This document shows, in pieces, positions 1-64,000 of a stretch of DNA of 64,000 nt; positions within the stretch are counted from its first letter, which is position 1, and every line of letters starts with the position of its first letter. This DNA is from Ascidiella aspersa. Its lineage: Eukaryota. The notes under the pieces were generated by a model. The model was not told the DNA's origin, did no database searches, and saw nothing but the letters and a program-made list of their open reading frames with translations. The position numbers and the translations under genes were made by a program. The stretch is taken from positions 6,448,001-6,512,000 of the forward strand of contig OZ004608.1 of NCBI GenBank assembly GCA_963924565.1, given 5' to 3'.

Positions 1-288
1 CAATTATGCTCGGTTAACATTAGTAATGACGTCAGTTGATACCGGATCGAAGCGCGATGCTTTATCGGTTATCGGAAAAAATGTCAAGTATCGGCCAAAT
101 CTACACGATAAAATAATATTGTGTTGCTATCAAGTTCAAAAAATGTGGGACACTAACATTCTGTGTCAAACTTAACACTTTAAAAAACATTGTTATTTAA
201 GGCCAAGCGTCAATACAAAAAATAGTTTTTTATAAACATTATAGTGAGACGAGTTTTGCATGGATTAGAAGACGTTCCTGGAGTGAAT

Positions 289-3200
289 TTACACCACGTC
301 TTGGTAAGCATCGTTGCTTGGTGATTGGTGGCCATCATTTGTTTGCCCATGCTGACTATTTTCGCCGCCTTCTGTCAGACCGGATGTCACTATTGAGCAT
401 TCACGGTGCTCAATATATCCCGCTTCATCTTGTACGACTGGTAACCGTGGATATGGTTGAACGCAGCCAGTTTCATCACCGTCGTCACTATTCCCTACAT
501 AAAAAAACAAAAAAATGAATTAAGCATTTTTTAAGGGTAAAGTGCTGTGTGTAATGACTGTCAATGACCTTAAGTGCACTTTTTTGTCACATTTTCCTAA
601 TGATTTAACTTGATTACGTCGTTTTGTTAAAATGATTCAAAATATTTTAGACAAATGACTTTACTTTACCTTACGCCATTAATTAAGTTTCTTGGTTTGA
701 AATTAAGGGTTTTACTTTTCTATTTTGCTATAGAATTGAGCTATTATTCTCAAGGTGTACGTGAAAAACCATTAAGTTGCTACATGCTAATATTTGTTGT
801 ATTAGTTAAATTATTGCTCATAATTGGACTAATTTAATTTTTTATCGTTTTAATATTATATTAGGGGTTGATATGATTGGCACATAAGTCTTTGGACACT
901 TGAGTGTGTTTTTTTCAAAAATGACTTGTTTACAACACTGGTAAAATGAAACGATTTTTTTGTAATTCTTACTTGGAACATTTATCGTTATTGAGCTTCC
1001 GGGGTTGAGTTCAAAGAGGCCTGCCTCATTCCGAATCACCGGTAATATGAGATTGGGCTGAACGTAGTCAGGGTCAACGAAATCGTTGCTATTTCCTGTT
1101 TAAATATTGGGCTTTACTTATTAGACAATATAAAGCAGGGGTTCTTAAACTGGGGTCCATGGACCCCTTGGGGGTCCGTGAACCAGTTTTAGGGGGTTCA
1201 TGAAAACCTAATTGAAATATTAGTGTATACTAATGAAGTAAACAATTGATAAACAAAACAATTTAATTCTGAATAAAACGGATTTTCACTGAATGTATTT
1301 AGACTTAATTTCACTTTCCCATTTTTGGACCGAAATCAGCAAACTTATAAAGTTTATTTGTACCGTGACGTCAATTTATGAACTTTTTTGCCTACAGTGG
1401 TCCATGCGAGCTAAAAGAAAATTTTGGGGTCCGCGGTAAAAAAACCTTAAGAACCCCTGATCTAAAGCAAATGCTTTTGGGCAAGTGCCACCACAAACTG
1501 AGACAAGGTCGATTTTAATACGTAAACGTTTAGTTTTTATTTTAACTCTGTGTTCCTAACCGGCAAAGTATTTTATAGTAGTGTATAAAAGAGTGAAAAT
1601 TTTCATACGTGAACATCAATAAAGTTACAGTTAAGTCTTCACTTTTTTAATGGAAACCTTTAACACCTTCGTCGCAAACAACCCCAGCACGATCGGTTGA
1701 GCATTAGTAGACATAGGCTTGACTCGACTGCGCAGTTTCCTATTAAGTGACGAGTGTCGGGAGCGGGACGTTAAAAAAGTGACAGAGATATGAAGACTGA
1801 ACAAAATAAAAAAATCTCCAAGAATTACTGAAATAAGGCAACATACCTAGTTGTTCGTTCGGTGTGAATCTAGCGGCGTTTTGAGTTCTTCTACAAAAAA
1901 AAACATTATTCATGTATAATTGAACATTATAAATTGGATCTAAGCTATATTGTTAAATCGGAATATGTTTCGTTTGTTGAAAGTTTTTCTTATCAATCAT
2001 GCAAGAAGTATTAAACAGGACTGCTGCGAATTCGAACTTTACTGGTTCAAAAATTCCACAAATCCGAAACGAATAAAGAAATTTCAAATATATGGGTGCA
2101 AACTAATTTTACATAAGATGAGTGTAAACGAACAAAAGGGTTTGGGTGCAGTGAATTTACATAAAATTGAAGTAGAAATGTTGCAATTTTTTTATAAATT
2201 GCTTTTTAATGTGTGTCGCGCGTATTTATTATCCGACCTTGCATACCGATAATTTGCAGCGTTTTAGAACAACCTCGTCAAACATTTTAAATCTTTAAAT
2301 CCCTTTCAAGAAAACTGTATGAATGTCGTACTTTTTGAGCCATTGGTGGAATTCGGGTAATTTGTTATTATGATACATTACATTGTTGACAAATAAAAAC
2401 TCGATACGCACTTTCCTGAAGTTATAATTGAATACAATTAAACTTAAGAAAAAAATCAAAATTGTTTGCCAAATTAAATTTGGAATGCTACTTTCAATTC
2501 TCAAAATGTCTTCATAGTCATGTAAGAGTAATAAATCGCTCTGTTTTATTTTTATATATAAACACCTAATACGTAAGCTGTGGACTTTCACTCACCTTAT
2601 ACAAATTCCAACCATCACTGTTACAAAACACAGTATTGCAACATTGACTACAGAAGCAGCCACAATAATGGTCGTAAATTCAGCTCTTTGTATACAAAAA
2701 TGTTTCTTGTAACCTGCAAGTTAAAGAAAATGAAGATCAGTTTAGAACAAGAACTAGAAATGTATCGCATTGCAGTCAAACAAATTGAAATATGACATTG
2801 TTATTACCTGTTGGTGTGAGTTCTTGTGTTTTTTCGAGGTGTTTCTCTCTATTCGTTATGCTTTCGGCATTCGTCAACGGTTCTGCTAACACAGCCATTG
2901 TTTTTAAATAAGTTTAGAGCACTGCTGCATATCATCAAACTTATTCGTTTATCATAACGAGTTTAAGGATTTTACAAATAAAACTCATGGATAAGGTGCA
3001 TTTATAGTTGCTGTATGTAAAACTTTTAAATATCAAAAGTCATATAGCTGTCGAAAATGTAATAATGTTGTGCTAATTTCCCTTTTTGTTTAAAAAGCGT
3101 GGGAATTTGTCCATGCTCCACAAAACCATATAATTTTCTTTTGTATCTATACGTAAATGCAAATTTGTTATCTGAATTAGGTTTCTATGTCTTAGCCCAT

Positions 3201-4185
3201 TAAAAAACGATTTAGCCGAAATGCGTCGGCTACCAATCGCAACAAAACAGAAAAAAAATATCGTGCTTTTGTGTTGCTTTGTGTAAATCAATAATATCTT
3301 TGTTTTGTTGCTTTTGATTTAAAAGTAACTCCTTCAACATAGTGTTTTAACAAAATAAACGAACTGTGTGGTATTCTTAAGGCTACTGGGTCAAGGATTG
3401 CTGAATTCATGGAAGATGGTTTAAAACTAAGTGTAATGCACCACCCACCAAAACGAGAAATATTTTGCACCCCTGCTGTAGGTTTGACAGAATAATTTCG
3501 TATTTCAAAGATAACTAAAAGAAAAATATCGAATTATTTTAAGTGTGCTCACTTGTGATAGGTGTAAGCTATAGAAGTTAACGTTAATCGATTTAATCAC
3601 CTTTAATTGAAATGCGTTTTTCTGTCATCAAAGGCGTTTCTAAAATATATAAGTGCTAATCAGAAAAAAATGAATCAGCTCTCACCAAATTTTCTCTGAC
3701 AAATGTACTTTTCCTTTCTACTGCATCGCATGTCAATCCATTTGTAGTCGGGACCACGTTCCATTGCTGCACAATCCTCACTGAACGTCAAATCATTCGG
3801 TTCTCCAGGAGCCCAATGTTGGTGATATAATCTCGTTCTATCCAACCATTGAAAGGTTTCGTTTGTATCCTTCCTCTTTAGTCCAATGTAATGAGTGCTT
3901 GCTTCATCTAGTGTGGAAATAAAACTAAGGTATTTTTATTATTATTTTGCGTCAGGGTCTATTACCTTCAGTTTTTCGTAAATGCGTTGCTAGAAACTTT
4001 TGAATTGATTCTGATTTAACAATTGCGAGTCTTCCGTACATTCTAACACAAGCTGAAGAAGCATCGTAAAAGTTTAACTTGTTTTTGGTTTCTATGAAAT
4101 ATTCCAAGTTGTCCAGACGATGCCAAACAGCAACAGAACTTTCGGCTGTCTTCAAAAGCACAAGTACTTTCAGAAACGTCCACAT
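289..4185 (-). CDS. Type I transmembrane C-type lectin receptor A1 (EPN-type CTLD, short stalk, QDEAGY-repeat tail)
   Basis: Exons with GT-AG and matching phases: 4185-3966 (MWTFLKVLVLLKTAESSVA signal + CTLD N-half), 3907-3686 (YIGL..WAPGEPND..C..WID..C), 2882-2808 stalk, 2713-2596 TM (TTIIVAASVVNVAILCFVTVMVGICIR), 1890-1847, 1095-973, 494-289 ending DAYQDVV*. Confidence 0.85.
1136..1459. mobile_element. hAT-like MITE
   Basis: TIRs CAGGGGTTCTTAA / TTAAGAACCCCTG, 8-bp TSD ATATAAAG/ATCTAAAG; empty site present in the B and C2 paralog introns (e.g. about 9106-9113). Confidence 0.85.
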
Positions 4186-5697
4186 TGTGGCCTGATTATA
4201 AAAACAAGTTTGCAAATTAAACCAAATTTGCCAATTAGGCCAAATTAAAACTCTGTAGAGCTGCAATTAAATATTTTCCATTTAAAATACAAAGCAGCTA
4301 AAATCCAATAACAAATATGCGACGGAAAAGTTGTAAATATAAAATCCGACTGTTATTACTTGGAAAATTTACGTAAGATTGGCCAAAGGTTAAAGTTGCA
4401 AAGCATTTGTAAATAAAAGCAATCTCTCTGTTTTGATATAACTTCAATGAAGGAATAGAAGCCCTGACGAAAATGACTCGCCTTTTTTTACGTTTATGCA
4501 AATAAGATATTGAAAGCTAATTCATTACCAAAATACTTGTGTGATATTTATATGCGCTCTATAAGAAAGTTGCGAATGTACTAATTCTATTGTTAGATCT
4601 GTTGGTGGTTATTCTGAAGTATTAGTGAACATATCTAGCTATCTAACTTTGTCAATGTTTTATTATGTTTTTTCTCGTAATGCTTGTTTTTCAAACATAA
4701 TTTTACATTTGAGAAAAATTTGAATCTCGGGATAGAACATATTAGAACATAGGAAGTTTCTATAATTTATATTGGGACGATTAAAACCAAGTGCAGGCTT
4801 ATTAACTGCAGGTTTAAAGAGCAAATTGGCCCAGCGAAAAACATTTTAAAATTAGAATTGGCCCAGCGAAAAACATTTTTAAAAGTACATTGATACGAAA
4901 ACCCAGTTCCTTGCACATTCATAAAGGTATGAATAACCAATATATAACGGCAACAGGTTTACATGAATTCAAATATAAAAAACATGTAATGGTTAACTAT
5001 ATTGCACTTTTCTGTTTTATTTGCGACAAAGATATTTTCGGTTTTGTTCAAGTTCCATATTTTACTTAAGTTTAGCACTAACGAATAACTTTCATGCTTA
5101 GCATAAAACGTATCACGAAAAATCACGGGATCTTTCACTTTGTTGTCAAAGCGTAAAAATATATGTTCATTATTTGCATTTTAATATAAATTCACGATAT
5201 TCGACGTGAACGTTGATTAGAATACTCACAAGATACATCGATAACTCTACTTTCAACTGGCATGCTATAGTGAATAATATGTCACATGTCGAAACGGGTT
5301 AAATCAAACAATGTACACCAAGTAATACCACTTATGGACTCGCCCCACTGAATTCAGATTCATAAGAAAGTTGCGTGAAACAATACAACAAATTTTTTTA
5401 ATTTTTTTTTCAGATGCGAATAGTGTGTGATCATTGTTAATAACCATGCACTTACACACTTACCTTGAATCGCGGGTTTCTAACCAGGGATGCTCGCACC
5501 CCCAAGGGGTGCAACAACTGTTCTAAGGGATGCGGGGTGTTGAGTCAAACACCAAAAATGTATTATTGTAATTTATTTCTTTGTTGAAGTAAATGTAAAA
5601 CTTACAATTTGGTATTATTTTACTGTGTTATCGGTTTCTTGTATAAATGTAAAATTACAACGGTTTTATTATTTGAGCAATTATAGAAGTGTGTTCA

Positions 5698-5846
5698 AGA
5701 ATTAGTTGATGATTTGAAGGGATACGAGAATTAGTTGGCGATTTGAAAGCGGTGCGAAAATTATTTGGTGATTTGAAAGGGGTGCAAAAATTAGTTGGCG
5801 ATTTGAAAGCGGTGCGAAAATTAGTTGGTGATTTGAAAGGGGTGCA
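5698..5846. repeat. 30-bp tandem repeat (about 5 units) inside a MITE-like element
   Basis: TTAGTTGGYGATTTGAAAGSGGTGCRAAAA units; explains the repetitive ORFs 5655-5888 and 5743-6048. Confidence 0.85.
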
Positions 5847-6520
5847 GCAAGGAAACAAGTTAAGAGCAACTGCTTTAGGTAATGACAAGATCTACTGTAT
5901 AGCCTTTGCGCCGCAAATCATTAATCCACCGTTGGACACGAGGCTAGATCTACAACAATGGCGTGAAACGGAAAAGCCGCTATTGTCTCTGATACTGTTG
6001 TATAGGCTTTGCGCCGCACTCATTATCTACCACACTCACCTTAGATAATAATAAGATCTATAGACTTTGCAACAACTCATTAATCCTCCGTTAAACACGA
6101 GGCATTGTTTGTAGATCTACAACAATGGCGTTAAACGGGAAAGCCGCTAATGTCTCGGGTCTTTACCGCTCCCCGAAGGGATATGACAAGATTTAGCGCG
6201 TGGGTTTTTTCGGGACAGACAAAATAGCTTGTACTATATGCAACGAATTGACAAGAAGAAGCGTTTTGATATATTGCTTCATAACTATATAAGTTTTGAT
6301 CGCCTTCACCTGCCATTAGTGCTCGCTGATAGCCTTTGTTTGCAACGCTATTTTATTTTTATTAAGTTTTGAGATTATCGCTAAATTTAAAGTTTTACTT
6401 TTGTAAAGTTAGGGTATATCGTCGCATTTCAGAAAAGTCTCATAAATGTGGCAATGCTTTTCTATTTTATCAATTTTTTGTGTTTAGATTCGTAACTCCA
6501 TTTTCTGTTCATTTATCGAG

Positions 6521-6609
6521 ATGACACCGATGTCGGTTTGTTTTCTTTTACTGGGACTGTTGGCCGCATTTCCAGGAACCAACGAGAACATCGTTACAGA
6601 CCCTTACAA
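6521..6609 (+). pseudogene. Signal-peptide first exon of a decayed gene oriented divergently from A1
   Basis: MTPMSVCFLLLGLLAAFPGTNENIVTDP followed by a GTATGT donor. Downstream exon-like blocks at about 7230-7460 and 7540-7670 contain stops. Confidence 0.5.
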
Positions 6610-8384
6610 GTATGTTCTTTAGTGTTAAATTGATGATTGAATATAAAATAGAAACGCTTTGTTATACATGTGGATATATTGCGTTTGTTTAACGCATTTG
6701 TTGCTTTTTGCTATTTTGAAAAAAAAAACATTTGCCGATTCGGAAATTTTGTGTTATAATTTGCCGAGTTACGCACGGCCCATTTTGGCTGATATGGTTC
6801 TTTCAATAAATATTCTGTTGCTACCAGGTATTGTATAATAAAACAAGTATTTGTGCTAAATATTTGTACACAAATATATACCAGAAGAACTTATTTTTTT
6901 TAAGGAATTATTTTCTACTAAAATACAAGATGTGAAAATAGTTATTCCAAAAAATTTCTGCTGCAAAATGTTGATTCGACTCCACTAGCAACACTGTATG
7001 ACCTTAATAACTTCCTAAATTTATGAAAACACATAATTCAAAAAGCTCAGTACATGGTTGCACAGGAAGAGAGAATATAAATTATAAAATGGAAATATTG
7101 TTTTATTTTAGATAACTAAACAAAAATTAAAGGATAAAACTTATGACAAACAGTGGAAAAACAAGTCGATATAATTTATCGCGCTTTAACTATAAATATT
7201 TACAAACATTTCTGCCCAATTTACATCAGATATAAGGATAATTATTCAACGAAACTTTGTATTGAACTACAACGGCGGTTGTCTTTTTCCTTGCTATGGC
7301 CTTGTAAATGGTGACGTAACCAGCGATAAAAATTAAATATTATTGATTGCTTATGTCATCGGCCAGAAACTTTTTTATCTCGGCACCAATTGATCTTTCA
7401 AGAGCTGTTGAAGGTCCACTACGTAAAACGAATGACGCCACAAAACCTTAAATCTGTAAGTAATCTTGCATGCCATGTAATGTGAAAAGGTACGTGTAGT
7501 GTGAAAAGTTATTTTATTTAATAAAAAGAATCCTTTGTAGCGATCATAAGTGACACGGCACAACATGTCATAGTATGTCTAGCGTCGTTGGCTTAAACGA
7601 TTTAATAAAGTATAGTTTTTGGTGCATGGCGAGCATGGTGGCCAGATGAAGCAACAATGAGCAAAAGTAAAAACACTCTTAGCCACACCATCAATTGTGT
7701 GAAAGCCATAAAGCCATTGCAAATTGTGTGAAAGCCATTGTATTTGCTGTCGGCTATTCCGGACGACACCGTTAGTCGCACATGTTTGAATTTTGACGCA
7801 CATATTGGCTTTCGCTTTTTGTGAATATATTTAACTAGCTAACAGTATACTCCTGACCTTATTTGTCGCGCGCCGAATTTAATCACTATTGAGAAAATTA
7901 ATCGATAAATCAAAAAATATTGCTAGAGTTTTGTAAGAATGAGTTGAAATGAACGTCAGGAAAATAATATTACATGGAAATATTCCATTACCGCACAGTT
8001 ATGTTTGCATACGAAACAAAAGCGTTGTACGACTCCCTTAAAAAAGTAAAAAAGGCCCACCATGGCACCTTGACCCACATTTTCAGGGCCAGCTATAAAT
8101 TACATGGGAGAACACTTTTGCGCCGCTTTTAAGTTCCAGAACTGAACCGTGGCCTATCGGCCAAACTCAATACAAGAGGACAATGTTATTTCATGTCAGG
8201 CGTCACTACTGCAAAATCGTGCGGCAGTGTCTATGACTATTTTATAACTATTAAAGTCCTGAGTGAATTTTACACTACGTCTTGGTAAACATCGTTGCTA
8301 GGTGATTGGTGGAGATCACTTGTTTCGCAACGTTGCCTATTCTGGCTATCCTCACAGCCTCTAAAGTCAGACCGGATGCCACTA

Positions 8385-11300
8385 TTAAGCATTCAGGGTG
8401 ATATATCCCGCTTCATCTTGTACGACTGGTAACCTTGGATTTGGTTGAAGGTAGCCAGTTTCATCAACGTCGTCACGGTTCCCTAATTAAAAAAACAAAA
8501 CAATAAAGCTTTCTTTTTCGGGTAAAGTGCAGTGTTGTAATGACTTAGGTCAATGACCTAACTTAAGTGCACTTTTTTGTCACATGTTTTAAATGATTTA
8601 ACTTGATTACTTCGTTTTGTTAAAATGACTCAAAATATTTTAGACCAATGGCTTTACCTTATGACATTAATTAAGTTTCTTGGTTTGAAAGTAAGGGTTT
8701 TACTTTAACATTTTAATATAGAATTGAGCTATTATTCTCGAATTTTGCTTGAAAAACCATTAGATTGCTACATGTTAATACTTATTTTTTAAGCTCATTT
8801 ATTGCTCATAATTGGGATAATTTAAAATATTTACTGGTTTATCGTTTTATTATTATTTAGTGATTAAGTTGACTAGGACTTTTTTGTCTTTCTAAAATGA
8901 CTTGTTTACAACACAGGTAAAGTGAAACGAAAGCTTTTGGGTAATTCTTACTTGGAACACTTATCCTCATTGAGCTTTCGGGGTTGAGTTCAAGGACGCC
9001 TGCCTCATCCCAAATTACTGGTAACATTATATTGGGCTGAACGTAGACAGTTTCAGCAAATTCGTTGCTATTTCCTATTTAAATATTAGGCTTTTATTAT
9101 TATACAATCTAAAGCGAATGCTTTTGGGCAAATGGCACCACAAACTAATAAAATGCCGATTTTAATATGTAAACGTTAATGGGTAAGGGATTGGAAATTT
9201 TCCAACATAAAGTCAAGAAATTAGGTCAAAATGTGACGTGACAAATCTAGTCGAACCTATGTAGCAATGGGGTGGTTTTCGATATATTCAACCAAATCGT
9301 GCTGGGATTGTTGTCCACAAGGCTGTTAAAATGTTCAAATCAAAACAGTGCTCACTAAAGTGCGTTTATTTTCACAGAATCTTAAATCAGAAATCACTAA
9401 AATGGAGAAGAAAAAAAACATCTAATGAAATAGAATCAATCAAATAAGGCAACATACCTATCTGCTCGCTTTCTCTGGATGTGTGTTCACTCCTTCTGGT
9501 CCTTCTATAGCAAATGACATTGATCAGGTGTAAATTAACTTTCTTATTCGGATCAAACTAGGCTTGGTAAGTCTGTCAATTGACCGGTCAAATACTCATA
9601 TTGGATTGAAATGTTGTAAATTTGAGTTTTTCATAATCTTGATTGTAACTTTTTTTAAACAATTTAATTATGAAATGGTAGGGTGTGTTGTGTTGTAATA
9701 ATAAATTGTTTTGCAAAGCAGATTTATTTTGTTTAGAATAAATGCAATTATATGATGAATCGCGTTAATCATAAAAGAAAACAATAGTTGGGGTATACCA
9801 CAATATGAGGCTTCTTAGAAATTAAGAAGAATCAATTGCCTTATCTGATGATTTAGAACAGGGTGGCCCAACTGCAGGCCCTTGGCCCGCGAGTTACGCT
9901 TTATTGGTCCGCGAACTGATAGTCAACTTACCTTACATCTAGCAATATCACTTTAATTGTTGTTTTTTTGTTATTGTAATTGACAAAAAAAACATTTTAA
10001 TGATCCTTTGCGAATTGTAGCACCACTAAGCAAAAGTGTATAATCTCACATGTAATGTAGCATTTATTTTATTGAGTTCACTTCATAAGCATATAGGCTA
10101 CGTATAAAGCAATAATCTTAAGAATCGCTATTTAAAAACATTGGCCCGCAAGATAAAAAAAATAAAAAAACAGTTTTTGGCCCGCAAGATAAAAAAATGT
10201 TTTTGGCCCGCAATGAAAAGATGTTGGACCACGCTGATTTAGAAGATTTAGAGTGACAAAAGTTGTGATGAGGAGTAAAAATATTTTTTACTGATGCATT
10301 TACTTGTTGTTAAATTGCGGTAATAATTTGTTGGCTTAACTTTGTGGTTGTAGTAATGGTAAAAATCACTACAATACTGCTATAGTATTGCTTGCAAGAT
10401 GGGCATGGTTTTACAAAAAAATCTTATTAATAGTTGCAAAATGATGGTTTTTGATTTACAAACCATTGTAATTAAGTCAAAACTTTCATATATTTATTTA
10501 AAGGTAAAATCAAGTTTTTGTTTTAACTTCAATTGCCTTATGATAGTGTGTATAGTATTTGACCTATATTTGACCTATTTGACGAGGATTGTATATGACC
10601 GGTCAAATGACAACCCTAGATCTAACCTAATATTATTTATTCGGATTATGTTTAGTTCGTTGAAAGTTATTCTTATCATGCAACAATAATTAAACAGGAC
10701 TGCTGCCAATTCAAAGTTTACTGGTTCTGATAAATTCCAATTATCCGAAACACATAAAAATATCAACAATTTGCATGCAACTGAATTTTAAATAAGGAGG
10801 AATGGGAACGAACACAGCGTTCAAGTGTAACAATCTGGAGTTAATTTACATGTGGAACTGAAAATAAATGTAGAAATGTTGTATGTTTATAAATTGCTTT
10901 TCAATGTATTCCGCGTATTTATTTTCAGAACCTGCTTACCTATAATTTGCAGCGTTTTCAATAAACGTCGACAATTATATTTTAAATCCCTTTACAAAAT
11001 CTCGCACTCATATTTTTTATTTTTTTTTTGAAGAGTAATGACGCAAAACACGATTCGTAAATGTGTAACAATATGCGAGACACCGTTGGGTCGTATGGTT
11101 TTAGACATAGCTTCTTGATTTGGCAAAACTGTATGTAGACTAAGTCTACGATTTGCATCGCTTCTGCCAATGAGCACTGCTAATTTGTACATTATGGTGC
11201 ACTTTACCAACCTTATGCAAAGCACGGCAATAACAATCACTGCACAGCAAAGCAGCACAACCCCGCAAATTGATGCTGCCAGTATGGTAGTTTGGTGCTG

Positions 11301-12741
11301 CGCTGCCTTTCCTGCTTCCAGTGTGTTGTCAACTGTAACACAGCAAGCTAAATTTATTATGTAGAGAGTTCATTCTAGCTACCAATGAAACTCTGCTTGC
11401 AAAATAGTCTAATTGTCCAATACCGTAGGATAATAAGGAGATATTGACTTATACCTAAGGATGAAATGCAAAGGTACCTGTGGAATAAGTTTGAGTGACG
11501 GTGCCAATGTTTGTTGTTATATTTGTTCCAAAATCGCCTTTGTTTTGATCTTTGAACAAAAGTAATAAATTTATAGAGTTTTACGAGTAACACATTTTTA
11601 ATCTTTATTGTCCCATCAACACGTAAAATACAATAAGGAGGACATTTGAGCATTTAGTGTTTTCGGAGGACCATTGAGTTTATTTAGAAAAGAGGGCATA
11701 TTATAGCCCTACCGTACTCATAAAGCATTCTATTTAATAACAACACAAACATTTCATATAATTTCCAAACTTATAAACGTTAACCGTAACTTAAATTAGT
11801 CAGTGAATAAATACTGCTGTTTGGAAAATTATAACGTTCGGGCCAAACGCTTAAAAATTGTGTTATTTAAACACTAGTAATTATTTTTGAGCAAGAGTTA
11901 CATTCGCTCATATCGTAAGATTTTTGTTTTTAGTCAACACTTTGAAATCGCATAGTATCTAAATACCGATATGGCGAATTAAGTACAACAGCAAACCTAC
12001 CTGTTGAAACGAGACTAGCTGTTGGAACATCGAACGTAGTTCGATCAATCTCACTTTTGGAGACATCAAATCCAACGTATGACGTTGAAGTTAACAAGTT
12101 TAATGATCTTTGTGTTGTTGATGACACAGCTGTGGTGGTAGTAGCTTCATCTATGTGTTAAGTCAAATAAATAGTCAAATGAAAATACACGTTATGCCTA
12201 ATTTCAGTTGATTTAAGTCGTGGCAGATTTTCTTACCAATTTTTCGTTGGCAAATGAACCCTTCTTTTCTATTGCACTGTATATCAACCCACAGATAGTC
12301 TGGGCCATCTTCCATAGCTCCGCACTTCTCGTTGTCAAAAATAGAGGCGCTTTCCTCGCCAGGGGCCCACTTGGTATAATTTAGAAGTGTCCCATCCCAC
12401 CATTTAAATTTTCCACCGGTTTTGTGTAATCCGATATAGTAAGTCTTTAGATTTCCTAAACAGCATCGAATTATTAAACAACGACATTTCGTGTAATTAT
12501 AGCTGTTGTGCGTTTTTATACCTTTGGTGCTGTTAAGTTGCTTTGCTAAGAAAACCTGAATATCGGGCGTGTCAACTTTCGCCAAAGTTCCATTCATTTT
12601 AACACAAGCATCCGAGGCTTCCTTAAAGTTAAGTCGCCTGCTTCTTTCGATATAGTATTCAAATTTACCATGCCGCTGCCAAAGAGCTGAAGAACTTTCG
12701 GCCAACGCAAACACAGTAAGGGTATAAACATACATCTGCAT
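8385..12741 (-). CDS. Type I transmembrane C-type lectin-like receptor B1 (non-EPN CTLD; tail ends in hemITAM-like QDEAGYITLNA*)
   Basis: Exons 12741-12522, 12455-12237 (WAPGEES..WVD), 12150-12001 S/T stalk, 11332-11212 TM (ILAASICGVVLLCCAVIVIAVLCIR), 9504-9458, 9074-8952, 8482-8385. Last exon has a 4-nt deletion relative to paralogs giving an early stop. Confidence 0.82.
9559..10618. mobile_element. Non-autonomous hAT-like element with a nested MITE (9859-10236)
   Basis: Subterminal inverted TGTCAATTGACCGGTCA / TGACCGGTCAAATGACA, TSD GATCAAAC/GATCTAAC, absent from the A intron. Inner element CAGGGTGGCCCAAC..GTTGGACCACGCTG has TSD ATTTAGAA. Copies also at about 48164-49170 and 59206-60263. 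Confidence 0.75.
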
Positions 12742-13804
12742 TTTAAACAAACCATAAACCCAACTTATAGCAATGGGAAATTTGCAATATCTAATTTACC
12801 ACACAAAAGGTTCAACCAGCAGTTATTGCCCTCACAACTGATACAAAATGCCAGTTTTAATTTGAAAGGGTTTCCCGCTTCGAACAATACATGCTCCTTT
12901 TTTGACCTAAACCGCTGCGACATGCAGCGTGTCATGACGCGGAAGTTTCTATAGAGTTGAATATACAGTACGATTGGCTATGTTGAAACAAAGGCTGAAT
13001 CATATAGTTTCGGCCCAAAGACAATGAAAATCGTCAGACCAGCTTCTCTTTGTCAAGACAAGGAAGCGTTTTAATCTTAAAAGAGTAAAGAAAGTGGTGT
13101 TAATAATAATGTAATGCACAGTTACTTAGCGGTCGACGATTGAATTATGGATCATGCTAAAATAGACATATGCAATCATATCTGTCATTGGTTACTCATT
13201 GCATGCTTCATGTAGTTTGGATGTAAATATTAACAGATCACACGCCTTTTTTTACATTGTTTTATCGTGTGTTTCTAAACTGGATCGTTTTACAACATTG
13301 TGAGAAAAACACGACTTGAACCCTTTTAGACAAATAAAATCTATACTCCTAAAACTATTGTTGGTTTGCCAAATCAACTTTCCGGGATCTTGTTGGAACA
13401 AATGACCTACGTAGATTTGCGATATACTTTAAATTTAATTAAAATGGGGCTCCAAAAATGGCGGGCTCAATGTTGTGAAGAAATATAATGGTAACAGATT
13501 AACCTCGATTTATAATCATAAAGCAATTGCTGAAAAGCATTGTTTAGGCTAACTTTATTTTAGTTGGGATAAAGATGGTTTTGGTTTGTTTCAAGTTATA
13601 ACCCTTGCATTAGTTTTGCACTAACAAAAACATTTATACTGGACATTAAAGCGAATAAATCGCGATCTGTAATGAATAAAGGGTTATTCGAAACGTTTAA
13701 AATGCTACCTACTTCTGTGTGGGCTTTAATATTCTTATTACGTCTTACTACAACCTCCAACCATTATGCTCCAAAATGCAACTCTTTTTTGTTCATTAAA
13801 TTAG

Positions 13805-13945
13805 ATATTCATCGGGAACTGGGATTGGCATGGTCACAAGGTCAACAAGTTCCCTGAGCCAATTTCAGCACGCTACTTTCGACTGGTTCTGGTTGCTTTC
13901 AGTGGTGATTACCCTCGTCTTAGATTGGAATATCTCAAATGCTAA
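13805..13945 (+). pseudogene. Duplicated F5/8C terminal exon (partial copy lacking the LCCL exon)
   Basis: AG acceptor followed by IFIGNWD..PEPISARYFRL..LRLEYLKC*; lies in the duplicated block 13343-16365. Confidence 0.65.
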
Positions 13946-16863
13946 AGTGAAATGGTGTCAAAAACTAAAACGACATAAATTTTTTTTGAAATTATTTAAC
14001 TTGATTATTAAACGAATTGAGCATAGCAATATGATTTAACAAAATATATAGCAAGCTTTATAAAATTGTCTTTAAGTTGATCAACTTTGTCTTTGTTTAA
14101 AAACAAATATAAATAATTGAAGATCCTTCAGTTGTTGCAATTGCTTTAGGCGCTATTGACACCCGAGTTATTAGGTTTGCAATTCACCACAAGTAAAACA
14201 ATAACGTTTATTGTTAGTTTTATTGTCTAATTTTTTTATTTTGAAATATTTTTTCGGGCGCGGTCAAAGATTTTTTTATAATAAGGCCTGGAGAACTGTT
14301 AAGATTGAAGATTGCCTGCCAAAACGTTGTATTGAGCGTTATCAATATTTATTCTGAGCTTCATAAAAGTGACGTTTAGTTTTATATTTCATAAAAATCA
14401 ATCTTATAAATAAATCCGATAAACATTTTGTTAATATATCATTAATAACCGCATTTTAGAATTATTAGGGAGGTAATTTGGTGATCCCTGGTATTGTTAA
14501 TCGTTTTTCTTTCGTCATTTTCTGTTATCGTTTGTTTATTTAACATCAATCTTCTTCCAACTTTCCTAATTTAAAACTTATTTAAAGGTAAATTATTCAT
14601 GCCGATATTTCAAGGTAAATTCTCTCGTTAAAGTTTGTTCGGTGTTTATTTATAATAACGTGTGTTTGAAACTCAAAAAAATGAAGTATATTACGTTTAA
14701 TAGACGTTCTTATTTACCAAGATTCATCTCTAATAGTTTTCATTCACCCTATTTTTCGATCGTATATTAAATTTTTAGGAATATATGATCGTTTTTGTAT
14801 ACCTTAATCTTACTGTTACGCCGCCCGCCGTGACCTGCGCACTGGGGCCTGGCCTCTGACCCCATACATTTGCCCGGCGGGTCGTAACCGCGTGAGTTCT
14901 TGTTGTTTGCAAAGGCTTCTGGTCAGATATGCTACCTGTCATAACCACAACTAAAATTCCAATCAAAAGTATATTGTTACAACGAATTAAAACGTTATCA
15001 AATAGCATTAGTGAACGTTATTTTCAAGTTAATGTGAGACAGACAGCCACCGCCTATTGCAGCGACTGTCGGCTAAAACTTCGCAAAAGACTTCTCTAGA
15101 AAAAAGCTCAAAGCCGCTAAGAAACGACATGTATATAGCCAATACGTAGAAAGAAAAAGAACACGAAAGTTACGTCATATTTGGCCAATAAGACTGGCCG
15201 GCACTCTGAAAACATGGCTAGGCATTACAGCGGCCATTCTAAGGCCAAATTGCAGCGGGAGTAAGAGGCCAGCAAAACAAGTGGCTTGTTTTGCAGAACG
15301 CGAGAACATCGCCCACAAGACTGACAGTTATAGATTACGAGTTAAAGGTTACATGTCAAGTTTGAAACGAGGCGAGAGAACGCAATACGGAAAACTTTAC
15401 ATCAAGAAATATTATATTATTCAACCAATAATACATTTGATTATGCGAAAGCTAGAATCTAAAGCCCTATTTAAAAATTCTTAAGATTACTTAATACTAC
15501 ATGAACTCTAAAATTTGACTTATTGCAATTAACTAATTTGGGTGTTTAAGTGTTGATAAACACGTAACACTTACCCTTGATATTAAAACACTTTCCTATT
15601 ATTAATTAAATGAATTTAGATTTATGGCTTTTTTGAGGCTTTGTATTTAAAGTTTATAGCTAAACCCATTTTACCGATGTTTAGAGTAGCTTGCTCTAAA
15701 CTAAAAATTGTTCTGATATTTAAAAAGCCGAGCGTTTCATCTTTAATTAAATGAAATTTTTGTCTCTTCGGGCAGTTGCAAGTTGTAAGAGTCCGAATAT
15801 AAATATCTAATAACTTTTAGTTCATTTATTCGATTCATTTTTGATTTGCTGATTTACAGTGAGCTAGCATTTTAAACAAACCGTTCATTTATGGGCCGGC
15901 TTTGAATTTTGCTTTTCAGCACAGTTAATTTTGTTTAAAGTTTGCTTTCTTTTTAGAAATTAATTGTTGAAAAGTAATTGCGATATGCATTTAATCTTAA
16001 ATATTGTTAGAATTTATTCGAAACGTTCATAAATATGAAATCCATTTCCGCATAGCTTTTGATTATAATTTTTAGGTGAACTTTCCTAAAACTTTTTACA
16101 CATTTTTAACAAGTCAATGTCAGTTTTTATCTATTGAATTTCATTGATGTGTTTGCTGTAGTCGTAGTGTGGTGTTAAATGCATTATATATAGAACTTTA
16201 ATAAAATATATACGCACTGTTTGTAAGATAAAAAAAAGTTATACTCGCAGGCTTTCAGAACTGAATACCAGATAAAAACGACCATTTAACATTATTAATG
16301 TTCTTGCTTTTGTAATTATAAAATCGGTTTGTATTTCTTTCAAGTAAAATAACGAACGTACACGCAAATCTGAGTGGTCTTGTTTTTAGACAAAACCAAG
16401 TAAAACTTGCCTTTACTTCCTAATATGTTCCGCGTAAAAGTATGCAAGGATTTGAACAGCCTTTAAAATGAAAGACACATACACATTTGTGATTATTGCA
16501 ACTGTGATCTTGCGAAGTACACTAAATATTGCCTCATCAACAATCTGTTTTCCAGTTTTTAGTTCCAACTACTTAAGAAATGTAAAATACTGTAAAATGA
16601 TTAATAAACTATACATAAACAATGTAAATATACGGTGCGAAAATATGCAAAAAGAGTCCAACTCGTCGTGGTTATGATATCACAGTTGAAAACAAAATAA
16701 TATTAAAGACACATATGGTTATGCAAAACATGTAAAAACTGTAACATTCACTGAACCCAATCGTCATTTATTTTAATAAGTAATCAATAAGTTTTACGCT
16801 GTTTAATTTTAAAATCGAGGGCACTTAATTATGCGTAAACGTTCTTGAATTGATAAAAGGATT

Positions 16864-19593
16864 TTATACCATTTCGTTGCTAATTTCTGCCTGGTCCTTC
16901 TTGAATTTATCATACAAAGGATTAGCTACCATTTCGTTGCTAATTTCTGCCTGGCCATTCTTGAATTGATCATACAAAGGATTGGCTACCATTTCTTTGC
17001 TAGTTTTCGCAGGATCATTTTTGAATTTCTCGTATAAAGGATTTGTGACAATCTCTTTTTCGCCATTTGTTTCGACAGGCACTATGAAGCAAAAAATATT
17101 GTCATAAGTTGTTTATTAGTAAAGGTATGGCTAAGTTGTTTAATAGCAAACTACTAGTTAAGGGTGGTCCTCGAACGGATTCATATAACATTACGAAAAA
17201 AAGTTGATTAGCTCAGTTTAAACTTTTTTATAGCTACCATTAAAGCTCATCTGAAACGTAGTTCTTGTTTGGGCGCAATAACCGTTGTACTTTAAAATTA
17301 TTAAAAACTTGTTTCTGAATTCCGTAAATGACCAGTACAGAGTTTGTCTAACCTTTTGGTATTCCTGAATAAACCACTTGGCCTTCCAGGTTTATTCTTA
17401 AACCGGTTTTTGTTGGGTCTTCGTTTGTATTATCTGGAAGAAACAAACCAATTGTTTTGTAATACATTAACGTCTTGCAACGTACCTAATTCGCATACAT
17501 TAACCAAGCAACGTACCTAATTCGCTTTTTGCTGATGATGTAGACCGTTTTCGTGATTTTCTGCAAAGGCAAGACAAAATGTAAAAACAAAATCTTCCAA
17601 ATTTGATGCTAATCAATTTATATCTATACTGACTGTATAAAACCCTAACAGATGATATTTATTTCCTTGTCAGCAATATTTCTCCGCAAGTTTGTAAATC
17701 CTTGCAACCAAAAATAAATATGTTGGCTTATATAGAGCTTGAATAACTTATTTTTTCATTCGACTTTGTTTATATTACGTCACTTGGATTAGTTGAGTTT
17801 TATTAAAAATAAATTATTCAATTATTCACTATTTACTAATAAGTTCAAAGTGTAGTTAACTCGAAGAGTAAAATAAAACTACTGACACCAAGCTATTGAA
17901 AGAAAAAAAATTAGTTGCATTGACATTCATTCCTACAAATTCAGCCCCGGTTAACCAAATTCAGTTGCTGTCTGCCAGATCGTGATTCGCAAAACACGAT
18001 TCGTAGATGTGTAACAATATGCGAGACACTGTTGGGTCGTATGGTTTTAGACATAGCTTCTTGATTTGGCAAAACTGTATATAGACTAAGTCTATTAGCA
18101 TCGCTTCTGCCAATGAGCACTGCTAATTTGTACATTATGGTGTACTTTACCAACCTTATGCAGAGCACGGCAATCACAATCATTGCACAGCAAAGCAGCA
18201 CAACCCCGCAAATCGATGCTGCCAGTATGGTAGTTTGGTGCTGCGCTGCCTTTCCGGCTTCCAGTGTGGTGTCAACTGTAACACAGCAAGCAAAATTTAT
18301 TATGTAGAGAGTTAATTCTGGCTACCAATGAAACTCTGCTTGCAAAATAGTCTAATTGTCCAATACCGTAGGATAATAAGGAGATATTGACTAATACCTA
18401 AGGATTAAATGCAAAGGTACCTGTGGAATAAGTTTGAGTGACGGTGCCAATGTTTGTTGTTATATTTGTTCCAAAATCGCTTTTGTTTTGATCTTTGAAC
18501 AAAAGTAATAAATAAGAGTTTTACGTGTAACACATTTTTAATCTTTGTTGCCCCATCAACACGAAAAACACAAAAAAGGAGGACATAACTTATAAACGTT
18601 AACCGAAATTTAAATTAGTCAGTGAATTACTTCTCTCTATAAATATTTCTGTTTGGATAATTGCAACGTTCAGGTCAAACGCTTAAAAATTGTGTTATTC
18701 AAACACTAGTAATTATTTTTGAGCAAGAGTTACATTCGCTCATATCGTAAGATTTTTGTTTTTAGTCAAAGCCAACAATTAACCTCACCACTTTGAAATT
18801 GCATAAAGTATCTGAATACGGATACGGCGATTAAGCTGAACAGCAAACCTACCGGTTGGAACGGTACTGGCTGTTTGAAAATCGGAAGTAGTTTGTTCAA
18901 TCTTACCTTTGGAGACATCAAATCCATCGTATGACGTTGAAGTTAACAAGTTTAATGATCTTTGTGTTGTTGATGACACAGCTGTGGTGGTAGTAGCTTC
19001 ATCTATGTGTTAAGTCAAATAAATAGTCAAATAAAAAAACACGTTATGCCTAATTTTAGTTAATTAAAGTCGTGTTAGATTTTCTTACCAATTTTTCGTT
19101 GGCAAATGAACCCTTCGTTTCTATTGCACTTTATATCAACCCAAAGATAGTCTGGGCCGTTTTCCATAGCTCCGCAATACTCGTTGAACAAAATAAAGTT
19201 GATTTCCTCGCCAGGGGTCCACTTGGTATCATTTAGAAGTGTCCCATCCCACCATTTAAATTTTCCATCAGTATTCTGTAATCCGATATAGTAAGTCTGT
19301 GTGTTTCCTAAACAACATAGAATTATTAAACAACGACATTTCGTGTAAATATAGCTGTTGTGCGTTTTTATACCTTTGGTGCTGTTAAGTTGCTTTGCTA
19401 AGAAAACTTGAATCTCGTTCGTGTTAACTTTTGCCAAAGTTCCATTCATTTTTTCACAAGCAATCGAGGCTTCCTTAAAGTTAAGTTGCCTGCTTCTTTC
19501 GATATAGTATTCAAATTCACCATGCCGCTGCCAAAGAGCTAAAGAACTTTCGGCCAACGCAAACACAGTAAGGGCATAAACAAACATCTGCAT
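16864..19593 (-). CDS. Type I transmembrane C-type lectin-like receptor B2 (ITIM VVYSGI plus 3x NPLY tail)
   Basis: Exons 19593-19374, 19307-19089, 19002-18853, 18275-18155 (TM), 17560-17517 (RKSRKRSTSSAKSEL), 17433-17353 (..EGQVVYSGIPK), 17081-16864 (60-nt repeats encoding NPLY). All phases are compatible. Confidence 0.83.
16867..17052 (-). repeat. Coding 60-bp tandem repeat (3 x EMVANPLYDxFK..)
   Basis: Visible in both DNA and ORF 16864-17082. Confidence 0.9.
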
Positions 19594-20291
19594 TCTAAAC
19601 AAACCATAAACCAAACTTATAGCAATGGGAAATTTGCAATAACTAATTTACCACGCAAAAGGTTCAACCAGCAGTCATTGCCCTCACAACTGATATAAAA
19701 TGCCAGTTTTAGTTTGAGAGGATTTCACGCTTTGAACAATACATGCTCCTTTTTTGACGTAAACCGCTGCGACATGCAGCGTGTCATGACGCGGAAGTTT
19801 CTATAAAGTTGAATATACAGTACGATTGGCTATGTTGAAACAAAGGCTGAATCATATAGTTTCGGCCCATAGACAATGAAAATCGTCAGACCAGCTTCTC
19901 TTTGTCAAGACAAGGAAGCGTTTTAATTTTTAAAAGAGTAAAGAAAGTGTTGTTAATAATAATGTAATGCACAGTTACTTAGCGGTCGACGATTAATTTA
20001 TGGATCATGCTAAAATAGACATATGCAATCATATCTGTCATTGGTTACTCATTGCATGCTTCATTTAGTTTGGATGTAAATATTAACAGATCACACGCCT
20101 TTTTTTACATTGTTTTATCGTGTGTTTCTAAACTGGATCGTTTAACAACATTGTGAGAAAAACACGACTTTAAATCTTTTAGACAAAGCTAAAAAAACGT
20201 ATTTTTTATACTTAAAAGGATTCCATAACGCAGCCTTTCTGTAATTACAGTCCTCGTTAACCACAAGAACGAATAACTGTATGCTTTATAC

Positions 20292-20598
20292 CAGTGGTCC
20301 TCAAGAGGGGTGCCGCGGCAACCCGGGTGCCATTTGTAATGCCCAAGTGTGCCGAAAGATATTTTAAAATCTTTAAGAATCTGATTTTTGCTGAACTCAC
20401 AACTTTGTATGTAACATTAGAGCGTAATAATGAATCCAATTATAACTTTCTTCGTTATGTAGAGTAAATGTGTTTTGTTTCAGTTCCGTTTATTGAAATT
20501 TCCAATGAATTACTTGCGAAAAAATCCTTCTAGGGGTGCCGCAATCTATTTGTTATTACTGAGTGGTGCCGCAAACCATAAACCGTTGGGAAAAACTG
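20292..20598. mobile_element. hAT-like MITE
   Basis: CAGTGGTCCTCAA / TTGGGAAAAACTG ends, TSD CTTTATAC/CTTTTTAC. Confidence 0.7.
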
Positions 20599-22696
20599 CT
20601 TTTTACCTACAGATGGTCAACGTTTGTAGAACCTAATTGCATTTTGTTAGAGAGCATCAAAATTCGAAAAGAGTGAAGAAAACGTAAAATTGTAGCGGTT
20701 AATAAAAGTACAACATGAAAGCGCAATTTTAATTATTTACCATGACGCAAACGAGATTCACAGCATAAAAACTTCTTGTGCAATTACAGTCCGTTATAGA
20801 ACACAGTCGTGAAAAGGGTATAACGACAATACATCACGGTTTGCTTTGTTTGCCTTCTTTTAATTAACACAATTTAGCAACATACAATTATTGCTATACA
20901 CTATGTACTAAGCTCGAGGTAACGGACAATGCTGAAGATCTATCGCAAGCGCTCAAGGATACAACTTTCTGTTTTCTATATCGAAACATTTTAACCATTA
21001 TAAAACACAGCTGTCATTCTTCGGTATGCAAAATCTTCGGGATGCGTTTCACATATAAGGCGATAGTTTTCGAAGTTGTTCATCTATTGTAAATAATGTC
21101 ATCATATAGTACGAAGACAATAAAAATAACAAAAAATTAAAATATTTAGATATATTATTTCTAAAATTCAAATTTAAAATTTATTATGCTATCCAGATAC
21201 ACCATATTGAAAAAAAAAACACCATTTTTTTGGTATTTTTTGTTAAATTCAAAATATGTTTCTATAGTGTTAGCATCGTATTATAGATTAAAAATACAAA
21301 CGATTCAACCGCTTTGCCCAACAAGTAACTGCAGCCTGCTTTATTTTTCTACGTGCACTAAGCACACCCAGTCAATGTGTTCAGTCCTGATTCTGGTCGG
21401 CACATTCCGGCGCGTGTAAATGGACAGACTCCACGTTTGTCGACTTGTTAACTTCTGAGCTTGCAGTTTAGACATCACCGTAAACAGCCACCTCCATTGC
21501 TTCGCTTACTCTATCGCTTTCTACAAGCAAGAAGGGCGAGTTAAATTCAGGCAGTTGAAATGCCTACTTTTAAATACACCAGCCTCTTCGGTTTTAACCA
21601 CTTGCGAGACTATTTAAATCTTTGGTCAGTTCAAACGACAGTCTATTAAGCGCCCAGATTCCTATTATGTAAATAGGTTTATTGTCAAGGTACTGCTGAC
21701 ATGGCTTAGCCCAGATTTTTCAAACAAAACAGTGCCTACATGAGCGGCGTTAGCTTACATAAAATTTGCATGAATTAGTCGTCGTGAGATTGAAAAGGAG
21801 CCGCCAAAACAAGAAAATAAACTATTATCCTTTCAGTAAAACATATTATATGGCCACATTCCTTGATATCAGGGATATACTTTTTAGAGTTGGGAGTTAC
21901 GCAGGAGTAATTTAAAAAAAATGGAAATAACAACAAAAGATTTAGTTGCTTTGATTCAAAAATACTCCCTTTTAGTGAAAACGCAAAATTTGTTTTACAG
22001 CAAAGAACATGTAGCTAAAAATAAAACAATATTAAAAATGAACTACTGGCTTAATTTGTTAAATAATGTACCCTTACCGTAATTGATTTGATTCGAAATG
22101 TTAATGACTTTTACAGCGATATTTACAGACAGTGATTCTGGCGCGTCGTTGTTGCTGAACAAAAATCAAAGGTTTTTCGTTAGTTTTCGTGTAGCCTAAC
22201 ATACAAACAATTTACAACTGAGGATAAACTTCATGTTGAGGCCAGTCACCAGAAAATGTAAGTAACGTCGGGTAAATCTTAGTTCCATTTCTTAAAATTG
22301 CTCTATTTTCCAAGAGTACCTCTCCTGGTTAAATAAGTTGAAATATGACTTAGTAATACTGTATAGCTTAATGCCGAAGTAGACTATAGAAACTACGCAA
22401 AGTTGATTCACTATTTATTAAGGAAAATATCGTAGCTTTATACTAACCAATATAAACGACCCAAAACAACGGCCATCACAATTACAAAAGCCAACAGAAG
22501 GGATATTGCTATCACTGCAATCACAGTGTGGAATGTTTCGAATTCATTCAGATGAGAGCCTTTAAAAGAAATCTTGATTAAATTGCGAAGACTTTCATTT
22601 TTATGCACGAGTCGATTCCGTTGACAATATTAAACGATAAAGCTATAAAAATAGGCTTTTCACAGCCAAAACAAACTTTCAAGGAACACCTTAAAC

Positions 22697-23229
22697 CAGG
22701 TGTGTCCAACAAGCGGCACGCGTGCCAAATGTGACACGCGACCTAATAAACAATGGCACGCGAACCCCCCTCCAAAACCCTAAAATTGTTATTTAGCCAA
22801 TTGTCAAAAAAGTTCAGTTTGTTATTCAGCCAATTGTCAAAAAAGTCCAATTTGTTACTCCGCCAATTGCCAAAACATACTAAATTTGTTATTCATCAAT
22901 TACCATTGTTTTGTCACCTATAAAACAATCGCGGCAATCACAACTATAACAATTACTTTTGATATTGTAACATTATACTGTATAGTGGAGGATAGCATTT
23001 ACATATTTATATAGCGTGGTGTGAAGAAGCAAAAGTCAGCTCACCGACGAACACTTAACCACAATATTGCAAATTCCTACTGCACAGTTTCTCATGTGTA
23101 AATAAACGTTTTAATTTTTGGTAAAAATGGCGCTTTTAAAATTAAAAGAATTGGTTAAGCAACTTTGGCACTGGAAGAAGTTATAAGATAAAAATTGGCA
23201 CGCCGGCATGTTTGAGTTGGACACCCCTG
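22697..23229. mobile_element. hAT-like MITE
   Basis: CAGGTGTGTCCAAC / GTTGGACACCCCTG TIRs, TSD CCTTAAAC/CCTTAAAT. Confidence 0.8.
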
Positions 23230-23936
23230 CCTTAAATCCTTACCACTGAACCAACCGATTTTCTTATCGGACCCGATCGCGATACGTTTGTCCCAAAATA
23301 TCGGTTATTGTTTTGCAAGCCTTTTAAACGCTACACCTAAAAAGTATTGCATCTCCATGCACTGCTGTCAATAACCAAATTATTTTTACAGCTTTTACTC
23401 GTGTGTTATTTTGCAAAAACAATGCAGGGGTTTTCACTTTCACACAGAAACAATTAGCGCCATCGCGTTAAGGCTAAGATATTTGAGTACATCAAAAAAC
23501 TTATTTATAACCAACAACTCAGTGGTGTAAAGGAGTTCCTCAGCGTAGATTTTAAATAATATTACTACAGTTTGATTTGGGCCTGTAAAAACGCTCTAAC
23601 TGAAGGATTTTTTAACGTTTTTGAATGTAGGGCCATAAATGAAAATTTTGGTTGGCGTAGAGTATTTAGAGATGAAGTCATAATTTGGCAATTTGACTTC
23701 ACAAAATAAGGGTAGTCTGGTAGTTTTTGTGCAAGACATGCAAAACAGAAATAGAGTCCAAATATATTTAAAAACAAATGAAATCACCAAATTGTTCTGT
23801 TTAAACTCTGTTGGGCTAAAAATGTATTCTGTTGTTTAAATTCGATACACCAAAATATTAAATACGCCTTTGTGGACCTCCCAAATCTTGCAACTACTTG
23901 TCCACTGGTGCAAGTTCAACAATCCATGCTCTAACA

Positions 23937-24247
23937 CAGTGGTTCCCAAAGTTTTTTGGCACTCGGCACACTAAACAAATCTTAACAATTTCGCGACATA
24001 CTTTTTTTTTTTCAAGAACCACAATAAAGTAATTTTACAATCGCCCTTAACACACGACAAACGATATGTAAATGTCTCTAAATTATTAATTTGTAATGAA
24101 TAGTACGTATTAAAGTACAAAATGCTTGCGTGTATGCCTATTGGTAATACAAATACTTTTTTTTCAATATTACAAAAGTTTCGCGGCACACTTGACAATC
24201 TCTAGAGGCACACTAGTGTGCCGCGGGACACAGTTTGGGAATCACAG
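23937..24247. mobile_element. hAT-like MITE
   Basis: CAGTGGTTCCCAAA / TTTGGGAATCACAG ends, perfect TSD CTCTAACA. Confidence 0.8.
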
Positions 24248-25051
24248 CTCTAACACATAGTAAAGAACACTTTATTTGTACTAATTTCATTTTGTATTTA
24301 AAACAATTAGTTAATCGTTGTTTTTAGAGCACACACCACTCAATTTTTGGCAAACGAAATTGCCGAGTTTGCCGCAATCTACATCTAACCAACTGAAGTT
24401 GAATCTTTTCTCCATCGCAGTGCATTTATTAGGTTTTTAATGAAGTGGTTCTCAATCTTTTATGGCTTACGGCACCCCTTAAAAAAAGAAAATCGATTTT
24501 CGGCACCCTTACTGGAATTTTTGTATTTTAATAAAATGTCGCTATAAATGGAACTGGAACAACACAATCAACTTAAAACATTTAGTAAAATATCATTTGG
24601 TATAATGGTCTCTAATCCTACACAAATAGTTCTATCAAAATGCCTACCAATTGAGCAAAAATTAGATTTTAAAAAATTCTTGAATATCTATCGGCACCCT
24701 TCAGCTAAATGAGCCACAAAAACATGTTTGGATGCCACACTTTTTTAAACCATGCTTGTCTATTTTTTCCGTATAAATACGTCATTTTGTTTTGAAACTG
24801 CTTTTATAATAATTACTTGGTATTAGGTACTCTCATTAGCGCCATCTAACGGCTGCTATACTAACTCTCTAGCACTACAAATATTCACTAAGCAATTTAG
24901 CCTTTGTAATCGCCTTGCTTTACGAATTAGACTTTAAACGTTTGAAAACAGATATGTTTGTTTACAATGATTTTCTAAGTGGACTTGAAACTTAAGTGAA
25001 CGCTACCGATAGAATTGCAAGTATTTCAAATCTTGTTTGTTTTTTATTCAG

Positions 25052-25936
25052 TCAATTGCGACACTGATTTCACCGACTTGACCTATTCGATAAACCCTGT
25101 GTTTTGCCCTGACGAAGGCTGTAGAGAATATTACCGATATCGACTCTGCGGACGTGGCAAATATTCGGGCGGATCAATTTGCCAGGCCGCCATGCATCGC
25201 GGATTAATTGACAAGTCTTAAATAATTAGTTTAAAAAAACAATAGCACTTAATTTATTTAGTTAGCCGTATAGAATGAATAATAATGACCATACAGAAGT
25301 AGGTAGTACATTTCAAACGTTTCGAAGAAATCCTTACTCCTAAAACTATTGTTGGTTTGCCAAATCAACTTTGCGGGTTCTTGTTGGAACAAATGACCTA
25401 TACGTAGATTTGCGATATACTTTAAATTAATTAAAATGGGGCTCCAAAAATGGCGGGCGCAATGTTGTGAAGAAATATAATGACAACAGATTAACCTCGA
25501 TTTATAATCATAAAGCAATTGCTGAAAAGCATTGTTTAGCCTAATTTTATTTTAGTTGGGACAAAGATGGTTTTGGTTTATTTTAAGTTATAAACTTTGT
25601 ATTAGTTTAGCACTAACAAAAAACATTTATACTGGACATTAAACGAATAAATCGCGATCTGTAATGAATAAAGAATTATTCAAAACGTTCAAAATGCTAC
25701 CTACTTCTGCGTGGGCTTTGATATTGTTATTAGTCTTACTACAACCTCCAACCATTATGCTCCAAAATGCAACTCTTTGTTGTTCATTAAATTAGATATT
25801 TATCGGGAACTGGGATTGGCATGGTCACAAGGTCAACAAGTTCGCAGAGCCAATTTCAGCACGCTACTTTCGACTGGTTCTGGTTGCTTTCAGTGGTGAT
25901 TACCCTCGTCTTAGATTGGAATATCTCAAATGCTAA
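25052..25936 (+). pseudogene. Decayed LCCL + F5/8 type C (discoidin) domain gene
   Basis: 25052-25214: NCDT..FCPDEGC..CGRGKYSGGSICQAAMHRGLI matches the LCCL pattern CPxxC..G..Y..SICxAAxHxG. 25796-25936: IFIGNWDWHGHKVNKFAEPISARYFRLVLVAFSGDYPRLRLEYLKC* matches the F5/8C C-terminus. The middle part has stops and frameshifts. Confidence 0.7.
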
Positions 25937-28370
25937 AGTGAAATGGTGTCAAAAACTAAAACGACATAAATTTTTTTTGAAATTATTTTACCTGATTATT
26001 AAACGAATTGAGCATAACAATATGATTTAACAAAATATATAGCAAGCTTTATAAAATTGTCCTTAAGTTGATCAATTTTGTCTTTGTTTAAAAACAAATA
26101 TAAATAATTGAAGATCCTTCAGTTGTTGCAATTGCTTTAGGCGCTATTGACACCCGAGTTGTTAGGTTTGCAATTCACCACAAGTAAAACAATAACGTTT
26201 ATTGTTAGTTTTATTGTTTAATTTTTTTTATTTTGAAATATTTTTTCGTGCGGGGTCAAAGATTTTTTTATAATAAGGCCTGGAGAACTGTTAAGATTGA
26301 AGTTGCCTGCCAAAACGTTGTATTGAGCGTTATCAATATTTATTCTGAGCTTCATAAAAGTGACGTTCAGTTTTATATTTCATAAAAATCAATCTTATAA
26401 ATAAATCCGATAAACATTTTGTTAATATATCATTAATAACCGCATTTTAGAATTATTAGGGAGGTAATTTGATGATCCCTGGTATTGTTAATCGTTTTTC
26501 TTTCGTCATTTTCTGTTATCGTTTGTTTATTTAACATCAATCTTCTTCCAACTTTTCTAATTTAAAACTTATTTAAAGGTAAATTATTCATGCCGATATT
26601 TCAAGGTAAATTCTCTCGTTAAAGTTTTTTCGGTGTTTATTTATAATAACGGTTTTGTGTTTGAAACTCAAAAAAATGAAGTATATTACGTTTAATAGAC
26701 GTTGTTATTTACCAAGATTCATCTCTAATAGTTTTCATTCACCCTATTTTTCGATCGTATATTAAATTTTTACGAATATATGATCGTTTTTTTATACCTT
26801 AATCTTACTGTTACGCCGCCCGCCGCGACCTGCGCACTGGGGCCTGGCCCCTGACCCCATACAGTTGCCCGGCGGGACGCAACCGCGTGAGTTCTTGTTG
26901 TTTGCAAAGGCTTCTGGTCAGATATGCTACCTGTCATAACCACAACTAAAATTCCAATCAAAAGTATATTGTTACAACGAATTAAAACGTTATCAAATAG
27001 CATTAGTGAACGTTATTTTCAAGTTAATGTGAGACAGACAGCCACCGCCTATTGCAGCGACTGTCGGCTAAAACTTCGCAAAAGACTTCTCTAGAAAAAA
27101 GCTCAAAGCCGCTAAGAAACGACATGTATATAGCCAATACGTAGAAAGAAAAAGAACACGAAAGTTACGTCATATTTGGCCAATAAGACTGGCCGGCACT
27201 CTGAAAACATGGCTAGGCATTACAGCGGCCATTCTAAGGCCAAATTGCAGCGGGAGTAAGAGGCCAGCAAAACGAGTGGCTTGTTTTGCAGAACGTGAGA
27301 ACATCGCCCACTAGACTGACAGTTATAGATTACGAGTTAAAGGTTACATGTCAAGTTTGAAACGAGGCGAGAGAACGCAATACGGAAAACTTTACATCAA
27401 GAAATATTATATTATTCAACCAATAATACATTTGATTATGCGAAAGCTAGAACGCGCTAATCTAAAGCCCTATTTAAAAATTCGTAAGATAACTTAATAT
27501 TAATATGAACTCTAAGATTTGGCTTATGGCAATTAATTAATTTGGGTGTTTAAGTGTTGATAAACACGTAACACTTACCCTTGATATTAAAACACTTTCC
27601 TATTATTAATTAAATGAATTTGGATTTATGGCTTTTTTGAGGCTTTGTATTTAAAGTTTATAGCTAAACCCATTTTACCGATGTTTAGAGTAGCTTGCTC
27701 TTAACTAAAAATTGTTCTGATATTTAAAAAGCCGAGCGTTTAATCTTTAATTAAATGAAATTTTTGTCTCTTCGGGCAGTTGCAAGTTGTAAGAGTCCGA
27801 ATATAAATATCTAATAATTTTTAGTTCATTTATTCGATTTATTTTTGATTTGCTGATTTGCAGTGAGCTAGCATTTTAAACAAACCGTTCATTTATGGGC
27901 CGGCTTTGGATTTTGCTTTTCAGCACAGTTAATTTTGTTTAAAATTTGCTTTCTTTTTAGAAATTAATTGTTGAAAAGTAATTGCGATATACATTTAATC
28001 TTAAATATTGTTAGAATTTTTCGAAACGTTCATAAATATGAAATCCATTTCCGCATAGCTTTTGATTATAATTTTTGGGTGAACTTTCCTAAAACTTTTT
28101 ACACATTTTTAACAAGTCAATGTCAGTTTTTATCTATTGAATTTCATTGATTTGTTTGCTGTAGTCGTAGTGTGGTGTTAAATGCATTATATATAAAACT
28201 TTAATAAAATATATACGCACTGTTTGTAAGATAAAAAAAGTTATACTCGCAGGCTTTCAGAGCTGAATACCAGATAAAAACGACCATTTAACATTATTAA
28301 TGTTCTTGCTTTTATAATTATAAAATCGGTTTGTATTTCTTTCACGTAAAATAAAATAACGAACGTACAC
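25335..28370. repeat. Duplication of 13343-16365
   Basis: Colinear near-identity from TACTCCTAAAACTATTG to AACGAACGTACACGCA. Confidence 0.9.
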
Positions 28371-30832
28371 GCATATATTTTGGTTATAGACACACATATT
28401 TTCTATACTTATATATATATATAGGCGCGACAGGTTACACTTAAAGTTTGAGACAAATAATTACTGCAATTTGTAATTACTCACGTTACATCTTTTGTGA
28501 TTCAATACAAAATTAAATTCTATTGATTTTTTACATTGAGCAACATTTCCTTAAAAATTTGCATTTTTTTTTAGTTTGCACAATTCGTTCAATGTAAGTT
28601 AACTAAGTTTATTATAATGAAGTAAATTAGCTACAACTAATATTTTCTAGCATTGTAAATGTAAATAATATTGTCTTTTAACTAATAAAACTTCGGAATG
28701 AAAGTCAATAACCAGAAACAGCATTATTAGCTTTAGCAACAATAAAAGTATTGGCGCTGGACTGTTTGGGTGGGGGCCACTGTGGAAAGTATGGCAAGTG
28801 CACCCAGAAAAAAATCTGAACTGCACCCTAAACATGTAAAACGTTCGTGCACCCTATTATGTTTACAGTGCAATGTATACAATACAGAGTGCATGAGAAA
28901 ATCATAACGTGGAAGTCTGAAAATTTGAAAGCAGACCAAAGATGCACTTTTTTCGTGCTGGTCGAAAGTCCTACCACAACACACATTATTTTGGTTAGGG
29001 TTAAAAATAAATATAAGAATACTTGACCCACCCACATCCAAACACTAACTCTCGCCGCCCCTAACCCTAATATTGTGCGTTGATTTAATAATGTGGTAGG
29101 ATTCTAGACCAGCGCCCTTTTTTAACTTTGTTGCACCTAATCACCCGAATTTTTTTGGCATTGTACCCGCGTGTTCTGTTATACTTTCCAGGTTGGGTTA
29201 AGGGTGGTTCAAGTATTATTATTAATAGTATTGCTTAACCTATACCCAAACCGACACGCTAACCCGCACCCTAACCCAAATAATGTTCACTAAGGTAGGC
29301 TTTAGCAACAATAAAAGCTTTTAACCTTCTATTTACTGGGTAAAATTATAAACATCGCATTAACTTGGAACAGTTATAAACATTTCTGCATTTCTAATAT
29401 CCAAAACTGTACAAGATAAAAAATTCTGTAGTCTGCATCGCTTGGCAACGTTTCGTTATGCATGATTAGTCTGCGCATTCGCTGTTCGCCTGTATCCTGT
29501 TCTTATACGGTCCGCTTAAAGCGTCTAATTTCTAACACATATTCTAACACAGACGCTTCAAAGCCCCGAATTATCCTAATACGAACGCTACAAGCGTTAA
29601 AAACAAATCGAATCGGGTGGTAGATGCGTTAATTCCCTGCGGTTAAATATAGGTTTGGTTAAACCACTGTAAAAGTTTGGAGCATAATGCTTAAAGGTTG
29701 TAGTCGGACGTGGTAAGAATATCCAAGCCTATAAAAAGTATAGGTATAATTTCAGCTTTTCGAAATTCTCTTTATTCATTTTCAACGTTTATAAATTTTT
29801 TTTTCAATTTTTAGAATTTAATGGCTTATGAGAAAAGATTTTGTCTAAGATAAAAGTGCTAATAGGATTTGAAAGATTAGTTCTGCAACACAACAAATTG
29901 AAAAACAAATCACGCATTGTAAAACTGTTGAACGTTTAGTAACAAACAAACACAATCAGAAGTGATATGGCAATAGTGTGTTATTCTTACAACATGTAAC
30001 TCAGAATACAACGCATCTCCGCCAATGCAAATAAAACTGTCAATAGGGCGGATATGATTCACAGAAATTCCAATAGGTTATTTTCCGTTTTCAAAGGTGA
30101 GTTTGTCTCATTGTCTCCATTTTCGGATTGATAGTAGTCGGCTGATGATTCATTTAATTGCTTATACGAATTGCGACATAATGCTGCTATAATTGGTCAT
30201 TATTCTTCACAAATCTTTATTTGTTTTTTGCGCATAGTTTCGTTAAATATAATTTAGTGCCACACAAAGATAACATTGTATGGCAACTCCGCGGTTTTCG
30301 ACTAATTATTTTATTCAAACGATGTTGCGAATATTTATTTGTTAACTTGTCAACTCTTCGAATGTAATATCTCCTGTTAAGAAGCTAATCAGCTGTAATT
30401 TTTACTCCATATATCTATTTGATTTAGCTATCCAGCCAATATACTGTCTTCAAAAATGTTAGTCAGATAAATCAATGTGAATAACATCTCGCTTAAGTGG
30501 ATTTTTTTATTGCGAATGGCCATGTTTCGAACTCAGGCCCTTATCAATTTTTGAACGAACATTAAATACCTATCCCGAATGAAATAACTTCGGCTGGTGG
30601 CTGTTGTTATAGAGTACGTCTTGTACTAAGTGCCTTTAATTGGTGGACAAAAAAACAATAATGTGACGTCATCGCTTTAGTTTATAACAGTTATCTACTC
30701 CTATCTAGCGGCAGAAAAACTGCAATACAGAATGCTTTCATATCACTTGCTTTATTCAGCTCGCGTCGCGACGAGGCGGCTGCTGGTATCCTGCTGCGCT
30801 TTATTGTCTGGCGCGTGCAACGTTCATACAGT

Positions 30833-31209
30833 AAAGTGGCTTGTCGTAAACTAGTTCTCTTAGTAAATAAAAATTATTGCTCTTACAACACAACATATTT
30901 TACGGCCACAAATTTAAATGCGAATCCTGGAGGCAGTGTACACCTCTCTGTTAGCACCTGTTGTAATTGTTGCTCCATCCAAACATATCAACACCAGGCG
31001 TGAGACTTATTGTGCTAAGTGGCTTGTCTAGGAAAAGTGGACGCATGCGGCTAGCCTTTTGAAAGGAGGCTTCGCTTAGTAAAATAACCTATCGCTCCTA
31101 CGAAACAACATATTTAGCGTCGCAAATTTAAATGCGAAATCTGGTGGCAGTGTACATTTCTATTTGCACCTGTTGCGCATGTTACTCCAATCAAACATAT
31201 CAACACCAG
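30833..31209. repeat. Diverged tandem duplication of about 180 bp
   Basis: AAGTGGCTTGTC..CAAATTTAAATGCGAA..GCACCTGTTG..CAAACATATCAACACCAG occurs twice. Confidence 0.7.
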
Positions 31210-32555
31210 ACCTTAACAAATTAAAATTGTACAAGGGCGCAGCAAGTAAAACATAAAGCTGAATGCATTATTAGGGAGGACCTTACAAAGCTACGCTATA
31301 ACATGGCGTCATACTAAAATAAATATTAAGAACACTGCGTTTATTGGATTTCAATTGGCAAAACTTTTAATTTAAAAGGTGGTTTATTAGGCACATAAAC
31401 TTGTTTTTTATATTGCTCGAAACTACAGATTTAAAGTCTGTTATAACTATGATTGCTCGGACCAAGCCATGGTAAAAATTTACGCAGTAAAAGTTGGCAA
31501 AAGTATAGCAAACCACGGACGTTAAACCATTTTAATAGAATGATAATATTTGCTTTTTAAACATGTTAGCAGGCCGAAGAGTAATAACATGCTTGTACGC
31601 ATTATCTACGTAAATTCTATTTATCAAATATATGTTTCGATCATATTCCAAATATTACGACGTCATATTTGAACCCCTTTTTCATCAAAGCCAGAAGTTA
31701 AGTGGGGTAGTTTTCGGCCCATATCTGTTTTTGCTTGCAGAAACAAGTTAAGGAAAAAATATATAAAATATATAATATAAAATAAAAAATATCAAAAGAT
31801 AAAAAATAAAAAAAAATTAGAAAAAAAAATTTAAATTTAAAATTAAAAAAAAAAAAAACCCTGAAAATATACCCCCTGCCAAAATATACAACAACCTAAG
31901 CCGCGTCTAGTTTGTATTTACAGTTACTGTGCGCTGGATAGCTAAATCAAACACGGGGTTTATGTAAAAATTCAGTTTGGTGTATTGTCATATATTCCGA
32001 AAATATTACATTTCTGAAATTCTCAGCGCTACAAGTTGCATCTTAATCTCAAAATTATTTTAAATTAGAAAATGGAAACTCGAAAGACGAGGCGAGAAAG
32101 TATCTGGTGACAAATAACGCTGCTGTGGCATCACACAACAAGACCTACAAGGCAACAATATTTAAGACCAACAACATAATAAAGCCAAATACATAGCAAT
32201 ACCAATGACAGAATAAGATGTAAATCGTCTGAATAAGACCTAAACCTGTCGAAACTTGTCCTAAATTTATCTAATTAAGGCTTGAATGGTCAAAGTAACG
32301 ACTTAAACTGTATGAAGTTTGTGGTTAGTTGGGATAACAATAGGAGTTAGAAAATCCGTTGTTAGTGATTTAATTTAATTATGGTTATTTAGGTCTTAGT
32401 CCGACCCATTTAGGATTTATTCTTATTTAGACGTAATTATGACTTTATGAATGTCCTATTTTGTTCATATTCCAAACAGTGTTTTATTCCGACGTTGATG
32501 TTGTTCTTATCGGTCTTATGGCAGGAGTCCGCTATTATACGTGAGTGTAATAAAA

Positions 32556-35500
32556 TCACAAGTCTGTTTCTTCAAACACAGTTGCTCGCGGTGCCTCACT
32601 GATGGTTGCATACAATCTTGATGTTCGGTGTTGCCACTGTGTTGTCCACAACTGCTCTCCAGTAAACGTGTTGTATAGTGGATTGTCGGCCATTTCGTAT
32701 GGTTCTAAAAAGTACGCACCAATATGCAAGATTATATTTATACTTATGCAAATCTATATTGACTTGGCGCGCATTGACTGCAGGTTATATTTAGACGTAT
32801 AGAATGAACATAAGGTCAAAATTGAAGTGGGATAGCAAGTTTTGAAAGCAAATACTGTTTCAATTATTTTCAACATGGACTATGTTCATTTACAAATGGT
32901 CAATGAATAAAGAGTTATTGGAAACGTTTAAAACAAGCTAATCTGCTTCTGTATGTATGGGTTTTGGCATTCACGTTGCGCAAATTACCTGGCATGCGAT
33001 GTTACTAGTGTTCGTGCTAATCCAAATAAAACTCAATATTCACACTGAAGATGAAACAAAATACAACATAAATCAACATACCTCTTTGCTGGGTCGTTCT
33101 CTTTTGATGAGCGTTTTTAGACCTTTAAAAATGAAAATTGCGTTGAAAAATGTTACATTTGTAAATTGAATAATTGTACGGCTAATCTTTAAATCTTTTT
33201 TTAATGGGATTTGGTTTGTTCACCACGTTCCCAGTTGTACGATAAAATATAAAAAGACACCTATAGCATATTTGACCCGGGTTGCTATTTTGTAATCCAG
33301 ATTTTTTCGCATAACAAAATTCGTTTTTTTACAAATATACATATTATCAATCAATGTCCGTTCTCCATTATATATGGTACGGCGAATATACAGCCGTTAA
33401 TCTCAATAATAGATAATGCGATTTACGATTTAGGCTAATAATTAAATGAAATTTTAAGAAAGATATTTACTGTTAAAATTATAATATCACTCTCTGTAAG
33501 CAGCGCCGAACTTTAACATTCATAAATAATATTATAGTCTATAGAGAAGGCAAAGTCAGGAGTTCGCAACAACAGCACGTCATTATAATACTATATCAAA
33601 ACATTTTGCTAAAGTAATTTTTATAGCGCGGTGTTTTTCAAAAGGATCTTTTTAAATGTTTTGGTAAAATGATATAAATCTAGTTAGGTTATTCCCGTGT
33701 TAACGCGACTTTCAAGCAATAGCTGGACTTTAACTTACCTTATGCAAAGTACGGCGACTATTGTCGCACAGCAGCACAGTATTGCAAAGCCGCCTATCGA
33801 AGCTGCCACAATCACCTTAGGAAATTGAGCTTTCTCTGCATCTGACTGCTGGTTGGTGTCTGCAAATTATAGTATTATAGTAAAAACGTTGAATAAATTC
33901 TACAATGATTCTACGTCATTGCCTTGTTGGCAAACAATTAAATAATGAAGAAATTATTAACCTGTTTGTGTCAATTCTGAAGTCATTCCAGGTTGTTTTG
34001 TAACATCCATTGCGGTGGTGTCATTTTTCGTATGTTCTGCTAGAAAAATATTTATTATTTTATACATTTCCTCTAGTCAGTGCTTTACCAAATAATCAAC
34101 GTGAATTTATTTACTCGCACCGAAAATATGTACCTGGTTTTGTTGATCCTTGAGTTATTTTGAGGAGGTTGGTCACGTCCGTTGTTGTCACAGCGTTGTT
34201 CTTAGTTTCTGCTAATATAGCCTTTGTAATAGTTTACTACTAGTGTACTACATATGCTGTTACATTGCATAGGCTTTCAAATTTCTTAAGGCAAATCTCT
34301 ATAAAATGGTAGCACTTAAATTCTCTCAGCTAGTAAAACTAACATGTTGAATTGTAGTGGACTGATTGCGATTCCACAGTTGTCGGAATGTTTGTCATCC
34401 TATATTTGCCAACAGTTGATTGCAATGTATATTTGCTAACAGTAGATTGCGATGGTTGATATCTCATTGCTTCGGTTGTCGGTTTGTTTTGCTCTGTAAG
34501 GGAAGTCAAAATGTTATCAAGCATCACAAATATAACAATTGCAGATAAAAGAAAATTATCAAGACAAAATAATTATTGTACTGAAGGATTCTGGTTGTTC
34601 AAGAACCTTATATTTTTCGTGCTACAAACTTATATTGTACTACTGTACTGTAAAGTATTTGTGTTCTAAATTTAAGCTACACACGGATGCCCAAAATCGG
34701 TGTATCTTTATTCGCCTTAACAAACGCTTTGAAACTTATTAAAACAACATAAAGCGAGAAACCTGTAGACGTAAAGCGAGTTGATGAGGCTATGGTATTC
34801 GTGAAACCAGTTGTCGTAAAATCGCTGTTTGTTTCAGAAGTTGCCGTTTGAGTATTTAAATCATCGTGTGTTGAAGTGTGTGGTTCTGCAATCCAAATTA
34901 TATTTAACATGAGATGGTGGCATGTTACTTTAAAAGCTTAAAATTACTCACTGAAGTTTCTCTGACAAATGTACTTTCTTTTTAAGGTGCATCGCATGTC
35001 TACCCATTCGTAGTCGGGACCACGTTCCATTGCTGCACAGTCCTCACTGAACGTCAAATCATTCGGTTCTCTAAGAGCCCAATGTTTGTAATATAATTGT
35101 GATTTATCCAACAATTGAAAGGTTCGGTTTGTACCTATCCTCTTTAGCCCAATGTAATAAGTGCTCGGTGTATCTAGTGTGAAAATAAAACTAAGGTATT
35201 TTTATTCAATGAAACGTATGTACTCACATATGAGTGTTAACAACTGAGGTCTAGCCCTTCTGAAGCTGCTTTTTGACCAACGATTACGGCTTACATATCA
35301 TTGGTGCACTGAAGGAAAGTCATTGCAGATTCACCGAATCTGTCGATCAATGATGCAAACAGAGTTGGCTAACAGAGCTGGCTTTGTTTTTTAGCCTGCT
35401 CTGCTTGCATCATTGATCGACAGATTCAGTGAATCTGCAATGGCATTCAGTGTACCGGTACTAAAGGATTTCGTTATTATTTTACTTCAGGGTTTATACT

Positions 35501-35723
35501 TGCCTTCAATTTTTCGTAAATGCGTTGCTAGAAACTTTTGAATCGATTCCGATTTGACAATTGCAAGCGATCCGTTCATTCTAACACAAGCCGAAGATGC
35601 ATCGGCAAAGGTTAGGTTATTTTGGGTTTCAATGAAATATTCCAAGTTGTCCAGACGATGCCAAACAGCAACAGAAAATTCTGCTGTCATCAAAACCACA
35701 AGTACACACTGAATAATGTGCAT
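32556..35723 (-). CDS. Type I transmembrane C-type lectin receptor C1 (EPN-type, four-exon mucin-like stalk, NPLY/YATI/ETDL tail)
   Basis: Exons 35723-35504 (GC donor), 35173-34952, 34885-34763, 34493-34344, 34208-34134, 34036-33962, 33859-33739 (TM VIVAASIGGFAILCCCATIVAVLCIR), 33122-33082, 32704-32556 (PYEMADNPLYNTF..SRLYATISE..FEETDL*). Confidence 0.8.
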
Positions 35724-38511
35724 TTTAGCCTAATTACACACTCGATCTTACTAATTGCATCAACTCGAAACCCTGTATAACTGCAATGAAATCTTACACT
35801 TAGATATTAACTTTTCACCTGGACCACAGACCCTCCAAAAACAAAAACCACAGAACCCTCCAATAACAAACGACTTGATGTTTCGTGAAAGTGCAGGTTG
35901 ACAAGTATTACAAAAAAAACGCAAGGTTAGCTCGATTCTATATTGGACTTTATTGTGCACTCATAAATAAAAACAATCAATATGACTTCTGTGACGCAAT
36001 GTGGTGTCTAACAATAAACCTATTTATACTTAATTGAGTTCGATTTGTCCTTATGCAAATTAAGATAAAAAGGCACGATTGTGAAGATGTGATCGTCCCA
36101 AAAGTAATCAATAGGCGTCCAATCACATCGCAACGGTTGCTTTTTACTCAATGATTTTTCTTACACCTTTGATATCAAATAGTGTTAATCATTTCAATCT
36201 GCCATTGCAAGTGTTTGAAACATTACTGCGCCTATATTACATTTGTATAGTGAAAAGCTAAACAAACAATCTGAACTATTTTTTAAAAACTAATTAAAAC
36301 TTCATACTGTGATTTCCGTAACTTTAATTCGATATGGAAAGCTGTGAATTAGAAAAATATGCCGATAGCTTATAAATACTTTTATTTTCTGAATCGGAAT
36401 GCGACACAATCCTCGTTTACAGTTTATTTTAATTGCTGGAGCACGAGTATAATGACTTTCTAGGAACCCACATAACGTGTCTCTAAATGTCGACACACTC
36501 GACTCAATTATGGTTATTTTTGATAAATTGGCCTATCCGAGTAAGTTTGCAAGTCAAATTGATTTTTCCGATGTACCTCTATTGCATTTGGGCTGGAAAA
36601 ATGTAAATTTGATTTTTTCTTACATTATATTGATTCGCCTTCATAAAAAGGATTCCATCCATCAGAATCAGGCGTATACAAGATATTACCTAATCCCAAA
36701 CCACATCCCTAAGCTGGCCTACATGACTAACTCCGCTCATAATTTCAACCGCTATACCCATGTTCTAACACCACCGATTACCGATCAAAAAAAAAAAACA
36801 GTACCAAGATGTCAAGTATATACTCCAAATACACTTGGCTTGTAAAAGTTGGTTGGGCATAAATTGCAACATATAGTTTCATTTGGTAGAAGTTTGTGCA
36901 AAATTTTGACGAGGAAACGTAGAATTAGTAGCAATATTTCGATATTTTCACAAATTCAAAATTCTAAAAACACGATTGCAGAAAAGATAGACTTTAATTT
37001 TCTGATCGTGTTAGTGCAGTGTTTCTCAACCGTGGCCCTCTGCCCCCCTGGGGGGCCACGTGCATAAATTTGTAGCAATGTCGTGATATTGCAAAATCGT
37101 GTCGGTATTTTCACTTTTTTCAGTTGAACTAAAACTTGTAGTTTCAAGCCTACGTTTTTATTGTAACGCATTTTTTTTACATGTTACTACCTTCTATTCG
37201 TGAGAAGTTTTGCAACAGTTGACCTCAAGCTTGCAATCTATGTATGTCGCCTAATCGCCAAACATTGTTACGTCGCTTACAATCAACATTTGTGTTTTTC
37301 TAGTTTACTCCGTATCTCTTTGAAATGTTTAACCAGAATTTTAAATAGTTTGTAAACGGCAAGTTCGAATGATAGCAAAAATACAAGTGTTAGTTTTTTG
37401 CCTTTCGCTAATGCTCCATTCTCGTTTTTGCGCGCGCATAATGGCGCGACGCATTGCATACGCACACAATTAGGCGCGGTAGTGTTGCTATATAAAGCTT
37501 TTGTTTTGCGGTGCTTGGTGCAGTCACCACCAGCATCATTACCGAAGACGCTATACACGCCAGACATCAAACGTTGGTATGTTTTATTTCATAACCTTTT
37601 TTGTTTGTCAATGAAGTATTGTACGCTAAAAATTTCTTCTTTCGCTTTACAGAAAACCTGCACCGATTTCTCTACTGTTTCGCTTTGTACCGTGCGAAAA
37701 TTGTACGTTCGCTATTGTCCTTGTAGAAGCAAGCAATAATAGAAAAAAGTGCTGAGTATTGCAAAGCTTGATTTCTACAACAAGCAAGTTGAACATTGTT
37801 TTCACAAAACGTCAAATAACGATATTATTACCAGTTTGGCTCGAAGAGATATTGCTGTTGTTCCATTGATAAATTTTGTCGTAAAATTAATTGTGTGAAA
37901 GCCAGTTTAAGAGGACAAAGAATAGTTGAATTGCACATACTTTCACATATTTACTATTGAACATACGTTTTTACAGAAAGCTTAAACAAGGTTTCGTGTT
38001 ATCAAATGTCGAAAATTCGCAAATCTGTACTGCTCGCTGGTGATGTTAAATGCGTCATTAAATGTGCGATCCAACTCATCTAGTCTACCTTGACAGCTTT
38101 TCGCCTATTTATCCAAAATTATAGGTTAACAGCTGGAGCAAATCAAACTTTAAAATAAAGCAAATTCGGGCCTAATAATCTGGAAAAATACCTTCAAATG
38201 TTTCGATATTATCAATTATGCTCGGTTAACATTAGTAATGACGTCAATTGATACCGGATCGGAGCGCGATACTTTTGCACCAAATTATCGGGTATCGGAA
38301 AAAATGTCAAGTATCGGCCAAATCTAAACGATAAAATAATATTGCGTTGCTATCAAGTTCAAAAAATGTGGGACACTAACAATCTGTGTTAAACTTAACA
38401 CTTTAAAAAACATTGTTATTTAAGGCCAAGCGTCGCTACAAAAAATAGTTTTTTATAAACTTTAAAGTAAGACGAGTTTTACATGAATTAGAAGACGTTC
38501 CTGGGGTTAAT

Positions 38512-41500
38512 TTACACCACGTCTTGGTAAGCATCGTTGCTTGGTGATTGGCGGCGATCATTTGTTTGCCCATGCTGACTATTTTCGGCGCCTTCAGTCA
38601 GACCGGATGCCACTATTGAGCATTCAGGGTGTTCAATATATCCCGCTTCATCTTGTACGACTGGTAACCTTGGATTTGGTTGAACGCAGCCAGATTCATC
38701 ACCGTCGTCACTATTCCCTAAATCAAAAACAAAAAAATGAATTAAGCATTTTTAAGGGTAAAGTGCGGTGTGTAATGACTGTCAATGACCTTAAGTGCAC
38801 TTTTTTTGTCACATTTTTCAAATGATTTAACTTGTTTACGTCGATTTGGTTAAATGATTCAAAATATTTAAGACAAATGACTTTACTTTACCTTACGCCA
38901 TTAATTAAGTTTCTTGGTTTGAAATTAGGGGTTTTACTTTACCATTTTGCTATAAAATTGAGCAATTATTCTCAAGGTGTACTTGAAAAACCATTAAGTT
39001 CCTACATGTTAATATTTGTTTTATTATAGTTAAATTATTGCTCATAATTGGACTAATTTAATTTTTTATCGTTTTAATATTATATTGGGGGTTGATATGA
39101 CAGGGACTTAAGTGTTTTTACACTTGAGTGTGTTTTTTTCAAAAATGACATGTTTACAACACTGGTAAAATGAAACGATTTCTTTGTAATTCTTACTTGG
39201 AACATTTATCGTTATTGAGCTTCCGGTGTTGAGTTCAAAGACGCCTGACTCATTCCGAATGACCGGTATTATAAGATTGGGCTGTACATAGTCAGGGTCA
39301 ACGAAATCGTTGCTATTTCCTGTTTAAATATTGGGCTTAAATTATTAGACAATCTAAAGCAGGGGTTCTTAAACTGGGGTCCATGGAAGCCTTGGGGGTC
39401 CGTGAACTAGTTTTAGGGGTTCATAAAAACCTAATTGAAATATTAGTGTATACTAATGAAGTAATCAATTTATAAACAAAACAATTTAATTAAAAACAAA
39501 ACGGGTTTTCACTGAATGTATTTAGACTTAATTTCACTTTCCTATTTTTGGATCGAAATCAGCAAACTTATAAAGTTTATTTGTACCGTGACGTCAATTT
39601 ATGAACTTTTTTGCCTACAGTGGTCCATGCGAGCTAAAAGAAAATTTTTGGGGTCCGCGGTAAAAAAACCTTAAGAACCCCTGATCTAAAGCAAATGCTT
39701 TTGGGCAAGTGCCATCACAAACTGAGACAAGTTCGATTTAAATAGGTAAACGTTTAGTTTTTATTTTAACTCTGTGCCCAACCGGCAAAGTATTTTATAG
39801 TAGTGTAGAAAAGAGTGAAAATTTTCATACATGTACATAAATAAAGTCACAGTTAAGTCTTCACTTTTTTAATGGAAACCTTTAACACCTTAGTCGCAAA
39901 CAACCCCAGCACGATTTCGGTTGAGCATTAGTAGACATAGGCTTGACTCGACTGCGCAGTTTCCTATTAATTGACGAATGTTGGGACGTTATAATAGTGA
40001 CAGAGATATGAATAAGGAACAAAAATAAAAAAATCTCCAAAGAATTACTGAAATATGGCAACATACCTAGTTCCTCGTTCGGTGTGAATCGAGCGGCGTT
40101 TTGAGTTCTTCTATAATAAAACAAACATTATTCATGTATAATTGAACATTTTATATTGGATCTAAGCTATATTGTTAAATCGGAATATGTTTCGTTTGTT
40201 GCAAGTTATTCTTGTCATGCAAGATGTATTAAACAGGACTACTGCGAATTCAAACTTTACTGGTTCAAAAATTCCACAAATCCGAAACGAATAAAGAAAT
40301 TTCAAATATATGGGTGCAAACTAATTTTACATAAGATGAGTGTAAACGAACAACAGGGTTTGGGTGCAGTGAATTTACATAAAATTGAAGTAGAGATGTT
40401 GCAATTTTTTTATTAATTGCTTTTTAATGTGTGTCGCGCGTATTTATTATCCGACCTTACATACCGATAATTTGAAGCGTTTTAGAACAACGTCGTCAAA
40501 CATTTTTAATCCCTTTCATGAAAACTGTATGAATGTCGTACTTTTTGAGCCATTGGTGGAATTCGGGTGATTTGTTATTATGATACATTACATTGTTGAC
40601 AAATAGAAACTCGATACGCACTTTCCTGAAGTTATAATTGAATACAATTAAACTTAAGAAAAAAATCAAAATTGTTTGCCAAATTAAATTTGGAACGTTA
40701 CTTTCAATTCTAAAAATGTCTCCATAGTCATGTAAGAGTAATAAATCGCTCTGTTTTATTTTTATATATAAACACCTAATACGTAAGCTGTGGACTTTCA
40801 CTCACCTTATACAAATTCCAACCATCACTGTTACAAAACACAGTATTGCAACATTTACTACAGAAGCAGCCACAATAATGGTCGTAAATTCAGCTCTTTG
40901 TATACAAAAATGTTTCTGGTAAACTGCAAGTTAAAGAAAATGAAGATCAGTTAAGAACAAGAACTAGAAATGTATCGCATTGCAGTCAAACAAATTGAAA
41001 TATGACATTGTTATTACCTGTTGGTGTGAGTTCTTGTGTTTTTTCGAGGTGTTTCTTTCTATTCGGTATGCTTTCGGCATTCGTCAACGGTTCTGCTAAC
41101 ACAGCCATTGTTTTTAAATAAGTTTAGAGCACTGCTGCATATCATCAAACTTATTCGTTTATCATAACGAGTTTAAGGATTTTACAAATAAAACACATGG
41201 ATAAGGTGCATTTATAGTTGCTGTATGTAAAACTTTTAAATGTCAAAAGTCATATAGCTGTCGAAAATGTAATAATATTGTGTTAATTTCCCTTTTTGTT
41301 TAAAAAGCGTGGGAATTTGTCCATGCTCCACAAAACCATATAATTTTCTTTTGTATCTATACGTAAATGCAAATTTGTTATCTGAATTAGGTTTCTATGT
41401 CTTAGCCCATTAAAAAACGATTTAGCCGAAATGCGTCGGCTACCAATCGCAACAAAACAGAAAAAAAATATCGTGCTTTTGTGTTGCTTTGTGTAAATCA

Positions 41501-42725
41501 ATAATATCTTTGTTTTGTTGCTTTTGATTTAAAAGTAACTCCTTTAACATAGTGTTTTAACAAAATAAACGAACTGTGTGGTATTCTTAAGGCTACTGGG
41601 TCAAGGATTGCTGAACTCATGGAAGATGGTTTAAAACTAAGTGTAATGCACCACCCACCAAAATGAGAAATATTTTGAACCCCTGCTGTACGATTGACAG
41701 ATTAATTTCGTATTTCAAAGATAACTAAAAGAAAAATATCGAATTATTTTAAGTGTGCTCACTTGTGATAGGTGTAAGCTATAGAAGTTAACGTTAATCG
41801 ATTTAATCACCTTTAATTGAAATGCGTTTTTCTGTAATTAAAGGCGTTTCTAAAATATATAAGTGCTAATCAGAAAAAAAAAGAATCATCTCTCACCAAA
41901 TTTTCTCTGACAAATGTACTTTTCCTTTCTACTGCATCGCATGTCAATCCATTTGTAGTCGGGACCACGTTCCATTGCTGCACAATCCTCACTGAACGTC
42001 AAATCATTCGGTTCTCCAGGAGCCCAATGTTGGTGATGTACTGGCGATCTATCCAACCATTTAAAGGTTTGGTTTGTATCCTTCCTCTGAAGTCCAATGT
42101 AATGAGTGCTCGGTGTGTCTAGAGTAGACATGAACGGGAGTGTTTGTTAACCTTTTCAACTTGGGGGCGCACCTATAGAAACATTTGAAAACGTGGCGGC
42201 GCACATTGCGAGGGAAGCGAGCGCGACATTTTTGAGGAGTACCAGTATTTCTCTTAAATTGCGTGCATTTTTTTATTATATGGGTTTTATAGTTCCATAT
42301 CTTTAAAGGGACTTCCAGCCTTTAAGACTGAAAACGTTATTTTGTCCATTAAAGTCTTATTCTGATTAATTTTGGACTTATTTCGACATGGTTTTTCCTT
42401 TTGCTCGCGGCGAACGTAGCAGCTTCCATGGCGCACCAGTGCGCTAATCTAAGGTAATAGACATTTCATTTCCTCGCTAGCTTATACGAGTGGGTTTATA
42501 CTTACCTTCAATTTTTCGTAAATGCGTTGCTAGAAACTTTTGAATCAATTCCGATTTAACAATTGCGAGTCTTCCGTACATTCTAATACAAGCCGAAGAA
42601 GCATCGTAAAAGTTTAGCTTGTTTTTGGTTTCAATGAAGTATTCCAAGTTGTCCAGCCGATGCCAAACAGCAACAGAACTTTCGGCTGTCTTCAAAAGCA
42701 CAAGTACTTTCAAAAACGTCCACAT
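38512..42725 (-). CDS. Type I transmembrane C-type lectin receptor A2 (paralog of A1)
   Basis: Exons 42725-42506, 42118-41897 (WAPGEPND, WID), 41092-41018, 40923-40806 TM, 40110-40067, 39319-39197, 38717-38512 ending DAYQDVV*. Confidence 0.85.
39360..39683. mobile_element. hAT-like MITE (same insertion as 1136-1459, in A2)
   Basis: Same TIRs, perfect 8-bp TSD ATCTAAAG. Confidence 0.85.
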
Positions 42726-43758
42726 TGTGGCCTGATTATAAAAACACGTTTGAACATCAAACAAAATTTGCCAATTAGGCCAAATTGAAACTCTGAATAA
42801 CTGCAATTAAATATTCTCATTTTAAAACCCAAAACCAGTAAACAACCAATTGTCAACGTGCGACAGAAAAGTGATAAAGATAAAACATCGACTGTTATTG
42901 CTTGGAAATCTATTGTAAGATTATCCAGAGGCAAAAGTTGCATAAGAAGTTGCTAGCAATGTCTATATTTGGATATACCTTCTGTGCAGAAATAGACGTC
43001 CTGATAACGAACCTGATTAAAATAAATTTCCCTTTTTACCTTTATGCAAATAACATATTGAAAGCTAAACATTGCCATCATAATTGTGATATTTATATGC
43101 GATCAATAAGAAATCGCTAATGTAGTATTTAATTCTATTGATAGATATTTTGGTGGCTATTCTGAAGTATTAATTAACATATACATCTATAACTTTGTCA
43201 ATGTTTTCATTATTTTTATTCTCGAGATGCATGTTTTTCAAACACAATTTTAACGCACGATTTGTGAATTAAATTTGAAAATAAATTGAATCTCGGGAAT
43301 TCCACAGTATTAAGTTATACAAAAAAAGTGAAAAAGTTTAATGGAAATACTTTAATTCCATCAATGCAGTTAAACTTCAAATTCGATTTAGCTGTGGAAG
43401 GTCGCCCGAGTAGGGCATCAACATTGGCCGTAGGTTGCGCAAAACCCTTAAAGCATTCCATAGTAGCGTTTGTTTTAGCACACAACATTTCGGTATAGGC
43501 TGTTGGCGTTTTTGCAGTCTGTTAATCTAAAGAAATTAAGAGTTTTATTATTAATTTTATTTTTATTTGTTATAGAATTTGTTAAAGTTGTATAAAATTT
43601 ATTTTCTGTATTATATAGCTATTTATCAGGATTAGGAATACGAATAATTTTATTAAGTCATCTTGTACCTCTAAACATCCTACATATGGTCTTTATATGG
43701 CGTTGGAGCAAAGAAGAAAGTAGAATATTTTTCTTACATAAGCCATAAAGAAAAACAT

Positions 43759-43917
43759 TTAAGCAGTTCTAGAGGTGTGTGCGAGAATTTGTTGGTGATT
43801 TGAAAGGGGTGTTAAGCAGTTCTAGAGGTGTGTGCGAGAATTTGTTGGTGATTTGAAAGGGGTGTTAAGCAGTTCTAGAGGTGTGTGCGAGAATTTGTTG
43901 GTGATTTGAAATGGGTG
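43759..43917. repeat. About 53-bp tandem repeat x3, related to the 5698-5846 repeat
   Basis: TTAAGCAGTTCTAGAGGTGTGTGCGAGAATTTGTTGGTGATTTGAAAGGGGTG repeated three times. Confidence 0.85.
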
Positions 43918-44005
43918 CAGCAAGGAAACATGTTAAGAACCACTGATTTAGATATTGATAAATCTACTGTATAGGTTTTGCGCCACAAATCATTAACTTA
44001 CAGAC

Positions 44006-44490
44006 TTATTCACTGAAACATTCACACATATGTGTGTCAATAACTGAGATCTAGCCCTTCGAAGCTGCTTTTTGACCAACGACTACGGCTTACGTATAAT
44101 TAGTACACTGAAAGCCATCGCAGACTCACCGAATCTGTTGATCTATGATGCAAGCAGAGCAGACTAGAAAAACAACTAGCCTGCAGTGAGGTTCGAACTC
44201 ACGACCTCCGGTCCAGCCGGGACCGTCGCTCCACCAACTGAGCTATGCAGGCTAAGAAGGGAACGAGTCGAGAAACAACCATGCGCCAATGCTTGCTCAA
44301 TCTGTTAGTACAAGCAACCTCATAGAAGTAATACACAGTACCATATCATTTATTCAATGAAACATTCACACATGAGATCTAGCCCTTCGAGTCGTTGGTA
44401 GTCGTTGGTCAAAAAGCAGCTTCGAAGGGTCTGCTCTGCTTGCATTATAGATCAACAGATTCGGTGAGTCTGCGATGGCTTTCGGTGTAC
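44006..44490. mobile_element. Non-autonomous element with long internal inverted arms enclosing a tRNA-like sequence
   Basis: Arms 44103-44163 and 44430-44490 are reverse complements; flanking direct repeat ACTTACAGAC. A related element without the tRNA lies at about 35200-35460. Confidence 0.65.
44178..44252 (-). tRNA. tRNA-like cloverleaf (probably SINE/element-derived, not a canonical tRNA gene)
   Basis: GCCTGCA/TGCAGGC acceptor stem, GCTC/GAGC D stem with A-box TAGCTCAGTTGG, GTGAG-TTCGAAC-CTCAC T arm (B-box). Anticodon loop CCGGCTG is atypical (no U33). Confidence 0.6.
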
Positions 44491-45099
44491 TTACAGACCT
44501 TAGATAATGATAAGATCTATATAGGCTTTGCGCCACAACTCATTAAACCACCGTGGAACACGAGGCTTGATGTACAACAATGGTTGTAGATTTGCAACAA
44601 TGGCGTCAAACGGGAATTATCTCGGATTTTAGCCGCTCCTCGAAGAGAAATGACAAGAGTAAGCGGGTGGGTTTTTTCGGGATTAGACGAAATAGCTTGC
44701 AATTTGTAACGAAATGACAAAAAGGAGCGTTTGATTTATCGCTTCATAACTATATAACTTTTGATGGCATTCAACTACCATAGTGCTCGCTGTTAGCCTT
44801 TGTTTGCAACGCTATTTTATTTTTATTAAGTTTTAATTTTTTTTACCGAACGCTGATTGCAAACTTTGACTTCTAGAGCCTGGCATATTAATCAGTAAGA
44901 GCGTTAAACTCGTTTGCGGGAAGCAATTAAATGATCAAACTTAATTTTTTTTAATCGTTAAATGTAAAGTTTCACTTTTGTAAATTTAAGGTATATCGTC
45001 GCAATTTACAAATATCCTAAAAATGTGGCAATACATTTCCTATTTCATCGAATTTTTTGTGTTTAGATTTGTTACTCCATTTTCTGTTAATTTGTCGAA

Positions 45100-45187
45100 A
45101 TGAAACCGACATCTGTTTGTCTTCTTTTACTGGGACTGATGATCGCAATTCCAGGAAGCAACCAGAACATCGTTACAGACCCTACAA
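45100..45187 (+). pseudogene. Second copy of the signal-peptide exon, divergent from A2
   Basis: MKPTSVCLLLLGLMIAIPGSNQNIVTDPT then a phase-1 GTATGT donor. Confidence 0.5.
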
Positions 45188-46986
45188 GTATGTTCTTTAG
45201 TGTTAAATTGATGATTGAATATAAAATAGAAACGCTTTGTTATTAATGTGGATATATTGCGTTTGTTCAACGCATTTGTTGCTTTTTGCTATTTAAAAAA
45301 AAAAACTTTTGCCTATTCGGAAATTTTGTGTAATATATTGCCGACTTACGGACGGCCCATTTTGGCTGATATGGTTCTTTCAATAAATATTCTGTTGTTA
45401 CCAGGCATTGTATAATAAAACAAGTTTTTGTTCTAAATATTTGTACACAAATATATACCAGAAGAACTTATTTTTTTTAAGGAATTATTTTCTACTAAAA
45501 TACAAGATGTGAAAATAATTATTCCAAAAAATCTCTGCTGCAAAATGTTGATTCGACTCCACTAGCAACACTGTATGACCTTAATAACTTCCTAAATATA
45601 TGCCTATGCTAATATTTACAGGAAAGCGTAGAAAATAGTAAATGAAAAACACATAATTCAAAAAGCTCAGTACATGGTTGCACAGGAAGAGAGAATATAA
45701 ATTATAAAATGGAAATATTGTTTTATTTTAGATAACTAAACAAAAATTAAAGGATAAAACTTATGACAAACAGTGGAAAAACAAGTCGATATAATTTATC
45801 GCGCTTTAACTGTAAATTTTTACAAACATTTCTGCCCAATTTACATCAGATATAAGGATAATTATTCAACGAAACTTTGTATTGAACTACAACGGCGGTT
45901 GTCTTTTTCCTTGCTATGGCCTTGTAAATGGTGACGTAACCAGCGATAAAAATTAATAATATTGATGGTTTATGTCATCGGCCAGAAACTTTTTTATCGC
46001 GGCACCAATTGCTCTTTCAAGAGCTATTGAAGTTCCACTACGTAAAACGAATGACGCCACAAAGTTACGCCACAAAACCTTAAATCTGTAAGTAATCTTG
46101 CATGCCATGTAGTGTGAAAAGGTACGTGTAGTGTGAAAAGTTATTTTATTTAATAAAAAGAATCCTTTGTAGCGATCATAAGTGACACGGCCCAACATGT
46201 CATAGTATGTCTAGCGTCGTTGGCTTAAACGATTTAATAAAGTATAGTTTTTGGTGAATGGCGAGCATGGTGGCCAGATGAAGCAACAATGAGCAAAAGT
46301 AAAAACACTCTTAGCCACACCATTAATTGTGTGAAAGTCATTGTATTTGCTGTCGGCTATCCAGGACGACAACGTTAGTCGAATATGTTTGAATTTTGAC
46401 GCGCATATTGGCTTTCGCTTTTTGTGAATATATTCAACTAGCTAACAGCATACTCCTGACCTTATTTGTCGCGCGCCGAATTTAATCACTATTGAGAAAA
46501 TTAATCAATAAATCAAAAAATATTGCTAGAGTTTTGTAAGAATGAGTTGAAATGAACGTCAGGAAAATAATATTACATGGAAATATTCCATTACCGCACA
46601 GTTATGTTTGCATACGAAACAAAAGCGTTGTACGACTCCCTTAAAAAAGTAAAAAAGGCCCACCATGGCACCTTGACCCACATTTTCAGGGCCAGCTATA
46701 AATTACATGGGAGAACACTTTTGCGCTGCTTTTAAGTTCCAAAACTGAACCGTAACTTATCAGCCAAACTCAATACAAGAGGACAATGTTATTTCATGTC
46801 AGGCGTCACTATTGCAAATCATGCGGCAGTGTCTATGACTATTTTATAACTATTAAAGTCCTGAGTGAATGTTACACTACGTCTTGGTAAACATCGTTGC
46901 TAGGTGATTGGTGGAGATCACTTGTTTCGCAACGTTGCCTATTCTGGCTATCCTCACAGCCTCTATAGTCAGACCGGATGCCGCTA

Positions 46987-49900
46987 TTAAGCATTCAGGG
47001 TGATATATCCCGCCTCATCTTGTACGACTGGTAACCTTGGATTTGGTTGAAGGTAGCCAGTTTCATCAACGTCGTCAATGTTCCCTAATTGAAACAAACA
47101 CAATAAAGCTTTCTTTTTTGGGTAAAGTGCAGTGTTGTAATGACTTAGGTCAATGACCTAACTTAAGTGCACTTTTTTGTCACATGTTTTAAATGATTTA
47201 ACTTGATTACTTCGTTTTGTTAAAATGACTCAAAATATTTTAGACCAATGGCTTTACTTTACCTTATGACATTAATTAAGTTTCTTGGTTTGAAAGTAAG
47301 GGTTTTACTTTAACATTTTAATATAGAATTGAGTTATTATTCTCGAATTTTGCTTGAAAAACCATTAGATTTCTACATGTTAATACTTATTTTTTAAGCT
47401 CATTTATTGCTCATAATTGGACTAATTTAAAATATTTACTGGTTTATCGTTTTATTATTATTTAGTGATTAAGTTGACTAGGACTTTTTTGTCTTTCTAA
47501 AATGACTTGTTTGCAACACAGGTAAAGTGAAACGAAAGCTTTTGGGTAATTCTTACTTGGAACATTTATCCTCATTGAGCTTCCGGGGTTGAGTTCAATG
47601 ACGCCTGCCTCATCCCAAATTACTGGTAACATTAGATTGGGCTGAACGTAGACAGTTTCAGCAAATTCGTTGCTATTTCCTATTTAAATATTAGGCTTTT
47701 ATTATTGGCAATCTAAAGCGAATGCTTTTGGGCAAATGCCACCACAAACTGATAAAATGTCGATTTTAATATGTAAACGTTTATGGGTAAGGGATTGGAA
47801 ATTTTCCAACATAAAGTCAAGAAATTAGGTCATAATGTGACGTCACAAACCTAGTCGAACCTATGTAGCAATGGGGTGGTTTTCGAAATATTCAACCAAA
47901 TCGTGCTGGGGTTGTTTTCGACAAAGCTGTTAAAAAGTTCAATTCAAAAAGTCCACACTAAAGTGCGTATATTTTCACAGTATCTTAAATCAGAAATCAC
48001 TGAAATGGAGATGAATAAAACAAATCTATACTGAAATAGAATTAATCAAATAAGGCAACAAACCTATCTGCTCGCTTGCTCTGGATGTGTGCTCACTCCT
48101 CCTGGTCCTTCTATAGCAAATGACATTGATCATATATAAATTAACATCTTATTCGGATCAAACTAGGCTTGGCAAGCCTGTCAATTGACCGGTCAAATAC
48201 TCAAATTGGATTCAAATGTTGTAAATTTGAGTTTTTATAATCTTGATTGTAACTTTATTATACAATTCAAATGTGAAATGGTAGGATTTTTTGTGTGGTA
48301 ATAACAAAGTGTTTGTAATAGCAAATTAGATTTATTTTGTTTAGAACAAATGCACTTATATGATGAATCGCGTTTTTCATAAAATAAAACAATATTTGGG
48401 GTATACGACAATCTGAGGCTACTTAGAAATTAAGAAGAATCAAATGCCTTATGTGAAGATTTAGAATAGTGTGGCCCAACTGCAGGCCCTTGGCCCGGGA
48501 GTTACGCTTTTCTGGCCCGCGAACTGATAGTCAGCTTAGCTTCCATCTAGCAATATCACTTCAATTTTTGTTTTTTTGTTATTGTAATTGACAGAAAAAA
48601 CTTTGTCAATTATCCTTTGTGATTTGTAGCACCACTAAGAAAAAGTGTATAATCTCACAGGTAATGAAGCATTTATCGTAATGCATTCACTTCATCAGCA
48701 TAGGCTATTTATAAAGCAATAAGCCTAAGAATCGCTATTTAAAAGCATTGGCCCGCGATGAAAAGATGTTGAACCACGCTGATTTAGAAAATTCAGAGTG
48801 ACCAAAGTTGTGATGAGGAGTAAAAATATTTTTTACTGATGCATTTACTGTTTTTAAATTGCGGTAATAAACTTGTTGGCTTAACTTGGTGGTTGTAGTA
48901 ATGGTAAATAATTACTTCAATAATGCTATAGGATTGCTTGCAAGATGGGCATGGTTTTGCAAAAAATCTTATTGATACTCACAAATAGATAAAATAATTG
49001 TTTTTGTTTTACAAATCATTGTACTTGAGTCAAAACCTTCATATATTTATTTAAAGGTAAAATCAAGTTTTTTTTAACTTCAATTGCATTATGTTAGTGT
49101 GTATAGTATTTGACCAATATTTGACCTATTTGACGAGGATTGTATATGACCAGTCAAATGCCCAACCCTAGATCTAACCTAATATTATTTATTCGGATTA
49201 TGTTTAGTTTGTTGAAAGTTATTCTTATCATGCAAGAATAATTAAACAAGACTGCTGCCAATTCAAAGTTTATAGTTGCAATAAATTCCAAAAATTCGAA
49301 ACACATAAAAACTATCAACAATTTGCATGCAACTAAATTTTAAACAAAGAGGAATGGGAACGTACAACAGCGTTTAAATGTAACATTCTGGTATTAATTT
49401 ACATGTGGAACTAAAAATAAATGTAGAAATGTTATATGTTTATAAATTGCCTTTCAATGTATTCCGCGTATTTATTTTCAGAACCTGACTGCCGATAATT
49501 TGCAGCGTTTTTAATCAACGTCGACAATTATATTTTGAATCCCTTTAAACAATCTCGCACTCATATTTTTTAAAAAGTAGCTCAGTGATGGAATGCGGGT
49601 AATTTATTATTTTTACACATTCAATTATTTACGAATAGAAACTCCATACGCACATTATTAAAGTTTGTTATTGGGATTGCATATAACAAATATAAAACTT
49701 AATCAAAAAAAGCTATGTTGTTAGCCAACTTAAAGTTGGGATGCCGAACTCATGTTAAAACGTTCTTTTAAAGTGTTGAGTAACAGATCGTTTTTGATTT
49801 CGATTTATACGCAAGTTGTGGACTTTCACTTACCTTATACAAATCAGAACCACCACTGTCGTTAAACATAGTATTACAAAATTGCCCACAGAAGCAGCCA

Positions 49901-51791
49901 CAATAATGATTGTAAATTCAGCTCTTGGTATACCAAAAGGCTTGTCGTCTACTGCAAGTTAAAGTGAATGAAGATCCGTTAAGAACAACAACTAGAAATA
50001 TATCGCAATATTTATTATTTTATACAGTCGGTGCTTTGCCGAATAATCAACTTAAATTGATTTACTTGGCACCGAAATTATGTACCTGATTTTGTGGATT
50101 CTTCAGTTATTTTGAGCTGATGGGTCACGTCCGTTGCTCTTACAGCGTTGTCCATATGTTCTTCTAATATAGCCGTTGTTATTGTTTACTAGTCTATTTC
50201 TTATTACGTAAAGCACAAACATGAAATTGGTAGCATATAGCTAAACTTAATTTTTATCTTAATGTCAAGGTAACCTGTTGAATTGTAGTGTACTGATTGA
50301 AATTCGACAGTTGTCGGAATGTTTGTCTTATATTTGCTAACAATTGATTGCGATGTATATTTGATAACAGTTGATTGCGATGTATATTTGCTAACAGTTG
50401 ATTGCGATGTATATTTGATAACAGTTGGTTGCGATGTATATTTGCTAACAGTTGATTGCGATGTATATTTGATAACAGTTGGTTGCGATGGTTGATGTAT
50501 CATTGCGTCGTTTGTCGGTTTGTTTCGCTCTGTAATAGAACTCAAAACGATATTTGTCATGGAGTTAGACCACCGTAGTAATTTTCATACGTGTATTTCG
50601 TTGTCTCACTCTATGAATCTACTGCCATGCAGCATGCACGTACACGCCCAGTACACGCCCAGTAGACGCGTTTCTCGCGTTGCTATTTCGCTAGCGTCCC
50701 GAAGGCGCAGTAATGAATGGTTTACGTTGGAATGGTAATTGCATTCTGCGCCCTATATAAACGTGCGTGTTATCCGTTCTTTCATTCCAATTCACTTCTA
50801 CGTCTATGAGCAATAAACCTTCTACGAATACACCATTTACAAACATTACAAATATAACAATTGAATAGACAGAAGAAAACCAAGTGAGACAATTATTATG
50901 CGGTAGGATTCTGGTTGTTCAAAAACCTTACCTATTTCGTGCCACAAACTAATAGTGTACTACTGTACTATAAAGTATTTGTGTTCTAAATGTAAGCTAC
51001 ACGCTGATGCCCAAAATCTATGTATCTTTATTCGCCTTAAAAAACGCTTTAAAACTTATTTATTAAAACAACATAAAGCGAGTAACCTGTAGACGTAAAG
51101 CGAGTTGATGAAGCTGCGATGTTTGTAAAACCAGTCGTCGTGATATCGCTGTTTGTTCCAGAAGTTGCCGTCTGAGTATTTAACTCATCTTGTGTTGAAG
51201 TGTGTGGTTCTGCAATCCAAATTATGTTAAACATGAGATGGTGGCATGTTAGTTTAAAAGCTTGAAATTCCTTACCGAAGTTTCTCTGGCAAATGTACTT
51301 TCTTTTTAAGGTGCATCGCAAGTCAACCAATCTGTATTCGGGACCACGTTCCATTGCTGCACAGTTTTCACTTTTCGTCAAATCATTCGGTTCTCCAGGA
51401 GCCCAATGTTGGTAATATAATTGCGATTCATCCAACCATTCAAAGTTTCGGTTTGTACCTATCCTCTTTAGCCCAATGTAATGAGAGCTTGGTGTGTCTA
51501 GAGTAGACATGAACTATAGGGTTTATACAGTACATTCTTGCTTAATAGCTTGAGACAGGGTTTATACTTACCTTCAGTTTTTCGTAAATGCGTCGCTAGA
51601 AACTTTTGAATCGATTCTGATTTAACAATTGCAAGCGATCCGTTTATTCTAACACAAGCCGAAGAAGCATCGTGAAAGTTTAGCTTATTTTTTGTTTCAA
51701 TGAAGTATTCCAAGTTGTCTAGACGATGCCAAACAGCAACAGAAAATTCTGCTGTCGTCAAAAGCACAAGTACACACTGAAGAATGTGCAT
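46987..51791 (-). CDS. Chimeric type I C-type lectin receptor C2 (C ectodomain, expanded stalk, A-like TM, hemITAM-like tail)
   Basis: Exons 51791-51572, 51497-51276, 51209-51087, 50529-50275 (27-nt repeats), 50163-50086, 49951-49834 (TM IIIVAASVGNFVILCLTTVVVLICIR), 48110-48064, 47679-47557, 47084-46987 ending QDEAGYITLNA*. Confidence 0.82.
50327..50490 (-). repeat. Coding 27-bp minisatellite (6 x SQ[P/S]TV[I/S]KYT) in the C2 stalk
   Basis: GTTGATTGCGATGTATATTTGMTAACA units; only 2 units in C1. Confidence 0.9.
50555..50835 (+). mobile_element. Probable solo LTR in a C2 stalk intron
   Basis: About 280-bp GC-richer insert absent from the C1 intron, TG..CA ends, internal TATATAAA and AATAAA; TSD not clear. 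Confidence 0.5.
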
Positions 51792-53127
51792 TTTAGCCTA
51801 ATTACAAACTCGATCTTACTAATTGCATCAACTCGAAACCCTGTATAACTGCAATGAAATCTTACACTTATTAACTTTTCACCTGGACCGCAGAACCTCC
51901 AAAAAAAAAACACATAACCATGCAATAACAAACGACTTGATGTTTCGTAAAAATGCTGTTTGACAAGTATTACAAATATAATGTAAGGTTAGCTCGATTC
52001 TACATTGGACTTTATTGTGCACTCATGAATAAAAACAATCCCTTGGTCAATATAACTTCTGTGACGCAATATGGTGTCTAACAATAAACATATTCATACG
52101 TAATTGACTTCGATTTATCCTTATGCAAATTCATATAAAAAGGCGTGATTGTGAAGAAGTGATCGTGCTAAAATAGAAATCAAAAAACGTCAAACCGAAA
52201 ACCAACGTTTGAGTTTACTGGGTGAATTTTTCTATTAGCTTTGATAAAAGCCAAACAACCTCTCATCGTTTGTCTTGCATATTTGCAAATTTATCATATC
52301 ACAACTGAACGAACGCAGCTATCTACAGCAAATACACAAGGCCTTTACACTTGTCGATTTATAATTTACACATGTTTGTTGTAGAGGCTAAATAAGTGTA
52401 GTAGTTTCACGAAGAAAGGGTAAGTTTTTTTTGTTGATTTTTGAACACAACTAGAAGAATGATGCAGCCTGAAACATTGAACGTTTCAGGATATAGCCTT
52501 GGAGTGCTTAGGGGTGTGCTAATTCAATTGTTTAGATTTAGAGGACTTAAATATTCACTACGACGTGGTTGTATCTTATTTCTTATCTGAATTGTTTACT
52601 TTAACTTAACCCATAGGTATATTCCGATTTTGATAGAACGTTAGACGCTTCTTACCATACATGAGAATTTATGCCCATGGGCAAGAAATGGAAAAGGCAT
52701 TTGGCGTGGCCGTTTCCCCCCTTAAGTGTAGTTTTTTCCGGTTTTACCTACATAAATGCAAGTTTTTTGCTGAACTCAAAAATTAAAGTTGTGGCAACTT
52801 AAACGATAAGGCCTTATTTGGCTTTGCTTAAATTGATAACATCTTTATATTAATAATTTTATATTGAAAGTAATCTTTATCTAACCGAAAAAAAAAAAAA
52901 ATAAAAATAAACGAATTATGTTTCTGCTCAACGTTTAACAGATTAATTTCGTATTTCAAATATAACTAAAAGAAAAATATCGAATTATTTTGAGTTTGCA
53001 AGCTTGTGATAGGTGTAAGCAGTATAAGTTAAAGTTAGTCGATTTAATGCACATTTTATTGAAATGCGTTGTTCTGTATTTAAAGACGTTTCTAAAATAT
53101 ATAAGTGCTAATCAGAAAAAAAATGAA

Positions 53128-53654
53128 TCAGCTCTCACCGAATTTTCTCTGACAAATGTACTTTCTTTTTAAGGTGCATCGCATGTCAATCCATCTGTAG
53201 TCGAGACCACTTTCCATTGCTGCACAGTCCTGACTGAACGTCAAGTCATTGGGCTCTCCGGGAGCCCAATGTGGATGATATAATTGCGATCCATCCAACC
53301 ATTCAAAGTTTCGGTTCGTACCTATCCTCTTTAGCCCAATGTAATGAGTGCTCGGTGTGTCTAGAGTAGACATAAACTATAGGTTTTATACAGTATATTC
53401 CTTCTTGGTAGCTTAAGACAGGGTCTATACTTACCTTCCGTTTGTCGTAATTGCGTTGCTAGAAACTTTTGAATCGATTCTGATTTAACAATTGCAAGCG
53501 TTCCGTTCATTCTAACACAAGCCGAAGAAGCATCGCTAAATTTTAGGTTATTTTTGGTTTCAATGAAGTATTCCAAGTTGTCTAGACGATGCCAAACAGC
53601 AACAGAAAATTCTGCTGTCGTCAAAAGCACAAGTACACACAGAATAATGTGCAT
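53128..53654 (-). CDS. Signal peptide + CTLD cassette C3 without its own stalk/TM exons (secreted lectin, alternative 5' cassette, or truncated duplicate)
   Basis: Exons 53654-53435 and 53360-53139 are intact with EPND and WID. Read-through of the donor gives FGES*. No stalk or TM exon seen before the C2 promoter. Confidence 0.65.
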
Positions 53655-56591
53655 TTTAACCTAATTACACACTCGGTCTTACTAATTACATCAACTCGAA
53701 ATCCTGTATAACTGCAATGAAATATTACACTTAGATATTAACTTTTCACCTGGATCACAGAACCTCCAAAAACAAAACCACAGAACCATCCAACAACAAA
53801 TGACTTGATGTTTCCTGAAAGTGCAGGTTGACAAGTATTACAAAAATAACGTAAGGTTAGCTCGATTCTACATTGGACTTTATTGTGCACTCATGAATAA
53901 AAACAATCCCTTGGTCAATATAACTTCTGTGACGCAATATGGTGTCTAACAATAAACCTATTCATACGTAATTGTGTTTGTCCTTATGCAAATTAAGATA
54001 GAAAATAGTGATTGTGAAGCGCTTAGCTGTGTGTTAATTCAATTGTTTAGATTTAGAGGACTTTAATATTCACTACGACGTGGTTGTATCTTATTTCTGA
54101 TCTGAATTGTTTACTTTACTTAAACTATAGGTATATTCTGATTTTAATAGAACGTTAGACGCTTCTTACCACACATGAGAATTTATGCCCATGGGCAAGA
54201 AATGGAAAAAGCATTTGGCGTGGCCGTTTCCCCCCTTAAGTGAATTTATTCCGGTTTTACCTACATAAATGCGTTTTTTTGCTGAACTCACAAATAAAAG
54301 TTATGGCAACTTGAACGATAAGGCTTATTTGGCTTTGCTTAAATTGATAACATCTTTGTAATGATAATTTTATATTGAAAGTAATCTTTATCTAACCGAA
54401 ATAAATAAATAAACGAATTATGTTTCGTTCTTAATGTTACCTCTTTATGACGTCACTTTTTGTTGTAACTTTGTGACGTCATCTATGAAAATTTTTCCAT
54501 AGTCCGCACCTGTATACGCTAGCCACGTGCTTGTGTTTTTTGACTCACGTTTGTTAGCCTTGAAAGTTTATAAAGTTTTCGGCTACTGGTACATTTGTGT
54601 GGTTAAAACTGCTCCTACTGTAATCGTCTCTTGTTTGGTTTAGCTTCTTATGATTATAGGTAAACACTAATAAACACCTATAATTTAACCCTGATTTGTT
54701 TTACGACCTAAAATGTTTTGAATTATTTTCTACTAAAATAAAATATGTGAAAAGAGTTATTCGAAAAAATCTCAGCTGCAAAATGTTGATGAGACTCCAC
54801 TAGCAACATGACCTTTATGACTTCCTAAATATACGCGTATGCTAATATTTGCAGAAAAACGTAGAAAATAGTAAATGAAAAACACATAATTCAAAAAGCT
54901 AAGTACAGGGATGGTAAGGAAGAGAGAATATATATTTTAAAATGAAATTATTGTTTAATTAAAGGATCAAGACATAAAGTTATTGTTTTATTAAAGGATC
55001 AAACATATATGGCAAACAGTGGAAAAAAAAGTCGATATAATTTATCGCGTATCAAACTGTAAATCTTTACAAAAATTCATGTCCAATTTATCCAGATATA
55101 AGAAAAATTATTTAACGAAACTTTGTATTGAACTACAACGGTGGTTGTCTTTTTCTTCGCGATGGCCTTGTAAATGATGACGTAACCACAGATAAAAAAT
55201 TAATAATATTGATGGCTTATGTCATTGGCCAGCAACTTTTTTATCGCGGCACAAATTGCTCTTTCAAGAGCTGTTGAAGGTCCACTACGGAAAACGAATG
55301 GCGCCACAAAGTTACGTCACAAAACCTTAAATCTGTAAGTCATATTGCATGCCATGTAGTGTGAAGAGTTATTTCATTGAATAAACAAAATCCTTTCTAG
55401 CGTTTATAAGTGACACGGCCCAACATGTCAAAGTATGTCTAGCGTCGTTGGGCTTAAACGATTCAATAAAGTATAGTTTTTGGTGGATGGCGAGCAAGGT
55501 GGCCCTATGATGCAACAAAGAGCAAAAGTAAAAACACTCTTACACCATTTTTAAGTTACATTGCAGTGAATGTAATGCTATCGCGCGGCTTACAACTACA
55601 TGATAAAACTGAAATATTAAGCAATAGCTCGCTGCCCACTAAAAATTGCTTAAAGGCCCACATGTCGGCCGCGGCCCACAGTTTGCCGACCCCTCACCCA
55701 CTGGGTTGAGTCATGAGTGGACAATGTAAAGCGTTTTCTTAGCAATCAAAAATCAAAGCCGCATAGTGTTCGAACGCATCAACAAATTTGGTATTTCGAC
55801 AAGAGCCCATACTATGCAGTATAAATGTGAACACATCAAGTTAATATAGACTATAACATAGCCACGTTTACAAAAATTAGGTCGCTTAAGGTAGAGGGTT
55901 ATATTTTAAACAAAAACCCTAGGTGTATTTATGGAATCTGATAATTTTAAATGGCGTCTTAAATTGTTAGGCATCACGCTGTTACTGGGACATATGCTTT
56001 GCTACAAATGAAACACCAAGTTTTTCCTGCAGTTTCTAAACCCCAAATTGTGCGAAAGCCATAATATTTGCTGTCGGCTATCCAGGACGACACCGTTAGT
56101 CGCATATGTTTGAATTTTGACGAACATATTGGTTTTCGCTTTTTGTCAATGTATTCAACTAGCTAACAGCATACTCCTGACCTTATTTGTCGCGCGCCGA
56201 ATTTAATCACTATTGAGAAAATTAATCGATAAATCAAAAACTATTGCTAGAGTTTTGTAAGAATGAGTTGAAATGAACAAGTCAGGAAATAATATTGCTT
56301 GGAAATATTTCATTACCGCACAGTTATGTTTGCATACGAAACAAAATCGTTGCACGACTCCCTTAAAAGAATAAAAAAGACCCACCATGGCACCTTGACG
56401 CACATTTTCAGGGTCTATAAATTACATGGGAGAACACTTTTGCGCCGCTTTTAAGTTCCAAAATTGAACCGTGACCTTTTGGCCAAACTCAATACAAGAG
56501 GACAATGTTATTTCATGTCAGGCGTCACTACTGCAAAATCATGCAGCAGTGTCTATGACTATTTTATAACGTTTAAATTCCTGAGCCAATT

Positions 56592-59500
56592 TTACACTAC
56601 GTCTTGGTAAACATCGTTGCTAGGTGATTGGTGGCGATCACTTGTTTCGCAACGTTGCCCATCCTGTCTATTCTCACAGCCTCTAGTCAGACCGAATGCC
56701 ACTATTGAGCATTCAGGGAGCTCAATATATCCCGCTTCATCTTGCACGACTGGTAACCTTGGATTTGGTTGAAGGTAGCCAGTTTCATCAACGTCGTCTC
56801 TGTTCCCTAATAAAAAAACAAAACAATAAAGCTTTCTTTTATAGGTAAAGTGCAGTGTTGTAATGACTTAGGTCAATGACCTAACTTAAGTGCACTTTTT
56901 TGTCACATGTTTTGAATGGTTTAACTTGATTACTTCGTTTTGTTAAAATGACTCAAAATATTTTAGACCAATGGCTTTACTTTACCTTATGACATTAATT
57001 AAGTTTTTTGGTTTGAAATTAAGGGTTTTACTTTACCATTTAACTATAAAATTGAGCTATATACCTCGAATTTTGCTTGAAAAACCATTAGATTGCTACA
57101 TGTTAATATTTATTTTTTAAGCTCATTTATTGCTCATAACTGGACTAATTTAAAATATTTACTGGTTTATCGTTTTATGATTATTTAGTGATTAAGTCGA
57201 CTAGGAATTTTTGTCTTATTAAAATGACTTGTTTACAACACTGGTAAAGTGAAACGAAAGCTTTTGGGTAATTCTTACTTGGAACATCTATCCTCATTGA
57301 GCTTCCGGGGTTGAGTTCAAGGACGCCTGCCTCATCCCGAATGACTGGTAACATTAGATTGGGCTGAACGTAGTCAGTTTCAGCAAATTCGTTGCTATTT
57401 CCTAATTAAATATTAGGCTTTCATTATTAGGCAATCTAAAGCGAATGCTTTTGGGTAATTCTTACTTGGAACATTTATCCTCATTGAGCTTCCGGGGTTG
57501 AGTTCAATGACGCCTGCCTCATCCCGAATGACTGGTAACATTTTATTTGACTGAACGTAGTCAGTTTCAGCACATTCGTTGCTATTTTCTATTTAAATAT
57601 TAGGCTTTCATTATTAGACAATCTAAAGCGAATGCTGTTGGGCAAATGGCACCACAAACTGATAAAATGCCGATTTTAATATGTAAACGTTAATTAAGGA
57701 ATTGGAAATTTTGCAACATAAAGTCAAGAAATTAGGTCATAATGTGACGTCACAAATCTAGTCGAACCCATGTAGCAATGGGGTGGTTTTCGAAATATTC
57801 AACCAAATCGTGCTGGGGTTGTTTTCCACAAAGCTGTTAAAAAGATCAATTCAAAAAGTGCACACTAAAGTGCGTATATTTTCACAGAATCTTAAATCAG
57901 AAATCACTAAAATGGAGAAGAATAAAAAAAATCTACTGAAATTGAATTAATCAAATAAGGCAACATACCTATCTGCTCGCTTGCTCTGGATGTGTGCTCA
58001 CTCCTTCTGGTCCTTCTATAGCAAATGACATTGATCATGTATAAATTTACATTCTTATTCGGATCCTGTCAATTGAACGGTCAAATACTCATATTGAATT
58101 CAAATTTTGTAAATTTGAATTTTCATAATCTTGATTGTAACTTTATTAAACAATTCAAATGTGAAATGGTAGGATTTTTTGTGTGGTAATAACAAAGTGT
58201 TTGTAATAGCAAATTAGATTTGTTTTAAATGATTCAACTTGATTAAGTCGTTTTGTTTAAATGACTCCAAATATTTCAGACACGTGACTTTCTTTTACCT
58301 TATGACATTAATTCAGTTTACTTGGTTTGATATTAGGGTTTTATTCGACCATTTTACTATAGAATTGAGCTATTATTCTCGAATTGTGCTTGAAACACCA
58401 TTAATTAGATTGCTGCATGTCAATACTTCTTTTTTTGTGTGTTGATTTATTGCTCATAATTGGACTAATTTAAAATATTTACTGGTTTATCGTTTTATGA
58501 TTATTTAGTGATTAAGTCGACTAGGACTTTTTTGTCTTTTTAAATGACTTGTTTGCAACACAGGTAAAGTGAAACGAAAGCTTTTGGATAATTCTTACTT
58601 GGAACACTTATCCTCATTGAGCTTCCGGGGTTGAGTTCAAGGACGCCTGCCTCATCCCAAATGACTGGTAAAATTATATTGGGCTGAACGTAGACAGTTT
58701 CAGCAAATTCGTTGCTATTTCCTATTTAAATATTAGGCTTTTATTATTAGACAATCTAAAGCGAATGCTTTTGGGCAAATGGCACCACAAACTAATAAAA
58801 TGCCGATTTTAATATGTAAACTTTTATGGGTAAGGGATTGGAAATTTTGCAACATAAGGTCAAGAAATTAGGTCATAATGTGACGTCACAAATCTAGTCG
58901 AACCTATGTAGCAATGGGGTGGTTTTCGAAATATTCAACCAAATCTTGCTGGGGTTGTTTTCCACAAGGCTGTTAAAACGTTCAAATCAAAACAGTGCTC
59001 ACTAAAGTGCGTTTATTTTCACAGAATCTTAAATCAGAATTCACTAAAATGGAGAAGAAAAAAAACATCTAATGAAATAGAATCAATCAAATAAGGCAAC
59101 ATACCTATCTGCTCGCTTTCTCTGGATGTGTGTTCACTCCTTCTGGTCCTTCTATAGCAAATGACATTGATCAGGTGTAAATTAACTTTCTTATTCGGAT
59201 CAAACTAGGCTTGGTAAGTCTGTCAATTGACCGGTCAAATACTCATATTGGATTGAAATGTTGTAAATTTGAGTTCTTCATAATCTTGATTGTAACTTTT
59301 TTTAAACAATTTAATTATGAAATGGTAGGGTGTGTTGTGTTGTAATAATAAATTGTTTTGCAAAGCAGATTTATTTTGTTTAGAATAAATGCAATTATAT
59401 GATGAATCGCGTTAATCATAAAAGAAAACAATAGTTGGGGTATACCACAATATGAGGCTTCTTAGAAATTAAGAAGAATCAATTGCCTTATCTGATGATT

Positions 59501-62388
59501 TAGAACAGGGTGGCCCAACTGCAGGCCCTTGGCCCGCGAGTTACGCTTTATTGGTCCGCGAACTGATAGTCAACTTACCTTCCATCTAGCAATATCACTT
59601 TAATTGTTGTTTTTTTTGTTATTGTAATTGACAAAAAAAACAATTTAATGATCCTTTGCGAATTGTAGCACCACTAAGCAAAAGTGTATAATCTCACATG
59701 TAATGTAGCATTTATCTTATTGAGTTCACTTCATAAGCATAGGCTATGTATGAAGCAATAATCTTAAGAATCGCTATTTAAAAACATTGGCCCGCAAGAT
59801 AAAAAAAATAAAAAACAGTTTTTGGCCCGCAAGATAAAAAAATGTTTTTGGCCCGCAATGAAAAGATGTTGGACCACGCTGATTTAGAAAATTTAGAGTG
59901 ACAAAAGTTGTGATGAGGAGTAAAAATATTTTTTACTGATGCATTTACTTGTTGTTAAATTGCGGTAATAATTTGTTGGCTTAACTTGGTGGTTGTAGTA
60001 ATGGTAAAAATCACTACAATACTGCTATAGTATTGCTTGCAAGATGGGCATGGTTTTACAAAAAAATCTTATTAATAGTTACAAAATAATTGTTTTTGAT
60101 TTACAAACCATTGTAATTAAGTCAAAACTTTCATATATTTATTTAAAGGTAAAATCAAGTTTTTGTTTTAACTTCAATTGCATTATGATAGTGTGTATAG
60201 TATTTGACCTATATTTGACCTATTTGACGAGGATTGCATATGACCGGTCAAATGACAACCCTAGATCTAACCTAATATTATTTATTCGGATTATGTTTAG
60301 TTCGTTGAAAGTTATTCTTATCATGCAAGAATAATTAAACAGGACTGCTGCCAATTCAAAGTTTACTGGTTCTGATAAATTCCAATTATCCGAAACACAT
60401 AAAAATATCAACAATTTGCATGCAACTGAATTTTAAATAAGGAGGAATGGGAACGAACACAGCGTTCAAGTGTAACAATCTGGAGTTAATTTACATGTGG
60501 AACTGAAAATAAATGTAGAAATGTTGTATGTTTATAAATTGCTTTTCAATGTATTCCGCGTATTTATTTTCAGAACCTGCTTACCTATAATTTGCAGCGT
60601 TTTCAATAAACGTCGACAATTATATTTTAAATCCCTTTAAAAAATCTCGCACTCATACTTTTTATTTTTTATTTTTGAAGAGTAATGACGCAAAACACGA
60701 TTCGTAAATGTGTAACAATATGCGAGACACCGTTGGGTCGTATGGTTTTAGAAATAGCTTCTTGATTTGGCAAAACTGTATGTAGACTAAGTCTACGATT
60801 TGCATCGCTTCTGCCAATGAGCACTGCTAATTTGTACATTATGGTGCACTTTACCAACCTTATGCAAAGCACGGCAATAACAATCACTGCACAGCAAAGC
60901 AGCACAACCCCGCAAATTGATGCTGCCAGTATGGTAGTTTGGTGCTGCGCTGCCTTTCCTGCTTCCAGTGTGTTGTCAACTGTAACACAGCAAGCTAAAT
61001 TTATTATGTAGAGAGTTCATTCTAGCTACCAATGAAACTCTGCTTGCAAAATAGTCTAATTGTCCAATACCGTAGGATAATAAGGAGATATTGACTTATA
61101 CCTAAGGATGAAATGCAAAGGTACCTGTGGAATAAGTTTGAGTGACGGTGCCAATGTTTGTTGTTATATTTGTTCCAAAATCGCCTTTGTTTTGATCTTT
61201 GAACAAAAGTAATAAATTTATAGAGTTTTACGAGTAACACATTTTTAATCTTTATTGTCCCATCAACACGTAAAATACAATAAGGAGGACATTTGAGCAT
61301 TTAGTGTTTTCGGAGGACCATTGAGTTTATTTAGAAAAGAGGGCATATTATAGCCCTACCGTACTCATAAAGCATTCTATTTAATAACAACACAAACATT
61401 TCATATAATTTCCAAACTTATAAACGTTAACCGTAACTTAAATTAGTCAGTGAATAAATACTGCTGTTTGGAAAATTATAACGTTCGGGCCAAACGCTTA
61501 AAAATTGTGTTATTTAAACACTAGTAATTATTTTTGAGCAAGAGTTACATTCGCTCATATCGTAAGATTTTTGTTTTTAGTCAACACTTTGAAATCGCAT
61601 AGTATCTAAATACCGATATGGCGAATTAAGTACAACAGCAAACCTACCTGTTGAAACGAGACTAGCTGTTGGAACATCGAACGTAGTTCGATCAATCTCA
61701 CTTTTGGAGACATCAAATCCAACGTATGACGTTGAAGTTAACAAGTTTAATGATCTTTGTGTTGTTGATGACACAGCTGTGGTGGTAGTAGCTTCATCTA
61801 TGTGTTAAGTCAAATAAATAGTCAAATGAAAATACACGTTATGCCTAATTTCAGTTGATTTAAGTCGTGGCAGATTTTCTTACCAATTTTTCGTTGGCAA
61901 ATGAACCCTTCTTTTCTATTGCACTGTATATCAACCCACAGATAGTCTGGGCCATCTTCCATAGCTCCGCACTTCTCGTTGTCAAAAAAAGAGACGCTTT
62001 CCTCGCCAGGGGCCCACTTGGTATAATTTAGAAGTGTCCCATCCCACCATTTAAATTTTCCACCGGTTTTGTGTAATCCGATATAGTAAGTCTTTAGATT
62101 TCCTAAACAGCATCGAATTATTAAACAACGACATTTCGTGTAATTATAGCTGTTGTGCGTTTTTATACCTTTGGTGCTGTTAAGTTGCTTTGCTAAGAAA
62201 ACCTGAATATCGGGCGTGTCAACTTTCGCCAAAGTTCCATTCATTTTAACACAAGCATCCGAGGCTTCCTTAAAGTTAAGTCGCCTGCTTCTTTCGATAT
62301 AGTATTCAAATTTACCATGCCGCTGCCAAAGAGCTGAAGAACTTTCGGCCAACGCAAACACAGTAAGGGTATAAACATACATCTGCAT
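56592..62388 (-). CDS. Type I transmembrane C-type lectin-like receptor B3 with amplified tail exons
   Basis: Exons 62388-62169, 62102-61884, 61797-61648, 60979-60859 (TM), 59151-59105, 58721-58599, [58015-57969 extra juxtamembrane exon], 57588-57466, 57401-57279, 56806-56592 (QDEAGYIEL..DVYQDVV*). Confidence 0.8.
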
Positions 62389-63452
62389 TTTAAACAAACC
62401 ATAAACCCAACTTATAGCAATGGGAAATTTGCAATATCTAATTTACCACACAAAAGGTTCAACCAGCAGTTATTGCCCTCACAACTGATACAAAATGCCA
62501 GTTTTAATTTGAAAGGGTTTCCCGCTTCGAACAATACATGCTCCTTTTTTGACCTAAACCGCTGCGACATGCAGCGTGTCATGACGCGGAAGTTTCTATA
62601 GAGTTGAATATACAGTACGATTGGCTATGTTGAAACAAAGGCTGAATCATATAGTTTCGGCCCAAAGACAATGAAAATCGTCAGACCAGCTTCTCTTTGT
62701 CAAGACAAGGAAGCGTTTTAATCTTAAAAGAGTAAAGAAAGTGGTGTTAATAATAATGTAATGCACAGTTACTTAGCGGTCGACGATTGATTTATGGATC
62801 ATGCTAAAATAGACATATGCAATCATATCTGTCATTGGTTACTCATTGCATGCTTCATGTAGTTTGGATGTAAATATTAACAGATCACACGCCTTTTTTT
62901 ACATTGTTTTATCGTGTGTTTCTAAACTGGATCGTTTTACAACATTGTGAGAAAAACACGACTTGAACCCTTTTAGACAAATAAAATCTATACTCCTAAA
63001 ACTATTGTTGGTTTGCCAAATCAACTTTCCGGGATCTTGTTGGAACAAATGACCTACGTAGATTTGCGATATACTTTAAATTTAATTAAAATGGGGCTCC
63101 AAAAATGGCGGGCTCAATGTTGTGAAGAAATATAATGGTAACAGATTAACCTCGATTTATAATCATAAAGCAATTGTTGAAAAGCATTGTTTAGGCTAAC
63201 TTTATTTTAGTTGGGATAAAGATGGTTTTGGTTTGTTTCAAGTTATAACACTTGCATTAGTTTTGCACTAACAAAAACATTTATACTGGACATTAAAGCG
63301 AATAAATCGCGATCTGTAATGAATAAAGGGTTATTCGAAACGTTTAAAAAGCTACCCTACTTCTGTGTGGGCTTTAATATTCTTTTTACGTCTTACTACA
63401 ACCTCCAACCATTATGCTCCAAAATGCAACTCTTTTTTGTTCATTAAATTAG

Positions 63453-63593
63453 ATATTCATCGGGAACTGGGATTGGCATGGTCACAAGGTCAACAAGTTC
63501 CCTGAGCCAATTTCAGCACGCTACTTTCGACTGGTTCTGGTTGCTTTTAGTGGTGATTACCCTCGTCTCAGATTGGAATATCTCAAATGCTAA
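63453..63593 (+). pseudogene. Third copy of F5/8C terminal exon
   Basis: Near-identical to 13805-13945, in the same context upstream of a B-type gene. Confidence 0.65.
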
Positions 63594-64000
63594 AGTGAAA
63601 TGGTGTCAAAAACTAAAACGACATAAATTTTTTTTGAAATTATTTAACTTGATTATTAAACGAATTGAGCATAGCAATATGATTTAACAAAATATATAGC
63701 AAGCTTTATAAAATTGTCTTTAAGTTGATCAACTTTGTCTTTGTTTAAAAACAAATATAAATAATTGAAGATCCTTCAGTTGTTGCAATTGCTTTAGGCG
63801 CTATTGACACCCGAGTTATTAGGTTTGCAATTCACCACAAGTAAAACAATAACGTTTATTGTTAGTTTTATTGTCTAATTTTATTCATTTTGAAATATTT
63901 TTTCGTGCGGGGTCAAAGATTTTTTTTATAATAAGGCCGGGAGAACTGTTGAGATTAAATATTGCCGGCCAAAACGTTGTATTGAGCGTTATCAATAATT

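What the first reader, a model, noticed from the sequence alone, without database searches (positions are those of the whole stretch)
289..62388. Mix-and-match cluster of C-type lectin receptors with swappable signalling tails (candidate invertebrate paired-receptor system)
Seen: seven spliceable type I CTLD receptor genes share intron phases (phase 1 across the ectodomain, phase 2 after the TM exon), so modules are interchangeable. Observed combinations: A-CTLD + A-TM + repeat tail (A1, A2); B-CTLD + B-TM + repeat tail (B1, B3); B-CTLD + B-TM + ITIM/NPLY tail (B2); C-CTLD + long stalk + NPLY/YATI/PDZ tail (C1); C-CTLD + A-TM + hemITAM-like tail (C2). Established: vertebrate paired receptors (Ly49, NKR-P1, Dectin cluster, KIR) couple similar ectodomains to opposing tyrosine motifs, but the lectin ones are type II proteins. 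Inference: this is an independently built, type I, recombination-driven paired-receptor locus for pathogen or self/non-self recognition.
Basis: partly seen in the sequence, partly recalled or inferred. Interest (0 to 1): 0.92.

Follow-up and report, generated by a model that had tools for sequence, protein, structure and literature searches.

The report
Sea-squirt lectin receptors with swapped tails
The window holds seven intact-looking genes for membrane lectin receptors from a large gene family found so far only in this sea squirt; recombination has joined similar outer sugar-lectin heads to different inner tails, but whether they act as opposing immune receptors, or are expressed at all, is untested.

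Summary
Observation confirmed. Seven minus-strand gene models (310-446 aa) splice into complete type I proteins: signal peptide, C-type lectin domain (CTLD), stalk, membrane span (TM) and tail. The window also holds a CTLD-only unit and a relic CTLD.

The window lies in a subcluster of at least 26 genes over about 240 kb, inside a CTLD supercluster of about 1.7 Mb on one chromosome of a probable ascidian. The scan has already noted sister arrays 0.3-0.9 Mb away (s1-790843, s1-801635, s1-801701).

Module swapping is real:
- B1 matches B2 (91-95%) down to window 11042, and matches C2 (91-93.5%) from 11019 onward.
- Trees of the CTLD, TM and tail blocks conflict (AU p 7e-4, 1e-61, 0.002).
- One 4-nt deletion, which creates the tail ending DEAGYITLNA*, sits in six genes of three ectodomain/TM classes.
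- The loop after PGEE in B-type CTLDs is hypervariable (pN 0.33, against 0.078 elsewhere).

The "paired activating/inhibitory receptor" reading rests only on short motifs. The NPLY-repeat tail is also found about 0.45 Mb away in the supercluster and resembles layilin's talin-binding repeats, so adaptor or endocytic coupling is an equally good reading. No RNA evidence could be obtained. I rate it a new variant of a known kind, of moderate interest.

The parts
289..4185 (-). Gene A1: A-type CTLD + A-type TM + A-type Y tail, no stalk. Exons 3966-4185, 3686-3907, 2596-2713 (TM), 1847-1890 (JM), 973-1095 (123-nt Y exon), 289-494 (last exon, long form ending ...SNDAYQDVV*).
   Evidence: Exon mapping. 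Complete 310-aa ORF with AG/GT at every border.
8385..12741 (-). Gene B1: B-type CTLD + S/T stalk + B-type TM + Y tail, short form ending DEAGYITLNA*. Exons 12522-12741, 12237-12455, 12001-12150, 11212-11332 (TM), 9458-9504 (JM), 8952-9074 (Y), 8385-8482 (last).
   Evidence: Borders read directly. 325-aa ORF. Pfam Lectin_C E 1.3e-14.
11019..11042 (-). Recombination junction in the B1 intron, about 170-190 nt 3' of the TM exon. Upstream of it B1 aligns with B2 at 91-95%. Downstream it aligns with C2 at 91-93.5%.
   Evidence: Self-BLAST and locus-to-locus BLAST.
12325..12351 (-). Hypervariable nine-codon loop of the B-type CTLD, directly after PGEE. It aligns with the loop after EPS/EPN in mannose-receptor CTLDs.
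   Evidence: Alignment. pN 0.33 in the loop against 0.078 in the rest of the CTLD. PDB alignment.
16864..19593 (-). Gene B2: B-type CTLD + stalk + B-type TM + second tail class. Exons 19374-19593, 19089-19307, 18853-19002, 18155-18275 (TM), 17517-17560 (JM), 17353-17433 (exon with VVYSGI), 16864-17081 (three E-x-V-[TA]-NPLY repeats, then stop).
   Evidence: Read directly. 350-aa ORF. Five copies of this tail class lie in the subcluster.
24314..24436 (-). Relic of a further CTLD type. Only the last ~35 residues of a CTLD remain, and no upstream CTLD exons were found.
   Evidence: Similar relics lie at window-equivalent 74.0 kb and 153.3 kb.
32556..35723 (-). Gene C1: C-type CTLD + four stalk exons + C1-type TM + third tail class (NPLY, YATI, C-terminal ETDL*). 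Exons 35504-35723 (GC donor), 34952-35173, 34763-34885, 34344-34493, 34134-34211, 33962-34039, 33739-33859 (TM), 33082-33122 (JM), 32556-32704.
   Evidence: 393-aa ORF. The last exon of this tail has only three copies in the genome.
38512..42725 (-). Gene A2: same architecture as A1. Exons 42506-42725, 41897-42118, 40806-40923 (TM), 40067-40110 (JM), 39197-39319 (Y), 38512-38717 (last).
   Evidence: 310-aa ORF.
46987..51791 (-). Gene C2: C-type CTLD + three stalk exons (one built of 27-nt repeats) + C2-type TM + the same Y tail (short form) as B1. Exons 51572-51791, 51276-51497, 51087-51209, 50275-50529, 50086-50163, 49834-49951 (TM), 48064-48110 (JM), 47557-47679 (Y), about 46987-47084 (last).
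   Evidence: 427-aa ORF. Tail is 93% identical to the B1 tail.
53139..53654 (-). Unit X: a tandem duplicate of the C2 5' flank (promoter-like region) plus CTLD exons 1-2 (53435-53654, 53139-53360). Open frame and splice signals are intact, but it has no TM exon or tail of its own.
56592..62388 (-). Gene B3: 98% identical to B1 from the promoter to the first Y exon, then an expanded tail. Exons 62169-62388, 62102-61884, 61648-61797, 60859-60979 (TM), 59105-59151 (JM), 58599-58721 (Y), 57969-58015 (second JM exon, out of phase if included), 57466-57588 and 57279-57401 (two more Y exons), 56592-56806 (last exon, long form with YIEL).
   Evidence: ORF of 364 aa with one Y exon or 446 aa with three.

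Best explanation
This is a slice of a tandemly amplified family of type I, single-CTLD membrane receptors in a probable ascidian; no close relative turned up in the protein databases searched.

How it is built. Every gene is made of phase-compatible exons: signal peptide plus CTLD in two exons, 0-4 stalk exons, one TM exon, one juxtamembrane exon, and tail exons. Unequal crossing-over or gene conversion between neighbouring paralogs has repeatedly joined the front of one gene to the back of another. The main site is the intron just 3' of the TM exon; a second lies between the CTLD and TM blocks. Three ectodomain classes, four TM classes and three tail classes therefore occur in at least six combinations.

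What it probably does (inferred, not shown). The CTLD ligand loop diversifies fastest, so these are most likely cell-surface recognition receptors. Their output is probably set by which tail they carry:
- E-x-V-A-NPLY repeats (NPxY) would recruit PTB or FERM-F3 adaptors for cytoskeletal or endocytic coupling.
- The Y tail (YxQP, acidic-G-Y) would recruit as yet unknown SH2 or other partners.
- The C1 tail (NPLY, YATI, ETDL*) would drive sorting and PDZ anchoring.
For: Gene models:
- Seven complete ORFs with canonical splice sites.
- Pfam Lectin_C matches.
- The closest solved CTLDs belong to the mannose-receptor family and CD23.

Family size:
- 26 genes lie in C2:6408001-6652000, about 20 of them intact in the exons checked.
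- At least 96 CTLD exon matches lie between 5.87 and 7.54 Mb on the same contig.
- The Y tail is confined to 6.42-6.59 Mb.

Mosaic structure:
- B1 equals B2 upstream of window 11042 and equals C2 downstream of 11019.
- The gene at window -2547 matches the gene at -14808 at 93% up to a single point. From there it matches the B1/C2 Y tail at 92%.
- AU tests reject congruent trees: p 7e-4 for the CTLD block, 1e-61 for the TM block, 0.002 for the last exon.
- One identical 4-nt deletion occurs in six genes of three ectodomain/TM classes.

Constraint:
- A-type CTLD pN/pS is 0.26 and A-type TM 0.30.
- The B-type loop after PGEE has pN 0.33 against 0.078 elsewhere. Introns between most B lineages differ by 0.02-0.07.

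Age of the NPLY tail: a gene about 0.45 Mb away carries five ETVANPLY repeats.
Against: - There is no RNA evidence.
- B-type CTLDs overall (pN/pS about 0.8-1.8) and the common Y tails (1.6) evolve as fast as neutral DNA. This could mean relaxed constraint rather than diversifying selection.
- Five or six of the 26 genes are broken.
- Copies at 98-100% identity could in principle be assembly duplicates, although there are no gaps in 244 kb.
- All coupling to adaptors is inferred from motifs of 4-8 residues.
Confidence: 0.55

Rival explanations
1. One reading: a true paired-receptor system. Near-identical ectodomains would carry an inhibitory tail (ITIM VVYSGI, recruiting an SHP-type phosphatase) or an activating tail (the hemITAM-like DEAGYITL, recruiting a Syk-type kinase). 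The system would serve pathogen or self/non-self recognition.
For: - B-type heads occur next to each other with either tail, three times over: B1/B2, B3/B4 and B5/B6.
- VVYSGI fits the ITIM pattern and is kept in all five copies.
- DEAGYITL has spread to six genes.
- The CTLD loop is hypervariable.
- A tunicate precedent exists: Botryllus FcoR type I receptors swap ITIM and hemITAM motifs (PMC12582321).
Against: - By my estimate, a one-off ITIM match among four tyrosines is expected by chance in roughly one tail in four or five.
- The five copies are recent duplicates, so their conservation says little.
- DEAGY has two acidic residues, not three, and arose from a frameshift that also truncates the tail.
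- Y tails show no purifying selection.
- No TM exon has a charged residue.
- The tail that carries the ITIM is dominated by NPLY repeats, which are not inhibitory motifs.
- There are no expression or binding data.
Confidence: 0.2
2. Layilin- or mannose-receptor-like adhesion or endocytic receptors. The tails would be sorting or cytoskeleton-linking signals (NPxY, YxxPhi, PDZ ligand). The variety of combinations would be a mostly neutral by-product of unequal crossing-over in a tandem array, with no opposing signals.
For: - The closest solved CTLDs are those of the endocytic mannose-receptor family.
- Layilin is a type I single-CTLD protein with EPS at the sugar motif. It has three tail repeats, ESG(F/W)V + N(D/E)IY, that bind talin, plus YxxPhi motifs (PMC2132847).
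- B-type genes have EES at that position and three to five E-x-V-[TA]-NPLY repeats.
- The C1 tail has NPLY plus YATI.
Against: - Orthology to layilin could not be tested.
- The Y tail, which is the commonest, has no NPxY motif.
- A hypervariable ligand loop and rapid gene turnover are more typical of immune-type families than of housekeeping endocytic receptors.
Confidence: 0.3
3. Largely dead or artefactual DNA. On this view most copies are unexpressed recent duplicates drifting toward pseudogenes. Alternatively the 98-100% identical blocks are two haplotypes wrongly laid in tandem by the assembler.
For: - pN/pS is near or above 1 in B-type CTLDs and Y tails.
- Five or six of 26 genes carry frameshifts, stops or lost splice sites.
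- Duplicated blocks of 5-12 kb show 94.6-98.6% identity, a range I recall as matching ascidian heterozygosity.
Against: - About 20 genes keep six to nine exons open with intact splice sites at up to 10% divergence.
- A-type CTLDs are under clear purifying selection (pN/pS 0.26).
- Nonsynonymous change is concentrated in one loop rather than spread evenly.
- The 244 kb contain no N, and the duplicated blocks are interleaved with unique genes.
Confidence: 0.12

Closest known systems
Vertebrate lectin-type paired receptors of the NK gene complex (Ly49, NKR-P1, CLEC-2/Dectin-1 cluster)
   Same: These are tandem clusters of CTLD receptors with fast gene turnover. Similar ectodomains carry different tyrosine-motif tails. 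CLEC-2 has a hemITAM of the form acidic-G-Y-x-x-L (my recollection of the sequence; a lead, not a test).
   Different: They are type II proteins with the tail at the N-terminus, whereas these are type I proteins with signal peptides. Activating members mostly use a charged TM residue and an adaptor, and none is present here. By sequence, these CTLDs are nearest to the mannose-receptor family and CD23.
Layilin (also CD302 and chondrolectin): vertebrate type I single-CTLD receptors
   Same: The topology is the same: signal peptide, one CTLD, one TM span, a tail of about 100 aa. Layilin has EPS at the sugar motif and three tail repeats, ESG(F/W)V + N(D/E)IY, that bind the talin head, plus YxxPhi motifs (PMC2132847). 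B2-type genes have EES at that position and three E-x-V-[TA]-NPLY repeats.
   Different: Layilin is reported as a single conserved gene, not a diversifying array. Homology beyond the shared CTLD fold was not tested. Layilin has no Y-tail or C1-tail equivalents.
Botryllus schlosseri Fester co-receptors (FcoR)
   Same: They are tunicate type I receptors in polymorphic clusters. Their tails carry ITIM, hemITAM or other tyrosine motifs, and these are exchanged between alleles and by splicing (PMC12582321).
   Different: Their ectodomains are Ig-like plus Sushi, not CTLD. Motif swapping there is shown with transcripts; here it is genomic and between paralogs. No link to an allorecognition locus is known for this cluster.
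KIR, LILR and Siglec families
   Same: From general knowledge, new receptors arise in these families by unequal crossing-over and gene conversion. These events join similar ligand-binding domains to different TM and tail exons.
   Different: They are immunoglobulin-superfamily proteins, restricted to vertebrates, and their signalling has been shown experimentally.
Mannose-receptor family (MRC1, MRC2, PLA2R, DEC-205)
   Same: These give the best sequence matches to both CTLD classes (E 3e-23 and 4e-14). They are type I proteins with NPxY-like endocytic tail motifs (general knowledge).
   Different: They have 8-10 CTLDs plus other domains in one chain. The genes here have a single CTLD.

Membership tests
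C-type lectin-like domain superfamily (Pfam PF00059) | Significant match to the Lectin_C profile above the curated cut-off, with four conserved cysteines and a WIGL-type motif. | tested here: met
   B-type frames score 52-55 bits (cut-off 22.6, E 1e-13 to 1e-14). A/C-type second exons score 43-52 bits. Four Cys and YIGL are visible in every intact copy.
Ca2+-dependent sugar-binding CRD (EPN/QPD plus WND) | EPN or QPD triplet, plus WND in strand beta4. | tested here: not met
   A/C types have EPN (a few have QPK) but WID/WVD in place of WND. B types have EES and WVD. Classical sugar binding is therefore doubtful, and other ligands are possible.
Type I membrane receptor | N-terminal signal peptide, a single hydrophobic span, and a C-terminal cytoplasmic tail that begins with basic residues. 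| tested here: met
   A hydrophobic leader follows the ATG. The TM exon holds 20-23 uncharged residues and ends ...CIR, followed by RRT.../RKSRKR.../RSK.... I judged this by eye; no predictor was run.
Paired (activating/inhibitory) immune receptors | Highly similar ectodomains on different genes. | tested here: met
   B1 and B2 are 83% identical over the 206-aa CTLD frame. The genes at window -14808 and -2547 differ at 2 CTLD residues yet have different tails. C1 and the gene at 115755 differ by about 1% in the 5' block.
Paired (activating/inhibitory) immune receptors | Opposite signalling: an ITIM on one member; an ITAM, hemITAM or charged TM residue with an adaptor on the other. | tested here: inconclusive
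   There is one ITIM-pattern match (VVYSGI) and one hemITAM-like match (DEAGYITL). No TM exon has a charged residue. Function is not testable with these tools.
hemITAM | [E/D][E/D][E/D]xYxxL, as defined in PMC12582321. | tested here: not met
   The sequence is D-E-A-G-Y-I-T-L. The third acidic position is Ala, so the match is only hemITAM-like.
ITIM | (I/V/L/S)xYxx(I/V/L) in a cytoplasmic tail, binding SHP or SHIP phosphatases when phosphorylated. | tested here: inconclusive
   The sequence pattern is met by VVYSGI in all five B2-type tails. Phosphatase binding is not testable here, and a single match has a sizeable chance expectation.
Layilin family | Orthology to vertebrate LAYN, and talin binding through repeated tail motifs. 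| not tested
   Only the architectural resemblance could be compared, from the paper's description. No layilin sequence was available from a tool for alignment.

The most novel reading that the evidence does not exclude
An independently evolved, type I, lectin-based counterpart of vertebrate paired NK or myeloid receptors in an invertebrate chordate. One intron acts as a recombination joint that moves inhibitory-type, activating-type and sorting-type tails between ectodomains. The ligand loops of those ectodomains are under diversifying selection, giving the animal a tunable germline repertoire for pathogen or self/non-self recognition.
Probability: 0.2. Interest if true: 0.8.

Novelty: new variant of a known kind. 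Interest (0 to 1): 0.55.

Why it matters
Tunicates are the closest living invertebrate relatives of vertebrates, and they lack antibodies, T-cell receptors and MHC. A large, fast-evolving array of lectin receptors whose heads and tails are recombined at one intron would show that the "same head, different tail" design of NK and myeloid receptors can arise on a different scaffold and membrane orientation. The breakpoints and the spread of a single tail deletion give an unusually clear record of how such families are built. If the genes prove to be expressed in blood cells, the locus would be a tractable model for how germline receptor repertoires diversify. If not, it remains a good example of modular gene birth and death.

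Tried and rejected

Database relatives:
- The search for homologous proteins found nothing with the B1 CTLD frame or the B2 NPLY exon.
- The HMMER search of 1.84 billion representatives gave only distant hits, typically 30-35% identical and mostly multi-CTLD proteins. Six shorter hits that I read were unrelated in architecture.
- The protein atlas returned only generic lectin clusters.
- A PDB search with the NPLY tail found nothing meaningful.

Other checks:
- Poly(A)-signal counts downstream of the stop codons were no higher than background.
- The CTLD fragment at 24314-24436 has no upstream CTLD exons and was set aside as a relic.

Full report
SETTING

The window is AT-rich (33-37% GC) and has no gaps. 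It is G000:C2:6448001-6512000 of a 308.6-Mb genome that earlier agents of this scan took for an ascidian. All features discussed lie on the minus strand.

A self-comparison shows that the window is a patchwork of segmental duplications at 80-98% identity. For example, 8585-14347 matches 58221-63997 at 98.1%, 1-3899 matches 38213-42110 at 94.9%, and 7023-10149 matches 45642-48756 at 93.3%.

CHECKING THE OBSERVATION

Pfam finds Lectin_C in the large minus-strand open frames at E 1e-11 to 1e-14. I read the splice borders directly for B1, B2, A2, C1 and C2. I then mapped every module across the region by alignment to reference exons.

- The signal peptide and the first half of the CTLD form one exon that ends in phase 1.
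- The second CTLD exon and all stalk exons are phase 1-1.
- The TM exon starts in phase 1 and ends in phase 2 (…ATAAG|GT).
- A 41-47-nt juxtamembrane (JM) exon restores phase 1.
- The 123-nt tyrosine exon is phase 1-1.
- The last exon starts in phase 1.

Joined in a local script, the seven models give uninterrupted proteins:
- A1, 310 aa
- B1, 325 aa
- B2, 350 aa
- C1, 393 aa
- A2, 310 aa
- C2, 427 aa
- B3, 364 aa with one Y exon or 446 aa with three

Every border is AG/GT except one GC donor in C1, which its two closest paralogs share.

- There is an eighth CTLD unit, X (53139-53654). It is a tandem copy of the 5' flank (promoter-like region) and CTLD exons of C2, without its own TM exon or tail.
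- A relic CTLD fragment lies at 24314-24436.
- B1 and C2 carry the same tail class.
- The TM exon of C2 is a class of its own, related to the A type (69% aa identity; sister group).

SURROUNDINGS

- The Y-tail last exon occurs only between 6.42 and 6.59 Mb of contig 2 (25 matches).
- CTLD exons at 69% identity or more to the A/C type number 17 and lie in the same stretch.
- CTLD exon matches at E 1e-8 or better number at least 96, nearly all between 5.87 and 7.54 Mb of the same contig.
- The C1-type last exon has three copies in the genome.
- The NPLY-repeat exon has five close copies, plus weaker relatives at 6.90-6.93 Mb.

I fetched the flanks, giving 244 kb in all with no N. In this stretch I mapped 26 genes, which fall into these combinations:
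- A-type CTLD, TM and Y tail: 7 genes.
- B-type CTLD and TM with the Y tail: 3 genes.
- B-type CTLD and TM with the VVYSGI/NPLY tail: 5 genes.
- C-type CTLD with C1-type TM and C1 tail: 3 genes.
- C-type CTLD with C2-type TM and Y tail: 4 genes.
- C-type CTLD with C1-type TM and Y tail: 2 genes.
- Unit X, and one truncated pseudogene.

Five or six genes carry frameshifts, stops or lost splice sites. The rest are intact in every exon checked.

Much of the window is one copy of a block of about 50 kb, B1-B2-relic-C1, that recurs as B3-B4-relic-C1' at 94.6-97.9% identity.

MODULE EXCHANGE IS REAL

Four lines of evidence support it.

1. Sharp breakpoints.
   - B1 aligns with B2 at 91-95% from 600 nt upstream of the ATG down to window 11042. 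That point is about 170 nt past the TM exon.
   - From window 11019 to the end of the gene, B1 aligns with C2 at 91-93.5%.
   - The B-type and C-type ectodomain DNA gave no nucleotide alignment in these comparisons.
   - Just left of the window, the genes at -2547 and -14808 align at 93% through the promoter, CTLD, stalk, TM exon and 620 nt of intron. The alignment stops at one point, after which the first gene aligns with the B1/C2 Y tail at 92% and the second continues with a C1-type tail.
   - The gene at 115755 has a 5' block about 1% from C1. Its TM-to-tail half is closest to the gene at -2547.

2. Trees.
   - In the 5' block, the five genes with C1-type TM exons fall into two well-separated clades. 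Forcing them together costs 58 log-likelihood units (AU p 7e-4).
   - In the TM block, the clade seen in the 5' tree is rejected at p 1e-61.
   - In the last-exon block, the three B genes are not one clade (p 0.002).
   - These groups were named after I had seen the trees, so the p values are generous. The effect sizes are nevertheless large.

3. A shared derived character.
   - The same 4-nt deletion shifts …DEAGYIEH/L… to …DEAGYITLNA/V*.
   - It is present in six genes: two with B-type heads, three with C-type heads and C2-type TM, and one with a C-type head and C1-type TM.

4. Depth of the Y-tail clade.
   - Within the B1-type Y tails, all nine genes form a shallow clade (branch lengths mostly 0.01-0.06).
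   - Their heads, by contrast, differ by more than 50% in protein.

The simplest history is that B-type genes first carried the NPLY tail. That tail type also exists about 0.45 Mb away, with five ETVANPLY repeats. A crossover in the post-TM intron then grafted on the Y tail of a C2-like neighbour.

SELECTION

All values below are summed pairwise Nei-Gojobori estimates, so they are not independent.
- A-type CTLD: pN/pS 0.26.
- A-type TM exon: 0.30.
- A-type tails: 0.50.
- C-type CTLD: 0.59.
- C1-type tails: 0.81, from very few changes.
- NPLY tails: pN 0.024, against intron divergence 0.043.
- B1-type Y tails: pN/pS 1.6 (all).
- B-type CTLD pairs: pN/pS 0.76-1.81.

In B-type CTLDs the change is concentrated. 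The nine codons after PGEE have pN 0.33 and pS 0.27, while the rest of the domain has pN 0.078 and pS 0.094. Introns between most B lineages differ by 0.02-0.07.

That loop aligns with the segment after EPS/EPN in mannose-receptor CTLDs. From general knowledge of CTLDs, this is the main ligand-binding loop.

Diversifying selection on the ligand site fits this pattern. Relaxed constraint combined with patchy gene conversion is not excluded.

A/C types keep EPN but have WID/WVD instead of WND. B types have EES. Classical Ca2+-dependent sugar binding is therefore doubtful.

WHAT THE TAILS MAY DO

All of this section is inference from motifs.

- B2-type tail. It has a basic juxtamembrane exon, one exon with VVYSGI, and a last exon with three E-x-V-[TA]-NPLY-[ED] repeats about 20 residues apart.
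  - NPxY is the classical ligand of PTB and FERM-F3 domains (established knowledge).
  - Layilin is a vertebrate type I single-CTLD protein with EPS at the sugar motif. It binds the talin head through repeated ESG(F/W)V + N(D/E)IY modules and also has YxxPhi motifs (PMC2132847).
  - The resemblance in architecture and motif is close. Homology was not tested.
- C1 tail. It has NPLY, YATI (a YxxPhi pattern) and a C-terminal ETDL (a class I PDZ-ligand pattern).
- Y tail. It consists of one to three copies of a ~41-residue unit, …[DE]x[DV]Y[VL]QPN..LPV[IV]..[DN]E[AS]G…, followed by a related last exon.
  - YxxP is an SH2-ligand pattern for Crk/Nck-type adaptors (recollection, not tested).
- hemITAM and ITIM.
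  - DEAGYITL resembles the CLEC-2 hemITAM. It fails the [E/D]3xYxxL definition used for Botryllus FcoR.
  - The single ITIM match has a sizeable chance expectation. Its conservation among recent duplicates is uninformative.
  - No TM exon carries a charged residue.

COMPARISON WITH WHAT IS KNOWN

- Both CTLD classes match the mannose-receptor family and CD23 best among solved structures.
- Matches in the 1.84-billion-protein library were typically 30-35% identical and never above 45%.
- In design, the locus behaves like KIR, LILR, Siglec or Ly49 families, which build hybrids by unequal crossing-over.
- It also resembles the Botryllus FcoR genes, which swap ITIM and hemITAM tails.
- It differs in using a type I single-CTLD scaffold.
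- Two full-text searches found no description of such a tunicate lectin array; a third, broader search returned only unrelated titles.
- The scan itself has already reported sister arrays on the same chromosome: s1-790843, s1-801635 and s1-801701.

LIMITS

- No RNA evidence could be obtained.
- Spliced proteins were joined only locally to check frames. Whole-protein searches, structure prediction and complex prediction were therefore left out.
- The species was not identified.

VERDICT

The gene models and the recombination-driven mixing of heads, membrane spans and tails are well supported. The claim of an activating/inhibitory paired-receptor system remains a hypothesis at about 0.2. An adaptor-coupling or endocytic reading is at least as likely. 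I rate this a new variant of a known kind, with interest 0.55.

Noticed in passing
window 53139-53654 (-): Unit X is a tandem duplicate of the C2 5' flank, signal peptide and both CTLD exons, with intact splice signals but no TM exon or tail. It could be a soluble lectin (read-through ends ...KFGES*), an alternative 5' cassette for C2, or a dead copy.
   Followed up: partly
window 24314-24436 and 22441-22629 (-): A relic C-terminal CTLD fragment of a different type, and 1.7 kb downstream an open frame with a strong TM-like segment. The CTLD relic recurs at window-equivalent 74.0 kb and 153.3 kb.
   Followed up: partly
L019:5718-6002 (+) = C2:6904718-6905002: A tail exon with five tandem ETVANPLY repeats lies in another part of the CTLD supercluster, about 0.45 Mb from the window. 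The NPLY-repeat tail therefore occurs well outside this subcluster.
   Followed up: partly
window 50275-50529 (-), repeats at 50329-50490: The second stalk exon of C2 is built of 27-nt tandem repeats encoding Q-[SP]-T-V-[SI]-K-Y-T-S units. The C1 copy has fewer units, so stalk length varies by repeat number.
   Followed up: no
window 35504 (C1 exon 1 donor) and the matching sites at window-equivalent 85613 and 115536: The first intron of the three C1-like genes has a GC donor (GCAAGT) instead of GT.
   Followed up: no
about 60-70 nt upstream of the ATG of A1, A2, C1, C2 and X (e.g. window 35790, 51860): A conserved ...TTGCAG acceptor-like site precedes the start codon. In ascidians this could be a spliced-leader trans-splice acceptor.
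   Followed up: no
window 57969-58015 (-): B3 holds a second juxtamembrane exon between its Y exons. It would break the reading frame if included after a Y exon, so it is probably skipped or dead.
   Followed up: partly
window 5700-5846 and 43759-43917: Intergenic tandem repeats with a period of about 53-59 nt lie upstream of A1 and A2.
   Followed up: no
window 12456-12521 (-) and the same intron in all B-type genes: The 66-nt intron inside the B-type CTLD is in frame and free of stops in the B copies with an intact CTLD. It is also 3-4 times less diverged than the flanking exons among the intact B copies (p about 0.03, against about 0.10).
   Followed up: partly
window 36795-46324 vs C2:6581183-6590695: A 9.5-kb block containing A2 recurs 96 kb away at 98% identity, with identical CTLD and TM blocks. 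B2 likewise has a near-identical copy 177 kb away.
   Followed up: partly

Follow-up and report, generated by a model that had tools for sequence, protein, structure and literature searches.

Paired receptor families such as KIR, Ly49 and PIR combine activating and inhibitory members, with short tails derived from long ones through truncating mutations, and they evolve by birth-and-death and by unequal crossing-over; that tail truncation creates alternative receptor forms is well known in these families. The vertebrate hemITAM receptors CLEC-2, Dectin-1 and DNGR-1 are type II lectin-domain receptors with a lone YxxL in an N-terminal motif, which in human CLEC-2 reads QDEDGYITLN. The hemITAM consensus is DEDGYxxL (PMC11484026), also given in the form [DE][DE][DE]xYxxL (PMC11484026, PMC12582321), the motif of CLEC-2 is YITL (PMC7404283), and a glycine at position -1 relative to the tyrosine keeps Dectin-1 activating and not SHIP1-recruiting (PMC12669754). 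Among ascidians, the type I FcoR receptors of Botryllus schlosseri carry a hemITAM, a core-1 motif (YxxI/L/V) and a C-terminal core-2 motif ([A/D]VYxxV), with premature stops bringing about the swap between ITIM and hemITAM (PMC12582321).

The locus described here is a window of 64,000 nucleotides from the 308-Mb assembly of the ascidian Ascidiella aspersa (positions 6448001-6512000 of contig OZ004608.1, written as contig C2 in the coordinates below and distinct from the gene C2), and it lies within a 175-kb cluster of type I C-type-lectin receptor genes. The original prediction was that a 4-nt deletion in the last exon of two of these genes, B1 and C2, creates the tail end QDEAGYITLNA, a 9/10 match to the CLEC-2 hemITAM, and that an apparently pseudogenizing frameshift may have been a gain of function. 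Our preferred reading, to which we give a probability of about 0.6, is that the deletion gave rise to a short-tail cassette with a hemITAM-like SH2 docking site, which was spread by recombination and is probably functional; this figure and the lower odds expressed in words for two alternatives below refer to overlapping readings and do not sum to one. As in KIR, Ly49 and PIR, near-identical ectodomains are found with long or short tails, but the transmembrane span of the short form lacks the charged residue that an adaptor would need, and the short tail has a tyrosine motif of its own. The resemblance to FcoR is that both are ascidian type I receptors, clustered and copy-number-variable, with tails mixing hemITAM-like, core-1 and core-2 motifs (PMC12582321). 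However, the FcoR ectodomain is of the immunoglobulin type whereas the A. aspersa cluster has C-type lectin domains and so falls outside the Ig superfamily, and the FcoR switch operates via alleles and intron retention whereas here there is a germline 4-nt deletion that resides in separate genes and has been moved by recombination.

Organisation of the receptor genes

All of the genes under study are on the minus strand. Three sequence types of lectin domain, A, B and C, can be told apart in the window from the open frames and from Pfam scans, and exons of all three score above the curated cut-off for PF00059 (Lectin_C; 22.6 bits), at 54.9 bits for the B1 exon and 52 and 43.5 bits for the A-type and C-type second exons respectively; searches were run exon by exon. 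A word-indexed protein search with the B1 lectin-domain frame returned no match at E<=1e-10. The EPN motif (WAPGEPND) is kept in the A-type (3678-3935) and C-type (51052-51513) lectin domains, whereas the B-type domain (12178-12741) has EES in this position, and because of this replacement the B-type heads may lack canonical calcium-dependent sugar binding.

Behind the lectin domain come a stalk rich in Ser and Thr, a transmembrane exon without charged residues, a juxtamembrane exon of 47 nt with the consensus RTRRSEHTSRxSEQI, one or more 123-nt exons encoding NSNEFAETVYVQPN..LPVI.DEAGVLELNP..., and the last exon. Splice sites are canonical with phases in the order 2, 1, 1-1, 1, such that the reading frame of the last exon is fixed regardless of the number of 123-nt exons. 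The N-terminal signal peptide, together with RRTRR past the hydrophobic span, indicates that these are type I receptors with the cytoplasmic tail at the C-terminus. In B1 the signal peptide and lectin domain form an open frame at 12178..12741, probably with a short in-frame intron; the transmembrane exon is at 11212..11332 (a hydrophobic span without charge, then RRTRR), the 47-nt juxtamembrane exon (RTRRSEHTSRESEQI) at 9458..9504, and the 123-nt tyrosine exon (YVQPN...DEAGVLELNP; phase 1-1) at 8952..9074, paralogous in frame to the long last exon. The coding part of the B1 last exon (8388..8486) begins at the phase-1 acceptor ttaattag/GG and contains 31 full codons, NRDDVDETGYLQPNPRLPVVQDEAGYITLNA. 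The corresponding parts of C2 are the signal peptide, lectin domain exons and stalk start (51052..51797), a transmembrane exon of another type than that of B1 (49834..49954), a 123-nt tyrosine exon (47557..47679) and the coding part of the last exon (46990..47084), all likewise on the minus strand.

There is considerable variation around this plan. B3 (56592-59151) has the 123-nt tyrosine exon in triplicate and the 47-nt juxtamembrane exon in duplicate, and since a 47-nt exon after a 123-nt exon shifts the frame into a stop, it cannot use all of its tail exons in one transcript. A third tail type with three tandem NPLY-containing repeats is found behind B-type lectin domains in three genes of the cluster, at window positions 16867-17112 (B2) and at C2:6514557-6514793 and C2:6604800-6605045. 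The C-type stalk (50207-50584, and in paralogues) has a tandem 9-residue repeat of the form TSQSTVSKY whose copy number varies among paralogues. High-copy repeats occur in the B1 introns at 8492-8655 and 10132-10623, where read and contig depth is 10-40x that of the surroundings; the repeat at 8492-8655, a palindromic element immediately 5' of the last exon, is conserved in 16/16 copies.

Origin and spread of the short last exon

On the reverse complement, QDEAGYITLNA followed by a TAA stop is read at 8385..8420 in B1 and at 46987..47022 in C2, as predicted, and when the window's five last exons are aligned both prove to lack 4 nt found in A1 (289..494) and A2 (38512..38717), which read GYIEH ... 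DAYQDVV-stop, and in B3 (56592..56806), which reads GYIEL ... DVYQDVV-stop. In B1 the gap falls between 8402 and 8403 (GGATATAT/CACC). The long copies do continue to YQDVV-stop, over 41-44 further codons, and what is left of this old long frame in B1 (8270..8384) now lies past the stop. A search of the whole assembly recovers 16 copies of the last exon, all within C2:6.42-6.59 Mb. Six are short with the same 4-nt gap (L001, which is B1, L002, which is C2, and L003, L006, L007 and L016) and end in YITLNA or YITLNV and a stop; the other 10 are long, nine with YIEH and one, B3, with YIEL, and end in YQDVV-stop.

An assembly or sequencing artefact at 8402/8403 has in its favor that the depth of DNA run X6 is about 2 at the B1 site, with most reads merely 95-99% alike, which is too low for the direct verification in raw reads that had been proposed. 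However, six paralogues differing by 4-9% around the site have the identical gap, which excludes an assembly slip; the context of the gap is not homopolymeric, and contig runs X1 and X2 both span the B1 bin with no 4-nt insertion listed. We thus regard an artefact as extremely improbable.

The direction of the change is apparent from the 123-nt exon, which is paralogous to the last exon within the same gene. In the DNA alignment its ...GAACTCAACCCCGGAAGCTCAATGAGG is in frame with the long form, ...GAGCTC---CCTGAATGCTCAATAGTGG (ELNPGSSMR versus EL-PECSIV), and the long frame is therefore ancestral. Moreover, removal of TGAA from L004, a long copy (YIEH-PECLVV...), yields exactly NRDDVDETGYLQPNPRLPVVQDEAGYITLNA-stop, the short peptide, and the resulting DNA differs from B1 at 3/96 nt, two of the differences being synonymous and one a TAG versus TAA stop. 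The deletion is thus derived, as had been supposed, and does not reflect an insertion in the long copies. QDEAGYI is already present in 16/16 copies, such that the deletion supplied only T, L and N; it happened once, in a gene of the YIEH type belonging to the B-tail lineage (GYLQP), and made the short form. B3 acquired L at +3 along another path, one substitution of its own having turned YIEH into YIEL. We also considered the LN of the short form as an ancestral reading, given the ELNP of the 123-nt exon, but rejected this; since in the DNA it is the long form with which that exon shares its frame, the match at LN is a coincidence. Among 1.84 billion proteins, a profile built from 17 tail exons found no tail homologue, its four weak matches being unrelated DEAG-containing repeats, and this search therefore gave neither an outgroup to date the deletion nor any usable cross-species conservation.

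The six short tails are located behind two B-type and four C-type lectin domains and three kinds of transmembrane exon. In a tree of the 1-kb 3' flank, short and long copies are interleaved and a single short clade is rejected (AU p 3e-82); a tree from 620 nt upstream does not resolve the relationships, and L006 has a long branch owing to an intron insertion. A 250-nt sliding comparison shows B1 switching its nearest relative. Upstream of 9300, B1 is 98-100% identical to B3 across the juxtamembrane and transmembrane exons, the stalk, the lectin domain and the 5' flank, whereas downstream of 9050, over the stretch that runs from the 123-nt tyrosine exon through the last exon into the 3' flank, it is closest to C2 and L003 (96-99%, versus 93-95% for B3). 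The junction zone, 9050..9300, is inside the intron from the juxtamembrane exon to the 123-nt exon. B1 thus arose very recently, by a recombination that joined a B3-type head to a short-tail module of the C2 type, and because B1 changes its nearest relative at 9050-9300, what it shares with C2 reflects a tail swap after the deletion. The original prediction, that the deletion has been kept in two genes with different ectodomains, is correct as to the ectodomains (B-type and C-type) but not as to independent retention, since the B1 tail was swapped in; its accompanying caveat, that the sharing could follow duplication after the deletion, was essentially right, with a C2-like gene as the source of the B1 tail.

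The preferred account of the short tails is as follows. A single TGAA deletion arose in the last exon of an L004-like gene within this young cluster of type I C-type-lectin receptors, changing the end of the tail from ...QDEAGYIEH-(~40 residues)-DVYQDVV-stop to ...QDEAGYITLN[A/V]-stop. Intronic recombination then carried a module, which starts with the 123-nt tyrosine exon and takes in the shortened last exon as well as the 3' flank, to at least three kinds of transmembrane/ectodomain heads. The module is now present in six genes, of which two have B-type and four C-type heads, the newest being B1, with its B3 head and C2-type tail. The short tail is most likely translated and used as an alternative signalling tail, in which the new C-terminal YxxL would dock SH2 proteins; the site is hemITAM-like in that it keeps the G at -1, along with two of the acidic residues where the consensus has three. 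The outcome is near-identical heads with different tails, as in B1 and B3.

Integrity, constraint and expression of the short-tail genes

In all six short genes the transmembrane, juxtamembrane, 123-nt and last exons are open, and each of the six preserves the AG/GT splice sites with phases 2, 1, 1. Stops within the lectin-domain hits are intronic with the exception of one true nonsense codon in L007, and 5/6 of the short genes are intact across all recognised exons. A stop in the last exon is not expected to provoke nonsense-mediated decay, and as the short-tail stop is within the last exon no such decay is expected here. Damaged copies are found in both classes: L007 (short tail) has its nonsense codon in lectin-domain exon 1 (C2:6579824-6580060), L015 (long tail) has a premature stop ahead of YQDVV (L015:1537-1704), and in L009 the AG of the last-exon acceptor is replaced by TG (C2:6551950).

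These observations bear on the alternative that the frameshift is neutral or mildly damaging in a birth-and-death family, that unequal crossing-over and conversion spread it, and that the likeness to CLEC-2 is due to chance. Recombination is rampant in the cluster and the damaged copies fit this view, as do the findings that 7/10 of the CLEC-2-matching positions are older than the deletion and that 31 open codons in six young copies are not unlikely by chance. The intactness of five of the six genes and the expected escape from nonsense-mediated decay point the other way, as does the pattern of substitution. Among the short copies, the 31 retained codons have 4 non-synonymous versus 6 synonymous events as counted from the alignment (binomial p 0.010), with a pN/pS of 0.16 for the part 5' of the indel site and zero non-synonymous events in a 24-residue core, TGYLQPNPRLPVVQDEAGYITLN; the last residue of the tail varies (A31V). 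Averaged over pairs of copies, the retained coding part has diverged less (0.039) than the introns (0.062-0.064) and the 3' flank (0.069), and the abandoned frame has diverged most (0.089). The sole frame-breaking indel in any copy is a +2 insertion shared by B1, C2 and L003 that lies past the new stop (8270..8384 in B1), and a 9-nt indel is the only one among the long copies.

This pattern fits a translated and constrained short tail with the old frame released, but the signal is modest, because the family is young, synonymous variants may have been imported by conversion from long copies under selection, and Fisher tests on the variable sites mostly fell short of significance. In favor of neutrality, constraint is weak even in the long extension (pN/pS 0.68), and setting this value against the 0.47 of the abandoned frame in the short copies was not discriminating. 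We consider a neutral or mildly damaging frameshift rather unlikely but a serious rival, and favor the reading of a probably functional, recombination-spread short-tail cassette.

Confirmation of the short-tail transcripts in RNA had also been proposed, and this check gave a negative answer within its scope: in one run (X7, ~7.8 million reads, ~6% sampled) there are no reads on the exons of B1 or B3, and the RNA reads land only on the intronic high-copy repeats. This argues against strong expression of B1 and B3 in that one sample without settling the matter, and the lack of reads on the B1 exons counts toward a neutral frameshift and against the preferred reading.

Tail motifs and candidate signalling partners

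The short tails have three tyrosines, in YVQP, YLQP and YITL, whereas the long tails have YIEH or YIEL and a C-terminal [V/A]YQDVV. The deletion therefore both makes a YxxL from YIEH and takes away the distal YQDVV, and the loss may matter as much as the gain. The B-type long end, DVYQDVV-stop, conforms to the core-2 motif and the short end, YITL, to core-1, with the A-type long end, DAYQDV, one residue off core-2; the long tail has no canonical ITIM because there is a D at -2 of YQDV. B1 and B3 resemble paired receptors in structure, with 99% protein identity in the lectin domain, 100% in the stalk and 99% in the transmembrane exon, and yet a short YITL tail in B1 versus a long YIEL...YQDVV tail in B3.

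The short tail is like those of vertebrate hemITAM receptors in several respects. There is a single YxxL (YITL) in the last exon of a lectin-domain receptor, 3' of the hydrophobic transmembrane exon and the RRTRR stop-transfer sequence, preceded by acidic residues and with a glycine at -1. The match to the human CLEC-2 10-mer is 9/10, as predicted, and its YITL part is documented for CLEC-2 (PMC7404283). The run of three acidic residues at -4 to -2 is incomplete, DEA replacing the DED of the vertebrate motif as the original prediction cautioned, and the A at -2 is present in 16/16 copies. Moreover, CLEC-2, Dectin-1 and DNGR-1 are type II with the motif at the N-terminus, whereas the ascidian receptor is type I with a frameshift-made motif at the extreme C-terminus. 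Because of this type I topology, and the origin of the motif within the cluster by a lineage-specific frameshift of YIEH, common descent with the tails of the vertebrate type II NKC receptors does not apply, and on these sequence grounds the likeness to CLEC-2 is attributed to convergence or chance and not to homology.

Two intronless genes encode proteins with tandem SH2 domains and a tyrosine kinase domain whose best full-length solved relatives are SYK and ZAP-70, with products of 601 aa (L036:1119-2921, corresponding to C1:3416118-3417920) and 606 aa (L037:1123-2940, corresponding to C1:31715622-31717439). Both SH2 domains have an FLVR-type arginine. The SH2 domains are about 10 residues apart compared to about 53 in human SYK, from which we conclude that they lack the helical interdomain A found in vertebrate SYK. 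A complex prediction for residues 1-220 of L036 (the tandem SH2) with the 31-residue tail gave no verdict for or against binding (score 0.00, in a run without controls). The proposed Syk-family partner therefore has a counterpart in the genome, and its binding to the short tail is putative.

A stronger proposal is that the deletion was a gain of function yielding a true hemITAM, which would be phosphorylated, recruit a Syk-family kinase and make the receptor activating in the manner of CLEC-2 and Dectin-1. The change of YIEH to YxxL, the D and E at -4 and -3, the two Syk-like genes with their FLVR-type arginines, the separate YIEL route to L at +3 in B3, and the near-identical heads of B1 and B3 with different tails are all consistent with this, as are the G at -1, shared with activating Dectin-1 (PMC12669754), and the record of hemITAMs in ascidian type I receptors (PMC12582321). 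However, the acidic residue at -2 is missing, the lack of interdomain A in the local Syk-like kinase means that the docking geometry is not inferable, and expression was not seen in the one RNA run. In addition, with YQDVV also lost, the net effect on signalling is not readable from the sequence, and residue frequencies give an estimate that a random frameshift would yield L or I at +3 about 1 time in 7. We consider a true hemITAM unlikely on present evidence. Still more doubtful is the full scenario in which one 4-nt deletion made a working C-terminal hemITAM and intronic recombination dealt this activating cassette onto several ectodomains, giving paired receptors that would signal through a Syk lacking interdomain A. 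What the preferred reading adds to the demonstrated deletion, with its polarity, copy number, mosaic history and intact exons and splice phases, is inference: that the tail is translated and phosphorylated, which SH2 protein it would bind and in which direction it would signal.

Motif swapping via premature stops has been described previously in the ascidian Botryllus (PMC12582321). The novelty of the present case lies in the route taken, in which the loss of 4 nt in the germline leads to a CLEC-2-like end and recombination spreads this end as a cassette on lectin-domain receptors. If the frameshift is neutral, the locus is a clean case of tail shuffling in a birth-and-death receptor family and no more. 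If the short tail signals, the cluster would offer a stepwise view of an innate receptor family gaining alternative signalling tails, in which a frameshift makes a new motif and deletes an old one and intronic recombination then distributes the tail as a cassette; the YIEH, YIEL and YITL states are all still side by side in one genome. Should the motif be a working hemITAM, it would be an independent and datable origin of CLEC-2/Dectin-1 signalling logic outside the vertebrates, and a signalling short tail would make this a system for testing whether Syk-type single-YxxL signalling predates the vertebrates or arose convergently.

What the first reader, a model, noticed from the sequence alone, without database searches (positions are those of the whole stretch)
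16864..17560. B2 tail: canonical ITIM plus three tandem NPLY motifs on a close paralog of the B1/B3 ectodomain
Seen: the tail exons, unrelated to those of B1/B3, encode RKSRKR, then VVYSGI (17360-17377; fits [SIVL]xYxx[ILV]), then a 20-aa unit x3 with V[T/A]NPLY. Established: ITIMs recruit SHP-1/2 or SHIP; NPxY binds PTB/FERM proteins (Dok, Shc, Dab, talin) and drives endocytosis. Inference: B2 is the inhibitory or endocytic counterpart of B1, and NPLY dosage is set by a coding minisatellite.
Basis: partly seen in the sequence, partly recalled or inferred. Interest (0 to 1): 0.75.

Follow-up and report, generated by a model that had tools for sequence, protein, structure and literature searches.

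The report
Sea-squirt lectin receptor, repeated NPLY tail
A sea-squirt cell-surface lectin receptor gene ends in a short docking motif repeated three times, and the number of repeats differs between sister genes, which probably tunes how the receptor couples to adaptor proteins inside the cell, though no function has been tested.

Summary
On the minus strand lies a 356-codon type I receptor gene (B2): signal peptide, C-type lectin domain, Ser/Thr stalk, membrane span, then three small exons giving RKSRKR, VVYSGI (17377-17360) and a 60-nt unit x3 with V[T/A]NPLY. Contigs of run X3, which are spliced like RNA, confirm the splices from the lectin exons to the membrane exon. They also cover the repeat exon and its 3'UTR. 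The three tail splices, including the VVYSGI exon, were not seen.

Four more genes on the same chromosome have the same tail with 4, 4, 5 and 3+1 decayed NPLY. More diverged lectin receptors, including rhamnose-type (SUEL) lectin receptors on another chromosome, have tails with 1-6 units sharing the core E-x-V-x-N-x-L-Y. This core matches the talin-binding repeats of layilin and the NPLY of integrin beta3.

My reading is a multivalent docking tail for PTB-fold adaptors, with valency set by unit gain and loss. The ITIM match is weak evidence: 14% of shuffles give one.

The scan had noted the surrounding lectin-receptor array before, on other DNA, but not this tail class. No relatives were found in public protein sets.

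The parts
19374..19593 (-). [quoted passage not shown]
   Evidence: Open frame and Pfam Lectin_C at 1.2e-13 on the read-through frame. The splice to exon 2 is seen in X3 contig record 12 and in one X9 RNA read.
19089..19307 (-). Exon 2: C-terminal half of the lectin domain. It reads PGEEIN..WVD where a diverged paralog (L015) has EPN..WND.
   Evidence: Joints 19373|19306(+1) and 19089|19002 are in X3 contigs.
18907..19002 (-). Exon 3: Ser/Thr-rich stalk
   Evidence: Joints 19089|19002 and 18907|18492 are in X3 record 11.
18421..18492 (-).
   Evidence: X3 record 11 joins 18907|18492 and 18421|18275. The translation is given.
18155..18275 (-). Membrane-span exon (..ILAASICGVVLLCCAMIVIAVLCI), ending in phase 2
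   Evidence: X3 record 11 ends 2 letters past 18155.
17985..17991 (.). Breakpoint where similarity to B1 and B3 ends (about 17988) and the tail cassette begins
   Evidence: blastn. An X1 DNA contig also branches at 17988 (table 7).
17517..17560 (-). Tail exon T1 (44 nt): (R)KSRKRSTSSAKSEL, the basic stop-transfer segment. It shifts the phase from 2 to 1.
   Evidence: Present in all 5 paralogs at 93-100% identity. Not seen in RNA.
17353..17433 (-). Tail exon T2 (81 nt, phase 1-1 cassette): ..GQVVYSGIPK. The ITIM-consensus / YxxPhi site is at 17377-17360.
   Evidence: VVYSGI is identical in 5 of 5 paralogs. Not seen in RNA. Chance of an ITIM-consensus match is 14%.
16864..17081 (-). Tail exon T3: lead peptide plus three 60-nt units, then stop TAA at 16866-16864. 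NPLY at 17043-17032, 16983-16972 and 16923-16912.
   Evidence: X3 contigs cover 16867-16938 and the bin 16908-17034, with no depth over the flanking intron.
16804..16863 (-). Decayed last unit after the stop (..NPFINSRT..), shared by all five paralogs
16400..16863 (-). 3' untranslated region (extends below 16400)
   Evidence: X3 record 9 (572 nt, 0 differences) runs from 16894 to beyond 16400. One X9 RNA read pair lies at 16527-16653.

Best explanation
B2 is an expressed type I membrane receptor with one C-type lectin domain. It is one of five recent copies that share a grafted cytoplasmic tail.

The working part of that tail is a short linear motif, hydrophobic-V-x-N-P-L-Y. This is the kind of peptide bound by PTB-fold domains: the talin or kindlin FERM F3 subdomain, or adaptors of the Dok, Shc, Numb, Dab and GULP type. 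In B2 it is repeated three times. Each repeat also forms Y-x-x-F, a clathrin-adaptor type sorting signal.

On ligand binding or clustering, the tail would recruit several copies of such an adaptor. This would couple the receptor to internalisation or engulfment, or to the actin cytoskeleton. Unphosphorylated tyrosine would favour talin- or GULP-like partners, and phosphorylated tyrosine would favour Dok- or Shc-like partners. The number of units, changed by unequal exchange within the 60-nt array, sets the valency. VVYSGI, encoded by a separate in-frame cassette exon, adds one more tyrosine site that could be a sorting signal or an ITIM.

Shown here: the gene anatomy, part of the splicing, transcription of the repeat exon, the copy-number differences and the conservation of the motif core. 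Inferred: every binding step and the cellular outcome.
For: - Anatomy, frames and splice sites.
- Lectin_C at 1.2e-13.
- X3 contigs join exon 1 to exon 2 (record 12) and exon 2 through exons 3 and 3b to the membrane exon (record 11), using GT..AG introns. They cover T3 and the 3'UTR with no intron depth.
- The same tail sits on five genes with 3, 4, 4, 5 and 3+1 NPLY. All five end in the same decayed unit, so the differences are internal gains or losses.
- Diverged tails keep the core although the period and linker differ. These include 16-aa units EKETVANPLYG (1-5 NPLY) on chromosome piece C2, and EVDN[VI]LYG units (4-5 full units) behind SUEL lectin exons on C7.
- Among units picked by N-x-[LIV]-[YN], V at -5 is found in 20/20, 23/24 and 11/14, and E at -7 in 20/20, 22/24 and 7/14.
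- F at +3 is found in 19/20 B2-like units only.
- Layilin, a type I single-lectin-domain protein, binds talin through repeated ESG[FW]V-x-N[DE]IY modules, that is V(-5)-x-N-x-I-Y: passages of PMC2132847.
- NPLY747 of integrin beta3 binds talin F3 and, when phosphorylated, Dok1: passages of PMC4479986.
- Draper carries NPxY, and its splice isoform Draper-II carries an ITIM that binds the SHP-2 orthologue: passages of PMC8092387.
- The genome encodes PID-type (9 matches) and IRS-type (7 matches) PTB domains.
- Tail nonsynonymous distance is 0.012 against 0.03-0.04 in tail introns for several pairs, though on very few changes.
Against: - No contig or read was laid on T1 or T2. The joints from the membrane exon to T1, T1 to T2 and T2 to T3 were not seen. 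The tool warns that a hole proves nothing. The NPLY frame in the mRNA therefore rests on splice-site and phase logic.
- The five copies are too alike for a selection test. Variant codons are T1 1 synonymous / 3 nonsynonymous, T2 3/2, and start of T3 0/2.
- One copy is dead: a 1-nt deletion in the membrane exon, a GA donor and NPLN. Another has an AT donor at exon 3. The subfamily is therefore in flux.
- Pro at -2 is kept in only 2 of 14 C7 units, so the family-wide motif is NxLY rather than NPxY.
- V rather than F or Y at -5 does not fit the recalled FxNPxY requirement of LDL-receptor-type endocytic adaptors.
- No relative was found outside this genome, so there is no cross-species conservation to lean on.
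- There is no binding, phosphorylation or localisation data of any kind.
Confidence: 0.55

Rival explanations
1. B2 is an inhibitory receptor. Phosphorylated VVYSGI recruits an SHP-1/2- or SHIP-type phosphatase and damps signals from B1/B3-type receptors that share the ectodomain and carry a YxxL tail.
For: - VVYSGI fits the ITIM consensus and is identical in 5 of 5 copies.
- An open stretch in the B1 tail region ends in ..DEAGYITLNA, an activating-type motif.
- B2 and B1/B3 share 76-78% of residues in lectin exon 2 and 90.5-94.9% of bases up to the breakpoint.
- Draper-II sets a precedent for an ITIM added by splicing to an NPxY receptor (PMC8092387 passages).
Against: - The consensus is loose: 14% of shuffled tails contain one.
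- The motif is equally a YxxPhi sorting signal.
- The copies are 94-99% identical in that exon, so identity says little.
- In the 13 more diverged tails the only consensus matches (LNYIYI, 2 of 13) lie upstream of the tail proper. 9 of 10 C2 tails end instead in [DE]LY[SA][QK]VKK, with D or E at -2. The recurrent element is therefore Y-S-x-[IV], not the ITIM.
- The exon was not seen in RNA.
- The ectodomains are less alike than in classical paired receptors.
Confidence: 0.22
2. A constitutive endocytic or scavenger receptor. The NPLY[DE]xF units act only as clathrin sorting signals (NPxY plus YxxPhi) for uptake and recycling of bound glycans, without signalling. This would resemble the mannose-receptor family and the LDL-receptor family.
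For: - Each B2-like unit overlaps NPxY with Y-x-x-F (19 of 20 units).
- The lectin domain's best solved relatives are endocytic receptors: PLA2R at 1e-11, and mannose receptor 1 and 2 at 1e-6 to 1e-5.
Against: - Y-x-x-Phi is absent from the units of the diverged tails. No +3 residue of 24 C2 units is L, I, M, F or V, and only 1 of 14 C7 units has one. It is therefore not the conserved function of the module.
- V at -5 is not the aromatic residue recalled as needed by Dab2- or ARH-type adaptors.
- The B-type lectin domain lacks the EPN/QPD and WND sugar-site residues.
Confidence: 0.15
3. The repeat is a neutral by-product. A slippery 60-nt array sits at the end of a young, partly decaying gene family. 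Copy number drifts without functional consequence, and the motif matches are incidental.
For: - One of five copies is a pseudogene and one has a damaged splice donor.
- Tail divergence is about the same as intron divergence at the base level.
- No relatives were found outside the genome.
Against: - The frame stays open through every unit in all five copies.
- The core E-x-V-x-N-x-L-Y is retained in tails whose linkers, period (16, 17 or 20 aa) and ectodomain type differ. Drift does not predict this.
- B2 itself is transcribed and spliced.
Confidence: 0.08

Closest known systems
Layilin (vertebrate type I C-type-lectin-domain protein, talin-binding)
   Same: - Signal peptide, one C-type lectin domain, one membrane span.
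- A cytoplasmic tail with a short motif repeated 2-3 times: ESG[FW]V-x-N[DE]IY, that is hydrophobic(-6)-V(-5)-x-N(-3)-x-I(-1)-Y(0).
- Against this, B2 has [IM]-V-[TA]-N-P-L-Y.
- One layilin copy sits at the very C-terminus, as in two of the three C7 tails read (PMC2132847 passages).
   Different: - No test of common descent was possible, as no layilin sequence was at hand and the lectin domain's best solved matches are PLA2R and the mannose receptor.
- B2 has Pro at -2, a 20-aa tandem unit encoded by a 60-nt array, variable unit number, and an extra VVYSGI exon.
- Talin binding is untested.
Integrin beta3 membrane-proximal NPLY747 (talin F3 / Dok1 phosphorylation switch)
   Same: The identical tetrapeptide NPLY in a short cytoplasmic tail. 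It is bound by PTB-fold domains, with tyrosine phosphorylation switching the partner (PMC4479986 passages; abstract of PMC2364684 in the listing).
   Different: - Integrin tails have one NPxY and one NxxY, not a tandem array.
- The Pfam integrin-beta tail model matches T3 only at E 0.13, below its cut-off.
- The ectodomain is unrelated.
Draper / CED-1 / MEGF10 engulfment receptors, and the Draper-II isoform
   Same: - Single-pass receptors whose tails combine NPxY (read by CED-6/GULP) with other tyrosine motifs.
- Draper-II gains an ITIM by alternative splicing and binds the SHP-2 orthologue (PMC8092387 passages).
- B2's ITIM-consensus lies on an in-frame cassette exon. The diverged relative L015 pairs NPLY units with an exon carrying two YxxL.
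   Different: - Their ectodomains are EMI/EGF, not lectin.
- They have one NPxY, not a variable array.
- The two YxxL in L015 are 25 residues apart, outside the canonical ITAM spacing.
- There is no evidence that B2's exon T2 is alternatively used.
LDL-receptor family and mannose-receptor family endocytic signals
   Same: NPxY-type or NxxY-type tyrosine signals in type I receptors, in part with C-type lectin domains. B2-like units also give YxxPhi.
   Different: - These motifs are recalled, not checked in any call.
- The aromatic residue at -5 is missing here (V).
- Those receptors have one or two motifs, not a tandem array.
Paired activating/inhibitory lectin-like receptors of the vertebrate NK complex
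   Same: A tandem array of lectin-domain receptor genes in which similar ectodomains carry different tyrosine-motif tails.
   Different: - The vertebrate genes are type II, whereas these are type I.
- Identity between 'partners' here is only 76-78% in the lectin exon.
- Opposing signals are not shown.

Membership tests
ITIM-bearing inhibitory receptor | Cytoplasmic [SIVL]xYxx[ILV] | tested here: met
   VVYSGI at 17377-17360, about 37 residues after the membrane span. The consensus also appears in 14% of shuffled tails.
ITIM-bearing inhibitory receptor | Motif-bearing exon present in the mature mRNA | tested here: inconclusive
   No depth on 17289-17669 in the RNA-like run X3, and only 4 reads laid in total from RNA run X9. 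The tool says a hole proves nothing.
ITIM-bearing inhibitory receptor | Motif conserved in diverged relatives | tested here: not met
   Identical in the 5 young copies. In the 13 more diverged tails the only consensus matches (LNYIYI, 2 of 13) lie upstream of the tail proper.
ITIM-bearing inhibitory receptor | Phosphotyrosine-dependent recruitment of SHP-1/2 or SHIP, and inhibition | not testable with these tools
   Needs biochemistry.
NPxY / PTB-domain ligand | N-P-x-Y in a cytoplasmic segment with a hydrophobic residue at -5 | tested here: met
   Three V[TA]NPLY in B2. V at -5 in 20 of 20 B2-like units.
NPxY / PTB-domain ligand | Core kept where surrounding sequence has diverged | tested here: met
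   V(-5) is found in 23/24 C2 units and 11/14 C7 units, and L(-1) in 24/24 and 11/14. P(-2) is found in 21/24 but only 2/14, so NxLY is the wider core. N, [LIV] and Y were fixed by the way the units were picked.
NPxY / PTB-domain ligand | Binding to a PTB or FERM-F3 domain | not testable with these tools
   Candidate partners exist: PF00640 gives 9 matches and PF02174 gives 7 matches in the genome.
Layilin group of C-type-lectin-domain proteins | Type I topology with a single lectin domain | tested here: met
Layilin group of C-type-lectin-domain proteins | Repeated talin-binding module ESG[FW]V-x-N[DE]IY in the tail | tested here: inconclusive
   The same spacing V(-5)-x-N-x-[IL]-Y and a hydrophobic -6 are present. 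The ESG part is absent and -2 is P, not D or E.
Layilin group of C-type-lectin-domain proteins | Lectin domain groups with layilin/chondrolectin in a tree | not tested
   No layilin sequence was available from a tool. The PDB search gives PLA2R, the mannose receptors and CD23 as best matches. Word searches were blank.
Coding minisatellite | In-frame head-to-tail units | tested here: met
   Period 60, 3.1 copies, score 250. The frame is open in all five copies.
Coding minisatellite | Unit number varies between copies | tested here: met
   3, 4, 4, 4 and 5 full units in the five paralogs, with a shared decayed end unit. The diverged subfamily has 1-5 NPLY.
Coding minisatellite | Unit number varies between individuals at one locus | tested here: inconclusive
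   Contigs of the DNA-like run X1 break inside the array, and no 60-nt gain or loss was listed.

The most novel reading that the evidence does not exclude
The E-x-V-x-N-x-L-Y unit is a lineage-specific, copy-number-variable docking cassette that sea squirts have spread over at least two unrelated lectin-receptor classes (C-type and SUEL type). It acts as a signalling rheostat: unequal exchange adds or removes units and so sets how strongly each receptor engages one PTB-fold adaptor. In the B2 group it is combined with an ITIM cassette exon. This would make regulated engulfment or inhibitory receptors that are paired with YxxL-tailed sisters. The megabase array would then be a type I, non-vertebrate counterpart of the NK-complex paired-receptor system.
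Probability: 0.2. Interest if true: 0.75.

Novelty: new variant of a known kind. Interest (0 to 1): 0.5.

Why it matters
Tunicates are the closest living relatives of vertebrates and lack antibodies and T-cell receptors. How their large germline receptor arrays signal is largely unknown.

If this tail is a docking module whose valency evolves by repeat gain and loss, it gives a concrete, testable handle on signal strength in such arrays: one short peptide, and a natural series of receptors with 1 to 6 copies.

It would also link a vertebrate cytoskeletal adaptor site (layilin, integrin beta3 NPLY) to an expanded family of invertebrate-chordate lectin receptors.

If the motif proves inert, the locus remains a clear example of tail swapping and in-frame minisatellite dynamics in a young gene family.

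Tried and rejected
**RNA proof of the tail splices.** The single read-laying run confirmed the upstream splices and the transcription of T3 and the 3'UTR. It gave nothing on T1 or T2, and the cap prevents a second, deeper look.

**Relatives outside the genome.**
- Word search with T3: no candidate.
- Word search with a C7 stalk-span-tail frame, tail region only: 2027 candidates, none at E <= 0.01.
- Word search with the lectin read-through frame: 9 candidates, none at E <= 1e-6.
- These word searches see only proteins of 0.55-1.75 times the query length, so the blanks say nothing of longer proteins.
- Full HMMER scan of 1.84 billion representatives with T3: 4 hits at E 6.8e-6 to 3.7e-4 and none below 1e-10. 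I read all four. By eye they are unrelated repeat proteins (Cys-rich NPLYD repeats, Ser-rich repeats, FPLxW repeats, ankyrin-like repeats). This was not tested further.

**Solved structures.** T3 gives only a proteasome subunit at E 1.1.

**Pfam on T3.** Only sub-threshold hits, among them the integrin-beta tail model at E 0.13.

**Selection test on the tail.** There are too few changes.

**B2's third unit followed by a recent nonsense mutation.** I first thought this, but rejected it: all five copies share the same decayed terminal unit and stop.

**Literature.** Searches for ascidian + C-type lectin + ITIM + NPxY, layilin + Ciona and C-type lectin + tandem + NPXY + cytoplasmic tail + repeats found no description of such a tail. 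One search was too loose to be informative. Supplementary files were not opened, and I know of none that bears on this.

- In some searches I set exon 2 to start at 19306 instead of 19307, so its translation is out of frame. This was corrected.
- One of the 14 C7 'units' (VLYSSWGNGINSNTAN) is an artefact of the pattern.
- Two C-terminal C7 units of 13 residues were dropped from that table.

**Spliced model.** I never joined the exons into one protein for any search or fold. Each exon or open frame was searched by itself, so no search with the full-length B2 protein was made.
Full report
**What is there.**

The window is AT-rich animal DNA (31-37% G+C). Earlier notes of this scan call the genome a sea squirt's; I did not verify the species.

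- Exon 1 (19593-19374) and exon 2 (19307-19089) encode a signal peptide and one C-type lectin domain. Pfam Lectin_C scores 1.2e-13 on the read-through frame.
- The nearest solved relatives of the lectin domain are PLA2R (1e-11), then the mannose receptors and CD23 at about 1e-6 to 1e-5.
- Two Ser/Thr-rich stalk exons follow: 19002-18907, and 18492-18421.
- The membrane exon is 18275-18155 and ends in phase 2.
- T1 (17560-17517) supplies the basic stop-transfer RKSRKR and moves the phase from 2 to 1.
- T2 (17433-17353, an in-frame 81-nt cassette) ends ..GQVVYSGIPK.
- T3 (17081-16864) has a 14-residue lead and three 20-residue units, E[IM]V[TA]NPLY[DE]xFK.., before TAA.
- Tandem Repeats Finder gives period 60, 3.1 copies, score 250 at 16856-17043.
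- The model adds up to 356 codons with a tail of about 114 residues.

**Transcript evidence (the only reads call allowed).**

Run X3 has no recorded type, but its contigs behave as RNA.
- Record 12 joins exon 1 to exon 2 at 19373|19306 (cut +1).
- Record 11 joins 19089|19002, 18907|18492 and 18421|18275, all with GT..AG introns on the minus strand. It stops two letters after the membrane exon.
- X3 has no depth over the introns.
- Record 11 is identical to B2 in exons 2, 3 and 3b, including a B2-specific base in 3b. It has four differences in the membrane exon, and the DNA-like run X1 of the same study shows the same four.
- X3 record 9 (572 nt, no differences) runs from inside the last NPLY unit (16894) through the 3'UTR to beyond 16400. 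X3 also covers 16867-16938 and the bin 16908-17034.
- The raw RNA run X9 was read to only about 6% and gave four reads: one across the exon 1/2 joint and one pair in the 3'UTR.

So B2 is transcribed and correctly spliced up to the membrane exon, and T3 with its 3'UTR is in RNA. No contig was laid on T1 or T2, nor on the first 47 nt of T3. The tool states that a filter leaves records out and that a hole proves nothing.

Frame logic favours T1. A direct splice from the membrane exon to T3 would read T3 out of the NPLY frame, by my reading. T2 is a phase 1-1 exon, so it could be skipped without breaking the frame.

**The tail is a grafted cassette.**

blastn similarity of B2 to B1 and to B3 is 90.5% over 20000-18587 and 94.7-94.9% over 18586-17988. 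It stops at B2 17988 = B1 11042 = B3 60689, and nothing downstream matches at E 1e-5. An open stretch in the B1 tail region ends ..VVQDEAGYITLNA, as in note s1-801636.

**The same tail on five genes, with different unit numbers.**

T3 DNA matches five places on the same chromosome piece, C2: 6.465 Mb (the window), 6.515, 6.605, 6.620 and 6.642 Mb (9 matches from 5 candidates). The T1-intron-T2 stretch matches the same five at 94-100%. All five have the B-type ectodomain exons.

| Copy | NPLY motifs |
|---|---|
| B2 (window) | 3 |
| g6641 | 4 |
| g6604 | 4 |
| g6619 | 5 |
| g6514 | 3, plus one NPLN |

All five end with the same decayed unit..EMV-stop-NPFINSRT. The differences are therefore gains or losses of internal units, not truncations. 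B2 and g6641 differ by 0.7-0.9% in their introns, yet have 3 and 4 units.

Not all copies are healthy.
- g6514 has a 1-nt deletion in the membrane exon, a GA donor after T1, and the NPLN unit.
- g6619 has AT instead of GT at the exon 3 donor.
- g6604 lacks a usable exon 3b.

**A wider family of tails with the same core.**

A protein search of the genome with T3 also found weaker matches at C2 6.90-7.02 Mb (E 5.6e-5 to 0.03). Read out, these tails have a 16-residue unit..EKETVANPLYG.., with 2, 3, 4 and 5 NPLY in four genes, and 1-2 in further members. 9 of 10 end in [DE]LY[SA][QK]VKK. One of them (L015) has a canonical EPN..WND lectin exon and, between the membrane exon and the NPLY exon, an open stretch with YSSL and YSHL 25 residues apart.

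A search with one of these tails gave 31 matches at E <= 1, including sites on C7, C6 and C1. On C7 (27.41-27.54 Mb) there are seven loci. In the three that I read:
- A single open frame encodes a mucin-like stalk, a membrane span and a tail.
- The tail has 4-5 full units, such as ..QKQEVDNVLYGVSKVND.., and two of the three tails end ..EVANPLYHL and ..EVDNQLYEL.
- For the two whose upstream DNA I fetched, the exons 0.8-2.4 kb upstream match the SUEL (rhamnose/galactose) lectin domain at 1.7e-14 and 5.7e-14. That these exons belong to the same gene is inferred from distance and strand.

I picked units with the pattern N-x-[LIV]-[YN], which fixes those three positions, and tabulated only those with a full 16-residue window.

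| Position | B2-like | C2 subfamily | C7 |
|---|---|---|---|
| V at -5 | 20/20 | 23/24 | 11/14 |
| E at -7 | 20/20 | 22/24 | 7/14 |
| L at -1 | 20/20 | 24/24 | 11/14 |
| P at -2 | 20/20 | 21/24 | 2/14 |
| Hydrophobic at +3 | 20/20 (F in 19) | 0/24 | 1/14 |

(one C7 row is a pattern artefact and two short terminal units were dropped)

The conserved element is thus E-x-V-x-N-x-L-Y. Linker, period (20, 16 and about 17 residues) and even the ectodomain class differ. This is the best evidence here that the motif itself is under constraint and that multiplication happened repeatedly.

Within the five young copies a selection test has no power. Variant codons are T1 1 synonymous / 3 nonsynonymous, T2 3/2, and the start of T3 0/2. 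Tail dN is about 0.012, against 0.03-0.04 in tail introns for several pairs.

**How it most likely works.**

Inferred: the unit is a ligand for PTB-fold domains. Three comparisons with known systems support this.
- **Layilin.** This is a type I protein with one C-type lectin domain. It binds the talin head through repeated ESG[FW]V + N[DE]IY modules. The peptide and oligonucleotide printed in the paper give ..ESGWVENEIY and ..ESGFVTNDIY, that is hydrophobic(-6)-V(-5)-x-N(-3)-x-I(-1)-Y(0). One or three tandem copies suffice for binding (passages of PMC2132847).
- **Integrin beta3.** B2's exact tetrapeptide NPLY is the talin F3 site of integrin beta3. When it is phosphorylated it becomes a Dok1 site (passages of PMC4479986; abstract of PMC2364684 in the listing).
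- **Engulfment receptors.** Draper, CED-1 and MEGF10 use NPxY to bind CED-6/GULP. Draper-II adds an ITIM by splicing that binds the SHP-2 orthologue (passages of PMC8092387).

The genome encodes both PID-type and IRS-type PTB domains (9 and 7 matches over the cut-off).

From memory, not checked in any call:
- the Dok PTB preference (Y/M)xxNxL-pY, which M-V-A-N-P-L-Y would fit;
- the Shc preference for a hydrophobic residue at -5;
- the FxNPxY rule of LDL-receptor adaptors, which V at -5 fits poorly;
- YxxPhi as the AP-2 signal, which the B2-like units (NPLY-[DE]-x-F) also form.

I therefore favour a multivalent adaptor-docking tail that couples the receptor to uptake, engulfment or the cytoskeleton, with valency set by unit number.

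**The ITIM.**

VVYSGI fits the consensus and is identical in all five copies. Several points weaken it.
- 14% of shuffles of the tail's own residues contain such a match.
- It also reads as YxxPhi.
- The more diverged tails carry no ITIM-consensus in the tail proper. The only matches, LNYIYI in 2 of 13, lie upstream of the tail.
- Most C2 tails instead share Y-S-x-[IV]-x-K at the C-terminal end, with an acidic residue at -2.

The recurring partner of the NPLY units is therefore a Y-S-x-[IV] site. B2's fit to the ITIM consensus may be incidental. I put a working ITIM at roughly one in four to one in five.

**Relatives and novelty.**

No relative of the tail was found in public protein collections. 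Two tail word searches and one lectin-domain word search were blank, within their length limits. The full HMMER scan gave four weak hits that by eye are unrelated repeat proteins.

A run labelled as another organism (X4) holds near-identical pieces of T1 and T3, with 3-4 differences per 88-131 nt.

Paper searches found no description of such a tail.

The scan has already described the surrounding megabase array of type I lectin receptors with swapped tyrosine tails on other windows (s1-794394, s1-790843, s1-801635). My exon 2 search agrees: 143 matches, nearly all on C2 between 5.6 and 8.1 Mb. A word look-up for NPLY/NPxY notes was blank.

I class the finding as a new variant of a known kind: a layilin-like, integrin-like NxxY docking tail, here as a variable tandem array shared by two lectin-receptor classes.

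**Limits.**
- Repeat-number variation between individuals could not be read.
- No expression level, cell type, binding or function is known.

Noticed in passing
window 19593-19089 versus L009-L012: The lectin-domain exons of the five B2-like genes are more diverged than the introns around them. For example, exon 2 is 87.2% identical between B2 and g6619, against 98.5-98.8% for the flanking introns. dN/dS is about 1.1-1.6 for six of the ten pairs, and dS is also above intron divergence. This fits diversifying selection, patchy gene conversion from other paralogs, or both.
   Followed up: partly
G000 C7:27.41-27.54 Mb (L018, L019, L025, L028, L029): A cluster of seven loci. In the three that were read, one exon encodes a mucin-like stalk, a membrane span and a tail of EVDN[VI]LYG-type units. 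For the two whose upstream DNA was fetched, SUEL-type lectin exons lie 0.8-2.4 kb upstream (PF02140, 1.7e-14 and 5.7e-14). A second lectin class therefore uses the same tail module.
   Followed up: partly
L009 (G000 C2:6514000-6520000): The NPLY-tailed copy just beyond the window's end looks dead. It has a 1-nt deletion in the membrane exon, GA instead of GT after T1, and one unit changed to NPLN.
   Followed up: yes
L011 and L010: g6619 has AT instead of GT at the donor of stalk exon 3, which is an in-frame exon and so could be skipped. g6604 has no usable counterpart of stalk exon 3b and a 3-nt deletion in the membrane exon.
   Followed up: partly
L015:2902-3162: In a diverged NPLY-tailed gene, an open stretch between the membrane exon and the NPLY exon carries EYSSL and DYSHL 25 residues apart. 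This is ITAM-like but wider than the canonical spacing.
   Followed up: no
window 18163-18214: Runs X1 (DNA-like) and X3 (RNA-like) of one study carry four base differences in B2's membrane exon. These are the states seen in paralogs g6619 and g6514, while the neighbouring exons match B2 exactly. This is either an allele or a short gene-conversion tract.
   Followed up: partly
window 18832 (run X4): A low-depth contig of run X4, labelled as another organism, continues from 18832 into letters that read as the ..EAGYITLN.. tail exon in the opposite orientation to B2. This is a different local arrangement or a chimeric contig (table 7).
   Followed up: no
window 17525-17477: The T1 donor region GCGAATTAGGTACGTTGC occurs twice, 31 nt apart. 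Use of the second copy as a donor would run into a stop codon.
   Followed up: no
window 19230-19110: The B-type lectin domain reads ..PGEEIN.. and ..WVD.. where the diverged paralog L015 has EPN and WND. It may therefore not bind sugar through the usual calcium site.
   Followed up: no
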